Source: Malacoraja senta
Taxonomy: Eukaryota
Direction: 5' to 3'
Length of the DNA: 64,000 nucleotides
Assembly: GCA_038087875.1 (NCBI GenBank)
Contig: CM075994.1
Location: 8,124,001-8,188,000, forward strand
Part shown: piece by piece, positions 1-64,000 of the stretch
Layout: every line of letters begins with the position of its first letter
Numbering within the stretch: position 1 is the stretch's first letter
The notes under the pieces: generated by a model
The model's database searches: none
What the model was told of the DNA's origin: nothing
What the model saw: the letters and a program-made list of their open reading frames with translations, nothing else
Made by a program: the position numbers and the translations under genes

Positions 1-87
1 CAGATCAATTTCGCTCCTGGGATCAATAGAGTTCTGTCTTATCGTATACTATCAAAGCCGTGATGGGCTGAATGGCCTAGTTCTACT

Positions 88-620
88 CATAGAAACTTAG
101 AAACATAGAAAGTAGGCGCAGGAGCAGGCCATTCAGCCCTTCGAGCCTTTCAATATGATCATGGCTGATCATCCAGAATCAGTACCCCGTTCCTGCTTTC
201 TCCCCATATCCCTTCATTCCGTTAGCCCTAAGAGCTAAATCTAACTCTCTCTTGAAAACATCCAGAGAATTGGCCTCCACTGCCTTCTGTGGCAGGGAAT
301 TCCACAGATTCCCACTCTCTGGGTGAAAACATTTTTCCTCATCTCAGTCCTAAATGGCCGACCCCTTATTCTTAAACTGTGACCCCTGGTTCTGGACTCC
401 CCCAACATCGGGAACATTTTTCCTGCATTTAGCCTGTCCAATCCCTCAAGGATTTTATATGTTTCTATAAGATCCCCTCTCATCCTAAATTCCAGTGAAT
501 TCAAGCCCAGTCGATCCATTCTTTCATCATACGACAGTCCCGCCATCCCGGGAATTAACCTGGTGAACCTTCACTGCACTCCCTCAATGGCAAGAAAGTC
601 CTTCCTCAAATTGGGAGACC
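88..620 (-). mobile_element. CR1/HER1-type LINE 3' fragment
   Basis: ORF 241-546: LEFR.RGDLIETYKI...RTRGHSLRI, plus 3' UTR and microsatellite tail. Confidence 0.9.
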
Positions 621-634
621 ATCTCCGGAGATAA

Positions 635-1238
635 TGCTTTATTATCAGTATAAGCAGTAAAATCTTTATTTCGCCAGACGGGTGAGGTAAAAACTCTTTA
701 CAGTATGCTGACAACAGACTATACAGAGAAGTCCCACACAAAGGGACACTGATCTCAGTACATGTATATATACCCCACTAATCGACGATTCAGCAATACG
801 TTATCTACAAAGCATAGTACAGCCTCTTGCTTCTTAAGCTTGATAGATCCTTAAGATTGACAGCATCAGAAGATTGACAGGTTCTTCTGACAGAGGAAGG
901 GTTAGCCATATATAGTTATATGAGAAGGTTATATTTCTGCAGAACAAGTATTTTGTTTTTTTCTACTTATGACGCACATCATAATCTTATAGAACAAGGG
1001 TTAGTCTGAATTCTCTCTAATGTTTATGTTATAGAGGAGACATTCATGAAGCTGTGCTTGTTATCTCACTTATGTTATTGGAAAGGGGAACATCAACAGT
1101 CTGCTGACCTTGTTAATGTACTGAAAGCAAGGGTTAGTGCTTTTTCGCTAGCTTTGCAATTTAATAGAAGAAGGTGAAAGCCTGTCTTAGTTTTAGCGGA
1201 ATCCATTTTGTGAGCTTAAATCATTATTAACTTCCACA
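635..1238 (-). mobile_element. Possible solo LTR
   Basis: On the - strand it begins TGTGG, has a TATA-like box (~762-772) and downstream AATAAA motifs; no TSD found. Confidence 0.3.
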
Positions 1239-1406
1239 GAAGGAATGGGCCATTCTCTCCAGAGATGCTGCCTGTCCTGCTGACTGTCCTGAGTGTGAAT
1301 GGAGTGGAAAAGAATGTCTCTTCTCATCCTTCTAAATCCCAGTGAATACAAGCCCAGTCGAAATCCTATCACTTATGAACCTCTGTCTATCTGCTTTTCT
1401 TTGCAG

Positions 1407-1494
1407 AGTTTCCCAAGTTTGATCTACGGATAACCCCAGACTATTGGTACTTCATGGTCAACAGTGATACATTCTTACTCACTATCCAAGTGGC
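1407..1494 (+). CDS. Gene A exon (C4 exon 7 equivalent, start of MG3): FPKFDLRITPDYWYFMVNSDTFLLTIQVA
   Basis: ttttctttgcag| ... GC|gtgagt; phase 1-2; resembles the C3/C4 VLPxFEVxITP motif. Confidence 0.9.
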
Positions 1495-1610
1495 GTGAGT
1501 AACAGCTTCACATCCTCCTGCACTTTCAGGGGTCTAAGGGGTATTTAAAGTTATAGAGTCACACAGTGTGGAAACAGGCCCTAACTTGCCGAACATGCCT
1601 CATCTACACT

Positions 1611-2010
1611 TAGTGTTGCCAACTGTCCCATATTAGCCGGGCCATCCCGTATATTGGGCTAAATTGGTTTGTCCCGTACGGGACCGCCCTTGTCCCGTAT
1701 TTGACTGCTATTACTCTGGTCGAGGGGACTGTCGGGTCGGAGCGCCACGTCCGGCCCCGCCTCACCTGTCCCGACGTAGTGCAGCCCATGGAGTGCAGCA
1801 GCAGCAGCGCCTCGCCCGTGGCCCCGTCGGTCGGCAGCCCGGCCAGCTGTCCGACCTTCGGACCTTCGCTTACCGCCGACACCACCACCCCTCCTTCTCA
1901 TGGCTGATCATCGGTTCATGAGTTGGATGGGGTGCCGGACTTTGCGCGCGACATTGCGCGGCCCGGGGCCAAAACTCCTCAGCCGGCCCGCCGGCTGGGC
2001 TTTGTGTGTG
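1611..2010. mobile_element. GC-rich hAT-like MITE, partial copy
   Basis: TAG(T)GTTGCCAAC end; near-identical to 21752-22273 and 40391-40920. Confidence 0.8.
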
Positions 2011-2294
2011 GCCGACATCCCTTCACACCTAAGATCGACATAAAATGCTGGAGTAACTCAGCGGGTCACTGGATAGCTTACATATTGTGTCGAGGCCCTT
2101 GTTCAGACTGAAGAAGGGTCTCGACCCGAAACATCACACCATTCCTTCTCTCCAGAGATGCTGCCTGTCCCGCTGAGTTACTCCAGCGTTTTGTGTCTGT
2201 CTTCGGTGTAAACCAGCATCTGCAGTTCCTTCCAACACTTTCCCTCCAATCCAATCTTATCCATGTACCTGTCCAAATGTTTTGTTTTAATTTT

Positions 2295-2578
2295 AGTTTA
2301 GTTTAGAGATACAGCGTGGAAACAGGCCCCTTCGGCCCACCGATCCCCGCACACTAACACTACCCTACACATACACTAGGGACAATTTACAATTTTACCA
2401 AAGCCAATTCACCTACAAACCTGCACGTCTTTGGATTGTGGGAGGAAACCGAAGATCTCGGAGAAAACCCACGCAAGTCACGGGGAGAGCGTACAAACTC
2501 CGTACAGACAGCACCCGTAGTCAGGATCGAACCGGGGTCTCTGGCGCTGTGAGGCGGCAACTCTACCGTTGCGCCACC
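2295..2578 (-). mobile_element. tRNA-derived SINE (HE1/V-SINE type); one of more than 20 copies or fragments in the window
   Basis: A box GGTGGCGCAnCGG and B box GGTTCGATCC on the - strand; (CTAAA)n tail. Confidence 0.85.
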
Positions 2579-2615
2579 TTGTGGTCACCTTCCATTTTGT
2601 TTATTTTCTTTGCAG

Positions 2616-2715
2616 GAATAAAGTGGACGGTGCTTTGAATGCCAATGTCACCTTTGGGATATCTCCAATCTCCGGTCCGAAGGTACCTTTACAACAACTG
2701 GATCAACATCTGCAG
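2616..2715 (+). CDS. Gene A exon (exon 8 equivalent, MG3): NKVDGALNANVTFGISPISGPKVPLQQLDQHLQ
   Basis: ttttctttgcag| ... CAG|gtgggc; phase 2-0; AxVxFG motif. Confidence 0.88.
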
Positions 2716-3300
2716 GTGGGCACCAACGGTCTACGATACCATAGGATGCGATAGAACTTTATTTATCCCAGGAGGTAAATTGATGAGGGAAATCTTTGGT
2801 GACTCTCGGACTACCCTTGATCGGACTTTGCTGGCTTTACCTTGCACTAAACGTTATTCCCTTATCGTGTATCTGTACACTGTAAACGGCTCAATTGTCA
2901 TCAGGTATTGTCTTTCCGCTGGCTGGTTATTAATGGAAATATTAGTGTGTGTAGGATAACGTTAATGTACGGAGGTCGCTGGTCGGTGCGGACCTGATGG
3001 GCCGAGTGGCCTGTTTCCGTGCTGTATCTCTAAACTAAACTAAACTTCTCATCACACCAGCATCGTGGTCCAGTATATAGAGCAGTAGAGGGAAAACAGC
3101 ACTGAAGACAGACACCAAACGCTGGAGTAACTCAGCGGGACGGGCAGCATCTCAGGAGAGAAGGAATGGGTGACGTTTCGGGTCGAGACCCTTCTTCAGA
3201 CTGAGAGTCGGGGGAGGAGGAATCGAGAGATATAGACGGTCATGTAGAGAGATACAGAAGAAATGAATGAAAGATATGCAAAGTAACGATGATAAAGGAA

Positions 3301-3899
3301 GTATGGGAGCAAAGAGGTCCTTCTGCAGTTGTACAGAGCCCTAGTGAGACCACACCTGGAGTATTGTGTGCTGTTTTGGTCTCCATATTTGAGGAAGGAC
3401 ATTCTTGCTATTGAGGGAGTGCAGCGTAGGTTTACAAGGTTAATTCCCGGGATGGCTGGACTGTCATATGCTGAGAGAATGGAGCGGCTGGGCTTGTATA
3501 CACTGGAATTTAGAAGGATGAGAGGGAATCTCATTGAAACATATAAGATTATTAAGGGTTTGGACACGCTAGAGGCAGGACACATGTTCCCGATATTGGT
3601 GGAGTCCGGAACCAGGGGCAACAGTTTAAGAACAAGGGGTACGCCATTTGGAACAGAGATGAGGTAAAACAGTTTCACCCAGAAAGTTGTGAATCTGTGG
3701 AATTCTTTGTCTCAGAAGGCAGTGGAGGCCAATTCACTGGATGCTTTCAAGAGAGAGTTAGATAGACCTCTTAAAGATAGGATATGGGGAATAGGCAGGA
3801 ACGGGGTACTTATTGCGGATGATCAGCCATGATCACAGTGAATGGCGGTGCTGGCTCGAAGGGCCGAATGGCCTACTCCTGCACCTGTTGTCTATTGTC
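3301..3899 (+). mobile_element. CR1/HER1 LINE 3' fragment inserted into a Penelope 3' fragment (~3105-4035)
   Basis: LYRALVRPHLEYCV...VQRRFTRLIPG; flanks are continuous Penelope tail sequence. Confidence 0.9.
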
Positions 3900-4528
3900 T
3901 AGGCCATTGTTAGCTGTGTGCTAGGTGAAAACAAGTTACAGACAATGAGACTCAACAAGACAACTTTGAAATTGGTACAACGACTTGGGTGGGGGAGGGA
4001 CGGCGAGAGAGGGGATGCAAGGATTACTTGAAGTTAGGCACGGAATGCCTCTTGGGAGCAGGCCCTTCGGCCCAACCTGTCTGTGCCGACCAAGATGCCC
4101 CATCTGCCCTCCACTGCTCTGGATGGATGGGAGGGAGGTATTCGGGATGGGATTGACCAGCTGAGGTCCAGAGGAGGTTTACAAGAATGCTTCCAGGAAT
4201 GAGTGGGCTAGCATGCGATGCCTTCTGCCATCTCCGCATAACCCGTGACACCCGTTCCAATCAAGAATTTGTCTATATCTGCCTTACCAATACCCACTGA
4301 CTTGGCCTCCACAGCCCTCTGTGGCAAAGAGTTCCACAGATGGACTACCCTCTGACTAAAGAAGTTGACTTGGAGTTAGAGAAATCAATATTCATTGATT
4401 TGAGCCCTTCGGCCCAACTTGCTCACACCGACAGACATGTCCCATCTACACTAGTCCCACCTGCCCGCGTTCGGTCCATATCCCTCTAAACCTGTCCTAT
4501 CCATGTACCTGTCTAAACGTACCGTTAA

Positions 4529-4765
4529 AGGGCCTGTCCCACCTGGCGATTTTTTTCAGCATCTTATCAGTGTCGCCAAAAGTCTTTGAACATTTCAAAA
4601 TCCAGAACATTTCAAAAACATTGCGACACTCGAAAAAACATCATACGCCATCACGCCGCGTCACGGCGCCTCACCGCCGCGTCACGCTGCTACATTTCGG
4701 TGGCCTAGTACGTTAGTCAATGACGCCAGCAGTCGCCGAAAAAATCGCCAAGTGGGACAGGCCCT
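4529..4765. mobile_element. PIF/Harbinger-like MITE
   Basis: TIR AGGGCCTGTCCCAC...GTGGGACAGGCCCT; TAA TSD. Confidence 0.85.
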
Positions 4766-5032
4766 TAAACGTTGGTATAGCCCCAGCCTCAACCCCTGTA
4801 CCTCCTCCGGCAGCTCGTTCCATACACCCACCGCCCTATGTGTTAGAAAGTTACCCATTGGGTCCCTATTAAATCTTTCCCCCCTCACCTTAAAACTATG
4901 TCCTCTGGTTTTCGATTCCCAAACTCTGGGCAAGAGACTCTGTGCGTCCACCCGATCTACGTATGACCTGAATTTTACCAGGCATGATTCCTGTACTCGA
5001 CGGCTGTTTGATGCTTTGCTTTGCCCCATTAG

Positions 5033-5159
5033 GTGAGGAACGGAAGTGCCCCTGTGATCCTACAGAGGGCAGAACTTCTTCACAGCATACAGAAGACTGG
5101 AAACATGGACAGGTTCATCGGCAGCACCTTGTACATCGCGGCAGAGGTGTCGGACGGCA
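5033..5159 (+). CDS. Gene A exon (exon 9 equivalent, MG3): VRNGSAPVILQRAELLHSIQKTGNMDRFIGSTLYIAAEVSDG
   Basis: ccccattag| ... A|gtaagt; phase 0-1; GxxLYIAA motif (C4 GLRLYVAA). Confidence 0.92.
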
Positions 5160-5375
5160 GTAAGTACCTCCCTCCACCAAGCTGGTCCACACCTCTCCAC
5201 GTGGCACCTACACTCACGGGCCCTGAGAGGCAAGAGTGTTCTATTGCCACGTCCCAGATAGAACAACGACATTCTGACTCGCTGCAGCACGACAGAATAT
5301 ACAAACATAGTACTCTGTAAACACTCTCCAATGTAAACTTTGTAACCAATATGATACATGAGAAAATAAGTTCAC

Positions 5376-5428
<53 letters not shown>

Positions 5429-6065
5429 ATATGTGTGTGCGTGTGTGCATGTATGCATGTGTTGTGCATGTACATATGTGTGTGCGCATGTATATGTGTG
5501 TGTGTGCAGATGTATGTGTGTGTGTGCATGTATGCATGAGTGTGTATGTACATATGTATGTGTGCATGTATATGTGTGTGTGCATGTATTCATGTGTGTG
5601 TGTATTTACATATGTGTGTGTGCATGTATGTGTGTGTGCATGTATGCATGTGTGTGTGTATGTACATATGTGTATGTGCATGTATATGTGTGTGTACATG
5701 TATGCATGTGTATGTGTACATATGTGTGTACATGTATTTGTGTGTGCATGTATGCACGTGTGTGTGTACGTACATATGTGTGTGTGCATGTATATGTGTG
5801 TGTGCATGTATGCATGTGTGTGTATGTACATATGTGTGTGTGCATGTATATGTGTGTGTGTGTATGTATGTGTGTATATATATGTGTGTGAATATGTATG
5901 TGTATATGAATGTATGTGTGTTTGTAGGTACATATGTGTGTATGTTTATGTATATGTGTGTATGTATGTATATGTGTGTATGTATGTGTCTATGTGTGTG
6001 TATGTATATGTGCGTATGTGTGTGTATATGTGTGCGTGCGTACGTGTGCATGTATACGTGTGCGT
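5376..6065. repeat. Degenerate (TA)/(TG)/(CATG) microsatellite
   Basis: direct inspection. Confidence 0.95.
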
Positions 6066-6203
6066 GTTGGTTGGTATACATAAACTGAACATTTTCTCAT
6101 TTAATATTCTGTTATATATATACATAAATTAAGCAAGAAAATTAGCAGTATATAATATAACATAATATTATATAATATTATATAATAATTATATATTATA
6201 TAA

Positions 6204-6640
6204 TCTATATACTTTTAAAACTCTGTGTGTGTGGGTGTATGTCATTTTGATTTTGCCTTTGATTCGTTACTCCGCGAAAACCAGACGCAAAAACACCGAG
6301 ATTTTTACCATTTCGCTAGCGATTTTACTTTTACCTTCGCAAATCCACTCCTCATTAAATTTAGTCATGTTTCTGTACACATTTTAAATAAAATCCTTCA
6401 CACCCCCCCCCCACTCAGTCATTTTTTCGCCTCCCGCTGGCCACCTTCTCATCGCGTGCCCCACGCGACCATAACGGCTGCTGCCGCCTGGCTCTCCTCC
6501 ACTTCCCCCCCCCCCCACACCCGGCCCGGCTCTGTCCCGCTGGCGGAAGCCACAGATCGGCTGGTCCGCCCGCTCCTTTTCGCCGTCCTCGCTGGCGGCC
6601 CGCAGGCTCACTCGGGATCACGCCCGCCCGCCCACTCCAC
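6204..6640 (+). mobile_element. Non-autonomous Helitron-like 5' portion, followed by a (CA)n-type tract to ~6941
   Basis: A|TCTATATACTTTTAAAACTC start shared with the element at 63357. Confidence 0.55.
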
Positions 6641-6898
6641 ACACATATATATACACATTTATATATACATATATATACACACACACGCGCACACACACTC
6701 ACGCACACACACGTACACACACTCACGCACACACACGTCCACACGTTCACGCACACGCACACACTCACGCACACACACTCACTCACACACACGTACACAC
6801 GCACACACACTCACGCACACACACACGTACACACACTCACGCACACGCACACACACACGTACACACAAACATACACACAAACACACACATACACATGA

Positions 6899-6943
<45 letters not shown>

Positions 6944-7070
6944 AATCTAAACTCATCTAAACTAAACAAGGCCGATTGCCAACATTTCTCTCGAGTGCTG
7001 TGGGATGTTTCACCGAATGAAAGGGGTTGGTCAAATAGGTTAACGGGTTTGTGTTGTTATATTTCTGCAG

Positions 7071-7183
7071 AACACACCGAGAAGAAGGTTGTGGACAATA
7101 TAGCGTTCCGGCTCTCTCACTTCAACATCAGCTTCACATCAATGAAACCCTATTTCACACCAGGAGCTCGATTTTATATCCCG
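7071..7183 (+). CDS. Gene A exon (exon 10 equivalent, MG3/MG4): HTEKKVVDNIAFRLSHFNISFTSMKPYFTPGARFYIP
   Basis: atttctgcag| ... CCG|gtacaa; phase 1-0; YFxPGxxF motif. Confidence 0.92.
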
Positions 7184-7292
7184 GTACAAATGTGTTTATT
7201 ATGGAATATTGTTTATGCGTGTGTGACTGTGTGTGTGTGTGTGTGTGTCCGTGTATGTGTGTGTGTGCGTGTGACTGTGTCAGTGTCAGTGT

Positions 7293-7600
7293 GTGACCTT
7301 ATGACATGACCTTATGCCATGACCATATGACCGTAAGACATGACCTTATGACCTTATGCCATGAGGATATGACCTTATGCCATGACCATATGACCTTAGG
7401 ACATGACCTTATGACGTGATCATATGACCTTAGGACACAACCTTATGACGAGATCATATGACCTTAGGACATGACCTTATGACCTTAGGACATGACCTTA
7501 TGACATGATCATATGACCTTATGACATGATCTTATGATTACCATATGACCGTAGGACATGACCTTAGGACATGACCTTATGACATGACCATATGACCTTA
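7293..7600. repeat. (ATGACCTT/ATGAC) minisatellite; also at ~8815-8915 and ~9297-9545
   Basis: direct inspection; resembles an expanded LINE 3' tail. Confidence 0.9.
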
Positions 7601-8915
7601 TGTGTGTGTGTGGCTGTGTGTGTCCGCGTATTTGTGTGTGCGCTTGTGACTGTGTGTGAGTGTGTGTTTGTGTGTGTCCGCGTATGTGTGTGCGTGTGCT
7701 TGTGTGTGTCTGTCTGTGCGGTGTGTGTGTGTGTGTGTGTGTGTGTCTGTGTGTGTGTGCGTGTCTGTGTGTGTGTGTGTGTGGCTCTGTGTGTGTGTGT
7801 GATTAGTTTGGTTTAGTTTAGAGATACAATGCAGGTACAGGCCCTTCGGCCCACCGAGTCCGTGCCGACCAACGATCCCCGCACACTAATACCATCCTAC
7901 ACACACTAGGGACAATTTACAGTTATACCAAGCCAATTAACCTGCAAACCTGCGTGTCTTTGGAGTGTGGGAGGGAACGGGAACACTTGGAGAAAACCCA
8001 CGCGGGTCACAGGGAGAACGTGCAAACTCCGTACAGACAGCAGCCGTAGTCAGGATTGAACCCGGGTCTCTGGTGCTGTGAGGCAGCAACTCTACCGCTG
8101 CGCCATCCTGCATTCTTGTGCTCCGGTTTCCTCCCACTCTCCAAAGACGTGCCGTTTTGTAACTTAGTTGGCTTCTGCAAAATTGTACATTGTCCCTCGT
8201 GTGTGCAGGAAAGTGCGGGATGATCACTGGTCAGTGTGGACTCGGTGGGCCAAAGGGCCTCTTTCTATGCTGTATCTCGAAAACTAAACTAAAACATTTG
8301 GACAGGGCCATGGATGTTTTTCTCTAAAGCAAACCAACATCATCTGGAGTTGAACCTGAGCAAGTGTAAGGTGATGCACTTTGTGGATGTGGAGAGGATG
8401 TTTCCACTAGTGGGACAGTCTAGGACCAGAGGGCACAGCCTCAGAATTAAAGGACAGTCCTTTAGGAAGGAGATGAGGAGGGTGGTGAATCTGTGGAGTT
8501 CTTTGCCGCAGACGGCTGTGGAGTCCAAGTCAGTGGATATTTCTACGGCAGAGAAGGATAGATTCTTGATTAGTACGGGTGTCAGGGGTTATGGGGAGAA
8601 GGCAGGAAGATGGGGTTAGGGGAGAGATAGATCAGGCGTTATTAAATGGCAGAGTAGACTTGATGGGCAGAATGGCCTAATTCTTCTCTTATCCCTTATG
8701 ATCTTATGGTCGTCTAGACTTTAACCTGATATCTTCACTTAATGTAGGCCATTCAGCCCATTGAACCCATGCTCACTCTTGGAGAATTCCAGTCAAGCCT
8801 AATTCTACTATCCCTTATGACCTCATGATCTTATGACCTTATGACGACCATATGATCTTATGACATGTTCTTATGCCATGACCATATGACCTTAGGACAT
8901 GACCTTGTGACATGA

Positions 8916-9296
8916 CAATAGACAATAGACAATAGGTGCAGGAGTAGGCCATTCGGCCCTTCGAGCCAGCACCGCCATTCAATGTGATCATGGCTGATCA
9001 TCCCCAATCAGTACCCCGTTCCTGCCTTCTCCCCATATCCCCTGACTCCGCTATTTTTAAGAGCCCTATCTAGCTCTCTCTTGAAAGCATCCAGAGAACC
9101 TGCCTCCACCGCCCTCTGAGGCAGGGAATTCCACTGACTCACAACTCTCTGTGAGAAAAAGTGTTTCCTCGTCTCCGTTCTAAATGGCTTACTCCTTATT
9201 CTTAAACTGTGGCCCCTGGTTCTGGACTCCCCCAACATCGGGAACATGTTTCCTGCCTCTAACATGTCCAAGCCCTTAACAATCTTATATGTTTCA
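8916..9296 (-). mobile_element. CR1/HER1 LINE 3' fragment
   Basis: ORF 9008-9271 ending GYGEKAGTGY. Confidence 0.9.
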
Positions 9297-9613
9297 ACCT
9301 TATGACATGACCTTATGCCATGACCTTAGGACATGACCTTATGCCATGCTCATATGTTTCAACCTTATGACATGACCTTATGCCATGACCTTAGGACATG
9401 ACCTTATGCCATGCTCATATGACCTTAGGACATGACCTTATGACCTTATGCCATGCTCATATGACCTTATGACCTTATGCCATGCTCATATGACCTTAGG
9501 ACATGACCTGATGATCTTATGTCATGACCTGATGACCATATGACTTTGGTAGCCTTGATCACGAGGCGTTGGCTGAAGGATGTGGTGATCTTTCACGTTG
9601 CACTGCTTTACAG

Positions 9614-9787
9614 ATCTCCGTGACCTATCCCAATGGATCCCCCGCCATCAACGTGTCGCTGCATGTCAACCTCACCATCGTAGAGGAAGAGGTGATCAAG
9701 GATTCGATTGAAGGGACAACGGACCAGCTCGGCGAGATGATCTTCTCATTGACGGTTCCTGTAAAAGCGCACATTCTCAACGTCACG
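9614..9787 (+). CDS. Gene A exon (exon 11 equivalent, MG4): ISVTYPNGSPAINVSLHVNLTIVEEEVIKDSIEGTTDQLGEMIFSLTVPVKAHILNVT
   Basis: ctttacag| ... ACG|gtacgt; phase 0-0; VTxPxGSPA and TDxxG motifs. Confidence 0.93.
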
Positions 9788-10990
9788 GTACGTTGCCTCG
9801 ACCGACTCTCGACCCGAGGGTGAGGGGGTGGGCCTTATTTAAACTTCCCGTTTGGTTCAGATGTACGGTGTGGGAATCAGGCCCTTTGGCCCCACCGGGT
9901 CCGCGCCCACCAGCGATCCCGCACTCTAGCACTATCCAAGACTAGGCACAATTTTTTTCATTGATACTGAGCCAATAAACCTACAAACCCTGCACGTCTT
10001 TGGAGTGTGGGAGGAAACCAGAGGTCTCGGAGAAAATTCACGCAGGTCACGGGGAGAACGTACAAACTCCATACAGACAGCGCCCATAGTCAGGATCGAA
10101 CCCGGGTCTCTGGCGCTGTAAGCGCTGTAAGGCAGCAACTCTACCGCTGCGCCACCACACCACTCCAATAGTGAAAGACCTGGATAGACTGGATGTGGAG
10201 AGGATGTTTCACTGGTGTGAGAATCTAGGACCAGAGGGCACAGCCTCAAGAGTAAAAGGACGTACCTTTAGAAGAGTCCCAGCCTGCTCAACCTCTCCCT
10301 ATTGCTCAGGCCCTCGAGTACTGGTAACATCCTCGTAAATCTTCTCTACGCCCTTTCTAGTTTGACAACATCTTTCCCATAACATGGTGCCCAGAACTGA
10401 ACACGACACTCTAAATGTGGCCTCTTATACAACTGCAACACGACCCCACCCCAACATCCTTTGAATCTGTTTCCCCAACCCATAACTTCCCACACCTTCC
10501 ACACCGCAAGAAATCGCAGAGAGTTGTGGGACGCAGCCCAGACCATCACACAAGCCAACCTCCCTCCCATTGACTCCATCTACACCTCACGCTGCCTCGG
10601 CAAGGCCAGCAGCATAATCACCCCGGCCACTCCCTCTTCTCCCCTCTCCCATCAGGCAAATGGTACAGGCGTGAAAACGCACACCTCCAGATTCAGGGAC
10701 AGTTTCTTTCCCACCTGTTATGGCAACTGAACCATCCTACCACAACCAGTGAGCAATGCTGAACTACTTTCTACCTCGTTGGGGACCCTCGGACTATTTT
10801 GATTGGACTTTACTGGCTTTACCTTGACTAAACATTATTCCCTTATCATGCCCTTACCATACACTGTGGACGGCTCGACTGCAATCATGTATTGTCTTTC
10901 CGCTGACTGGTTAGCACGCAACAAAAAGCTTTTCACTGTACCTCGGTACACGTGACAATAAACTGAACTAAAGTAAATGAAACACGTATC

Positions 10991-11305
10991 GGCACGGTGG
11001 CGCAGCGATAGAGTTGCTGCTTTACAGCGGATGCAGCGCCAGAGACCCGGGTTCGATCCCGACTACGGGTGCTGTCTGTACGGAGTTTGTACGTTCTCCC
11101 CGTGACCTGCGGGAGTTTTCTCCGAGATCTTCAGAGAGATCCCTCCCTCACTCCAAAGACGTACAGGTATGTAGGGTAATTGGCTTGGTGTATGTGTAAA
11201 TTATCCCTTGTGTGTGTAGGATCGTATTAATGTGCAGGTCGGCGCGGACATGGTGGGCTGAAGGGCCTGTGTCCACGCTGTATCTCTATCTATACTAAGC
11301 TAAAC
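10991..11305 (+). mobile_element. tRNA-derived SINE
   Basis: GGCACGGTGGCGCAGCG...GGTTCGATCCC. Confidence 0.85.
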
Positions 11306-11579
11306 GTCTGAAGAAGGGTCTCGACCCGTAAAGGTCACCCATTCCTTCCCTCCAGAGATGCTTCCTGTCCCGCTGACTTACGTCAGCTTTTTGTGTCTAT
11401 CTTTGCTCTAAACCAGGGGTTGGCAACCGGCCCGTAACCCGAAATCATCCGGCCCGCAGGTGTATTTTTTTTCAATTCGTTTTCGCGACCTGGGAACTGC
11501 AGCCAGTCCCGGGGCAGGCGAGGGATCTGGGAACCGCAGAAAACGAATTGAAAAACACGTGAAAAACTAATGTGAAAAA

Positions 11580-12490
11580 CAACACCAAGTTCCTGGGAAC
11601 CATCATCTCCAAGGACCTTAAATGGGGGGCTACCATCGACTCCACAGTCAAAAAGGCACAACAGAGGGATGTACTTCCCACGGCAGCTGAGCACAGCACA
11701 ATCTGCCACAGCAATGATGGTCCAATTCTACACGGCCATCGTAGAGTCTGTTCTCACCTTCTCCATCATGGTCTGGTTTGGCTCAGCTACCAAGCACGAC
11801 ACCTGGAAGCTGCAGCGAATCGTCCGATCAGCAGAGAAGGTTATTGGCTGCAACCTTCCCTCCATTGATGAACTGTACACTGCAAGGGCCAGGAAGCGAG
11901 CGGGCAAGATCATCTCTGACCCCTCTCACCCTGGCCACAAACTCTTTGAATCACTTCCCTCTGGAAGGTGACTCTGGACTGTCAAAGCTGCCACAGCCAG
12001 ACATAAAAACAGTTTTTATCCACAAGTAGTTGCTCTACTCAACAGCCAAAAAATCTGTAGCCTCCCTTTGATCTGGTATTTTGTTGGTCACATGCTTGAT
12101 CAATAGTGTTTTATCATTAATGTTTATTATTATTTCCCTGCTGTGAAAAAAAAAAGATTCAGCGTGGAAACAGGCCCTTCGGCTCACCGAGTCCGCGCTG
12201 ACCAGCGATCCCCGCACACTAACACTATCCTACACACACTAGGGACAATTTTACATTTAATTTACATTTACAGCCAAAAATCTGTAGCCTCCCTTTGATC
12301 TGGTATTTTGTTGGTCCACATGCTTGATCAATGGTGTTTTATCATTAATGTTTTATTATTATTTAATGTTTAGTGTTTTCTGAGTCATTCGTAACTGTCA
12401 CTGTATGTCATGTTGTTACTTGTGGGCGGAGCGCCAAGGCAAATTCCTTGTATGTGAATACTTGGCCAATAAACTTACTTATTACTTACT
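11580..12490 (+). mobile_element. Rex1/Babar LINE 3' fragment, degenerate
   Basis: KFLGTIISKDLKW...KKAQQR; FYTAIVESVLT; HPGHKLFESLPSGR; AATAAA plus (CTTA)n tail. Confidence 0.85.
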
Positions 12491-12753
12491 TGATCTAATT
12501 AGTATGTATTATTAGTATGTATTATTAGTATGTATTATTACTAATTTATGTATTATTAGTATGTATTATTACTAATTTATGTATTATTAGTATGTATTAT
12601 TACTAATTACTAGTATGTATTATTATTATCTCCATTTATAGGTAGATATGGCCCGCCATCCACTCACAGACATTTGTCCTGGCCCCTATGCAGAACAAGG
12701 TTGCCGACCCTGCTGTAAACTAAAGTAAATTTCCTCCCTCTCCCCCTGCTCAG

Positions 12754-12945
12754 GCCAGCGCTGGAAGTGGGTCCGGCCAGACTGAGAAGAAGCACGGGAC
12801 GGTGGAGAGACACGTGTCTGACAGTGGGAGGTATATGCACATCAATGTACCTCAAGCACTCTTGTACCCTGAAGATGCCATCACCGTCCACCTGACGGCT
12901 CTGGGTCTGCTCTCTGACGATGACGTCCAGTACTACTACTACATG
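12754..12945 (+). CDS. Gene A exon (exon 12 equivalent, MG4/MG5): ASAGSGSGQTEKK...RYMHINVP...DVQYYYYM
   Basis: long pyrimidine tract and ctcag| ... ATG|gttagt; phase 0-0; ends in YYYM as C4 does. Confidence 0.93.
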
Positions 12946-13220
12946 GTTAGTTCCCGAAACCTTTGGTGTGTGAGAATCAAGTGTTTTATTGTCATTTGTC
13001 CCGGAGATAACAATGGAATTCTTCCTTGCAGCAGCACACAGAATATGTCAGCATAGTACACTGTAAACAATTTAATAAAAGAGAAAATAAATAGTGGGTG
13101 CATAGACATAGACAATAGGTGCAGCAAGAGGCCATTTGGCCCTTCGAGCCAGCACCGCCATTCATTGTGATGGTGGCTGATCGTCCCCAATCAGTAACCC
13201 GTGCCTGCCTTCTCCCCGCA

Positions 13221-15128
13221 CAGTGCATTCAGAAAGTATTCAGACCCCTTCACTTTTTCCACATTTTGTTACGTTACAGCCTAATAGCCCCATCCCACGG
13301 TACGAGTTCATTCCAAGAGCTCTCCTGAGTTTGCCCTGATTCGAACTCGGAGATTTGGCCGGTAATGGCCGCTCATCGGTACTCGGGGCTCTCGTGGACA
13401 TTTTTCAACGTTGAAAAATATTCACGAGTCTTCCCGTGTTACCTGCCATTAGCGAGTCTTCCCGAGTAGCTGCCGTTAGTGTTACGAGCCGCTAAGAGAC
13501 GTCCCCGAGCTCCGACGTACCCGCTACATTCATTCTCCGTGCTTACCACGAGTTTGGAATGAACTCGTACCGTGGGACAGGGCTATTATTCTAAAATGGA
13601 TTCAATTCACTTTTTTAATCATCAATCTACACATAATACCCATAATAAAGAAACAAAAACAGGTGTTTAGAAATGTTTGCAAAGTAATCAGAAAGAAATA
13701 ACTGAAATATCACATTTACTTAAATATTCAGACCCTTTGCTATGACACTCAAAATTGAGCTTAGGTGCATCCTGTTTCCATTGATTATCCTTGTGATGTT
13801 TCTACAACTCGATTGGAGTCCACCAGTGGTAAATTAAATTGATTGGACATGATTTGGAAAGGCACACACCTGTTTTTATAAGGTCCTACAGTTGACAGTG
13901 CATGTCAGAGGCAAAACCAAGCCATGAAGACGAAGGAATTGTCCGTAGACCTCCGACACAGGATTGTGTCGAGACACAGATCTGGGGAAGGGTATAAAAC
14001 AATTTCCGCAGCATTGCAGGTACTGAAGGGCACAGTGGCCTCCGTCATTCTTGAATGGAATAACTTTAAAACCACCAGGACTCTTCATAGAGCCGGCCGC
14101 CCGGCCCAAACTGAGCAATTGGGGGAGAAGGGCCTTGGTCAGGGAGGTGACCAAGAACCCGATGGTCACTCTGACAAAGCACCAATTCCTCTGTGGAGAT
14201 GGGAGAACCTTTCAGAAGGACAACTATATCTACAGCACTCGACCAATCAGGCCTTTATGGTAGAGTGGCCAGACGGAAGACACTCCTCAGTAAAAGGCAC
14301 ATGACAGCCCGCTTGGAGTTTGCCAAAAGGCACCTAAAGGACTGTCAGACATGAACTCTTTGGAATTGAACTCTTTGGCTTGAATGCCAAGCGTCACGTC
14401 TGGAGGAAACCAGGCACCGCTCATCACCTGGCCAATACCATACCTACGGTGAAGCATGGTGGTGGCAGCATCATGCTGTGGGGATGTTTTTCAGTGACAG
14501 GAACTGGGAATCTAGTCAGGATTGAGGGAAAGATGAACTGAGCAAAGTACAGTGAGATCCTTGACGAAAACCTGCTCCAGAGCGTTCCGGGGCGGAGGTT
14601 CACCTTCCAACAGGACAACGACCCTAAGCACACAGCCAAGACAACGCAGGAGTGGCTTTGTGACAAGTCTGTGAATGTCCTTGACTGACCCAGCCAGAGC
14701 CCGGACTTGAACCCGATCGAACATCTCTGGAGGGACCTGAAAATAGCTGTGCATCGACGCTCCCCATCCAACCTGACAGAGCTTGAGAGGATCTGCAGAG
14801 AAGAATGGGAGAAATGACCCAAATACAGATGTGCCAAGCATGTAGCGTCATACCCAAGAAGACTTGAGGCTGTAATCGCTGCCAAAGATGCCTCAACAAA
14901 GTATTGAGTAAAGGGTCTGAATACTTACAGTATGTACATGTGATACTCCAGTTATTTCTTTTTAATTAATTTGCAAAAATTTCTAAACACCTGTTTTTGC
15001 TTTTTTATTATGGGGTATTGTGTGTAGATTGGTGATTAGAAAAAAGAATTTAATCCATTTTAGAATAAGGTTGTAACATAACAAAATGTGGAAAAAGTGA
15101 AGGGGTCTGAATACTTTCTGAATGCACT
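13221..15128 (+). mobile_element. Tc1-family DNA transposon (IR/DR type), near full length; transposase pseudogene ~13924-14910
   Basis: Long inverted repeats starting [59 protein letters not shown] and [11 protein letters not shown] motifs; stops and frameshifts. Confidence 0.95.
13285..13585. mobile_element. Harbinger-like MITE nested in the Tc1 left inverted repeat; partial related copy at ~39132-39420
   Basis: TIR TAGCCC..TCCCACGGTACGAGTTCATTCCAA; TAA/TTA flanks. Confidence 0.85.
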
Positions 15129-15355
15129 CTCTTTTAAATTCATCCAGTGAATTGGCCTCTGCTGCCTTCTGTGGCAGAGAATTCCACAGATTCACAACTC
15201 TCTGGGTGAAAAAGATTTTTTCTCATCTCAGTTTTAATGGCCTCCCCTTATTCTTAGACTGTGGCCTCTGGTTATGGGCTCCCACCAACATTGGGAACAT
15301 TTTCCTGCATCTAGCTTGTCCAGTCCTTTTATAATTTTATACATTTCTATAAGAT

Positions 15356-15356
<1 letters not shown>

Positions 15357-15399
<43 letters not shown>

Positions 15400-15652
15400 T
15401 GAACTTTTCTTTTCTCGTTTATTATATATTTAAATATACACACGCTACACACACACATATATATATATATGTGTATATATGTATATGTATATATATATGT
15501 GTATATATGTGTGTGTATATATATGTGTGTATATATATGTGTGTATATATATATATATGTGTATATATATATATGTGTATATATATATATGTGTGTATAT
15601 ATATATGTGTATATATATATATATATATGTGTATATATATGTATATGTGTAT
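15357..15652. repeat. (TA)n/(TG)n microsatellite
   Basis: direct inspection. Confidence 0.95.
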
Positions 15653-16084
15653 AACGTTTTTAAAAAAACATTTAGATAAGTACATGGATAGGACAGGTTT
15701 AGAGGGATAAGGTGACTAAGGGTAAGGTGTGAAAATGAGACAAAGGTGATGGAGATCAAGGAAAATGTAGAATAGATCATTGTTAGAAAGGAAAAGGTGA
15801 CAACGAAGCAAACAGAGGTAAAATGTATTTGGGCGGACAGTCAGACTGGTCGGAGAACTGGGGAGGGATGGAGAGAGAGGGAAAGCAAGGAGAAAGTCAG
15901 GAAAGTCAATGTTCATACCGCTGGGGTGTAAGCTGCCCAAGCAAAATATGAGGCGCTGTTCACTCTGACAGTGGAGGAGGCCCAGGACAGAAAGGTCAGT
16001 GTGGGAATCTGAAGGGAATTAAAGTGTTTAGCAACCTGGGAGATCAGGTATGTTTAGGCGGAAAGAGCGGAGGTGTTCAGTGAA

Positions 16085-18960
16085 ACTAAACTAAACCAAA
16101 CCAAACCGAACCGAGCCGAACTGAACCAATCCAACCCATCCCAAAATCCAACCCAAGTCAACCCAACCCAACCCATCACAAAACCCAACCCAAGCCCAAC
16201 CCAAGTCAATGCAACCCAACCCAACCCAACACAACCCAAGTCAACCCAAGTCAACCCAACCCAACCCAGTTCAATCCAACCCGGTTCAATCCAACCCAAC
16301 CCAACACAACCCAACTCAACTCAACCCAACTCAACTCAACCCAACCCAACTCAACCCAACCCAACTCAACCCAACCCAACCCAACCCAACTCAACCCAAC
16401 CGAACTGTTATACGAGAATTTTGTCTGATCAGTCTGTGACCCATAGCGCTATGTTTAAAGCCCATAGCGCTGTGGCCGGTAGCGCTTATTTAGAACCATG
16501 GCAGTACAGCCGACAGTGATTTGTTTCAAGCCCCACGCGCTAAGCGGACAGCGCTCTGTTTAAACCTTTGCGAGCCAAGTCTGTAGCGCTGTGTGTATTA
16601 CCTTGCGCACCAAGTCGGCGGCTGATAGCGTTTGTTTCCAAAGGTGGGGGGGGGGTGGGGGGGGCATGTTCGGATGCAGTTCCCTTCCATTGGTTGTAAT
16701 TCAAATTTGGGAGCAGCGCTATTGGCCAGGACCTATCGGTGGTCATTTCAATAACTGATTTCTGCCGGTATAAAGGCAGGCGCCAGTAAGCCATAAGGTA
16801 GTTCTTGACAGAGAGAGGTTCACTGATGGGCTGGGTTGCGATCAGCACCGCACCGCGGATGGAGGCCAAGAGTGAGGAGGGTGTGCTGCTGTAAGACGGG
16901 CCCCACGCATGCCAAGATAAGTATTGTTTTTATTCTCCCTCATGCCAATAAAACTGATTCGTAACTTAACAGATGAGTGTCTTTTTTCTGTTCTACTAGT
17001 CAGATCCTTGAACCTGTTCCCTTGTAACCCCAACCCAAACTAACCCAACCCAACACAACCCCACATAACACCAAAAACCCAACGCAACCCAACCCAACCC
17101 AACCCAACATAACCCAAAAACTCCAACACAACCCAACATAACCCAACCCAACATAACTCAATGCATCCTAACCCAACCCAACCCAATTTAACCCAAACCA
17201 ACTCAACCTAACCCAACCCAACATAACCCAACCCAACCAATATAACCTAACCCAACCCAACCCAACCCAACCCAACCCAACATAACCCAACCCAACCCAA
17301 CATAAACCAACCCAACCCAACATAACCCAACCCAACCCAACCCAACCCAACCCAACATAACCCAACCCAACCCAACATAACCCAGCCCAACCCAACCCAG
17401 CCCAACCCAACATAACCCAACCCAACAAGCCCAACCCAAAATAACCCAACCCAACCCAACATAACCCAACCCAACATCACCCTACCCAACCCAACCCAAC
17501 CCAACCCAACATAACCCAACCCAACATAACCCAACCCAACCCAACCCAACATAACCCAACCCAACATAACCCAACCCAACCCAACCCAACCCAACATAAC
17601 CCAACCCAACCCAACCCAACATAACCCAACCCAACATAACCCAACCCAACAAGCCCAACCCAAAATAACCCAACCCAACCCAACATAACCCAACCCAACA
17701 TCACCCTACCCAACCCAACCCAACATAACCCAACCCAACATAACCCAACCCAACCCAACAAGCCCAACCCAAAATAACCCAACCCAACCCAACCCAACAT
17801 AACCCAACCCAACCCAACATAACCCAACCCAACCCAACATAACCCAACCCAACATCACCCTACCCAACCCAACGCAACCCAACCCAACATAACCCAACCC
17901 AACATAACCCAACCCAACCCAACAAGCCCAACCCAACATAACCCAACCCAACATAACCCAACCCAACCCAACAAGCCCAACCCACAATAACCCAACCCAA
18001 CTCAACCCAACCCAACATAACCCAACCCAACCCAACATAACCCAACCCAACATAACCCAACCCAACATAACCCAACATAACCCAACCCAACCCAACATAA
18101 CCCAACCCAACATAACCCAACACAACCCAACCCAACATAACCCAACCCAACCCAACATAACCCAACCCAACATAACCCAACCCAACCCAACAAGCCCAAC
18201 CCAACCCAACATAACCCAACCCAACATAACCCAACCCAACCCAACAAGCCCAACCCAACATAACCCAACCCAACCCAACATAACCCAACCCAACCCAACA
18301 TAACCCAACCCAACATAACCCAACCCAACATAACCCAACCCAACATAACCCAACCCAACATAACCCAACCCAACCCAACAAGCCCAACCCAACCCAACAT
18401 AACCCAACCCAACCCAACCCAACATAACCCAACCCAACCCAACAAGCCCAACCCAACCCAACATAACCCAACCCAACCCAACCCTACATAACCCAACCCA
18501 ACCCAACATAACCCAACCCAACCCAACATAACCCAACCCAACCCAACCCAACATAGCCCAACCCAACCCAACATAACCCAACCCAACCCAACCCTACATA
18601 GCCCAACCCAACCCAACATAACCCAACCCAACCCAACCCTACATAACCCAACCCAACCCAACATAACCCAACCCAACCCAACCCAACAAGCCCAACCCAA
18701 CCCAACATAACCCAACCCAACCCTACATAACCCAACCCAACCCAACCCAACAAGCCTAACCCAACCCAACATAACCCAACCCAACCCAACATAACGCAAC
18801 CCAACCCTACATAACCCAACCCAACCCAACCCAACAAGCCTAACCCAACCCAACATAACCCAACCCAACCCAACCCAACCCAACAAGCCCAACCCAACCC
18901 AACATAACCTAACCCAACAAGCCTAACCCAACCCAACATAACCCAACCCAACCCAACCAA
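16085..18960. repeat. (CCAAC)n pentanucleotide satellite with ATAAC/AAGCC variants, split by a solo LTR
   Basis: direct inspection. Confidence 0.97.
16406..17029 (+). mobile_element. Solo LTR (Gypsy/ERV-like)
   Basis: TGTTA...TGTAAC ends; ATTGG boxes; TATAAA at 16769; AATAAA at 16947; imperfect CGAAC/CCAAC TSD. Confidence 0.75.
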
Positions 18961-18995
18961 ACGTGCCCTGATGGTTCTTGTGTCGCCCTGTGCAG

Positions 18996-19190
18996 GTACT
19001 CGGTAAGGGCAGGACGCTGGACATCCAAAGGGTGGAGAGAACGTCAGAGACCTCGTTTGAGCTGCTCATCACCACAGCCATGGTGCCTTATTTCCGCATC
19101 GTGGCTTATTACCCCGTGAACAACGGACGAAGGTGGAGCATTGTGGCCGACTCAGTGCGTGTGGAAGCGGAGAGTCTATGTGATACCAAG
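18996..19190 (+). CDS. Gene A exon (exon 13 equivalent, MG5): VLGKGRTLDIQR...MVPYFRIVAYY...IVADSVRVEAESLCDTK
   Basis: ctgtgcag| ... AAG|gtgggc; phase 0-0; PxFRxVAYY and VADSV motifs; retains the interchain-disulfide Cys. Confidence 0.95.
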
Positions 19191-19751
19191 GTGGGCCTCA
19201 CACCATCCTGTTTTCCATGTATGGGGGCGACAATATAGATTGGGGGAACTGCGGGGCGTGGGGGACTGGCAGAGGACTGGGAATCATCGAGTCTACTCTC
19301 GTTTAGTTTAGAGACACAACACGGAAACAGACCCTTCAGCCCAACTTGCCCACGCCAACCAACATGCCCCACCTACACGAGTCCCACCTGCCTGCGTTTG
19401 GCCCATATCCCTCCAAACCTGTCGTATCAATGTACCTGTCCAAATGTTTCTTAAACGTTATGACAGTATGTTGGTACGATGGAACGAAGAACGATGCATC
19501 ACAGGAACAGGCCTTTCGGCCCAATATGCCGGTGCTGTACATGATAGCAGTGCAAGAGGTCCTTAGTGTTCCATTGCCAAGGGTACATAAGATGCTACAT
19601 ATCCGTGTGCCCACCCATCTAAATGCCTCAAACTCCACTGTTGTATCTGCCTCCACCACCACCCCTGGCAGGGAGTTCCAGGCCCCCGCCACCCTCTGTG
19701 TAAAAGAACTTGCCCCGCACATCTCCTTTAAACTTTACCCCTCTCACCATA

Positions 19752-20770
19752 AGGTAGGTATGCTACAATACTTACCTTCAGCGGCGCTGCAATTCTGCCA
19801 CTGGCCGTGTGCGCGATTTTGGCGCCTTTAAGGGGGGGGGCGGGGTTAAAACGCGGGTTTATCCTACCTTGTCCTGTATTATATTTCGTTGGAGTACAAG
19901 CGTTTGCTGAAAAATTGTTCCTAGGGGCGTTTTGTGTATTTTTTATTTTTATTAAATCGACAATGTCAGCGCTGGAGTTATTTTAAAATCAGCTCCTGAA
20001 GCGTCAACGCCGATAATGGGGACGGATTTCACACACGGGACAGGTAAACGAAAGTGGTTTATTTTAATGTATAAAAGTGCTTCTTAAGAAGCCTTTAATT
20101 CATATTTTTTAAAGGCGAAACGGTGATTTTTTCCCCGAACTAACGGCAGAATTTTTCATGCCGATACGGGGTTAAATTCACCGCAAATCAACGTTCCAAA
20201 TGATTGCGTTCCAGAAATCCTCACTCGCAAAATGATTTAAATGCCCATTAATTTACAGGTATTAAACATTCAATTCCTTCCATTTGGCCTGTAAATCCAT
20301 GACAATGAGATTTAAAAATTATGTTATATTGTGAATTCTTGTGTGAATGTTATTTGGACACTTAGGCTATTTAAAAATGTTAATCTATTCTTAAGAAATT
20401 GATAGATGTTTAGATCTAGTAATTGAATTTTGTAATTAGCTACAATTAGGTTTAATTATATGCTTTAATTTCATGTCTTCTAAGTAAGATTGTTTCATAT
20501 TTGTTTCAGAATGCTTCAATCTATAATAACTGAAAATTTCTTTCAGTTCTCTTAATTTTTAAGAAAGTTATGGGCTTTTGACTGTCCTCGATCACAGCTT
20601 TTATGTTAAGTCAATGAAAAAGCAATAGGGAACAAGATGCTAATTTCCGAGTATGAAAATGGCCATAACTTTTTTAATACTGAAGATATGAAAGTGAATT
20701 AGGTGTCAAATTAAACTTCTTTTTATGCTTTTTCTGATGGGATACATCAGAAAAAGCTATGTCCTCTAGT
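19752..20770. mobile_element. AT-rich insertion, probably a non-autonomous DNA transposon fragment (unclassified)
   Basis: Abrupt composition change that interrupts a CR1 fragment; second terminus not identified. Confidence 0.4.
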
Positions 20771-21751
20771 CTTTCACATGGGGCAGAGCATGATGAGATG
20801 GAAACTCCCACATCCCAAAGATGTGCAGGCCTGTAGGGTAATCGTCCCTCTGTAAAATTGCCCCCTCGTGTGTAGAGAGTGTATGACAATAGACAACAGG
20901 TGCGGGAGTAGGCCATTCGGCCCTTCGAGCCAGCACCGCCATTCAATGTGATCATGACTGATCATCCACAATCAGTACCCCGTTCCTGCCTTCTCCCCGC
21001 ATCCCCTGACTCCGCTAACTCTCTTGAAAGAATCCAGAGAATTGGCCTCCACTGCCTTCTGAGGCAGAGAATTCCACAGATTCACAACTCTCTGGGTGAA
21101 AATGTTTTTCCTCATCTCCGTTCTATATGGCCTACCCCTTATTCTTAAGCTGTGACCCCTGGTTCTGGACTCCCCCAACATCGGGAACATGTTTCCTGCC
21201 TCTAGCTTGTCCGAACCCTTAATAATGAGAATATGGGATAACGTAGAATTGGTCTTCCTGTGCCGAACATGATGCCGTTAAACTAATCTCCTCTGCCTGA
21301 TGTGATCCATGTCCCTCCATTCCCTGTGTATCCATGTGTCTATTTAAGAGCCTCTTAAACGCCACTATCGTATCTGCCTCCACCACCGATTGTTGGCATG
21401 GACACAATGGGCTGAAGGGCCTGTTTCCCTCCCACATCCGAGGTTTGTATTTCAATTGGCCCTCTGTAAATTGCCCGCTAGTGTTTAGTGCATGGATGTG
21501 GAAGTAGTAACATAGAACTAGTGCGAGCGGGTGATCACTGCTCGGCGTGGGCTCGGTGGGCCGAAGGGCCTGTTTCCGTGCTGTATCTCTAAACTTAACT
21601 AAACTAAACTGAACAAAACTAGTGTGTAGGATAGTGCTGGTGTACGGGGCGATCGATGGTCAGTGCGGACGCGGTGGGCCGAAGGGTCTGTTTCCGCACT
21701 GTATCTCTAAACTAAACTGGTGTATAAGATAGTGTTAGTGTACGAGGTGAT

Positions 21752-22273
21752 TAGGGATGCCAACTTCCTCACTCCCAAATAAGGGACAAAAGGTCAAAAT
21801 ACGGGACAAATTCCCCACGGCAATTCGTTGAGCAACTTGGCCGTGTCTGGGTGAATGATGAGTTGGCCCGGGTGCTGGACTACACACAAAGCCCAGCCGG
21901 CGGGGCCAGCTGAGGAGTTTTGGCCCCGGGGGCCGCGCGCAAAGTCCGGCGCCCCATCCAACTCATGAACCGACGATCGGCCATGAGAAGGAGGGGTGGT
22001 GGTGTCGGCGGTAAGCGAAGGTCCGAAGGTCGGACAGCTGGCCGGGCTGCCGTCCGACGGGGCCACGGGCGAGGCGCTGCTGCTGCTGCACTCCATGGGC
22101 TGCACTACGTCGGGACGGGTGAGGCAGGGCCGGACGCGGTGCACCGACCCGACAGTCCCCTCGACACAAGTAGTAGCAGTCAATTACAGGACAAGGGCGG
22201 TCCCGTACAGGACAAGCCAATTTAGGCCAATATACGGGATGTCCCGGCTAATACGGGACAGTTGGCAACCCTA
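21752..22273. mobile_element. hAT-like MITE, complete
   Basis: TIR TAGGG(A/T)TGCCAAC; 8-bp TSD GAGGTGAT/GGGGTGAT. Confidence 0.9.
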
Positions 22274-22474
22274 GGGGTGATCGCTGGTCGGCGCAGACTC
22301 GGTGGGCTGAAGGGCCCGTTTCCGCACTGTATCTCTAAACTAAACTAAACTAGTGTGTAGGGTAGTGCTAGTGTGCGGGGATCGCTGGTCGGCAAGGGCT
22401 GGCTGGGCCGAAGGGCCTGTTTCTGCGCTGTATCTCCAAGGTCTAAAGACTGATTGTGATTCTGGACAATCCGG

Positions 22475-23190
22475 TGTTGCTCGCTGCCTCCGCCCACGGT
22501 CTGGCTGTCTTTTTTAAATGTTGTTATGTTTAGAGTGTTTTTTTCGGTATTTTATGTGGGGGGAAGCGGGTAGGGTAAGGGTGAAACCGTCCGTCAGTCG
22601 CTTCCTGGCGAGGATGCAGCTATTATCCGAGTTGCGTCCTGGCCCCCCCACCCTCGCGGCCTACCAGCTGGATTGGCGCGGCCTTTCCTGCCGGACCGGA
22701 CCAGAGCTTCAGCTGCGGCAGCGAGGCGCTGGAAACATCGCGGAGCGGGCCAGGCCTTCCTGGGATCGCCGCTTGGAGCTCCGGAGTATTGGGCCGCTGC
22801 TCCAACAACGCGGGTGGCGCTGACGTTAACATCGCGGAGTCCTGGGACCCTTTGCCGGGAGTCGCCAGCGCGAATCGCCGCCCAGCGCGGCCTGTGGACA
22901 TCGGGAGCCGCGGACTCCGGTGGAAGGTGGCCGACGAGAGGTTCCCAGCCCCGACCACGGGTGAACATTGGGGAACATCAGCAAGGAGTTTGACTGGACT
23001 TAAGTTCCTTCCCTCACAGTGGGGAACTTTGGTGCTACTGTGGGGATGTTTGTGTTGTGGACTACTGTGTTCTGTGGTTTGTGTTTTTTTTTATTTTATT
23101 TTTTAGTCTGACTAAGGGAAAAAGAATTTTGTTGACTCTTCATTGAAGACAATGACAATAAATTAAATTAAATCAAATCAAATCAAATCG
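22475..23190 (+). mobile_element. GC-rich non-coding retroposon (related to ~49085-49785)
   Basis: CCCTCACAGTGGG motif; ends AATGACAATAAA plus (AAATC)n. Confidence 0.65.
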
Positions 23191-23204
23191 ATTCCCAGTT
23201 TCAG

Positions 23205-23345
23205 GTGCACTCGGTGTCCCACCTGCCGGATCTTCACCAGCTCCAGCTGACGGTCCTGTCTGACACTCCAGCCCAGATCTTCGTGAAGACCACGGATATG
23301 AGGCTGAAGCCTTGGGAGGGAGACGACTCCATCACCCACAGGAGG
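23205..23345 (+). CDS. Gene A exon (exon 14 equivalent, MG6-beta/LNK): VHSVSHLPDLHQLQLTVLSDTPAQIFVKTTDMRLKPWEGDDSITHRR
   Basis: tttcag| (alternative in-frame acceptor giving start 23199) ... AGG|gtaagg; phase 0-0; divergent but in the expected position. Confidence 0.8.
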
Positions 23346-23419
23346 GTAAGGTCACCACAAAGACCGCAGAGAGAGAGAGTCTCTATGACTCTGTGACTCA
23401 ATGACAATGTCTCTTTGTA

Positions 23420-23898
23420 TCCATGTCTCTGTGTCTCTGTATCTCTGTATCTCTGTGTCTCTGTGTCTCTGGGTCTCTGTAACTGTGTCTCTGTATCTCT
23501 GTGACTCTGTCTCTGTGTCTCTGTGTCTCTGTGACTCTGTCTCTGTGACTCTGTGTCTCTGTGTCGCTGTGTCTCTGTGTCTCTGTGTCTCTGTGACTCT
23601 GTGTCTCTGTGTCTCTGTGTCTCTGTGTCTCTGTGACTCTGTGACTCTGTGTCGCTGTGTCTCTGTGTCTCTGTCTCTCTGTGTCTCTGTGTCTCTGTGT
23701 CTCTGTGTCGCTGTGTCTCTGTGTCTCTGTGTCTCTGTGACTCTGTGTCTCTGTGTCTCTGTGTCTCTGTGTCTCTGTGTCTCTGTGTCTCTGTGACTCT
23801 GTGACTCTGTGTCTCTGTGTCGCTGTGTCTCTGTGTCTCTGTCTCTCTGTGTCTCTGTGTCTCTGTGTCTCTGTGACTCTGTGACTCTGTGACTCTGT
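23420..23898. repeat. (TGTGTCTC)n octamer microsatellite
   Basis: direct inspection. Confidence 0.95.
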
Positions 23899-24591
23899 GA
23901 AGGTCCTGTCCCACTTGGCGATTTTTTCGGCGACTGCCGGCGTCATATCAGTGTCGCCCAAAGATTTTGAACATTTCAAAATCCAGCGGCGACAAAAAAA
24001 TGTTGCGACACTTGAAAAAACGCCGAGCGTCAATACGTCATCATGCCGCGTCATACGTCATCACGCCGCACATTTTTCGGTGACCTGATACGTCAGTAAA
24101 TGATGCCAGCAGTCGCCGAAAAAATCGCCGTGCGACAGGCACTTTATAGAGACAGTTTAAGGCCCTGTCCCACTTAGGCTATTTTTAGGCGATAGCCGGC
24201 GACTGTCATGGTCGTAGCAAGTCGCTGAAAAACCAGCGACTGGACCCCGCCTACGACATAAAATTTGAAATAGAATAATTTCTTTAACGACAAAATCGAA
24301 GTCAGCACCGGTGACAACCTATGTCACCTGGCGACAACCTACGTTAACTTGGCGACAACTACGACAGCACCTACCTCAGGAGAAGTCAAGCTACACTCAT
24401 TGGCGTCAAACCCACTGTCGGCAATTTTTTTTTCAACATGTTGAAAATCCAGCGGCCACCAGAAAGACGCTACGACTCTTTGGGACGACTGAGGAGACTA
24501 CTCATGACCATACAGGCGACACCCAAGCAACCATGTGGCGACGGCCTAGTCGCCTGTAGTCGCCTAAAAAAGCGCCTAAGTGGGACAGGCT
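23899..24591. mobile_element. Two adjacent Harbinger-like MITEs (~23899-24143 and ~24160-24591)
   Basis: CCTGTCCCACTT termini; the first is homologous to 4529-4765. Confidence 0.75.
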
Positions 24592-25335
24592 AAGAGTCTC
24601 AGTGGATGAGTCTAAGAGTCTGTGTAAGAGTGTCTAAAAGAGTCTTAACGTCAGAGAGAGTCCAAGAGTCATGGAGTCAGACAGCTTGGAAGCGGGCCTA
24701 TCCCACCTTGCCCACACTGACCAACATGGCCCATCTACAAATGCCCCACCTGTCCGCACATGGGCTATATCCCTCTAAATCGTTCATATTCATGTACCTG
24801 TCCAAATACCTCTCAAACATTGTTTAGTTTAGTTCAGAGATACAGCGCGGAAACAGGCCCGTCGGCCCACCTGGTCCTCGCCGACATTAACACCATCCTA
24901 CACCCGCTGGGGACAATTTTTACATTTACCAAGCCAATTAACTTACAAACCTTTGGAGTGTGGGAGGAAACCGAAGATCCCGGAGAAAACCCACGGGGAG
25001 AACGTACAAACTCCATACAGACAGCACCCGTAGTCGGGATCGAACCCGGGTCTCCGGCGCTGCATTCGCTGTAAAGCAGCAACTCTACCGCTGCGCCACC
25101 GTGGCCGCCGGTTGTTCCTCAGCTACCTCCTCTGGCGGCTCGTTCCACACACCCGCCACCCTCTGTGTATAAAAGTTGCCCCTCAGGTTCCTATTAAATC
25201 TTGCCCCCCGCCCCCCTCACCTTAAACCTATGGAGAAAGACACCACATGCTGGAGTAAACCCTCTGTCAGGCAGCTTCTCTGGAGAGAAGGAAAAGGTGA
25301 CTAAAGAAATTCCTCCTCAACTCTTTACTAAAGGT

Positions 25336-26424
25336 CACTCTATCCACTACAAACCTACCGACTCCCATGGCTATCTGGACTACACTTCTTCCCACCCTGC
25401 TTCCTGTAAGGACTCCATCCCCCACTCCCAATTCCTCCGTCTACGCCGCATCTGCTCCCAGGATGAGGTGTTCCACACCAGGGCATCCGAAATGTCCTCA
25501 TTCTTCAGGGAACGGGGGTTCCCCACCTCCACCATAGATGAGGCGCGCACCAGGGTCTCTGCCATACCCCGCAACACTGCTCTCCCTCCCCACCCCCCCA
25601 CTCACAACAAGGGCAGAGTCCCCCTAGTCCTCACCTTTCACCCCACCAGCCGTCACATACAACAAGTGATCCTCCGTCAGTTTCGCCACCTCCAACGTGA
25701 CCCCACCACTCGCCACATCTTCCCATCTCCCCCCATGTCTGCGTTCCGCAAAGACCGCTCCCTCCGTAACTCCCTTGTCAATTCTTCCCTTCCCTCCCAT
25801 ACCACCCCCTCCCCTGGTACTTTCCCTTGCAACCGCAAGAGATGCAACACTTGTCCCTTCACCTCCCCCCTCGACTACATTCAGGGACCTAAGCAGTCAT
25901 TTCAGGTGCGACAGAGGTTCACCTGCATCTCCTCCAACCTCATCTATTGCATCTGCTGCTCTAGATGCCAGCTGATCTACATCGGTGAGACCAAGCGGAG
26001 GCTTGGCGATCGTTTCGCCGAACACCTCCGGTCGGTCCGCAATAACCAACCTGGCTCAGCACTTCAACTCCCCCTCCCATTCCGTATCTGACCTCTCTGT
26101 CCTGGGTCTCCTCCATGGCCACAGCGAGCAACACCGGAAATTGGAGGAAAAGCACCTCATATTCCGCTTGGGCAGTCTACATCCTGGGGGCTTGAACATT
26201 GAATTCTCCCAATTCTGCTAGCCCTTGCTGTCCCCTCCCCTTCATCAGCCCTCTGGTTGTCTCCTCCCCTCCCCCAGCCGTCGGGCTCCTCCTCCGCCTT
26301 TTTTCCTTTCTTCTCCCCACCCCCTATCAGTCTGAAGAAGGGTTTCGGCCCGAAACGTTGCCTATTTCCTTCGCTCCATAGATGCTGCTGCACCCGCTGA
26401 GTTTCTCCAGCATTTTTGTGTACT
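25336..26424 (+). mobile_element. Penelope-like element, 5'-truncated (RT thumb plus GIY-YIG endonuclease)
   Basis: YKPTDSHGYLDYTSSHP; IYCICCSRCQLIYIGETKRRLGDRFAEH; 12-bp direct repeat TTTACTAAAGGT on both flanks. Confidence 0.92.
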
Positions 26425-26630
26425 TTTACTAAAGGTAAGTCCTTTAATTCTGAGTCTGTGCCCTTTGGTTCTGGACTGATGGAAATATCCTCTCTACATA
26501 CACTCCATCCAGGCTCCAGCGAGGTACACTATTCATTTTACCTCGGTACACGTGACAATCATAAACTGAACTAAAAATAAAAATGAAAACCAAGAAATTG
26601 GTGTGATAAGCTGCTCTCTGTTTGGCCCAG

Positions 26631-26760
26631 GTGTTTGAAGATCTGAATTCGACCGATATTGGTCTGTCATCTGGAAGTGGCAGTAATCCTGCAAGTGTCT
26701 TTAAGGATTCTGGATTAATCTTCCTCTCCAATCTAATGACGCCATTTCCAGTGCCAGTTG
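26631..26760 (+). CDS. Gene A exon (exon 15 equivalent, LNK): VFEDLNSTDIGLSSGSGSNPASVFKDSGLIFLSNLMTPFPVPV
   Basis: tttggcccag| ... G|gtaaga; phase 0-1; aligns to C4 VFEAMNSYDLGCGPGGG...VFQAAGL; not in the ORF track. Confidence 0.92.
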
Positions 26761-28101
26761 GTAAGAGGATGCTAAATGACTCCCTGGTTTAGTTTAGCAC
26801 AGTGGCGCAGCGGTAGAGTTGCTGCCTTACAGCGCCAGACATGCGGGTTCGATCCTGACCACGGGTGCTTGTCTGTACGGAGTTCTCCCCGTGACCTGTA
26901 TGGGTTTTCATCAGGTCATAAGTGATGGGAGTAGAATTAGGCTGTTCGGCCCATCAAGTCTACTCCGCCATTCAATCATGGCTGATCTATCTCTCCCTCC
27001 GAACCCCATTCTCCTGCCCTCCCCGTAACCCCCGACACCCGTACTAATCAAGAATCTATCTGTCTCTGCCTTAAAAATATCCACTGACTTGGCCTCCACA
27101 GCCTTCTATGGCAAAGAATTCCACAGATTCACCACCCTCTGACTAAAGAAATTCCTCCCCATCTCCTTCCTAAAAGAACGTCCTTTCATTCTGAGGCTTT
27201 GACTTCTGGTCCTAGACTCTCCCACTGGTGGAAACATCCTCTCCACATCCACTCTATCCAGGCCTTTCACTATTCCATATGTTTCAATGAGGTCCCCCTG
27301 TTTCAATGAGGTCCCCGCTCATTCTTCTAAACCCCTGTGAGTACAGGTTCTCTGAGAACTTCGGTTTTCTCCCACACTCCAAAGATGTACAGGTCTGTAG
27401 GTTAATTGGCTTGGTGTAAATGTAAAATTATCCCTAGTGTGTGTGGGGCCATGTTAATGTGCGGGGATTGCTGGTCGGTGCAGGCTCGATGGGCCAAAGG
27501 GCCTGTTTCCCTGCTGTGAAAAAAAAAAGATTCAGCGTGGAAACAGGCCCTTCGGCCCACCGAGTCCGCACTGACCAGCGATCCCCGCACACTAATACTA
27601 TCCTACCCACACTAGGGACAATTTTACATTTAATTTACATTTACAGCCAAAAATCTGTAGCCTCCCTTTGATCTGGTATTTTGTTGGTTCACATGCTTGA
27701 TCAATGGTGTCTTATCATTAATGTTTCATTATTAGTAATGTTTAGTGTTTTCTGAGTCATTCGTAACAGTCACTGTATGTCATGTTGTTACTTGTGGGCG
27801 GAGCACCAAGGCAAATTCCTTGTATGTGAATACTTGGCCAATAAACTTACTTACTTACTTACTTACTTTATCAAGCCAATTAACCTACAAACCTGGACGT
27901 CTTTGAAGTGTGGGAGCAAACCGGAGCACCCGGAGAAAACCCACGCAGGTCACGGGGAGAACGTACAAACTCCGTACAGACAGCACCCGTGGTCAAGATT
28001 GAACCCAGGTCTCTGGCGCCGTGAGGCAGCAACTCTACCGCTGCACCACTGTGCCGTCCCCACTTACTAACTTTCACCAACCAATGTTTCTTGCCTTCCA
28101 G

Positions 28102-28143
28102 TTTTAAATTTGAAGCAGAGGCAGGAGCGCTTGTGGAGAAATG
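28102..28143 (+). CDS. Gene A 42-nt exon (position of C4 exon 16): (V)LNLKQRQERLWRN
   Basis: tttcttgccttccag| ... G|gtaagt; phase 1-1; unique sequence island between repeats. Confidence 0.72.
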
Positions 28144-28760
28144 GTAAGTTTGTTAAATAACATGCTCAGTGGTAGGATCGCAGAAGAATAGAACACGGGG
28201 TAATTAGTTTAGAGATACAGCGTGGAACAGGTCCTTCGGCCCACTGAGTCCACACCGACCAGCGATCACCGCGTTCACACACAAGTCCTACATTATCCCA
28301 CTTTCTCATCCACTCATTACACACTAGGGGCAATTTACAGAGGGGCCGATTAACCTGCAAACCCGCACGTCTTTGCAGAGTGATACAGCGTGGAAACAGG
28401 CCCTTCGGCCCAACTTGCCCACACTGGCCAACATGCCCCATCTACACTAGTCCTGCCTCTATTTTGGCCCCTATCCCTCCAAACCTGACCTATCCAAGTA
28501 CCTGTCTAACTGTTTCTTAAACGATGGGATAGTCCCAGCCTCAACTACCTCCCCTGGCAGCTCGTTCCATACACCCACCACCCTCTGTGTAGAAAAAGTT
28601 ACCCCTCAGATTCCTATTAACTCTTTCTCCCCTCACTTTAAACCCATGTCCTCTGGTCCTCGATTCCCCCACTCTGGGCAGGAGACTCTATGCGTCTAAC
28701 CGATCTATTCCTCATGATTTTATACACCTCTATAAGATCACCACTCATCCTCCTGTGCTC

Positions 28761-31212
28761 TAAAGATAAAGATTTAGAAGACCCTGGTTCATACAGAGCC
28801 ATTGGGCTGTTAAATACAGATACAAAAATACTAGCAAAAACATTAGCTAGAAGATTAAGTAAATATGTTAGTAAATTAATAAATGCGGATCAAACCGCAA
28901 GAGATATTCATGCAATCAATTATTTCATTGGACGCAGAAAAAGCATTCGATCAAGTGGAATGGGACTACCTCGTTAAAGTATTGCAAACATTTCAAATGG
29001 AAGAGAATTTTATCTCATGGGTAAAACTATTATATGACAGGCCCACTGCTAGAATATTAACTAATAACATGTTGTCCCCGAAATTTCAATTATCAAGGGG
29101 CAATAGACAGGGATGTTCACTATCACCTCTGCTATTTGCTCTTGTAATAGAACCTCTAGCTGAAAGCATTAGAACACATCTGAATATCCATGGTTATAAT
29201 ACAAAATACTCAAATAATAAAATATCATTATACGCAGATGATGTACTACTATACATCACAAAATCACAAATTAGTATACCAAATATATTAAATCTAATAG
29301 AGGAATTTGGATCCTTTTCAGGATATACAATAAATTGGAATAAAAGTGAAATTATGACGATAAAACCCCAAGACTCAACACACCTGTTAAAATTCCCTTT
29401 TAAAATTGCTACAGAAAAATTTAAATATTTGGGAATTGAAATTACTAGAAAATACAAATCTTTATTTAATGCAAACTATATGCCCCTACTTAATAAATTA
29501 AACACCCTGATTAAATTTTGGAAAACTCTTCCGATGTCTTTAATAGGCCGAATAAATGCTATAAAAATGATCTTTCTACCACAAATTTTATATCTATTCC
29601 AATCAATACCAATATACTTACCAAAAAAGTTTTTTTTTAAACTGGATTCCGATATCACAAATTTTATATGGGACTATAAATCCCATAGAATTCAAAGAAG
29701 ACATTTGTGCAAACCTAAAGAATTTGGTCGATTAACACTCCCTAATTTTTTGTATTATTATTGGGCAGCAAATGTCAAAAATGTGGTTCACCTGTTGGAC
29801 AACTCTGTCCAGCAGGTGGATTGGATAGTAATGGAGAGAGAGGATTGCTCCCCTTTTAATATAGGAGCGATCCTTCTCTCACCAATAAAATTGAATAATA
29901 CAATATACAGTAAAAATCCAATTATTCATAGTACAATTAGAATTTGGAAACAAATAAAATTAACCTTAAAATTAAGAAACCTATCGCTTCTCTCTCCAAT
30001 AGTTAATAATCTGTCGTTTAAACCATCTATTATAGATAAATCATTTACACACTGGGAAAGAATAGGAATTAAAACGTTTGGAGACATGTATGAAAATGGA
30101 ATTTTTTTATCATTTCACCAACTACAACTTAAATACAATCTGAGAAGTAATCAATATTTTAAATATTTTCAAATCCGTGACTATTTGAAAAAATATACAC
30201 AAGAATATCAAAATTTGTCTCCAGACCTATTAGACGAAGCAATGAATATAAAGGCGGAATCAACTAATTTAATATCATACTTGTATAATATCATCCTAAA
30301 TATAGAAATACCATCATCCGATAGAATTAGAAGAGATTGGGAACAAGAACTAGCTATAAAAATCTCGAAAGAGAGTTGGGATAAACACTTGCTATATGTG
30401 CACAAATGCTCGATCAATGTAAGACATATTCTAATTGAATTTAAAACTCTACATAGACTATACTACTCAAAAACTAAAATAAGTAAATTTTCCCAAATGT
30501 CTCCCCCATCTGTGATAAATGTCTATCCCAAGAAGCAACTATAGCACATTCCTTTGTTTTTTGTATAAAAATTCAAAAATTTTGGAATGAAATCGTTGAA
30601 ATTTTTACAAAATTATTTAAAATAAAACTGAAACCGAACGCAGAATTGATTATTTTTGGAACAATGGAAGCCAACTTTGAGCTGACTTCGTTCCAAAAGA
30701 GTTTCCTTAATTACAGCTTAATAATGGCAAAAAAACTTATACTTAAATTCTGGAAAAACGCTCCCACACCAACGATAAAAATGTGGATTTCTAATATGTC
30801 CGAACTGTTACACCTGGATGACATGAGATTCCTCTTAGCAGGCAATTCAGACCATTTCCAAAAGATTTGGTCTCCATTTATCAACTTATTACAAGCATAG
30901 GGTGCAACATAACTTTGATAATAAATGGTTTCAGGACCTGGTGAGGGGTGTGTAAAGATACAAAGTAGGTACATCCCTTTTTATCTTATTTTACCTTCTT
31001 ATATCTTCTGTTCTTCCTTTTTCTTTCTTTTTCTTTCTCCTGATCACTCTTTCACGCACTTACTTTCTTATCTAACTCTCTCTATTTTTCCTCTTTTTAA
31101 AGTTTAAAACAAGAAGTGGTACAGGAAATGTATTATGTTATTTTTGGCTTATATCGCTGTAATGTCCATTACTTCTAATAAATAAAATATTTTTTAAAAA
31201 AAGAAAAAAAAG
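28761..31212 (+). mobile_element. L1-clade LINE, 5'-truncated ORF2 (RT plus C-terminal Cys region), degenerate
   Basis: SYRAIGLLNTDTKIL, SLDAEKAFD, GNRQGCSLSPLLF, LYADD; AATAAA and poly(A) tail; interrupts a CR1 fragment. Confidence 0.95.
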
Positions 31213-31979
31213 GAATAGAGACCCAGCCTACTCAACCTCTCCCTGCAGCTCACACCCTCGAGTCCTGGCAACATCCTCGTAAATTTTCTCTGCACCCTTT
31301 CCAACTTGACATCATTTTTCCTATAACATGTTGCCCAGAACTGAACACAATCTCACAAATGTCTTGCATAACTGCAACATGACCTCCCAGCTTTGTGTGT
31401 AGGAAGGAACTGCAGATGCTGGTTTAAACCGAAGATAGACACAAAAGGCTGGAGTAACTCAGTGGGACAGGCAGCGTCTCTGGAGAGAAGGGGTGGGTCG
31501 AGACACCTGAAGAAGGTCTGAAGAAGGGTCTCGACATGAAAAGTCACCCTTTCCTTCTCTCTAGAGATGCTGTCCGACCCACTGAGTTATTCCAGCTTTT
31601 TGTGTCTATCTTTGGTTTAAACCAGCATCTGCAGTTCCTTCCTACTGATTCAAGAACAGCTTCTTCCCCTCTGTTATCGGCTTCTTGAACAGCCTCTCAC
31701 AAGCTAGGCTTGAATTCCAGATCTTCCAATCTACCTCGTTGCGGCCCTTGCGCTTTTTTAGTGTCTATCTCCCAACTTCTATACTCAAATACTCGGATGG
31801 ATGAAGGCCAAAGATAGACACAAAACGCTGGGGTAACTCAGCGGGACAGGCAGCATCTGTGGAGGGAAGCAATGGGTGACGTTTCAGGTCGAGTCCCTTC
31901 TTCAGACTGAAGGCCAATGTGCCGAAAAGCCTTTTTGACCACAATATGTAGCTGCACTCCCAGATCCCTCTACTCTACA

Positions 31980-32435
31980 ATACCAGGACTAGAGGGTGTG
32001 AGCTATAGGGAGAGGTTGAGTAGGCCGGGTCTCAATTCCATGGAGTGTAGGTGGATGAGGGGTGATCTTATAGAGGTGTATAAAATCATGAGAGGATTAG
32101 ATCGGGTAGATGCTCAGAGTTTTTTACCCAGAGTAGGGAAATCGAGGACCAGAGGACACAGGTTCAAGATGAAGGGGAAAAGATTTAATAGGAATCTGAG
32201 GGGTAACTTTTTCACACAGAGGGCGGTGGGTGTATGGAACGAGCTGCCAGAGGAGGTAGTTGAGGCTGGGACTATCCCAACGTTGAAGAAACAGTTGGAC
32301 AGGTACATGGATAGGACAGGTTTGGAGGGATATGGACCAAACACAGGCAGGTGGGACTAGTGTAGCTGGGACATGTTGGCCGGTGTGGGCAAGTTGGGCT
32401 GAAGGGCCTGTTTCCACACTATGACTGTATGACTC
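31980..32435 (+). mobile_element. CR1-type LINE 3' fragment
   Basis: RGDLIEVYKIMRGLD...TRGHRFK. Confidence 0.88.
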
Positions 32436-32553
32436 TCCAGTTTCCCGACCATTCCCTGTGTAAGTGTGTGAATGGTGAGGGCAGCTGTAAATAAGGTTGA
32501 GAGTGAGGGGACACATGAGATGCTGCAGTAACCTTGATGTCTCTCCACCCCAG

Positions 32554-32613
32554 TCAAAGGACGGGCGAAGGTTATCATCACACCGAAGGACCAAGGACCA
32601 TCCGGAGATGAAG
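32554..32613 (+). CDS. Gene A 60-nt exon (position of the C4 anaphylatoxin exon 17): (V)KGRAKVIITPKDQGPSGDE
   Basis: ctctccaccccag| ... AAG|gtaact; phase 1-1; unique island. Confidence 0.68.
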
Positions 32614-32910
32614 GTAACTTTCAGCAAACTCTTTACAAAATCCGTTCTGGACATTTCTCCATCCACCTGCTTTGTTTGGGGTTCAGATTTAGAGATACAG
32701 CATGGAAACAGGCCCTTCGGCCCACCGAGTCCACGCCGACCATTGGTGAACCGTTCCCACGCTAGTTTTATGTGATCCCACTTTCTCATCCACGCCGGGA
32801 CAATTTTTTCAGAAGCCAATCCACGTACAAGCCCGCACGTCTTTGGGATGTGGGAGGAAACCGGAGCACCTGGAGGAAACCCACACGGTCACAGGGGGAA
32901 CGTGCAAACT

Positions 32911-32948
<38 letters not shown>

Positions 32949-32961
32949 ACACACACACACA

Positions 32962-33034
<73 letters not shown>

Positions 33035-34181
33035 TCACTCACTCACTCACTCACTCACACACACACACACACTCTCTCTCTCTCTCTCTCTCTCAGACAG
33101 TGCAGAAGCTCAGAATTGAACCCGGGTCTCTGGAGCTGTGAGGCAGCAGCTCCACCCACTGCGCCACCGTGTCACGTGCACTGAGGTGCAGTCAAAAGCT
33201 TTATTTCGCATGTTAATGCCCAGACCAGACAATACCGAAGATAGACACAAAGTGCTGGAGTAACTCAGCGTGTCAGGCAGCATCTCTGGAGAGAAGGAAT
33301 GCGCGACGTTTCGGGTCGAGACCCTTCTTCAGACTGAGAGTCAGGGGAGTGGGAGACACAGAGATATGGAAGGGTAAGGTGTGAAAACGACAGATCAAAG
33401 GGGACATTGATCAAAGATACATTGTTAGCTGAGGGGAAGGTGACAACGAGGCGTACAATCAATAAAATGTAATCAGGAGGACAGTGAAACTAGTCGTAGA
33501 ACTAGGGAGTGGGTGGGATGGAGAGAGAGGTAAAGGAAGGGTTACTTGAAGTTAGAGAAGTCAATGTTCATACCGCTGGGGTGTAAGCTGCCCGAGCGAA
33601 ATATGAGGTGCTGTTCCTCCAATAGGACATTAACATTATCCTACATACTAGGGACAATTTACAGTTTTACTGAAGCTAATTAACTTACAACCATGCGCGT
33701 CTTTGGAGTGTAGGAGGGAACCAGAGATCCCGGAGAAAACCCACGCAGGTCACAGGGAGAACGTACAAACTCCGTGCAGACAGCAGGCATAGTCAGGATG
33801 GAACCCGGGGTCTCTACCGCTGCTCCACCTAAAGACTCTAGATCATGATTAGTACTCCACTATGCTTCCATCTGTTATCAGTCATCTGAACCATCCTACC
33901 ACAACCAGAGAGCAGCCCTGAACTACTATCTACCTCACTGGAGACCCTCGGACTATCCTTGATCAGACTTTACTGGCTTTACCTTGCACTAAACGTTATT
34001 CCCTTATCATGTATCTGTACACTGTGGACGGCTTGATTGTAATCAGGTCTTGTCTTTCCGCTGACTGGATAGCACGCAACAAAAGCTTTTCACTGTACCT
34101 CGGTACACGTGATATTAATGAACTAAACTAATAAGCTAAACTAAACTAATCACCTCTCTCTGCTTTCTCTCCCCTCCATAG

Positions 34182-34257
34182 TTGAATGGGTGAAGCCTCT
34201 GTTCCGAGGCACCTCAATGTGGCAGTTCAATACACCTCCGGGAAATAAAACCTTCAG
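34182..34257 (+). CDS. Gene A exon (exon 18 equivalent, MG6-alpha): (V)EWVKPLFRGTSMWQFNTPPGNKTF
   Basis: long pyrimidine tract and catag| ... CAG|gtacgg; phase 1-2; degenerate VRSxFPExWLW motif. Confidence 0.82.
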
Positions 34258-34408
34258 GTACGGACAATTCCTGTTATTCCCCTCTTCCAGGTTGGCTGCT
34301 GGTTTAGTTCTTAGCCTAGTTTAGAGATACAGCGCGGAAACAGGCCCTTCAGCCCACCGGGTCCGTGCTGACCAGCGATCCCCGCAAATTAACTACCCTG
34401 CACACACT

Positions 34409-34411
<3 letters not shown>

Positions 34412-34454
<43 letters not shown>

Positions 34455-35780
34455 CTTTCTCCCTCTATCTCCCTCTCCTAACCCCTCTCCCTCTCCTCCC
34501 CTCCTCCTCCCACCCCATCCCTCTCTCCCAACCCCCCTTCTCCCTCCACACTCTTCCCCCTCCCTCCCCTACCCCATCTCCCTAATCCCCTCCCTCCCTC
34601 CCCCATCCCTCCCCCCTCCCCCACACCTCTCTCTCCCTCCCCCATCCCTCTCTCCCGTCCCCATTCCCTCTCTCCCCCCACCCCCTTCCCCCCTACCCCT
34701 CTGTCCCTCTTCCACCACTCCCCCTACCACTCTCCCCCTCCCTCCCCACTCTTCCACATCTCTCCTCCCTTCTCCCACCCCTCTCCCTCCCTCTCTCTCC
34801 CCCTCCCTCCCTCTCTCCCCCCACCCCCTTCCCCTCTCTCCCTCTTTCACCACTCCCCTCTACCCCTCTCCCCCTCACTCCTCACTCTTCCCCTCTCCCT
34901 CCCCCACCTCTCTCCCTCCCCCTCCTTCTCTATCCCCCTATCTCCACCCTAACTCCTCTCTCCCCTTCCCCTCATCCCCTCCCTCCACCTCTAACATCCC
35001 CCCCCCCTCTCCCACACCCCTACCCCTCTCCCCCCTTCCTGCCCTCCCCGCTCTCCCACTCCCCACTCTCCTCCCCCTCCCTCTCCCCCACCCTGCTCTC
35101 CTCTCCCTCCCCAATCTCTCCCCTTTCCTCTTCCCCCTCTCCCCTCCCTCCCCCTCTCCCCTCCCTCCCCTCTTCTCTCCCCACCCCGTCTCCCTCTCCA
35201 CCCCTCCCCCGCCTGTGTTTGGGGGGTGGTTAGTGTGAGTGTGATGCCGCAGCCCCCCCACCCCCCCCCCCCACCAAACGCGCGTTGGGGAAACAGCCCG
35301 CCAACAGTCTCTCTGTCTTTAACAAGGACCTGCAGATGCTGGAAAATCAAAGGTACACAAAAAATGCTGGAGAAACTCAGCGGGTGCAGCAGCATCTATG
35401 GAGCGAAGGAAATAGGCAACGTTTCAGGCCTAAACCCGTCTGAAGATGGGTTTCGGCCCAAAGCGTTGCCTATTTCCTTCCTTTTGCTGTACCAGTCTCT
35501 CTGTCTCTCCCCTTTCTCTCTCTCCCCTCTCTCTCTCTCTGTCCTTCTCTCTTCACAGCCCGCGGCTCGACTCATGCACGCCCGCTCCAACCCCCCCCCC
35601 CTTCACCTCTCTCCCCCATCCTCTCCTTCCTCTCCCCCCTCCCCCCCCTCCAACCGTGCTTTGGAGGAACAGACCCAACGGGGGGGGGGGGGGGGGGGGG
35701 TGGTTAGCGTGACGCCGCAGCCCCCCCCCCCCCCCGCAAACGCGAGTTGGGGAAAACCAATGGGTCTGCACTTGGTCTAG
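34412..35780 (+). mobile_element. Polypyrimidine-rich Helitron-like 3' portion with a duplicated end and a Penelope-tail insertion
   Basis: Ends ACCAA...TTGGT-CTAG|T; sits within a SINE. Confidence 0.55.
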
Positions 35781-36436
35781 TTTACAGTAATTCCAAGCCA
35801 ATTACCCTACAAACGTCTTTGGAGTGTGGGAGGAAACCGGATCACCCGGAGAAAACCCACGCAGGTCACGGGGAGAATGTGCAAACTCCGTACAGACAGC
35901 ACCCGTAGTCAGGATCGAACTGGGACTCTGGCGCTGTGAGGCAGCAACTCTACCGCTGCGTCAACATACCGCCCAAATACACGACCCTCATGACATTTTG
36001 CACCTCAATAAGGTCACCCCTCATCCTCCTATAAGTTCAGAAGTGCTTGGAGCAGAATGAGGCCATTCGGCCCATCAAGTCTACTCCGCCATTCAATCAT
36101 GGCTGATCTTTCTCTCCCTCCCAACCCCATTCTCCTGCCTTCTCCCCACACCCCCTGACACCTGCACTAATCAAGAATCTATCCATCTCTGCATTAAAAA
36201 TATCCACTGACTTGGTCTCCACGGCCATCTGTGGCAATGAATCCCACAGATTCACCACCTTCTAACTAAAGAAATCCCTCCACATCTCCTTCCTAAAGGA
36301 ACGTCCTTTAATTCTGAGGCTGTGACCTCTGGTCCTTGACTCTCCCACTAGTGGAAACATCCTCTCCACATCCACTCTATCCAGGCTTTTCACTAATCTG
36401 TAAGGTTCAATGAGGAACTAGGCTCCAAAGAATGTA

Positions 36437-36848
36437 CAGGCCCACCACCCATCTTCCGGTAACTGGTTTTCCGGCAACTCCTTTAATCCGGACAAAATTA
36501 TGAGAGTGCGCTTGAAATCCCCCCCTGGAAGTCCCCCCGAAAATGTGGCGCCTAGTCCGGGTGAGGCGGCCGATCTCGACCTCATCGGGACTTCCGCGGC
36601 CGCTCAGCGGGTCGGATTTGCCCCCTGCGTCTGGAGCTCTGGAACTCCGGCCCGGCTGGAGCCAGCAGATCCGTTCCCATATCCAACTTCCGAGGACGGA
36701 CTTTGCGGGCCGATACCTCGGCTCCCCGGCGGAACATTCCGGTGCCGTTGGACTCCTCTCGGAGGCCGGGACCTCTGTTGGTCCGGCAACGCGGATAATC
36801 CGGCAAGGCCCTGGAACCAAGGGTGCTGGAAAATTGGTGATGGTCCTG
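36437..36848. mobile_element. Tc1/mariner (Tigger-like) MITE
   Basis: TA|CAGG..CACCACC...GGTGATGGTCCTG|TA imperfect TIRs. Confidence 0.7.
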
Positions 36849-37873
36849 TATTTGATAGCTGTTGAATAATGCACCATCTAGAAGAGTTTAGTTCAGTTTA
36901 TTGTCACATATACCGAGGTACAGTGAAAAGCTGTTGTTGCGTGCTAACCAGTCAGCGGAAAGACAATACATGATTACAATCGAGCCGTCCACAGTGTTTC
37001 AGATACATGATAAGGAATTAACGTTTAGTGCAAGGTAAAGCCAGTAAAGTCTGATCAAGGAGTCTGAGGGTCACTAATGAGGTAGATAGTAGTTCAGGAC
37101 TGCTCTCTGGTTGTGGTAGGATGGTTCAGTTGCCTGATAACAGCTGGGAAGAAACTGTCCCTGAATCTGGAGGTGTGCGTTTTCACACTTCTGTACCTCT
37201 TGCCACGATGGGAGAGGGGAGAAGAGGGAGTGGCCGAGGTGAGACTGGTCCTTGATTATGCTACTGGCCTTGCCGAGGCAGCGTGAGGTGTAGATGGAGT
37301 CAATGGAAGGGAGGTTGGTTTGCGCGATGGTCTGGGCTACGTCCACTATTCATTGCGATTTCTTGGTGTCTCGGATGGAGCTGTTCCTAAACCAACCTGA
37401 TCTCCCGGTTGCTAAACACTTTAATGCTCCTTCCCATTCCCACACAGACCTTTCTGTCCTCGGTCTCCTCCATTGCCAGAGTGAGGCTAAATGCAAATTG
37501 GAGGAACAGCACCTCATATTTCGCTTTGGCAGCTTACACCCCAGTGGTATGAATATTGATTTCTCTATCTTCCGGCAGCCCCAGCATTCCCTCTCTCTCT
37601 ATCCCTCCCCCACCCAAGTCACACCAGCTTCTCGTTCTCACCTATCACACAGCTAACAATGGCCTGTTTCCTTTATCATCGTTACTTTTTTTATGCATAT
37701 CTTTCATTCATTGTTCTTTATCTCTCTACATCACAGTCTATATCTCTCGTTTCCCTTATCCCCGAAACGTCACACATTCCTGCTCTCCAGAGATGCTGCC
37801 TGTCCCGCTGAGTTACCCCAGCATTCTGTCTCCATGCATCCTGACGAAATGCTTTCTCTCATCTGCCTTGCAG

Positions 37874-37941
37874 GTTGACGTTTGACCCCCATCCCCTTGA
37901 ATCCTGGGATCTCCAGGCCCTCAGCCTCTCAGAGGAGGACG
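37874..37941 (+). CDS. Gene A exon (exon 19 equivalent, MG6-alpha): (R)LTFDPHPLESWDLQALSLSEED
   Basis: ccttgcag| ... G|gtgagt; phase 2-1; aligns to C4 [23 protein letters not shown]. Confidence 0.9.
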
Positions 37942-38389
37942 GTGAGTGAACCCGGTCGTCATGGCAACCGGAGTGAGGCTTTCGGGCCTACCCCGGCTAA
38001 AGCGGACGAACAATGCTCCCCGTGATCGGTGAAGATATGTGGAGGATGGAACTGTGGATGCTGGTTTACACCAATGATGGGCATCAGGGCGACAGTGTGG
38101 CGTGGTGGTAGAGTTGCCTCCTTGGGAGAGTGGGGATGCAAGGGCTACTTGAAGTTAGAGAAGTCAAAGTTCATACCGCTGGGGTGTAAGCTGCCCAAGC
38201 CAAATATGAGGCGCTGTTCCTCCAATTTGCGCTGGGCCTCACTCTGACAGTGGAGGAGGCCCAGGACAGAAAGGTCAGTGTGGTAATGGGAGGGGGAGTT
38301 AAAGTGTTGGGCAACCGGGAGATCGGGTAGGTTTAGGTGGACTGATTGCTTGACACAAGGATTCGTGAGTTGGAGGAAGAATAGCAAAC

Positions 38390-38900
38390 TTGTGCCCAAT
38401 CGGTAGAAGGATAGAGAACCTGTTCTCCATTGGTCAAAACCCCATAGTCATTGGTGGAAGGATGAAGGACCTTTTCCCTTTGGTGGATGTTGGAAACCCT
38501 GTCCTCAATTGGTGGAACAATCAACCATTGGTAGAAGGTTGGAGAGCCTGTCTCCAATTGGTGGAACTATCAAGCCCATCCTCATTGGTAGAAGGTTGGG
38601 GAGCCTGTCTCCAATTGGTGGGGAAATGGAGTACCAGTCCCCAATTAGTGGATGGACCAAGCCTATTGCAGTTGGTGGAAGGATGGAGAACCTGTCCCCA
38701 TTGGTGGAAGCATCAAAAGTCCATTACCATTGGTGGAAGGATGATGAGCCTATTCCCAATTGGTGGAATACTGGAGAACCTGTCCCTAATTGGTGGAAGC
38801 ATCAAAAGTCCATTGCCATTGGTGGAAGGCTGGAGAACCTGTCCCCCAATTGGTGGAAGAATCAAGGGCCTTTCCCCAATTGGGTGGAAGGATGAAGAAT
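38390..38900. repeat. Degenerate ~30-bp minisatellite with TTGGTGGAA core
   Basis: About 17 units with alternating GAACCTGTCCCCAA and CATCAAAAGTCCATT variants. Confidence 0.85.
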
Positions 38901-39624
38901 CTTTACAGCGCTTCCCATTCAGCGGGTATTTTTACGGCAGAGATAGATAGATTCTTGATTAGTACGGGTGTCTATAACCAGAAGTCACAGCCTCAGAATA
39001 AAAGGATGGACCTTTAGAATGGAGATGAGGAGAAATTTATTTGGTCAGAGGATGGTGAATCTGTGGAATTTATTGCCACAGATGGCGGTAGAGGCTAAGG
39101 CATTTGGGTATTTTTCAGGCAGAGATAGATAAAGCCCTGTCCCACGGTACGAGTTCATTCCAAGAGCTCTCCCGAGTTTTAAAAAAATCAAACTCGTGGT
39201 AAGCACGGAGAATGAACGTAGCGGGTACGTCGGAGCTCGTAGACATCTCATAGCGGCTCGTAACGCTAACGGCAGGTACTCGGGAAGTTTCGCTAACGGC
39301 AGGTAAGCACGGGAAGACTCGTGAAGATTTTTCAACATGTTGAAAAATGTCCACGAGAGCCCCGAGTACCGACGAGCGGCCATTACCGTAGATTTCCGAG
39401 TTCGAAAATGTCCGAGTTTGAGTTAGTTTCTTGAACAGTACGGGTGTCAGGGGTGACGGGGAGAAGGCAGGAGAATGGGGTTGAGAGGGAGAGATAGATC
39501 AGTCATGATTGAATGGCGGAGTAGACTTGATGGGCCGAATGGGCTAATTCTGCTCCTATCACTTATGACCTTGTGAAAGTATGACCTTATGACGGTATGA
39601 CCTTGGTGTGCCCTGCTGTTGAAG

Positions 39625-39749
39625 GTCTGTGCCTGGCGAGCCACATGGTTGTGCAAGCAGATGGCGTGAGGTCCCAAACGTCTGGCATGGCACATCGGGA
39701 GGAAATGAGCGGACAAGGACACCCACCGACTGGGGAGGATTTGGCCTAG
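39625..39749 (+). CDS. Gene A last coding exon (exon 20 equivalent): (G)LCLASHMVVQADGVRSQTSGMAHREEMSGQGHPPTGEDLA-stop
   Basis: ctgttgaag| acceptor, phase 1; GLCLA matches C4 GLCVA; TAG at 39747-39749; donor AAG|gtacta after 39757. Confidence 0.8.
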
Positions 39750-39764
39750 CGCAGAAGGTACTAG

Positions 39765-40328
39765 TCAAGTCAAGTCAAGTCAAGTTTATTCGTCACATAC
39801 ACATACGAGATGTGCAGTGAAATGAAAAGTGACAATGCTCGCGGACTTTGTGCAAAAAAAAAACAAAAACAAACAACAAACTACAAACAGAATGGAAGAA
39901 TAGAATCACATATTCTTTTACATATTAAATATTGTGGGCGGAAGGAAAAAAAACGGGGAAAAAACAGCAATTTTAAAAAAAGCATTCGAGTGGTCCAGTA
40001 AAGTTAGTCCCTGGTGAGAGGAGTTTACAGTCCTAATGGCCTCTGGGAAGAAACTCCTTCTCAACCTCTCTGTTCTCACAACATGGCAACGGAGGCGTTT
40101 GCCTGACCGTAGCAGCTGGAACAGTCCGTTGCAGGGGTGGAAGGGGTCTCCCATGATCTTATTGGCTCTGGAGTTGCACCTTCTGATGTATAGTTCCTGC
40201 AGAGGGGCGAGTGAAGTTCCCATAGTGCGTTCGGCCGAACACACTACTCTCTGCAGAGCCTTCTTGTCCTGGGCAGAGCATTTCCCAAACTAGATTGTAA
40301 TATTTCCGGACAAGTTGCTTTCTACTAG
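39765..40328 (-). mobile_element. Rex1/Babar LINE 3' fragment
   Basis: HPCNGLFQLLRSGKR...RRSFFPEAIR; (ACTTG)n tail. Confidence 0.85.
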
Positions 40329-40390
40329 ATGTTGGCATGGGACAGATGGGCCGAAGGGCCTGTCTCTCCCCCCCACCCCCCCAACGTAAA

Positions 40391-40920
40391 TAGGGTTGCC
40401 AACTGTCCCGTATTAGCCGGGTCATCCCGTATACTGGGCTAAATTGGTTTGTCCCGTACGGGGCCGCCCTTGTCCCGTATTTGACTGCTACTACTTGTGT
40501 CGAGGGGACTGTCGGGTCGGAGCGCCGCGTCCGGCCCCGCCTCACCCGTCCCGACATAGTGCAGTCCATGGAGTGCAGCAGCAGCAGCAGCAGCAGCGCC
40601 TCGCCCGTGGCCCCGTCGGTCGGCAGCCCGGCCAGCTGTCCGACCTTCGAACCTTCGCTTACCGCCGACACCACCACCCCTCCTTCTCATGGCCGATCGT
40701 CGGTTCATGAGTTGGATGGGGTGCCGGACTTTGCATGCGGCCCCCGGGCCAAAACTGCTCAGCTGGCCCCGCCGGCTGGGCTTTGTGTGCAGTCCAGCAC
40801 CCGGGCCAACTCATCATTCACCCAGACACGGCCGAGTCGCTCAACGAATTGCCGTGGGGAATTTGTCCCGTATTTTGACCTTTTGTCCCTTATTTGGGAG
40901 TGAGGACGTTGGCAACCCTG
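40391..40920. mobile_element. hAT-like MITE, complete
   Basis: TAGGGTTGCCAAC...GTTGGCAACCCTG; TSD AACGTAAA/CACGTAAA. Confidence 0.9.
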
Positions 40921-41424
40921 CACGTAAATGCATGAATCTGGGACTGTCTCGGAGGTTTGGTGGGCTGGGGGAAGGACGTAAAGATGAGGAAGGGCGTTTA
41001 GTTTAGTTAGTTTAGCTTAGTTTAGAGATACAGCGTGGAAACAGGCCCCTCGTCCCACCGAGTCCGCGCCGACCAGCGATCCCCGCACACTAACACTATC
41101 CTACACACACTCGGGACAATTTATACTTAAACCAAGCCAATTAACCTACAAACCTGCACGTCTTTGGAGTGTGGGAGGAAACCGAAGATCTCGGAGAAAA
41201 TCCACGCAGGTCACGGGGAGAACGTACAAACTCCGTACAGACAGCACCCATGGTCGGGATCGAACCCGGGTCTCTGGCGCTGAGAGCGCTGTAAGGCAGC
41301 AACTCTACCGGTGCGCCACCGTGCCAATACGTGTTTAATTTAGTTTAGTTTAGTTTATTGTCATGTGTACCGAGGTACAGTGAAAAAGCTTTTTCTCTGG
41401 ACTAGAATCTCTGGAGAGAAGGAA

Positions 41425-42092
41425 TAATACTAATAATAATAATAATAGATTTTATTTATATAGCGCTTTTCAAGGACTCAAAGTCGCTTTACATTGAGAG
41501 TCAAAAAACAAAACAAAATAGAGCTTTAGACAGATGCAAAGGGGAGGGGGACATGGGACTAAGGGTATACAGAGGTGAAGAGATGGGTCTTGAGGCGGGA
41601 CTGGAAGATGGTGAGGGACTCAGAATTTCGGATCAGTTGTGGGAGGGAGTTCCAGAGCCTGGGAGCTGCCCTGGAGAAGGCTCTGTTTCCAAAAGTGCAG
41701 AGGTTGGATTTCGGAATGGAGAGGAGACCAGCTGATGTGGATCTGAGGGACCGTGAGGGTTGGTAGGGGGAGAGGAGGTCAATGAGATAAGGGGGGGCCA
41801 AGTGGTTGAGGGCTTTGTAGGTGAGGACCAGGATTTTGTAGATGATCCGGTGGGAGATGGGAAGCCAGTGAAGTTCTTTGAGAACTGGGGTGATGTGGTG
41901 CCAGGATTTGGTGTGGGTGATGAGTCGGGCGGCTGCATTCTGGACCAGTTGGAGTCGGTTGATGCTGCTGGAATTAATGTCAAAGAGAAGAGAGTTACAG
42001 TAGTCCAGTCGGGAGGAGATGAAGGCATTGATGAGTCTTTCAGCAGCGGGGGGTGTGAGAGAGGGTCTGATTTTAGCAATGTTGCGGAGGTG
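41425..42092 (-). mobile_element. L2 LINE 3' fragment
   Basis: LRNIAKIRP...SRLDYCNSLL...LQLVQNAAAR...LHWLP; (TAT)n tail. Confidence 0.92.
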
Positions 42093-43467
42093 GGTGACGT
42101 TTCGGGTCGAAGAAGTCTGAAGAAGGGTGTGGACCCAAAACAACACCGATTCCTTTTCTCCAGAGATGCTGCTTGTTACTCCATACGGACAACACCCGTA
42201 GTCGGGTCTCTGGCTCTGCCAGCGCGGTAAGGCAGCAACTCCACTGCGTCACCCGAATGTTATTTAAGTCTGGTGCAGGATTCCCCAAAAGTTAATCTGC
42301 AAGTCGAATCGGTAGTAAAGAAAGCAAGCTCAATGCGAGCATTTATTTCAAGAGGGCTTGTATACAAAAAACAGGGATGTAACGCTGAGGCTCTATAAGG
42401 TCGCATTTGGAATATTGTGGGCAACTGTCTGTGCGGAGTTTGTACGTTCTGCCCCGTGACCTGCGTGGGTTTTCTCTGGGTGCTCCGGTTTCCTCCCACT
42501 CTCCAAAGACGTGCAGGCTTTTGGGTTGATTGGATTCTGTAAATTGTTCCCATTCTCTAGGATACGACTAGTGTGAATGGGTATGAAAACAAAATGCTGG
42601 AGTAACTCAGCGGGTCAGGCTGCGTCGCTGGGGAAGAAAGGAATAGGTGACCTTTCAGGGGTCCAGACCCATCTTCAGACTGAGAGCCAGAGGAGCAGGC
42701 TCGGGTTGGTCGGGTACAGACTTGGTGGGCCGAAGGGCCTGTTTCCACGTTGTATCTCTTAAATTCCACACAGGGTGGTGGGTGTATGGAACGAGCTGCC
42801 AGAGGAGGTAGTTGAGGCTGGGACTATCCCAATGTTTAAGAAACAGTTAGACAGGAACATGGATAGGACAAGTTTGGAGTGGGACTACTGTGGGCAGGTG
42901 GGACTAGTGTAACACAGAAACATAGAAAATAGGTGCAGGAGTAGGTCATTCGGCCCTTCGAGCCAGCACCACCATGCAATGTGATCATGGCTGATCATCC
43001 AGAATCAGTACCATGTTCCTGCTTTCTCCCCATATCCCTTGATTCAGTTAGAGCTAAGAGCTAAATCTAACTCTCTCTTGAAAACATCCAGTGAATCGGC
43101 CTCCACTGCCTTCTATTGCATAGAATTCCACAGGTTCACAACTCCCTGGGTGAAAATAGTTTTTCCTCATCTCATCTCAGTCCTAAATGGCCCACCCCTT
43201 ATTCTTGGGGTACAAACTCCGTACAGATAGCACCCGTTGTCGCGATCGAACCCGGGTCTCTGGCGCTGTGCGGCAACAACTCTACCGCTGCGCCACCGTG
43301 AGACCCATGCCCCTTGTCCTTCATTTTAGTTTTCGTTCATAGACGCAGCATGGAAACAGGTCCTTCGGCCCATGTAGATGGGGCATGTTGTCCGGTGCTG
43401 TATCACTCTATGACTCAAAGCTCTGGAGTAACTCAGCGGGTCAGGCAGCATCTCTGTATATCTAAAC

Positions 43468-44626
43468 CAGCCTTTCTCAACCTTATTACCCTGGGGGAAC
43501 CCTTGAAATAATTTTCACGTCCCAGGGAACCCCTACATAAAAATATCTTTATTAATCTCTTTCTTTCTCTTTCACAGACAAGTTCATAAGGCAAACATAA
43601 TATATTTTTCTGATAACTGGTGTAAGCAAAAAATAACACGTTTCTCTCAAGTTTATTGACAACACAAAATATAAGCTGAAATCAAACTGCTTGATGAAGA
43701 GACCTCATAATGAGGTTTTCATTCACACGAAAAAAAATCGACCATATCTGCGGAGTTTGCATGTTCTCCCCGTGATCTGCGTGAATTTTCTCTGAGATCT
43801 TCGGTTTCCTCCCACATTCCAAAGACGTGCAGGTTTGTAGGTTACATCGCTAAATGATGGGTAAAAATGACTAAACCACGTGGCCAGGAAGCAAAGACCC
43901 TATAGCAAGATAGACCACTCCTTCTAAATGCAATGTCCTGACGTGTAGTACGCAACGGAGCAGAACGTGGGCCTGTTTTTCATCCATTTCAGTAACCCGA
44001 CCCGACCCGACTCGCAGTGTCATCAACGTTGCGGGGGAACAGTTTGTGTTAATAAATTATAATTCTGAAAATGAGGAGAAGATTTTTACCAAAGAACTTT
44101 TCTTTTTACGAGGATGTTTCCGTAACCGGCTTCCGTCTCCGCACTAGTTATCTTTGCTCCGCTATGGGATCTTTGGTGCGGAGACGGAAGCCGGTTACGG
44201 AAATGGGGCCGAAAATTACTCATGAATCTGCCTATGACCGTACTACGTCTTTTTCGTCGAGTGGTCTATCTATAGGATCTTTGCCAGGAAGCAGAGACAG
44301 GACTGATGGAGACGGTGCATGTGTCTGTACTCGAGGGAGTCACTTGATGATACACGAATCCGTCATGTACAGCTCCTGTCCACTGACCACTAAAGGCCGT
44401 TTCACACTGGCGCTGTATAGACGCCACTAGATATGATGTCGCTCAATCTGCTAAATAGACGTCGATAAATATGCCAGATGTGTGTATAATAAAATTGCGA
44501 ATATGAAATTAAACACATAAATGACTCAAAAATGCATTTACATATGAATAGCCTATTTATCACTATTCCTCTCGGAACCCCGAGCGACCACCAGCGTTCC
44601 GGGGGAACCCCGGTTGAGAAACGCTG
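43468..44626. mobile_element. hAT (Charlie-like) non-autonomous element with nested insertions
   Basis: TIR CAGC(C/G)TTTCTCAACC; TSD ATCTAAAC/CTCTAAAC. Confidence 0.8.
43892..44283. mobile_element. P-like MITE nested in the hAT element
   Basis: TIR CAAAGA(C/T)CCTATAG; perfect 8-bp TSD CCAGGAAG. Confidence 0.7.
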
Positions 44627-44713
44627 CTCTAAACACTACAACTAAACTGGATTGCCGTTCCCGTGTCTTATCCTCACGCTGTCGACCGACCAGGCCGTTG
44701 TTCCTTATTGCAG

Positions 44714-44885
44714 GCTGATCCACTCTTGGACCTTCTGAACGGATGGATGAAGATATTGAGAAGATACCTGCGTCCTACCAGAGAGATTCCTGGAAGGCCT
44801 GGGGTTCCCAGATGGTTGGACATTGCCGCTGAGCAGAAATTGCGTCCACACGCCACTTGTAACCAAATAAAATCGTCCATGACTT
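44714..44885 (+). other. Probable non-coding terminal exon (3' UTR) of gene A
   Basis: ttccttattgcag| acceptor; unique sequence; AATAAA at 44856-44861 followed by a T/GT-rich tract. Confidence 0.6.
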
Positions 44886-46499
44886 CTGAACCTTGTTTCC
44901 GCTGTTCTTTCGTCCGACGCTGACCTCCCGTGGACAAACTGGTCCTCCATCGTTCCCACCATGGCGGCACGGTGGTGAAGCGGGTAGAGTCGCTGCCTCT
45001 CTCTGGTTGCCAAACACTTTAACTCCCCCTCCCGTTCCCACACCGACCTTCCTGTCCTGGGCCTCCTCCACTGTCAGAGTGAGGCCCAGCGCTAATTGGA
45101 GGAACAGCACCTCATATTTCACTTGGGCAGCTTACACCGTTACTTCCTTTAATTCTGAGGCTGTGACCTCGAGTCCTAGACTCTCCCACTAGTGGAAACT
45201 TCCTCTCCACATCCACTCTATCCAGGCCTTTCACTATTCGGTAATCATGTATAGTCTTTCCGCTGATTAGATAGCATGCAATCGTAAAGTCTTCTTAAAG
45301 ATAGTCCGAGGGCCTAAAGTAACTAACTTGAGAGGGTTAGGTGGGAATGCAGGATCAATAGAAGATAAAGGAAGTAGGCCACATGCAGGCAGGTGGGATT
45401 ACGTTTAGGACAGACACTGTGGGCCGAAGGGCCTGTTCCTTCAATGAGAAGGGCAAGACGGTGGCTCAGCAGTACTTACATAGAAACATAAAATTGGTGC
45501 ATTTGGCCCTTCGAACCAGTACCGCCATTCATTGTGATCATGGCTGATCATCCACAATCAGTACCCTGTTCCTGCCTTCTCCCCATATCCCTTGATTATG
45601 TTTGCCCCTAGAGCTCTATCTAACTCTCTTTTAAATGCATCCAGTGATTTGGCCTCCACTGCCCTCTGTGGCAGGGAATTCCACAAATTCACAACTCTCT
45701 GGGTGAAAAAGTTTTTTTCTCATCTCAGTTTTAAATGGCCTCCCCTTTATTCTAAGACTGTGGCCCCTGGTTCTGGACTCGCCCAAGATTGGGAACATTT
45801 TTCCAGTATCTAGCTTGTCCAGTCCTTTTATTGTTGCCGCCTTTTACAGCACTTACAGCGTCAGAAACCCAGGTTTGATCCCGACTACGGGCGCTGTCTG
45901 TACGGAGTTTGTACGTTTTCCCCGTGACCTGCGTGGGTTTTCTCCGAGATCTCCGGTTTCCCCCACATTTCAAAGACGTACAGGTTTGTAGCTCTGAACA
46001 GGTCTGAACAGGTCTGAAGAAGGGTTTCGGCCCGAAACGTTGCCTATTTCCTTCGCTCCATAGATGCTGCTGCACCCGCTGAGTTTCTCCAGCATTTTTG
46101 TCTACCTCAGGTTTGTAGCTTAATTGGCTTGGTAAATGTTTGTGTAAATTGTCCCTAGTGTGTGTAGGATAGTGTGCGGGGATCGCTGGTCGGTGCAGAC
46201 TTGATGGGCCGAAGGGCCTGTGTCCCTAAACTAAACCATGGGACCTGTTAGCTGGTGTGGGCAAGTTGGGCCGAAGGGCCTGTTTCCACGCTGTATCACT
46301 CTATGCCTCTGTAACCACTTTGAATTGGAAGGGCGTCACGGTGGCGCAGTGGGTAGAGTCGCTGCCTCACAGCGCTGGAGACCCGGGTTCGATCCCGACT
46401 ACGGGCACTGTCTGTACGGAGTTTGTACGTTCTTCCCCCCGTGGCCTGAGGAGGTAAGTAGGAGCTAGCACGGACTCAATGGGCCGCATGGCCTCCTCT

Positions 46500-46696
46500 G
46501 CTGTCGGGAGGAATAGCCTTGCTTATGGTTGGCCGGAAATGAAACAGTTAAAAGCACTGTTTGCCGTACGATGATGAAACCCGTCTACAATTAATGAGTA
46601 ACATCATCTCAACGAGGGTCGCTAACGTGGGCAAGGTTAGACATTGTCAGAGCTGCTTGTCCAAGCACCACACTGCGGATGGCACCTTCTCCCACC
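46500..46696 (+). promoter_or_regulatory. Probable proximal promoter/5' UTR of gene B
   Basis: Only non-repeat stretch before the ATG; GGAAATGAAA (ETS-IRF composite-like, 46535-46544); ATTAATGAGTAAC (HNF1-like, 46590-46602). Confidence 0.5.
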
Positions 46697-46761
46697 ATGG
46701 AGACGCTAGCCATTCTTCTTTGCCTTTCTTTGTGGATATCCCTCACGGAACAAAAGCCTCC
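46697..46761 (+). CDS. C4: Gene B (complement C4-like) exon 1, signal peptide: METLAILLCLSLWISLTEQKP
   Basis: Kozak CCACCATGG; hydrophobic leader; QKP as at the C4 mature N-terminus; CC|gtaagt, phase 2. Confidence 0.92.
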
Positions 46762-46800
46762 GTAAGTAGAAACCGAGAACTAACTGCAGGTGTTGGTTGA

Positions 46801-47195
46801 TACATAGATACATAGATACATAGAAAATAGGTGCAGGAGTAGGCCATTCGGCCCTTCGAGCCTGCACCGCCATTCAATACGATCATGGCTGATCATCCAA
46901 CTCAGTATCCCGTACCTGCCTTCTCTCCATACCCCCTGATCCCTTTAGCCACAAGGGCCACATCTAATTCCCTCTTAAATATAGCCAATGAACTGGCCTC
47001 AACTACCCTCTGTGGCAGAGAGTTCCAGAGATTCACCACTCTCTGTGTGAAAAAGTTTTTCCTCATCTCGGTCTTAAAGGATTTCCCCCTTATCCTTAAG
47101 CTGTGACCTCTTGTCCTGGACTTCCCCAACATCGGGAACAATCTTCCTGCATCTAGCCTGTCCAACCCCATAAGAATTTTGTACGTTTCTATAAC
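46801..47195 (-). mobile_element. Young CR1/HER1 3' fragment in gene B intron 1
   Basis: ORF 46902-47204; near-identical to 49784-50180. Confidence 0.92.
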
Positions 47196-48783
47196 AGGAT
47201 ACACAACAGGAGTAACTCAGGGGGTCAGGCAGCATCTCTGGAGAACATGGGTAGGTGACGTTTCTGGTCGAGACCCTTCTTCAGACTGCTGCATAGATAC
47301 TGTAGGTGACGTTTCTGGTCGGCTCTGTTCTCCAGAGATGCTGCCTGACCCGCTTAGTTTAGACCTTAGAGAGACAGCGTGGAAACAGGCCCTTCAGCCC
47401 ACCGTGTCCGCACCGACCAGCGATCCCCGTATACTAGCAGGATCCCACACACACTAGGGACAGTTTAGAATTTCACAGAAGCCAATTAACCGACAGACCT
47501 GTACGTCTTTGGGATGTGGGAGGAAACCGGAGCACCCGGAGAAAACCCACGCAGGTCACGAGGGGAATGTGCCAACTCCGTACAGACAGCACCCGTAGTC
47601 AGGATCGAACCCGGGTCTCCGGCGCTGTGAGGCAGCAACTCTACCGCTGGGCCACCTACAAGCAAAGTGAAGATTGCTCCATGGATAGACATCATCTATC
47701 CATGTTCTCCAGAGATGCTGCCTGACCCACTGAGGTACTCTATGGCACGGCGGAGCAGCGGTAGAGTTGCTGCTTCACAGCGCCAGGGACCCGGGTTCGA
47801 TCCCGACTACGGGTGCTGTCTGTACGGAGTTTGCACGTTCTCCCCGTGACCTGTGTGTGTTTTCTCCGGGATCTTTGGTTTCCTTCCACACTCCAAAGAC
47901 ATACAGGTTTGTAGCTTAATTGGCTTGGTATATAAATATAAAATTGTCCCTAGTGTGTGTAGGATAATATTAGCCTGCGGGGAGGTGCGGGCTCGGTGGG
48001 CCGAAGGGCCTGTTTCCGTGCTGTGTCTAAAACTAAACTAAACTAAACACTGAAGGCCCATGTCCCCAACACTGAAGATCGACCATATCCTGCTTGAATC
48101 TGAGACTAACTTTATCAACACTTATCTAGACTCCATCCACACCTCACGCTGCCTCGGCAAGGCCAGCAGCATAATCAAGGACCAGTCTCACCCCGGCCAC
48201 TCCCTCTTCTCCCCTCTCCCATCGGGCAAGAGGTACAGAAGTGTGAAAACGCACACCTCCAGATTCAGGGACAGTTTCTTCCCAGCTGTTATCAGGCAAC
48301 TGAACCATCCTACCACAACCAGAGAGCGGTCCTGAACTACTATCTACCTCATTGGAGACCCTCGGGCTATCTTTGATCGGATTACCTTGCACTAAACGTT
48401 ATTCCCTTATCATATATCTGTACACTGTAACGGCTCGATTGTAATCATGTATTGCCTTTCCGCTGATTGGTCAGCAAGCAACAAAAGCTTTTCACATGAG
48501 TTCAACAGTGCAAAAGAGAAAATATGGAGAAAACAGCTAAGTGAAAGTGCAAATTTAGGAAGAGAAAAGTGCACGGGTCGCAACGAGGTAGACTGGAATA
48601 TCTGGAATTAAAGCCTAGCTTGTGTGAGGCCGTTCAAGAGTCCAATAACAGTGTAAATGGCTCGATTGCAATCATGTATAGTCTTTCCGCTGACTGGTTA
48701 GCACGCAACAAAAGCTTTTCACTGTACCTCGGTACACAATACACTAAACTGAACTAGCTCTCTCTCTCTCTGTATCCCCTCAG

Positions 48784-48979
48784 GTATTTGATTACAGCTC
48801 CGAAACTAATTCGTGTGGGTGTGAAGGAGTCGGTCACTGTTCAAATCTTTGAGGCAGAGAGCAGTCTCGATGCTTCTATTTACTTTCGCAATCCAAAAAA
48901 CACGGAGATGATCTGTTCAGAGAAATACAGTCTGCAACTGAACCACGCAAACAACTTTACCCAAGTCTTGTTTGTCCAG
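48784..48979 (+). CDS. C4: Gene B exon 2 (MG1): YLITAPKLIRVGVKESVTVQ...FRNPKNTEMICSEK...VLFVQ
   Basis: cccctcag| ... CAG|gtaact; phase 2-0; matches C4 FLRNPSRNNVPCSPK including the MG1 Cys. Confidence 0.94.
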
Positions 48980-49783
48980 GTAACTTGCCTCAGCCTTTCT
49001 CGTAAGAACCATGGGCGGCATGGGCAAGTTTGGCCGAAGGGCCTTTTTTTCCATGCTGTATGATTCTATATTCTATATTGGGGGAATCTTTAACTTCTCT
49101 ATGTGGGGGAGGGGGGTAGGGTAAGGGGGAAACTGTTTCCTAGTCGCTTCCTGGCGGGGACGCGACTATTTCTCCAAGTCGCGTCCTCGCCCCCCTCTTC
49201 GCGGCCTACCACCTGGATTGTAGCGGCCTTTCCTGCCGGGGGCCGGGTTACCGGACCAGAGCTAATCTATTATTATTATTAGAGCTGCAACAGCGGCGGC
49301 GCAGCGCTGAATTCACCGCGGAGCGGGCGATGCCGACCTGGATCACCGTTTGGAGCTCCGGAGCGTGGGGCCGATGCTCCAACATCGCGGGGCTGCGGTT
49401 TGGGAGAGCTTCCAGCGCGGCCGGTGCTGAACAACATCGCGGAGTCCTGGGGCCCTTTACCGAGGGCTGCCAGTGTTGACTCTCCGCCCGGCGCGGCCTG
49501 CGGACTTCGGGAGCCGCGGACTCCGGTAGGAGGGGGCCGACTCTGATGTCCAGGCCGCTGAGGAGGCCCCCCAGCCCCGACGTCGGACTTACATCACCCT
49601 GGCGAGCGGGCCTGAACATCGGGCTGCCCGTAGCGGCGACTGCGGAGGACTCGGGGAGGCCCCGACCACGGGTGAACAGTGGGGAACATTAGAGGAAGAT
49701 GACTGACTTTGGTGCCTTCCCTCACAGTGGGAAACTTTGATTCTGCTGTGTGAGGATGTTTTATGTTGAACTCTATCGTGTGT

Positions 49784-50552
49784 TACATAGATACATAGAT
49801 ACATAGAAAATAGGTGCAGGAGTAGGCCATTCGGCCCATCGAGCCTGCACCGCCATTCAATATGATCATGGCTGATCATCCAACTCAGTATCCCGTACCT
49901 GCCTTCTCTCCATACCCCCTGATCCCTTTAGCCACAAGGGCCACATCTAACTCCCTCTTAAATATAGCCAATGAACTGGCCTCAACTACCCTCTGTGGCA
50001 GAGAGTTCCAGAGATTCACCACTCTCTGTGTGAAAAGGTTTTTCCTCATCTCGGTCTTAAAGGATTTCCCCCTTATCCTTAAGCTGTGACCCCTTGTCCT
50101 GGACTTCCCCAACATCGGGAACAATCTTCCTGCATCTAACCTGTCCAACCCCATAAGAATTTTGTATGTTTCTATAAGATCCCGTCTCAATCTCCTAAAT
50201 TCTAGCGAGTATAAGCCAAGTCTATCCAGTCTTTCTTCATATGAAAGTCCTGACATCCCAGGAATCAGTCTGGTGAACCTTCTCTGCACTCCCTCTATGG
50301 CTATAATGTCCTTCCTCAGATTTGGAGACCAAAACTGTACGCAATACTCCAGGTGTGGTCTCACCAAGACCCTGTACAACTGCAGTAGAACCTCCCTGCT
50401 CCTATACTCAAATCCTTTTGCTATGAAAGCTAACATACCATTCGCTTTCTTCACTGCCTGCTGCACCTGCATGCCTACTTTCAATGACTGGTGTACCATG
50501 ACACCCAGGTCTCGCTGCATCTCCCCATTTCCTAATCGGCCACCATTTAGAT
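49784..50552 (-). mobile_element. Young CR1/HER1 LINE fragment with an intact 211-aa ORF2 C-terminus
   Basis: QRDLGVMV...VRPHLEYCVQFWSP...GYGEKAGTGY. Confidence 0.95.
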
Positions 50553-50584
50553 AGGCGTGTGGGTCTGTACTGTGAACTGGCGTG

Positions 50585-51452
50585 GCGGAAGTGGCGGCGC
50601 TGTTGCACGGCTGCGGCTCGCCTGCAGTCTGTCTGTTTTTACTTTTTTTGTTGTTTTCTTTTGTCTTGTTTTAGTCAGATTTTGGTTTATTGGGTTGTGT
50701 ACGTGGGGGTGGGGCGGTGAAACATGACTTTTGTCTCTTCCTTCGGGGGGAAATGCGACTTTTTCTGTCATATCCCCCTTCTCTGCCTCCGTCTGCGCTG
50801 AGGCCAAAATGGCGGAGCTGCCGGCCTCCAACTCCAACTGCGACCGACCGACCTCGAGGCTCCGGAGGCAGAGCCAGGACTTACCAGCGCGGGGCTGGCC
50901 GGCTTCGGGGCTGCGATGGCGTTCTGGCGTTCCGGCGTTCTGGCGTTCCGGCGTTCCGGCGGTGGCGACCGAGGACACTGGTGGCGACCTGAGTCCGGAG
51001 GCTCGGCCGCGGGCCCGGTGTCCGACATCGTCGGGAGCTCACAGGTCACAGGTTGGTGACCTGTTTTTCTGGGGCTCCCGCAACTACAGCTGCGTCCGCT
51101 GGATTGGAGGGCGGCAGCTTCGGCCACCCCCGGGCCGCGGAGTTTGAACCGGCCCGTCGCGGACAGAGCACGGATTCAGCCGCGGGACTGACTTACCATC
51201 ACCCGGCGGGGTCACAACGTCAGAAGCCTGGATCGCCTCAGCGCAGAGGGAGAACAAAGAGGGAAGAGACAGAGACTTTCAGACTTTAGCCTCCATCACA
51301 GTGAGGAGGTGCCTGGTGAACTCACTGTGGTGGATGTTAATTTGTGTTTATTGTGTGTTTTGTTATTTATTATATGTATGACTGCAGGCAACGAAATTTC
51401 GTTCAGACCGAAAGGTCTGAATGACAATAAAGGAATCTAAGTCTAAGTCTAA
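50585..51452 (+). mobile_element. GC-rich non-coding retroposon; homologous copy at ~61600-62402 (- strand)
   Basis: Shared sequence; 3' stem-loop TTCAGACC-GAAA-GGTCTGAA, AATAAA, (TCTAAG)n tail. Confidence 0.7.
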
Positions 51453-51644
51453 CTGTTCAGAACCTCAGCTTATGAATGGGGTAGAAGTGACTCAGACAGT
51501 ACCCGAGTTTCTGGAGTATCGTGTCAAAAACCAGCCAACTCAATTTTAGTTTTTTTTAGTTAAGAGTTACTGCGCGGAAACAGGCCCTTCGGCCCACCGA
51601 GTCCACACCGACCAGCGATCCCCGCACACTAACACTATCCTACA

Positions 51645-52645
51645 GGAAGTGGAAGATGGAATATAGTGTAACAAAGAGTGGATGTTTGCATTTTGGTCAT
51701 AGGAATAGAGTGTGGAAGACAGAGTGGATGTGGAGAGGATGTTTCCACTGGTGGGAGAGTCTAGGACCAGAGGTCACAGCCTCAGAATTAAAGGGAGCTC
51801 TTTTTAAAAGGAGGTGCGAAGAACTTCTTTAGTCAGACGGTAGTTAATCTGTGGAACCCGTTGCCACAGAGGGCTCTGGAGGCCAAATCAGCGGATATCA
51901 AAGGCGTAGACTATTTTCTAAATGGGGAGAGAATCCAGAAATCGGAGGTACAATTGGACTTGGGAGTGCTGGTGCAGGATTCCTCAAAAGTTAATCTGCA
52001 AGTCGAATCGGTAGCAAAGAAACGAAACTCAATGCTAGCATTTATTTCAAGAGGGCTTGTATACAAAAATGCTGAGGCTCTATAAGGTGTTGGGAAAGCC
52101 GCAATTGGAATATTGAGAGCAATTTTGGGCACCATTTCTGAGGAAGGATGTGCTGGCTCTGGAGAGGGTCCAGAGGAGGTTTACAAGAATGATCCCAGGA
52201 ATGAGTAGGTTAACCTATGATGAGCGTTTGTCGGCACTGGGCCTGTACTCGCTGGAGTTTCGAAGAATGAGGGGGGACCTCATTGAAACATAAAGAATAG
52301 TGAAAGGCCTGGATAGAGTGGATGTGGAGAGGATGTTTCCACTAGTGGGAGCGTCTAGACTAGTCACAGCCTCAGAATTAAAGGACATTCTTTTAGGAAG
52401 TAGATGATGAGAAATTACTTTTGTTAATTGAATTTGTGGAATTTTTTGCCACAGAAATCTGTGGAGGCCAAGTCAGTGGATATTTTTAAGGCAGAGATAG
52501 ATAGATTCTTGATTAGTCAGAGGTTATGGGGAGAAGGCAGGAGAATGTAGTTTGGAGGGAGAGATAGATCAGCTATGAATGAAAGGCGGAGTAAACTTGA
52601 TGGGCCGAATGGCCTAATTCTACTCCGATTCCTTATGACCTAATG
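51645..52645 (+). mobile_element. Rearranged CR1/HER1 LINE fragments
   Basis: DLGVLVQDS..., VQRRFTRMIPG, 3' UTR. Confidence 0.85.
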
Positions 52646-52923
52646 ACACACTAGGGACAATTTACATTTAAACCAAGCCAATTAACCTACAAACCTGTAT
52701 GTTTTTTGGAGTGTGGGAGGAAACCGAAGATCTCGGAGAAAACCCCAGTGGTCACAGGGGAGTACTTACAAACTCCGTACAGTCAGCACCCGTAGTCGGG
52801 ATCGAACCTGGGTCTTTGGGGCTGTGAGGGCAGCAACTCTACCGCTGCGCCATCGTGCCGCCATACATGAGACAATAAACTAATCTCAACTCAAACTCAA
52901 ACCCTGGGATCTCACTGTTACAG

Positions 52924-53101
52924 ATCACTCCGGAAAATGTGAAGAAGTGTAAATCCAGGGGAAGGATGTTGTACGTTAATCTTGTGGCAGAGATACCAGC
53001 GCTGTTTTCCCTTCAGAAAAAGGTCCAGCTGCAACTTCGACCCAAACCGTACTTCAACTTCATCGAGACTGACAAGCCGATATACAGACCCGGAGAGACA
53101 G
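52924..53101 (+). CDS. C4: Gene B exon 3 (MG1/MG2): ITPENVKKCKSRG...FIETDKPIYRPGET
   Basis: tgttacag| ... G|gtagga; phase 0-1; FIxTDKPIYxPG thioester-protein family motif; second MG1 Cys. Confidence 0.95.
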
Positions 53102-53987
53102 GTAGGAGAATGCTGTACCACTGCCCTGCATTGGGACAGCCACGGTGGCGCAGCGGGTAGAGCAGCTGCCTCACAACGCCGGAGACCCGGGTTCGATCCT
53201 GACCTCTGCTGCTGTGTGTGTGTGTGTGTGTCTGTCTGTATTTGTCTGTCTGTGTGTGACTGTGTGTGTAAGTGCATGCATGTCTGCCTCTGCATGTGTA
53301 CGTGTGTGTGTGCACGTGCGTGTGCATGCGGGTGTGTGTGTCTGTGTCTGTCTCTGTGTGTTTGTGCGTGTGTGTCTGTCTCTGTGTGTGTGTGCACTGC
53401 ACATGTGTGTCTGCCTCTGCCTGCGTGTGTGCATGTGTGCATGTGTGCGTGCGCGCGCGCATGTCTGTGTGTATGTGCCTGTATGTGCGGAGTTCGCACG
53501 TTCTCCCTGTTTCCATGTGGGTTTCCTCTGTGTGCTCCGGTTTCCTCCTACATCCCAAAGACGCGCGGGTTTGCAGGTGAAATGGCCCTCTGTAAATTGC
53601 CCTATTGCCCCAGCGTCATCAGAGACCCAGACCACCCTGGCCACGCTCTCATCTCACCCCTGCCATCGGGGAGAAGGTACAGGAGCCTGAAAACTGTAAC
53701 GTCCAGGAACAGCTTCTTCCATGCAGCCTATTTAACACGACAACCTCAAATATGCTCAAAACTATATTTGACTTTTTTTTTTTGTCTTTTTGCACTATTA
53801 TAGTTTGTCATTTATAGTTGTCATTTGTTTTATGTGTGTGTATCTAAATATGTACTAATATATATATATATATATATTTACACACACACGTACATCTAGA
53901 CACAAAATTGTATATATACAAAAGAAGTTCAGTATACACACACGCACACACGCACGCACACATATATACACATACTGACACATACAT

Positions 53988-56900
53988 AATAGTAAGATTA
54001 AACGAGAACTTACCAGTTTGAAGTTTGATCTGTATTTTATGAGGAGTTACGATGAGGGATTACGTGAAGAGCCCGTCCAGCACGCATGCGCGACATTCTT
54101 CAAAGCAGCGGTGTGGAATCACAGGAAACACAATAATTGACATAAACATAGTAAAGAAAAGGAGAACTAAGATACCAGTTGATCTATAATTGAGGGTGGG
54201 AGCGGAGGGCACGTAATCCCTCATCGTAACTCCTCATAAAATACAGATCAAACTTCAAACTGGTAAGTTCTCGTTTAATCTTACTATTTTACTTCGGAGT
54301 CACGTGAGTGACTACGTGAAGATTTTAAAGCTCTGTGATTTCAAACCGTGTAACAGTTCATACTTCACTCGCTGCCGAAGTCATTCAAGGGAGGAAGTAT
54401 GTTATCGGAATCAACCATAATCTGTTTGTAAACAATAATGGTATCTATTAAACAATAACAAAAGACAAAATGCTCCCCCCGGGCTTAAATTATATATTTT
54501 TGCAGATTTTAAAACTCTTTCTGCAAATAACACAGGTTCTGCTAGCGGCTTGTGGTAGAACGTTTGGAACGTTTTCTCCATGTTCATTCTTTTAGCCGCC
54601 GATGTGGATGCTGCCCTGGTGGAGTGAGATGTATATACATCAGTATCTACTCCAGCAGCTCCCAGTACCTGCTTGAGCCATCTCGAGATGGTTTGGCTCG
54701 ACACCCAACCATGAGGTTTCTTGTGGCTGACCCATAAGGTTTTTTTTTTTTTTTTTTTTCTCCCTCGAGAATCTCTTGTTGTGTTGATGTAAGTGAATAA
54801 GTGAGTCATGACACACAACCGTAGGTGAGGTGGGTATGCCCGGAATCCATAACTAGGACTCAAGTTCCTGGCTTGCTCTGCTTTAGCAGCTCCTGAATGG
54901 TGAATGAGACCCGGTCTGGTGTTATAACCATGTTGTCCAGTCGCAGTAAGTGGAGGGACTGGACTCTTTGTGCTGAGACTAGTGGCATCAGCATGACCGT
55001 TTTCATGGTTAGCTTTTCCAGGGTGAGAGACCCTTAGGTATGTCAGGACCACACTGACATCCCAGATTTGTGTATACCTAGGTCTAAGAGGGTTGGAGTT
55101 GACGATACTCCTCATGAGTTTGATCACCAGCGGGTAGACCCTATGGCCTGTTGTCCTGGCACCTGTTTTAAGTAGGCTGACAGCGCACTTCTGGCAGTAT
55201 TGATGGCGCTGTAGCTCAATCCTTCATCATGGTGAAGGCCCCCCAGGAACTCCAGTACATTGGTTATGGTTGCAGATGAGTACGTTGTCCCAGTAGTCGA
55301 GCAGTATCTTTCCCACCTCCTGATGCTCGATAGGTATTGTTTCCTGGTGGACATACGGTGTCATCATGTTGATGGTCCTGTCAGACACCCCAGTCCCAGC
55401 AGTGGTCTTTTGATAATCTGCAACCCAGTAGGTTAATTTTGGCATGGCATGGATGACTTATGCCTGATACAGGGTGCGTCAATAGATCTGGGCTACTGGG
55501 AAAGGTCATAGGAGTTTCGATGACCATGTCGAGGACCACTGGGAACCATGGCTGTGTAGGCCAGTTGGTACTATCAAAATACCTGAAGCAGAGTCCATCT
55601 GTATTTTGCGTAGTACCCTACAGATTAAGGCAGAAGGGGGGAAAAGCATAGAAGAAATAGGTCCCCCAGTTCAGCGCGAATGCATCTATCGCTGCTGCCT
55701 CAGGGTGTGGTTCCCAAGGGACATACATTGGTACGTGGTGATTTAGTCTGGATGCAAAGAGATCGATATCTGGTGTGCCATATTGGTTTGTAATTTTACC
55801 AAAAGCTCTAGGGTTTAACATCCATTCGGTGTTTATCATTGAATTTGCGTGACCTGGCACTGTATTTAGCTTACCTGGTAGGTAAGTTGCTGATAGCCAA
55901 ATATGTCTATCGACCCACCATTACCAGATTGTGTTGACCCAATGGTCACATGATATCGATTTTATTCCGCCCATATGGTTAATATAGGCCACCACCGTGA
56001 TATTATCAATTTGTAAATGAACATGCAAGTTGTGCATATTCCTAGAATATGCTCTAAAACCATAAAACGCACCCAACATTTCCAAATAATTTATGCCCAG
56101 TGTTTGTAGTAAAGACGAGTCTAGGTTAGTCCATCTACCACATGTGCTGGATATGGTATTAGTTGCTCCCCAGCCTTGAGCACTGGCATCTGTTTGTATA
56201 GGTAACGTTGGGTTATTGATGATGATAGGGCTGGAACTATGCCAAATGTGTTATATCCACCATTGTAACTCTGATATTGCTTCAATCGGTAGTTTCATGG
56301 TTCTGTCAAAGTGACCTGCATGTCGTTTCAACGCCTGTACTTTTGCCCTTTGTAGGTGCTGATAGTGCAGGAGTCCAAATTGTGTAGCTGAAAATGCTGC
56401 TACCATTTTGCCAATTACTCTTGCCACTTGTCGGATGGTTGGTCGATTGCTTACCATTAAATTGTTGCACATCTGTGCCAATTCTGCTGCTTTACCTTTT
56501 GGCAACGTTACAGACATGTGGATTGAGTTAATTGTGAATCCCAGATAGTCCATAGTTGTGGATGGCATCAACTTAGATTTATCTGGATGTATGACAAACC
56601 CAGGGTTTCAAACAATTGTTTGGTAGCTAATACAGCTGATTTTGCCAACTCCATGGTTTTGCCTACTATTAGGATATCATCAAGATACGCCATGACAATA
56701 TGTCTTTGTTTCGTTAATGTTGCCAAGGCTGGTTTTAATATCTTGGTAAATAGTCTAGGGCTGATGTCAACCCATTAGGCAACACTTTATACTGCCATAG
56801 TTGCCCCATCCAGGTAAATTTTCAGGTATCTGCGATGACCCTTGTGAATGGGTACTGAATAGTAGGCATCTTTTAAATCATGCTTGCCATAAAGTATCCT

Positions 56901-58766
56901 TTGGAAATCAGTTGTTTAGCAGTTACAAATGTTTCCATTTTGAAATGTACATACTTAACAAAGGTATTTAGTGAGGTTAAGTCAATGATGATGCGACATC
57001 CACCATCTTTTTTGCTTTTGGTAAATATATTTGAGACAAATTCCAAAGGTTCATGTTTGGATTTCTCAATGACATCCTTTGTAAGTAACCTCACCAGTTC
57101 TGCTTGAGCCTCTAGTTCTCTTTGACAGAGAGGGTAAAGACCCTTTGGGGTACGTGCTGAACTGGTGGCATGTTTTCTTGAATGAACTCTATTTTGTATC
57201 CCCGAATACTGTTAAGTATATAACTATCATTCATGAGACACCTCCTGTTAGTACAGTTCCCCCATTTACATGCTGGTAGGAACCAGACCCACCTACCTCC
57301 ATAGTTATGGTAGTGTTCCTTTCTTCCGTTTGTTCATCCGTCGTTATACTGCTGGATGTACTGCTGATGTACTGCTGATTGGGGGTGGCGCATTTTCCAT
57401 GGGGTCCGCTCTGGGCCCTGGCCTAAAAAGGCTTTCGGGGATAGTATGCGGACCCCGAGCTTTCACCAGTTCCATAAATTTGACCTCGACTGGTGGACGC
57501 GGTGGGGTACTGCCGTCTGGTTTTTTGTGTGGGTCTGCTCGTTCCGGGGCCTGCCCTCATGAGGCCAAATGCTTTGGACTCTTCCTCCAGGTCTTTCACT
57601 TGTCCTTCCAAATAACAGGATCTGCGGCTCTGAGGCCGGTGTTTTACACAGTCCTGCAAACCTGGGATTGAGGGCAGGTCTTATTCTCTCCTTGCGGAGG
57701 TTGTTTATCTCATATTGGGTGTAGCACAGCAGAGCCAGAGTGTCTTGCTGGTTTGTGGTCATATCCACCCCATCCACGGAACGAGCATAGGCTGTTATCC
57801 CTGTCGTCAGGAGCTTGAGGATTTTAGCTCCTGGTTCCGGATACTCTGTCCCCCCCCCCCCAGATTTGGCTGTTAACAGCCGGTACATTGAGCAAACTGC
57901 AGTTTTCCAGCTCTAGTGCCTCATTAAGTACCTGTCTTGTGGGGGTTTGAGGGACAGGTGGTTGATGTTGGCCGCCAGTTTTGGCTCCAATGGCCGCCCT
58001 GCTCGTGGTGTAACCACGTAGCAAATCTCCACACCCAGCAGCTCTTCCTGATCCTGTACCCCAAGCGTACTCCCGACATCTTCAGCCAATGACCCCTGTT
58101 CCTGACCAGCCCAGCCCTGGTCGCCAACGCTGCCCTGCTTTGAGGGGAAAGCGATGGCCAGTGCATTGTAGAGCACTGCTGTGGGAGTGCCTGATCCCCC
58201 TGGCGAGACTGCTCTAGCTCCTGAAGCAAGTCTCGCTGGAGCAGTTGCTCCATGAGCCTTTTCATTCGGCTCAGGCGGCTAGCTCTGCCGCTCTAAGGCG
58301 GACCCTCCTCATCGGAGTCAGACATAACCGGCCGGTTTAAAAAATTAAAAAAAAAAAAAAAAAAACTTTTCCTCCAGCCCGCTGCCGCTCATCAGGCTGC
58401 GCTAGCGGTACTGGGCTCGGCTCGGTCTCGATGAGGGTGGACCGCAGCATATGCGGTCCAGGTGCCGCCTCTCGCCCCCCACTGATGGAACACTCCTGTT
58501 CTGTTGGAGTCGAACGGGGGGCGGTTTGCTTCCTTTGCCGTGCTGCTCATTTTCCCAGTTCCCCTGGAATACAGAGCAGAGCACAGCTTGCTGATTATGA
58601 CCTCAGAGTAAGACTTACCTGATGGTCCGCTGTTTAGTTTTCACCGACGTGTAGCGGGAACGCCTGTACTCCCGGTCGTCGCTGTTGCACTGCGTGAACG
58701 CTAATGTCGCGCATGCGTGCTGGACGGGCTCTTCACGTAATCACTCACGTGACTCCGAAGTAAAAT
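53988..58766 (-). mobile_element. DIRS1-like tyrosine-recombinase retrotransposon, structurally full length, ORFs decayed
   Basis: gag-like ~57420-58270; RT/RNaseH/methyltransferase-like ~55450-57200 (KKDGGCRIIIDL, YLDD, TDAS, DIDLFASRLN, YAFPPF); recombinase ~54410-55400 (SAINTARSALS, HSTRAASTS); ITRs and internal complementary region. Confidence 0.95.
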
Positions 58767-58799
58767 TACATATATACAAAAGTTAATATATAAACGCAA

Positions 58800-59270
58800 A
58801 CTTCTCCCGCTGGAATCGCGAGGTTCAAAGGACACGGACGGGACTTACCATCGCCCGCCGGGGGCTCTAACATCGGAGCCCCAGTTCGCCTAGACACTGC
58901 AGTTGGACTGCGGGTTGGACTGCTTGAACCGCGGGGTTTGAAGGGCGCGGAGCCGGGGCCTAGCATCGCCCGGCGTGGCTGAATAGCCACGGGACTTGCC
59001 ATCGTCCGCCGGGGGGCTTTATCACCAGAGCCCCAGTTCGCATAGACGCTGCAGTTGGGCAGCTGGACCGCGGGTGAAGAATAAAGGGAAGAGATAAGAC
59101 TTTGCCTTCCATCACAGTGAGGAGGTGTTGGAGACTCACTGTGATGGATGTTTATGTAAACTGTGTTAAGTGTGGGTCTTGTTTTTTTTTGTAATGTGTT
59201 AAAAAACTGTAGTAATGATATTGTCATTCAAGCCTAGGCTTGAATGACAATAAATAGCATTCAATTCAAT
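58800..59270 (+). mobile_element. GC-rich retroposon 3' fragment
   Basis: CATCACAGTGAGGAGGTG motif shared with ~51295; palindromic 3' end, AATAAA, (ATTCA)n. Confidence 0.65.
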
Positions 59271-59363
59271 ACATGAATTTTTGTAAATATGTCTGTGTGT
59301 AAGTATGTGTGTGTATACATAATATCTTCTATCTATATACTTATAAAAGTCTTGTCTTGGTTT

Positions 59364-61361
<1,998 letters not shown>

Positions 61362-62494
61362 TATATTCGGCAAAACGGTAGACGATAGCGTTAAATTTTT
61401 GGCTGCACCTTATTCACCTTCTTCCCGTCGTCCATCCAATAACTTTCCTTCCGATTTCATCTGATATTTCACGTTATTGTACAATCGCCCCGCCGTAGCA
61501 GCGACTGCGGAGGATCAAGGCCCCATACACAGTTGAACAAAAGGTGGAAGACTGACTGAACGTTATTGCCTTCTGTCACAGTAAAAAGTAAAGTAAAGTA
61601 AAGTATCCTTTTATTGACAATAAAAGGATACTTCGTTGCCTTACAGTCATAATAAAATAACAAAAAACAAACAAAAAAACCCACATTTAACATCCACCAC
61701 AGTGAGTTCATTAGGCACCTCCTCACTGTGATAGAAGGCAAAAGTCTTAAAGTCTTTGTCTCTTCCCTCCTTGTACTCCCTCTGTGTTGAGGCGATCCAG
61801 GCCTCCGATGTTGTGACCCCACCGGGTGATGGTAAGCAAGTCCCGCGGCTGAATCCGAGCTCCGCGAACGGGCCGGTTCAAACTCCACGGCCCGGGGTGG
61901 TCGAAGCTGCCGAAGCTGCCGCCCTCCAGTCCAGCGGACGAAGCTGTTGCCACGGAAGCTCCGGAAAAACAGGTCACCAACCTGTGACCTGCGAGCTCCC
62001 GACGATGTCGTCCACTGGCCCGCGGCCGAACCTCCGAAGTCGGGTCGCCGCCGCCGGAACGCCGCCACAGCTCCGAGTCAGGTCGCCGCTGCCCCGAAGT
62101 CAGCCAGCCTCGCGCTGGTAAGTCCTGGCTGGCTCTGCCTCCGGAGCCTCGAGGTCGGTCCCAGTTGGAGTCCGCCAGCTCCGCAATTAGGCCTCAGCGC
62201 AGACGGAGACGGAGACCGAGGATACGACAAGAAAAAGTCGCATCCCCCCAAAGGAAGAGACTAAAACAAGTTTCTCCCCCCCACCCCACACATACACAAC
62301 CCAATAACTAAAATCAACTAACCAAAACAGGACAAGAAAACATCAAAAAAAGAAAAAAAAGACGGACTGCAGGCGAGCCACAGCTGCTAAGGCAGCGCCG
62401 CCCCTCCCAGTGATCACTGTGGTGGATGTTTATGTAAAGTTCTATCATTCTTTTAATTGTGGTGTGTTCTTTTAATTGTATGGCTGCATGGTAA

Positions 62495-63005
62495 AGGGCC
62501 TGTCCCACCAGCATGCGATTGCACGCGTCTAGCGCGACCAAACGTGGTCGCTTGAGGCGTACGGCCGCGCGGGCCCGGGCCCACTTCCAAGCGCAGAGGC
62601 GTATGGAGTTGTGCGGGGCTGGTCCCGACATCGCGCGGGGCTCCGAAAATCCTGCACTGTCCGAAAATTCCGCGCGCCAAAGGCGCATTGAGGGCGTACG
62701 CAGCGTCTTGACGTCGTACGCAGGGTCTTGACGGCATATGCCTAGCGTGTGGCATTGCGCGATGACGTCACCGCCCGGCGTGCCGTTGCGTGATGACGTC
62801 ACCGCCCGAAGCCATGCGACGTCCAAATTCAGTCTGCCCTCCTCCTGCCCAGCTGATTGGTGAGTATGACGTAAATTACGTCACGCGCGAACTTTGCGCG
62901 TACTTACCGCATACTTAGCACGTACTTACCGCGAACTTAACGTGAAATCCACTTCCGTTTGGTTGCGCCAAACGCATGCAATCGCATGCTGGTGGGACAG
63001 GCCCT
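62495..63005. mobile_element. Harbinger-like MITE
   Basis: TIR AGGGCCTGTCCCACCAGCATGCGATTGCA; TAA TSD. Confidence 0.9.
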
Positions 63006-63356
63006 TAACTCAAATATCACTGTATCTTTGACATTTGCAGCAATGTTGCCATCATCCGACACTTTCTCCAGCTCCTGGCAGCAAGTGCTTCAACAGGAGG
63101 GGGAGGGTGAATTGGTATTGCAATTGGAAGTGCTGCAGGGGAAGTCCAATTGGAATTTTTTTGAAGTCCAGTGCTGGGGGAGGCAGGGGAGTGGTGGAAT
63201 CTTACATTGGGAATGGGTTGAGTTGGGGGACCACGCCTCCCATGGGGGCTATGGGTGAGTGGTGGAATAATGTGTTGGGGAACGGGTTGCGTTGGGAGAC
63301 CAGGCCTCCCATGTGACAGGGAGCCAACGGGTCCCTGTTGGTCTATCTATCTATCT

Positions 63357-63807
63357 TCTATATACTTTTAAAACTCTCTGGCTGTCGTCCGTCTGTACGT
63401 CTGTACGTCTGTACGTCTGTACGTCCGTACGCCGCCTTTGATACCGCCCTTGGCCCACACGGCGCGCGGTTTAAAAAAAGCCAACTTGAACAAGATTTTT
63501 ACTGTTAAAATCCTTCCAGCCAGCTTCCCACAAACTTCGATACAAAGTTGCAATGCAGGAACTCTCTGCGCTTACACAAACTTTTCAACTGAATGGGATA
63601 TCACAGTCCTCCACCCGACATTTGCAACAATGTTGCCATCATACAACACTTACTCCAGCTCCATGAGGGGGGGGGGGGAATTGGTATTGCAATTGGGGAA
63701 GTGCAATTGGGATTTATTTTTAAGGTCCAGTGCTGGGGGAGGCAGGGACACGTTGGGGGACCATGCCTCCCGTGTGACAAGGACCCAACTGGTCCCAGTT
63801 GGTCTAG
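63357..63807 (+). mobile_element. Non-autonomous Helitron, complete
   Basis: 5' TCTATATAC; subterminal hairpin CCAACTGG-TC-CCAGTTGG; CTAG|T end. Confidence 0.75.
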
Positions 63808-63821
63808 TATATATATGTGTA

Positions 63822-63862
<41 letters not shown>

Positions 63863-64000
63863 TATATATGTATAGTATATATGTATGTATGTGTGTGTGT
63901 AAATATATATGTATGTATGTGTGTATGTATGTATGTATGTGTATATATATATTTGTGTGTGTATGTGTGTGTGTGTATATATATGTATGCATATATATAT
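63808..64000. repeat. (TA)/(TG) microsatellite
   Basis: direct inspection. Confidence 0.95.

Follow-up and report, generated by a model that had tools for sequence, protein, structure and literature searches.

To our knowledge, all well-known relatives of C3, C4 and C5 keep the machinery of the alpha-chain. C5 and similar members of the family have no thioester and keep the whole alpha-chain fold, and C3c, a thioester-less beta-ring that arises from C3 by proteolysis and binds CRIg and compstatin, keeps MG7, MG8 and C345C. Excerpts of two structural studies (PMC12847986, PMC12922740) describe how in human convertases C4b grips C3 mainly via MG4-MG5, with a second C3 site made of MG3, MG6, MG7 and alpha'NT, and how C2b is held via C345C. 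The MG4-5 site buries 1309 A2 and is disrupted by compstatin (excerpt of PMC12847986), and the drug pegcetacoplan targets the same face (excerpt of PMC12922740). For elasmobranch C4 isoforms, PMC10751288 cites Nonaka et al. (2017). In the portions of the literature searched, which included papers on shark skin and on Greenland shark plasma, we found no published description of a C4 reduced to the ring, only the label 'C4 (partial)' in a supplement.

Here we describe gene A, an intact 769-residue C4 paralogue of Malacoraja senta. It has 21 coding exons, and the window (the whole stretch of 64,000 nucleotides that was analysed) contains the last 14 of them. It encodes a signal peptide, MG1-MG6 and LNK, and then stops 38 residues past the MG6 Cys. 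Gene A resembles C4 (C4A/C4B) in the order of MG1-MG6 and LNK, in the exon phases through the MG6/MG7 exon, in the cysteine pair of the MG5 end and MG6, in its position in the tree and in its location in the C4 cluster. Unlike C4, it has a linker without the tetrabasic site, has lost the LNK cysteines, and has no anaphylatoxin, MG7, CUB, thioester domain, MG8 or C345C (769 residues against about 1700). Its product and C3c are both thioester-less beta-rings; however, C3c is a breakdown product, whereas here the ring by itself is encoded by a gene of its own. With C5 it shares the loss of covalent attachment, but gene A also lacks everything after MG6.

Results

Structure of gene A and of its downstream neighbor

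The features of the locus are the following, in window coordinates:

-18605 to -1064 (upstream of the window), + strand: gene A coding exons 1-7
1407..1494, + strand: gene A exon 8 (of 21 coding exons), aa 225-253, where MG3 begins
2616..2715, + strand: gene A exon 9, aa 254-287, MG3
5033..5159, + strand: gene A exon 10, aa 288-329, MG3
7071..7183, + strand: gene A exon 11, aa 330-367, MG3/MG4
9614..9787, + strand: gene A exon 12, aa 368-425, MG4
12754..12945, + strand: gene A exon 13, aa 426-489, MG4/MG5
18996..19190, + strand: gene A exon 14, aa 490-554, MG5; Cys551 is the first of the conserved Cys pair
23199..23345, + strand: gene A exon 15, aa 555-603, first half of MG6
26631..26760, + strand: gene A exon 16, aa 604-646, LNK, which no longer has the cysteine that C3/C4/C5 carry there
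28102..28143, + strand: gene A exon 17, 42 nt; the C4 counterpart bears the tetrabasic beta/alpha cleavage site
32554..32613, + strand: gene A exon 18, 60 nt, Cys-free; the C4 counterpart is the 192-nt anaphylatoxin exon, same phases 1-1
34182..34257, + strand: gene A exon 19, aa 681-705, beginning of the second half of MG6
37874..37941, + strand: gene A exon 20, aa 706-728, second half of MG6
39625..39757, + strand: gene A exon 21, GLCLA (Cys731), 38-residue tail, stop TAG at 39747-39749
44714..44885, + strand: putative non-coding terminal exon, AATAAA at 44866-44871, from splice signals only
46697..46761, + strand: gene B signal-peptide exon
48784..48979, + strand: gene B exon 2, MG1
52924..53101, + strand: gene B exon 3, MG1/MG2; 12 further exons follow to 107142, past the window

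The 14 coding exons in the window, from 1407-1494 to 39625-39757, are all bounded by AG/GT, in phase and stop-free. A first-pass annotation of this DNA had read them in the same way and counted 542 codons, against 544 with our splice boundaries; the end it gave for the frame, 38 residues after the Cys of GLCLA, is the TAG of exon 21. The extent of 1407..44885 that it proposed for the gene did not hold at the 5' side, where the start lies 18.6 kb further upstream behind seven more coding exons, and 44885 is the end of the putative non-coding exon. Introns are GT-AG in 21 of 21 cases and the frame is open, with no lesion in 769 codons. Exon 21 is the homologue of the C4 MG6/MG7 exon and has the same TTGAAG|G acceptor. 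The protein has a signal peptide, 11 N-glycosylation sequons and no hydrophobic anchor.

The genome interval examined comprised 264 kb (the window, 80 kb upstream and 120 kb downstream) and has N-runs only at -28148, 83503 and 107302. None of them lies within gene A or between gene A and gene B, and we therefore rejected an assembly gap concealing alpha-chain exons of gene A. The signal-peptide exon announced at 46697 is indeed present and belongs to a C4-like gene, gene B, which proved to be a second, shorter truncated paralogue, additionally without MG3 (MG1, 2, 4, 5, 6) and with MG4-MG5 retained. The last coding exon of gene B was not found in the 264 kb and probably sits in the gap at 107302.

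Missing C4 parts

We ran a profile built from 11 full-length C3/C4 proteins, unfiltered, against the six frames of the 264 kb, and from 26738 to 48782 it gave no match at domain E < 1. The same search recovered exons of the neighboring upstream full-length C4 (anaphylatoxin, E 1e-9; MG6/MG7, 4e-16; thioester, 2e-23), a positive control that spans the MG7 and thioester exons, those of MG8 and C345C falling outside the stretch searched. No anaphylatoxin, MG7, CUB, thioester, MG8 or C345C exon was found after gene A in the genome interval, in agreement with the earlier reading that no MG7-to-C345C exon precedes the next gene. The six-cysteine anaphylatoxin domain is absent, exon 18 having 60 nt and no Cys against 192 nt in C4. 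Among 16 protein sequences scanned with Pfam, only MG-type families were detected (MG1, MG2, MG4, A2M_BRD), and those for anaphylatoxin, thioester, receptor-binding and C345C appeared in none. The thioester motif GC[GA]EQ occurs in 0 of 19 sequences (gene A and 18 orthologues), and neither gene A nor the 18 orthologues have a tetrabasic-type R-x-[KR]-R site in the linker; the single match among the orthologues is in MG5 of Narcine. Gene A carries RQER, which is not conserved. Because the thioester, C345C, CUB and MG7 are absent, the product could neither opsonise covalently nor form a normal convertase, as first proposed.

Orthologues and conservation

Proteins with the same truncation, all of them automated database predictions, come from 18 named species of sharks and rays that span all sampled elasmobranch orders. 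Every record (18 of 18) ends 16-47 residues past the same Cys and the MG6 disulfide pair is kept; these predicted orthologues of the same shape support the earlier view that gene A is maintained and not decaying. In C3, the corresponding cysteines form the beta-alpha disulfide. Both align to those of C3 and are invariant in 16 of 16 sequences, which suggests that the pair forms this former interchain bond within the gene A product. The records of Amblyraja and Leucoraja are without the N-terminal 40-45%.

We found no full-length member of the short clade in a search of longer proteins (7999 candidates scored; best full-length match, 32% identity), nor in an unfiltered search of 1.84 billion representatives. 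The ESM Atlas gave general family clusters only. Frog 'C3-like' proteins with high query coverage were set aside as orthologues, being full length, ~25% identical and closer to C3 by BLAST, and were left out of the tree.

Between genes A and B, MG5 has the highest identity, 47% (bootstrap 41-54, an interval that overlaps MG1, MG2, MG3, MG6 and LNK, with domain limits chosen by hand), against 26-37% in the other seven segments. In the three chondrichthyan full-length C4s, MG5 (43%) is not the best-kept domain and LNK reaches 71%. Among gene A orthologues, MG4 is one of the least conserved domains (42%), MG2 and MG5 stand at 57% and 56%, and MG3-MG4 diverge faster than MG5.

Descent from C4

In an LG+C20 tree built on the beta-chain region, with 41 rows x 590 columns, genes A and B fall into one short clade inside C4 with support of 100/100, and not into C3 as the database label 'C3-like' would have it; the assignment of gene A to the C4 paralogues, for which a phylogeny had been recommended, is thereby borne out. 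The union with C3 was rejected (p-AU 0.002, LG+G4); however, there is an opposing signal in the profile search, where human C3 scores above human C4 (315 vs 294 bits). A recent duplication of either neighboring full-length C4 type was also rejected (p-AU 0.0004 and 0.0009). The position of the short clade as sister to all three chondrichthyan C4 together was not rejected (p 0.35), and a clade of full-length C4s without the short genes was rejected marginally (p 0.043). The stem branch of the short clade is long, with 0.83 changes per column, and is followed by slow change. The orthologues broadly track the shark/batoid split of the species.

Gene A sits in the C4 cluster, flanked by C4 genes on contig C18, and the C3 genes are on contig C16. 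Nearby there is a partial C4 copy, gene C, ending after the first MG6 exon. Genes A and B adjoin in Malacoraja senta and have consecutive accessions in two Mobula species. In the MHC table of the sawfish (PMC10751288 supplement), LOC127585877, LOC127585878 and LOC127585880 are labelled 'C4 (partial)' and nothing further, and the C4 section of the main text is silent on them. They are in tandem on the same strand and their order, C3-like, C4-B-like, C4-B-like, is that of genes A, B and C; LOC127585878 would be the Pristis orthologue by its name and order. From this table, an MHC position of gene A may be read.

Ring structure

The modelled Rhinoraja orthologue is a complete beta-ring (pLDDT 84.6, pTM 0.83), a fold partly inherited from the full-length C3/C4/C5 proteins held in its alignment. 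Gene A is, according to this model, an MG1-MG6 ring plus LNK in which MG6 is completed by a second segment: the second half of MG6 is ordered, and the linker and tail are disordered. The structure prediction that had been recommended thus agrees with a truncation at a folding boundary. The best structural match is C4b in 9u61, and the matches include complexes with CRIg, compstatin, ISG65, CirpT1 and herpes gC. Entries 2ice and 2qki, listed for C3c, are also among them.

Discussion

It is very probable that gene A is an old elasmobranch C4 duplicate whose product is secreted and N-glycosylated, a single chain folded into an MG1-MG6/LNK ring that the former beta-alpha disulfide holds together, in which the anaphylatoxin became a disordered linker and everything post-MG6 was lost. 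A beta-ring-only gene kept across sharks and rays implies that the ring has its own job, and a shortened C4 without the attacking parts may regulate complement rather than kill microbes.

Our main reading, with a probability of about 0.4, is that the gene A product is secreted and, having no catalytic activity, competes at the MG4-MG5 face by which convertases grip C3. A free C4-derived ring would keep the MG4-MG5 grip and would neither hold the protease, nor be cleaved, nor attach to surfaces. In plasma it would therefore behave as a natural counterpart of compstatin, occupying C3/C3b (or C5) at MG4-MG5 and so competing with the docking of substrate on the convertase. Excerpts of PMC12847986 and PMC12922740 underlie the proposed likeness with compstatin and CRIg, the blocking of C3-convertase contacts on the beta-ring; both are unrelated to the gene A product and the likeness is a functional hypothesis only. 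In favor of the competitor, gene B dropped MG3 and kept MG4-MG5, and MG5 is the best-kept domain between A and B, unlike in the full-length C4s. Against it, MG4 makes up half of the docking face and is poorly conserved among gene A orthologues, and human C4b contacts such as Arg494 and Arg524-Leu526, located approximately by way of a single mammal-like C4, are not retained unchanged, nor are they in shark C4s. Additionally, a single MG4-5 contact is perhaps too weak against abundant C3. Somewhat more tentatively, the cartilaginous fishes may have an unrecognised subfamily of C4 descent, with two or three members (A, with MG1-6; B, with MG1, 2, 4, 5, 6; and a divergent third), possibly predating the chimaera split, that acts as host-encoded competitive inhibitors of convertase-substrate docking. 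If true, this would be a form of complement regulation not known from host proteins of the C3/C4/C5 family. Gene A offers a natural test of the MG4-MG5 docking face without protease or thioester, and the MG3-less gene B a natural domain deletion in a ring regarded as a single unit. The complement inventory of cartilaginous fishes is also corrected for genes mis-named 'C3-like' or shelved as partial.

The long stem branch suggests that the surface of gene A may have been remodelled for another partner. In this sense, the ring could have left the cascade as a binding or carrier protein for a microbial surface, a plasma protein, a receptor or gene B itself (A-B or A-A dimers via MG4-MG5), which we consider rather unlikely. 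The slow change after the stem, the many residues fixed in the short clade yet unlike C4 that cluster in MG5-MG6, the adjacency of A and B and an unpaired MG2 cysteine (in gene A and 6 of 14 orthologues) are consistent with such a partner; however, no domain or motif was gained, only MG-type families being found, and gene A remains in the C4 cluster, in the MHC in sawfish.

Less probable is a decoy role, in which the ring would capture receptors, or complement inhibitors made by pathogens or parasites, that recognise the C3/C4/C5 beta-ring, and so free the real complement. Many inhibitor and receptor complexes solved on beta-chain surfaces (those listed above) and the faster divergence of MG3-MG4 point to it, but with 17-38% identity to chondrichthyan C4 per domain gene A would be a poor mimic, and its conservation over all sampled elasmobranch orders is steadier than an arms race suggests. 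We regard as still more doubtful a promoter of complement, e.g. an accessory ring that presents C3/C5 to the convertase as the extra C3b does in C5 convertases: the docking face is kept without the MG7/alpha'NT surface that repels the product in the model set out in an excerpt of PMC12847986, but a ring that lacks a thioester, a membrane anchor and any other means of attaching to a surface cannot accumulate on a target. Very improbable is that gene A is a partial duplicate in decay, or one wrongly predicted, with the short proteins being annotation fragments and the skate-lineage gene perhaps disabled at exon 2: the partial copies nearby such as gene C, the shortened Amblyraja and Leucoraja records and the classing of such genes as 'partial' or 'incomplete' in two papers are set against the common end of all 18 records, the shark/batoid pattern, the searches empty of full-length clade members and a gap-free, lesion-free frame. 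Also on the side of decay, exon 2 is split by a 1070-nt intron that is not seen in the neighboring paralogues and whose splicing the open frame requires. The putative non-coding exon at 44714-44885 is single-copy in the genome.

Structure of gene A

Gene A, the truncated C4 paralogue that comprises the MG1-MG6 and LNK ring, was reassembled from exon coordinates in the window and in the 80 kb preceding it (negative coordinates lie upstream of the window start). Of its 21 coding exons 14 fall within the window, and the predicted product has 769 residues beginning with a signal peptide at -18605; all introns are GT-AG and the frame contains neither stop nor frameshift. The first-pass annotation had described 14 in-phase exons without a stop over 542 codons, ending 38 residues past the Cys of GLCLA. 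The rebuild upholds the open exons and their end, with the stop codon at 39747-39749, and corrects the count to 544 codons. A donor site lies 8 nt downstream of the stop, and the single-copy segment from 44714, with AATAAA at 44866 and a good acceptor, could plausibly serve as an untranslated last exon. The protein is 84% identical to that of Amblyraja and 80% to that of Leucoraja.

Features at and near gene A (G000, the Malacoraja senta assembly; C18, contig CM075994.1; the window is G000:C18:8124001-8188000)
Window -16200 to -15131: gene A exon 2 intron, 1070 nt, phase 0, GT-AG; absent from genes B and C
Window 46697 to 107142 (G000:C18:8170697-8231142): gene B, a second, shorter truncated paralogue; 15 exons, 607 codons
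G000:C18:8244550-8279000: gene C, a further C4-like gene; near copy of a full-length C4 whose start is at ~8385950

The open frame requires splicing of the exon 2 intron, and since the Amblyraja and Leucoraja records lack the N-terminal part, the 5' structure in these skates is provisional. Both its ends are alike (post-donor vs post-acceptor sequence, 0/2000 shuffles as high), as if it had been born from a short duplication containing AG|GT, and at exon 2 the protein is 5 residues shorter than the Rhinoraja orthologue. Cys161 (exon -8812 to -8742) is a lone MG2 cysteine with no obvious partner, present in 6/14 orthologues; paralogue B carries two in its MG2. On a small contig (G000:C2913:10259-13939) two of the 5' exons of gene A recur, in what may be a haplotype duplicate or a paralogue.

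An unfiltered profile search with 11 full-length C3/C4 proteins, in six frames of 264 kb, gave no C3/C4 match from the LNK exon (26738) up to the gene that follows (48782). The same search recovered 16 exons of the upstream minus-strand full-length C4, including anaphylatoxin, MG6/MG7 and thioester exons, and none of the three N-runs of the 264 kb falls within gene A or the stretch separating it from the following gene. With this positive control and no intervening N-run, the absence of downstream MG7/thioester-type exons noted at first pass is borne out. When exons were compared with those of the neighbouring full-length C4 (lengths counted by hand), both genes had the phase series 1, 1, 1, 2, 1 from LNK to the MG6/MG7 exon. 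A 60-nt Cys-free exon of gene A corresponds to the 192-nt anaphylatoxin exon, and its last coding exon has the TTGAAG|G acceptor of the C4 MG6/MG7 exon and diverges after ~10 codons.

Orthologues, origin and further short paralogues

Three database searches and two cluster look-ups, in which all records are automated predictions, yielded short gene A-type proteins from 18 named elasmobranch species (Amblyraja, Leucoraja, Pristis, Narcine, Chiloscyllium, Rhincodon, Stegostoma, Carcharodon, Cetorhinus, Heterodontus, Heptranchias, Mustelus, Scyliorhinus, Hemitrygon, Mobula birostris, Rhinoraja, Mobula hypostoma and Pristiophorus), so that the comparison with other chondrichthyans suggested earlier returns predicted proteins of the same shape. 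In one search, restricted to 465-1481 residues, 15/16 matches were orthologues. Fifteen of the 18 records have 753-899 residues and three, Amblyraja and Leucoraja among them, are without the N-terminal part. Each of the 18 stops 16-47 residues past the MG6 Cys, and none carries a thioester motif. Pfam found MG-type families only in 16 orthologues, plus a weak A2M match in two. Two cysteines are invariant in 16/16; they align with the C3 pair whose disulfide links the two halves of MG6. The LNK cysteine of C3/C4/C5 is absent from gene A. A search for longer proteins (7999 candidates scored) found no full-length protein above 32% identity, and in an unfiltered search of 1.84 billion representatives seven short members come before any full-length protein, the first of which is a bird C4. 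At the sequence level, gene A is real, intact and conserved.

A beta-chain-region tree built on 41 of the 49 aligned rows (8 partial or redundant ones left out; unnamed rows labelled by BLAST and motifs) places the gene A and gene B clades as sister groups, with their union at 100/100, within C4 at 100/100. A union with C3 was rejected (p-AU 0.002), and the C4 ancestry first proposed therefore stands. Sisterhood of A+B to either neighbouring full-length C4 type alone was also rejected, but not that to the three chondrichthyan C4s together, the chimaera one among them. For this reason the duplication may be older than the chimaera split; the stem of the short clade is long (0.83) and its exact place within C4 tentative. 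Database searches found no named chimaera member of this clade. Only two points speak against a C4 origin: the database names, and a human C3 profile score slightly higher than that of human C4. Judged by its sequence, gene A descends from C4 but lacks the features by which a working C4 is defined.

The C4-like gene reported to start at 46697 is present, and is now identified as the second truncated paralogue, gene B. Its 15 exons and 607 codons are free of stops, the end of MG2 joins MG4 directly so that MG3 is missing, and the linker is short as in gene A. The last coding exon was not found and probably sits in the gap at 107302. Records of this type (Mobula, 635 aa, two species; Amblyraja; Scyliorhinus) end 12-20 residues past the MG6 Cys, with MG3 also missing in Mobula and Scyliorhinus; in one Mobula isoform the C-terminal end is longer and unrelated. 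Another database protein, P0166 (321 residues, ending 10 residues past the MG6 Cys), groups with the short clade at 100/100 on a long branch and retains an RAKR motif in its linker. It is a divergent third member, with no close match in the Malacoraja senta genome.

Predicted structure and possible function

The Rhinoraja orthologue, 79% identical to gene A over 590 columns, was modelled with AlphaFold2 from a 91-row alignment including full-length relatives (pLDDT 84.6, pTM 0.83). The model has an ordered second half of MG6 and a disordered linker (661-694) and tail (from 757). In Foldseek the best match is C4b in 9u61, and isolated beta chains match at TM ~0.8 by target length. A model of the Mobula paralogue B has pLDDT 80.9 and a disordered MG2-MG4 joint.

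According to PMC12847986 and PMC12922740, C4b contacts substrate C3 via MG4-MG5 and a second site on MG3, MG6, MG7 and alpha'NT, C2b is held by the C345C of C4b, and compstatin blocks the MG4-5 site. Gene A retains the MG4-5 docking site and part of the second site, with no part for protease binding, cleavage or attachment. We propose, with a probability of about 0.4, that its product would compete, in soluble form, for the MG4-5 face of C3/C3b. In favour of this, MG5 is the best kept domain between A and B (47% vs 26-37%) and is not so among full-length chondrichthyan C4, and gene B lost MG3 and kept MG4-5. However, MG4 is poorly conserved among gene A orthologues (42%), MG2 conservation equals that of MG5, the bootstrap intervals of the domain identities overlap, and the residues that make contact in human C4b are not retained as such. 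That the ring has acquired a new partner, an A-B dimer included, is a somewhat less likely alternative. A decoy for pathogen inhibitors is unlikely and an enhancing role in complement improbable; decay or artefact is very unlikely.

Neighbouring loci and earlier reports

Gene C seems to end after the first MG6 exon and has no LNK exon match, being possibly a partial duplicate or an assembly problem. Around -30800 to -27949, the upstream minus-strand full-length C4 has no MG1-MG4 exons before the gap at -28148, and because of this a mis-joined or incomplete scaffold is probable there. At least three C4 genes with alpha-chain exons, in addition to A, B and C, lie within G000:C18:7.9-8.7 Mb, and G000:C16:4.36-4.70 Mb has about three C3 genes in tandem.

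A full-text literature search found no description of a ring-only C4; most subscription papers lay outside its scope, and "undescribed" is thus provisional. PMC10751288 discusses three full-length elasmobranch C4 genes, and in its MHC table for sawfish three genes in tandem are given as "C4 (partial)", the third at the place of gene C. In PMC7768046 the whale shark genes c4.1.2 (721 aa) and c4.1.3 (445 aa), either of which might be this gene, count as incomplete and are not used. The passages of PMC9207270 covered do not mention a gene A-type protein, and its plasma table may contain peptides of it. Gene A is annotated in databases, yet apparently unrecognised.

Four frog/fish C3-like predictions (P0014, P0015, P0067, P0077) have no anaphylatoxin pattern and retain the downstream domains; they may represent separate anaphylatoxin losses in the C3 branch, or annotation errors. 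Finally, the window introns at 13880-14900, 25200-26200, 28640-30900, 54400-58700 and 59370-61360 contain what we take, from the look of their translations, to be repeat relics: a Tc1/mariner-like piece, two retroelement-like pieces, a minus-strand DIRS-like piece and a 2-kb GT run.

Follow-up and report, generated by a model that had tools for sequence, protein, structure and literature searches.

In anatomical terms, we are highly confident that gene A of Malacoraja senta, which extends into the window analyzed here (the whole stretch of 64,000 nucleotides), derives from C4 and stops at the border between MG6 and MG7. Its product is predicted to be a secreted, single-chain MG1-MG6 ring. In the spliced model, 21 exons form an intact frame of 769 aa with one stop, all 20 introns are GT-AG, and the encoded domains are a signal peptide, the MG1-MG6 ring and LNK. 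The product has no MG7, CUB, thioester domain, MG8 or C345C. The initial annotation was right to place small linker exons in this gene but assumed an otherwise normal C4, when in fact the whole alpha/gamma half is absent.

Extent of gene A and its linker exons

Exons 1-7 (signal peptide, MG1 and MG2) precede the window, at G000:C18:8105395-8122936, and, together with exons 8-15 (MG3 to MG6-beta; 1407..23345, + strand), were located by tblastn with orthologues and the spliced model. On the + strand, exons 8-11 occupy 1407-1494, 2616-2715, 5033-5159 and 7071-7183, and exons 12-15 occupy 9614-9787, 12754-12945, 18996-19190 and 23199-23345. Micro-exons were considered for a 5-aa gap in MG1 relative to Rhinoraja, and none accounts for it. 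Exon 16 (26631..26760, +), which encodes the LNK region with Leu in place of the LNK cysteine of C4 (DLGC), is drawn from the spliced model and from read contigs of runs X3 and X4. Two linker exons of phase 1-1 follow, namely the 42-nt exon 17 (28102..28143, +; spliced model, candidate scoring and run X4 depth) and the 60-nt exon 18 (32554..32613, +; spliced model and candidate scoring). Exon 19 (34182..34257, +; spliced model) is the first MG6-alpha exon, 76 nt long with a shortened acidic alpha'-NT, while exon 20 (37874..37941, +), the second MG6-alpha exon, and the terminal exon 21 (39625..39749, +) were found by both tblastn and the spliced model. Exon 21 encodes the last MG6 strands with the conserved MG6 Cys, then a short unconserved tail and a TAG stop at 39747-39749, one exon past MG6-alpha; its counterpart is also where the protein ends in 13/13 type A homologues. 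The only poly(A) hexamer near the stop is ATTAAA at 39924.

Searches beyond this stop support the same end point. With two C4 queries, there were 0 alpha-chain matches at E<=0.5 in C18:8162000-8244000, a search in which the shark C4 query returned eight matches in the neighboring gene D, and TED matches on C18 are confined to three full C4 genes. An open frame at 44714-44890 was rejected as a terminal exon of gene A, being out of phase and having 0 orthologue matches, as was read-through from exon 20 into gene B, which would pair phase 1 with phase 2 and run into a gene that has its own signal exon.

The two small phase 1-1 exons that had been claimed between LNK and MG6-alpha are present, with canonical AG/GT ends. 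As a chance control, we scored 401 open phase 1-1 AG..GT candidates in 26761-34181 against six orthologue linkers, and the best acceptors were 32554 (201) and 28102 (183), the next reaching 140. The top-scoring candidate at 32554 is a 192-nt read-through from the same acceptor, and the 60-nt donor is favored by orthologue lengths. Furthermore, RefSeq models of three skates share both linker blocks. RNA support is thin. Reads were examined over 26550-28300 only, in four runs. Exon 16 is covered in 2/4 of these (one contig each in X3 and X4, both labeled only as guessed RNA) and exon 17 in 1/4 (X4), with no read contig shown to join the two; the depth of 11.4 in the exon 17 bin of run X4 equals 16 x 42/59, 16 being the depth of the exon 16 contig. 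Neither exon has coverage in runs X1 and X11 (6% of X11 examined).

Several further claims about this region also held. When all six genomic frames were checked with an ANATO profile HMM, 11 of the 28 candidates scored were matches; 0 of these lay in the window, while the ANATO exons of three neighboring C4 genes were recovered. In the three + frames of 26760-34182, Pfam found no ANATO, only LINE reverse transcriptase and weak matches. The reported lack of RxKR/RRRR and CC motifs extends to the entire 769-aa product, which has no RxKR/RxRR and no CC, and the linker exons contain neither a cysteine nor a furin site. The reported loss of alpha'-NT corresponds to an exon of 76 nt, whereas its equivalents in a pair of local C4 genes measure 115 and 130 nt. 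The exon count is indeed like that of local C4 genes, where this interval also contains two exons of phase 1-1 (69+195 nt in one gene, 72+192 nt in the other). The added suggestion that these exons had shrunk instead of being deleted fared worse: 7/8 comparisons between mini-exons and C4 exons were at chance level, and the eighth (p=0.003) was not repeated with a second C4. Linker exon number is labile, because paralogue B has one exon at this position and four shark linkers carry a duplicated MG6-alpha piece. We rejected exon 18 as a copy of the terminal exon (0/14 linkers at p<0.05), and homology between exon 17 and the single type B linker exon was not supported (1/14 at p<0.05). In the Mobula structure model, the exon 18 counterpart adopts a short strand, and the linker as a whole is the least conserved internal segment. 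Its simplest reading is a spacer that remained when the activation module disappeared.

A half-size family in cartilaginous fish

Gene B, a type B paralogue, begins in the window with exons 1-3 (46697..53101, +) and runs past it to at least G000:C18:8231142. Its exon 1 (46697-46761, +) encodes a signal peptide, exon 2 (48784-48979, +) MG1, and exon 3 (about 52925-53101, +) MG1/MG2. Gene B is without MG3 and ANATO, and no terminal exon was found before the assembly gap that follows its last seen exon. Full C4 genes lie on either side of genes A and B on C18. Elasmobranch c4 genes are placed in the MHC by Verissimo et al. 2023 (PMC10751288).

Half-size gene models occur in sharks, rays and one chimaera as two paralogues, one a full six-domain ring and the other without MG3, a region of 9-15 residues vs 118 in the 11/11 type B models that cover it. 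We aligned 26 homologues, which are automated gene models, leaving out the Chiloscyllium plagiosum model P0014, whose LNK runs into a PRY/SPRY domain instead. All 26 end 10-47 residues past the same MG6-alpha Cys, and the thioester motif occurs in 0/26. When length was unrestricted, the eight best matches were still 363-899 aa, long proteins appearing from rank 9 at 29-32% identity.

Seven half-size sequences form one clade (100/100) inside C4 (100/99) in an IQ-TREE analysis of 28 rows, and FastTree gives the same placement with support of 100 for 83 rows. These sequence phylogenies point to descent of the family from C4, not from C3 or C5. Raw phmmer scores favor mammalian C3 (192 vs 150 bits), and thus the 'C3-like' names in RefSeq follow similarity and not the tree. 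Gene A is 56% identical to its Mobula orthologue, and the local C4 is 62% (160/259) and 57% (566/985) identical to Mobula C4. Thus, the identity of gene A to its manta orthologue is about that of the neighboring true C4, which indicates a maintained gene.

We found no description of the half-size family in the literature. Supplement rows 269-271 of PMC10751288, which belong to its sawfish chr34 table, list three 'C4 (partial)' entries between two full C4 genes, and section 8 of that paper treats such entries neither as complete genes nor as a family. The rows are named complement C3-like and C4-B-like, as are the type A and type B proteins of Pristis; from these names and their order, they probably include orthologues of genes A and B.

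Domain matches and structure comparison support an MG1-MG6 beta ring with LNK. Pfam matches MG1, MG2, MG4 and A2M_BRD in the orthologues, and MG3 goes undetected, yet 118 residues align there. The model of the Mobula orthologue (pLDDT 82) has its MG6-alpha strands formed and its linker disordered, and Foldseek gives it a TM of 0.76 to C4b/C3 chains. The cysteine pair of MG6, which is retained, and the short linker are predicted to close this domain. A single-chain product, as initially claimed, is supported as a prediction, with 26/27 family linkers lacking a furin consensus and the MG6 cysteine pair kept; the one furin-type site (1/27) is RAKR in the chimaera member.

Possible functions of the ring

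C3, C4 and C5 are seen as machines in which the alpha chain does the work and the beta ring is the frame, and sharks and rays split from chimaeras roughly 400 million years ago. Retention of a ring-only gene in sharks, in rays and, probably, in chimaeras at C4-like rates indicates that the ring by itself has a function on which selection can act. Tentatively, and at somewhat less than an even chance, we propose that the MG1-MG6 ring is a secreted, non-catalytic decoy that competes at the MG4-5 convertase-substrate site. The single-chain ring would be secreted, its MG4-MG5 face, as we infer, would bind C3 or the C3 convertase, and substrate docking would be outcompeted so as to damp complement activation. 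In the human C4b2b-C3 complex, as set out in the portion of PMC12847986 used here, the larger substrate contact (1309 A2) is made by C4b MG4-5 on C3 MG4-5, compstatin blocks this site, and C2b is held via C345C, while a second substrate contact requires MG7 and alpha'-NT. MG4-5 is kept in both paralogues, and C345C is lost from both. No domain of type A is better conserved than MG5 (65%); in type B, MG5 is also at 65%, below LNK (68%) and MG6-alpha (66%). Nevertheless, the affinity of a decoy could be too low to inhibit because the parts that make the second contact, MG7 and alpha'-NT, are lost, and the docking surface may not have survived, since identity to shark/ray C4 is only 24-32% in MG4 and MG5. 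The broader idea of an ancient two-member family of complement regulators, in which C4 has been cut to its beta ring to give natural, host-encoded blockers of the MG4-5 site at which compstatin-class drugs act, is on balance unlikely, if conceivable. Were the decoy real, it would be a complement regulator built from an effector.

Alternatively, a real secreted ring may act outside the convertase pathway as a scaffold for another partner, a serious possibility that nonetheless falls well short of even. Candidate partners include a CRIg-like receptor, a microbial surface, a microbial complement-evasion protein and plasma cargo, and some solved structures contain the C3 beta ring with CRIg or pathogen proteins. 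A long family stem branch (0.57) and an identity to C4 of only 24-27%, followed by C4-like rates, are expected after a change of function, and the loss of MG3 in type B alters ring geometry. However, no analysis points to any of these partners, and the genes remain beside C4, which fits complement co-regulation but also a simple tandem origin.

Bait regions are disordered and variable, and so is the linker, with a predicted pLDDT <50 at 650-668 in the Mobula model and 31% mean identity in type A. It also occupies the bait-region position, a claim that is topologically right given that LNK and the bait region are one insert within MG6 in the account of PMC9156758, and the chimaera member keeps RAKR. 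Still, it is improbable that the basic linker acts like a bait loop, with cutting by a protease switching the protein's shape or allowing it to trap or report proteases. Monomeric A2M-family inhibitors need the thioester, according to the same source, and it is absent here, as are MG7, CUB and MG8, the parts that move on cleavage. The bait function suggested for RQER and RLWR is poorly supported for a further reason, since both sites are private to Malacoraja senta and are missing from Amblyraja, Leucoraja and Rhinoraja; only 3/14 type A and 0/12 type B linkers contain RxxR, several members have linkers of near-neutral or acidic charge, and the kept MG6 cysteine pair would join the cleaved halves.

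Finally, gene A is very improbable as a decayed partial C4 duplicate or mis-predicted fragment: the locus does contain a recent partial C4 copy (C18:8244-8279 kb) and assembly gaps, two skate RefSeq models are 5'-incomplete and 2/4 runs lack exon coverage, but the 769-aa frame is open across 20 canonical introns, the end point is common to 26/26 homologues, the family is a separate old clade and not a recent copy, and there is no assembly gap from gene A exon 1 through gene B exon 3.

Whether or not the decoy proposal is correct, the ring-only gene is a natural single-chain construct for studying the beta ring, and its recognition corrects the annotation of genes filed as 'C3-like', 'venom factor-like' and 'C4 (partial)'.

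Comparison with C4, C3 and A2M proteins

Like elasmobranch C4, gene A has MG1-MG6, LNK, the exon phases around LNK/MG6-alpha and the MG6 cysteine pair, lies in tandem beside full C4 genes and falls in the C4 clade. Unlike C4, it is without a furin site, ANATO, MG7, CUB, the thioester domain, MG8 and C345C, its LNK cysteines are lost, and it has 769 aa vs about 1690. The domains for C1s/MASP cleavage, covalent deposition and convertase formation are absent from its sequence; judged by these domain losses, C4-style activation, covalent attachment and C2 holding would not be expected.

Compared with A2ML1/A2M, gene A is similarly a single chain with an unstructured segment after LNK inside MG6 (as those proteins are described in PMC9156758), yet it has no thioester domain and no MG7-CUB-MG8, and full beta-region matches reach 136-192 bits for C3/C4/C5 vs 31-35 bits for A2M. 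Loss of ANATO alone from a fish C3/C4/C5 gene has a precedent, because sea bream C3.1.6 and C3.1.7, as described by Najafpour et al. 2020 (PMC7768046, in the part drawn on here), lack ANATO yet resemble other C3 in both length and structure. Zebrafish c3.8, by contrast, is wrong as an ANATO-less precedent according to the relevant part of PMC4057122. The sea bream genes are C3, whereas here everything past MG6 is lost. A further parallel in domain content is a cluster of anchovy C3-like models (747-800 aa, XP_063060641.1 cluster), which have MG1-MG6 and no ANATO/TED in Pfam. Unlike gene A, these models fall in the teleost C3 clade, keep the basic site and continue into MG7, and thus the anchovy genes would represent an independent truncation.

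Anatomy of gene A and its neighbours

Gene A, a truncated C4-derived gene lying partly in the window (C18:8124001-8188000), is modelled with 21 exons, all GT-AG. They form a single open frame of 769 aa, which encodes five cysteines and lacks a thioester motif. Used as a query, its MG4/MG5 exon (12754-12945) had two matches among 83 candidates, each a short skate model stopping past MG6. These located the terminal exon, exon 21, at 39625-39749. Following the gene upstream with the Mobula orthologue led to an exon at C18:8105395 that, on visual inspection, encodes a signal peptide. Identity of the product is 85% with an Amblyraja protein and 82% with one from Leucoraja, which points to a skate. 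Two C4 queries gave no alpha-chain match at E<=0.5 in the 82 kb downstream of gene A; the shark query of the two had 8 matches in gene D, a full C4 gene. TED_complement matches on contig C18 (48 genome-wide) are confined to the three full C4 genes.

Along C18 there follow one another a C4 gene (minus strand), gene A, its type B paralogue gene B, a partial C4 copy, gene D (plus) and gene E (minus), a C4 followed from LNK as far as MG8. Gene B starts at 46697 (window 46697-53101; G000:C18:8170697-8231142), and its terminal exon probably lies inside an assembly gap. Because MG3 is wholly missing, as in all 11 type B models spanning that region, its product would be a five-domain ring. MG1 occupies two exons in gene A (106 + 81 nt; G000:C18:8107694-8108950) and one 196-nt exon in gene B (window 48784-48979), which suggests intron gain in type A. 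A (TG)n tract without interruptions extends for about 2 kb in a gene B intron (window 59370-61358) and may be an assembly artefact.

The partial copy of gene D, running from MG1 to MG6-beta (G000:C18:8244574-8279000) with no C4-like sequence in the 106 kb beyond it, looks like a recent incomplete duplication separate from genes A and B. Genes D (G000:C18:8386000-8526000, plus) and E (8610000-8692000, minus) are near-identical inverted copies; for E, the stretch covered, which contains gaps, shows neither a thioester-motif exon nor beta-chain exons upstream of LNK. The minus-strand C4 (G000:C18:8093199-8105395) shows no MG1-MG3 exons, just the end of MG4 being present before the start of gene A; the assembly, which has a gap at 8095852, may lack its 5' half.

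The linker exons and their history

The initial annotation read two small exons following the LNK exon (exon 16, 26631-26760) as apparently shrunken C4 exons, encoding a basic, possibly bait-like linker that had replaced the anaphylatoxin domain (ANATO) and the tetrabasic site. The exons are real. In the spliced model, exon 17 (28102-28143) and exon 18 (32554-32613) are both phase 1-1 with canonical ends, and their acceptors came out as the two best when the interval's 401 candidates with an open phase 1-1 frame were scored against six orthologue linkers. A six-frame search of the 1.94-Gb genome (28 candidates scored, 11 matches) placed no ANATO exon in the window while detecting ANATO in the three neighbouring C4 genes, and a Pfam scan of the three plus frames of the linker interval found no ANATO, its matches being LINE reverse transcriptase and weak unrelated ones. 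The LINE reverse-transcriptase fragment (RVT_1, E 2e-28; plus strand, window about 28770-30900) lies within the intron separating the small exons.

Four public sequencing runs were mapped to 26550-28300 only. X3 and X4 cover exon 16, with coverage confined to the exon; in X4 the depth of 11.4 in the exon 17 bin equals a depth-16 contig over 42 of 59 bases, and the exon 16 contig also has depth 16. Exons 16 and 17 are without coverage in X1 and X11. The support of X3 and X4 for these exons is weak, because their RNA status is a guess, the reads come from a relative and no joint exon 16-17 row was seen.

The observation was confirmed, and its interpretation is supported in part. Local C4 genes have two exons at the linker position (69+195 and 72+192 nt), yet equal exon number is no proof of shrinkage, since gene B has one linker exon (51 nt), shark linkers are partly duplicated and similarity between the small exons and C4 exons is at chance level in seven of eight tests. 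The duplication concerns four shark proteins among the 14 of type A (P0004, P0007, P0182 and P0183), in which part of the linker repeats the MG6-alpha of the same protein (none of 500 shuffles did as well). The copy is degenerate, though nearly perfect in Heterodontus.

No internal segment is less conserved than the linker (31% in type A versus 50-65% for the domains), whose length varies from 28 to 84 residues across the family. The RxxR motif is present in three type A linkers out of 14 and in none of the 12 of type B, and a furin consensus is kept solely in the chimaera; the basic sites thus look incidental.

A ring-only C4 family in cartilaginous fish

Genes A and B are a conserved C4-derived ring-only gene pair in cartilaginous fish. 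A search without length limit gave 260 proteins at E<=0.001, the eight best being 363-899 aa long, and one restricted to 422-1346 aa gave 23 matches at E<=1e-30. We aligned gene A with 26 homologues (13 type A, 12 type B and one Callorhinchus protein), excluding isoforms, near-identical sister models, a partial GenBank model, two frame-shifted catshark isoforms and P0014, a Chiloscyllium plagiosum model that continues into a PRY/SPRY domain. All 26 homologues end at the MG6/MG7 border, 10-47 residues past the MG6-alpha cysteine (13 in most type B), and none has a thioester motif. Every one of the 27 rows keeps that cysteine, and 26 of them keep its MG5/MG6-beta partner; in C3/C4 this pair forms the beta-alpha disulfide.

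In the shared beta region, IQ-TREE (28 chosen rows, 7 family members) makes the family one clade (100/100) within C4 (100/99), and FastTree (83 rows, 11 family members) agrees on that placement. Chimaera membership is the least secure point because its branch is long (1.34).

An AlphaFold2 model of the Mobula orthologue (50-row alignment; pLDDT 82.4, pTM 0.78) predicts six beta-sandwich domains with the MG6-alpha strands formed, and disorder in residues 650-668 and the tail. In Foldseek it most resembles chains of C4b, C3, cobra venom factor and C5, with TM reaching 0.76.

Full-text searches, mostly outside subscription journals, turned up no account of a C4 family reduced to the beta ring. 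Three sawfish genes flanked by two full C4 genes are tabled as 'C4 (partial)' and pass uncommented in section 8 (Verissimo et al. 2023, PMC10751288), and two short whale shark c4 matches could not be resolved by the authors (Najafpour et al. 2020, PMC7768046).

Possible functions and parallels

ANATO, the thioester and C345C underlie the roles of C4 as anaphylatoxin precursor, opsonin and convertase platform. As all three are missing, the gene A product, judged from its sequence, cannot be expected to serve in any of these roles, and gene A does not qualify as a functional C4. Both paralogues retain MG4-5. In human C4b2b-C3, the MG4-5 face provides the more extensive of two substrate contacts and is also the compstatin site, the second contact is formed by MG7 and alpha'-NT, and C345C holds C2b (PMC12847986). 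By analogy, a secreted ring might dock on C3 through MG4-5 and, unable to carry the protease, compete with convertases. We offer this decoy role tentatively, as the second contact is lost and MG4 and MG5 are just 24-32% identical to those of shark and ray C4. It is almost as probable that the ring acts on another, newly acquired partner, one that is not part of the convertase pathway.

That the linker is a bait trap for proteases is unlikely, because monomeric A2M-family inhibitors require the thioester (PMC9156758); nor does gene A qualify as an A2M-type inhibitor. A pseudogene or artefact is the least likely reading. Gene A has 56% identity to its Mobula orthologue versus 62% and 57% for local against Mobula C4 over tblastn hits (the alpha total including overlaps and one stray hit), which argues for a maintained gene.

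Teleosts offer possible parallels. ANATO is missing from two sea bream C3 (Najafpour et al. 2020, PMC7768046), and the P0063 cluster of C3-like models from the anchovy Engraulis encrasicolus (747-800 aa, without ANATO or TED) may be a truncation that arose independently among teleost C3.
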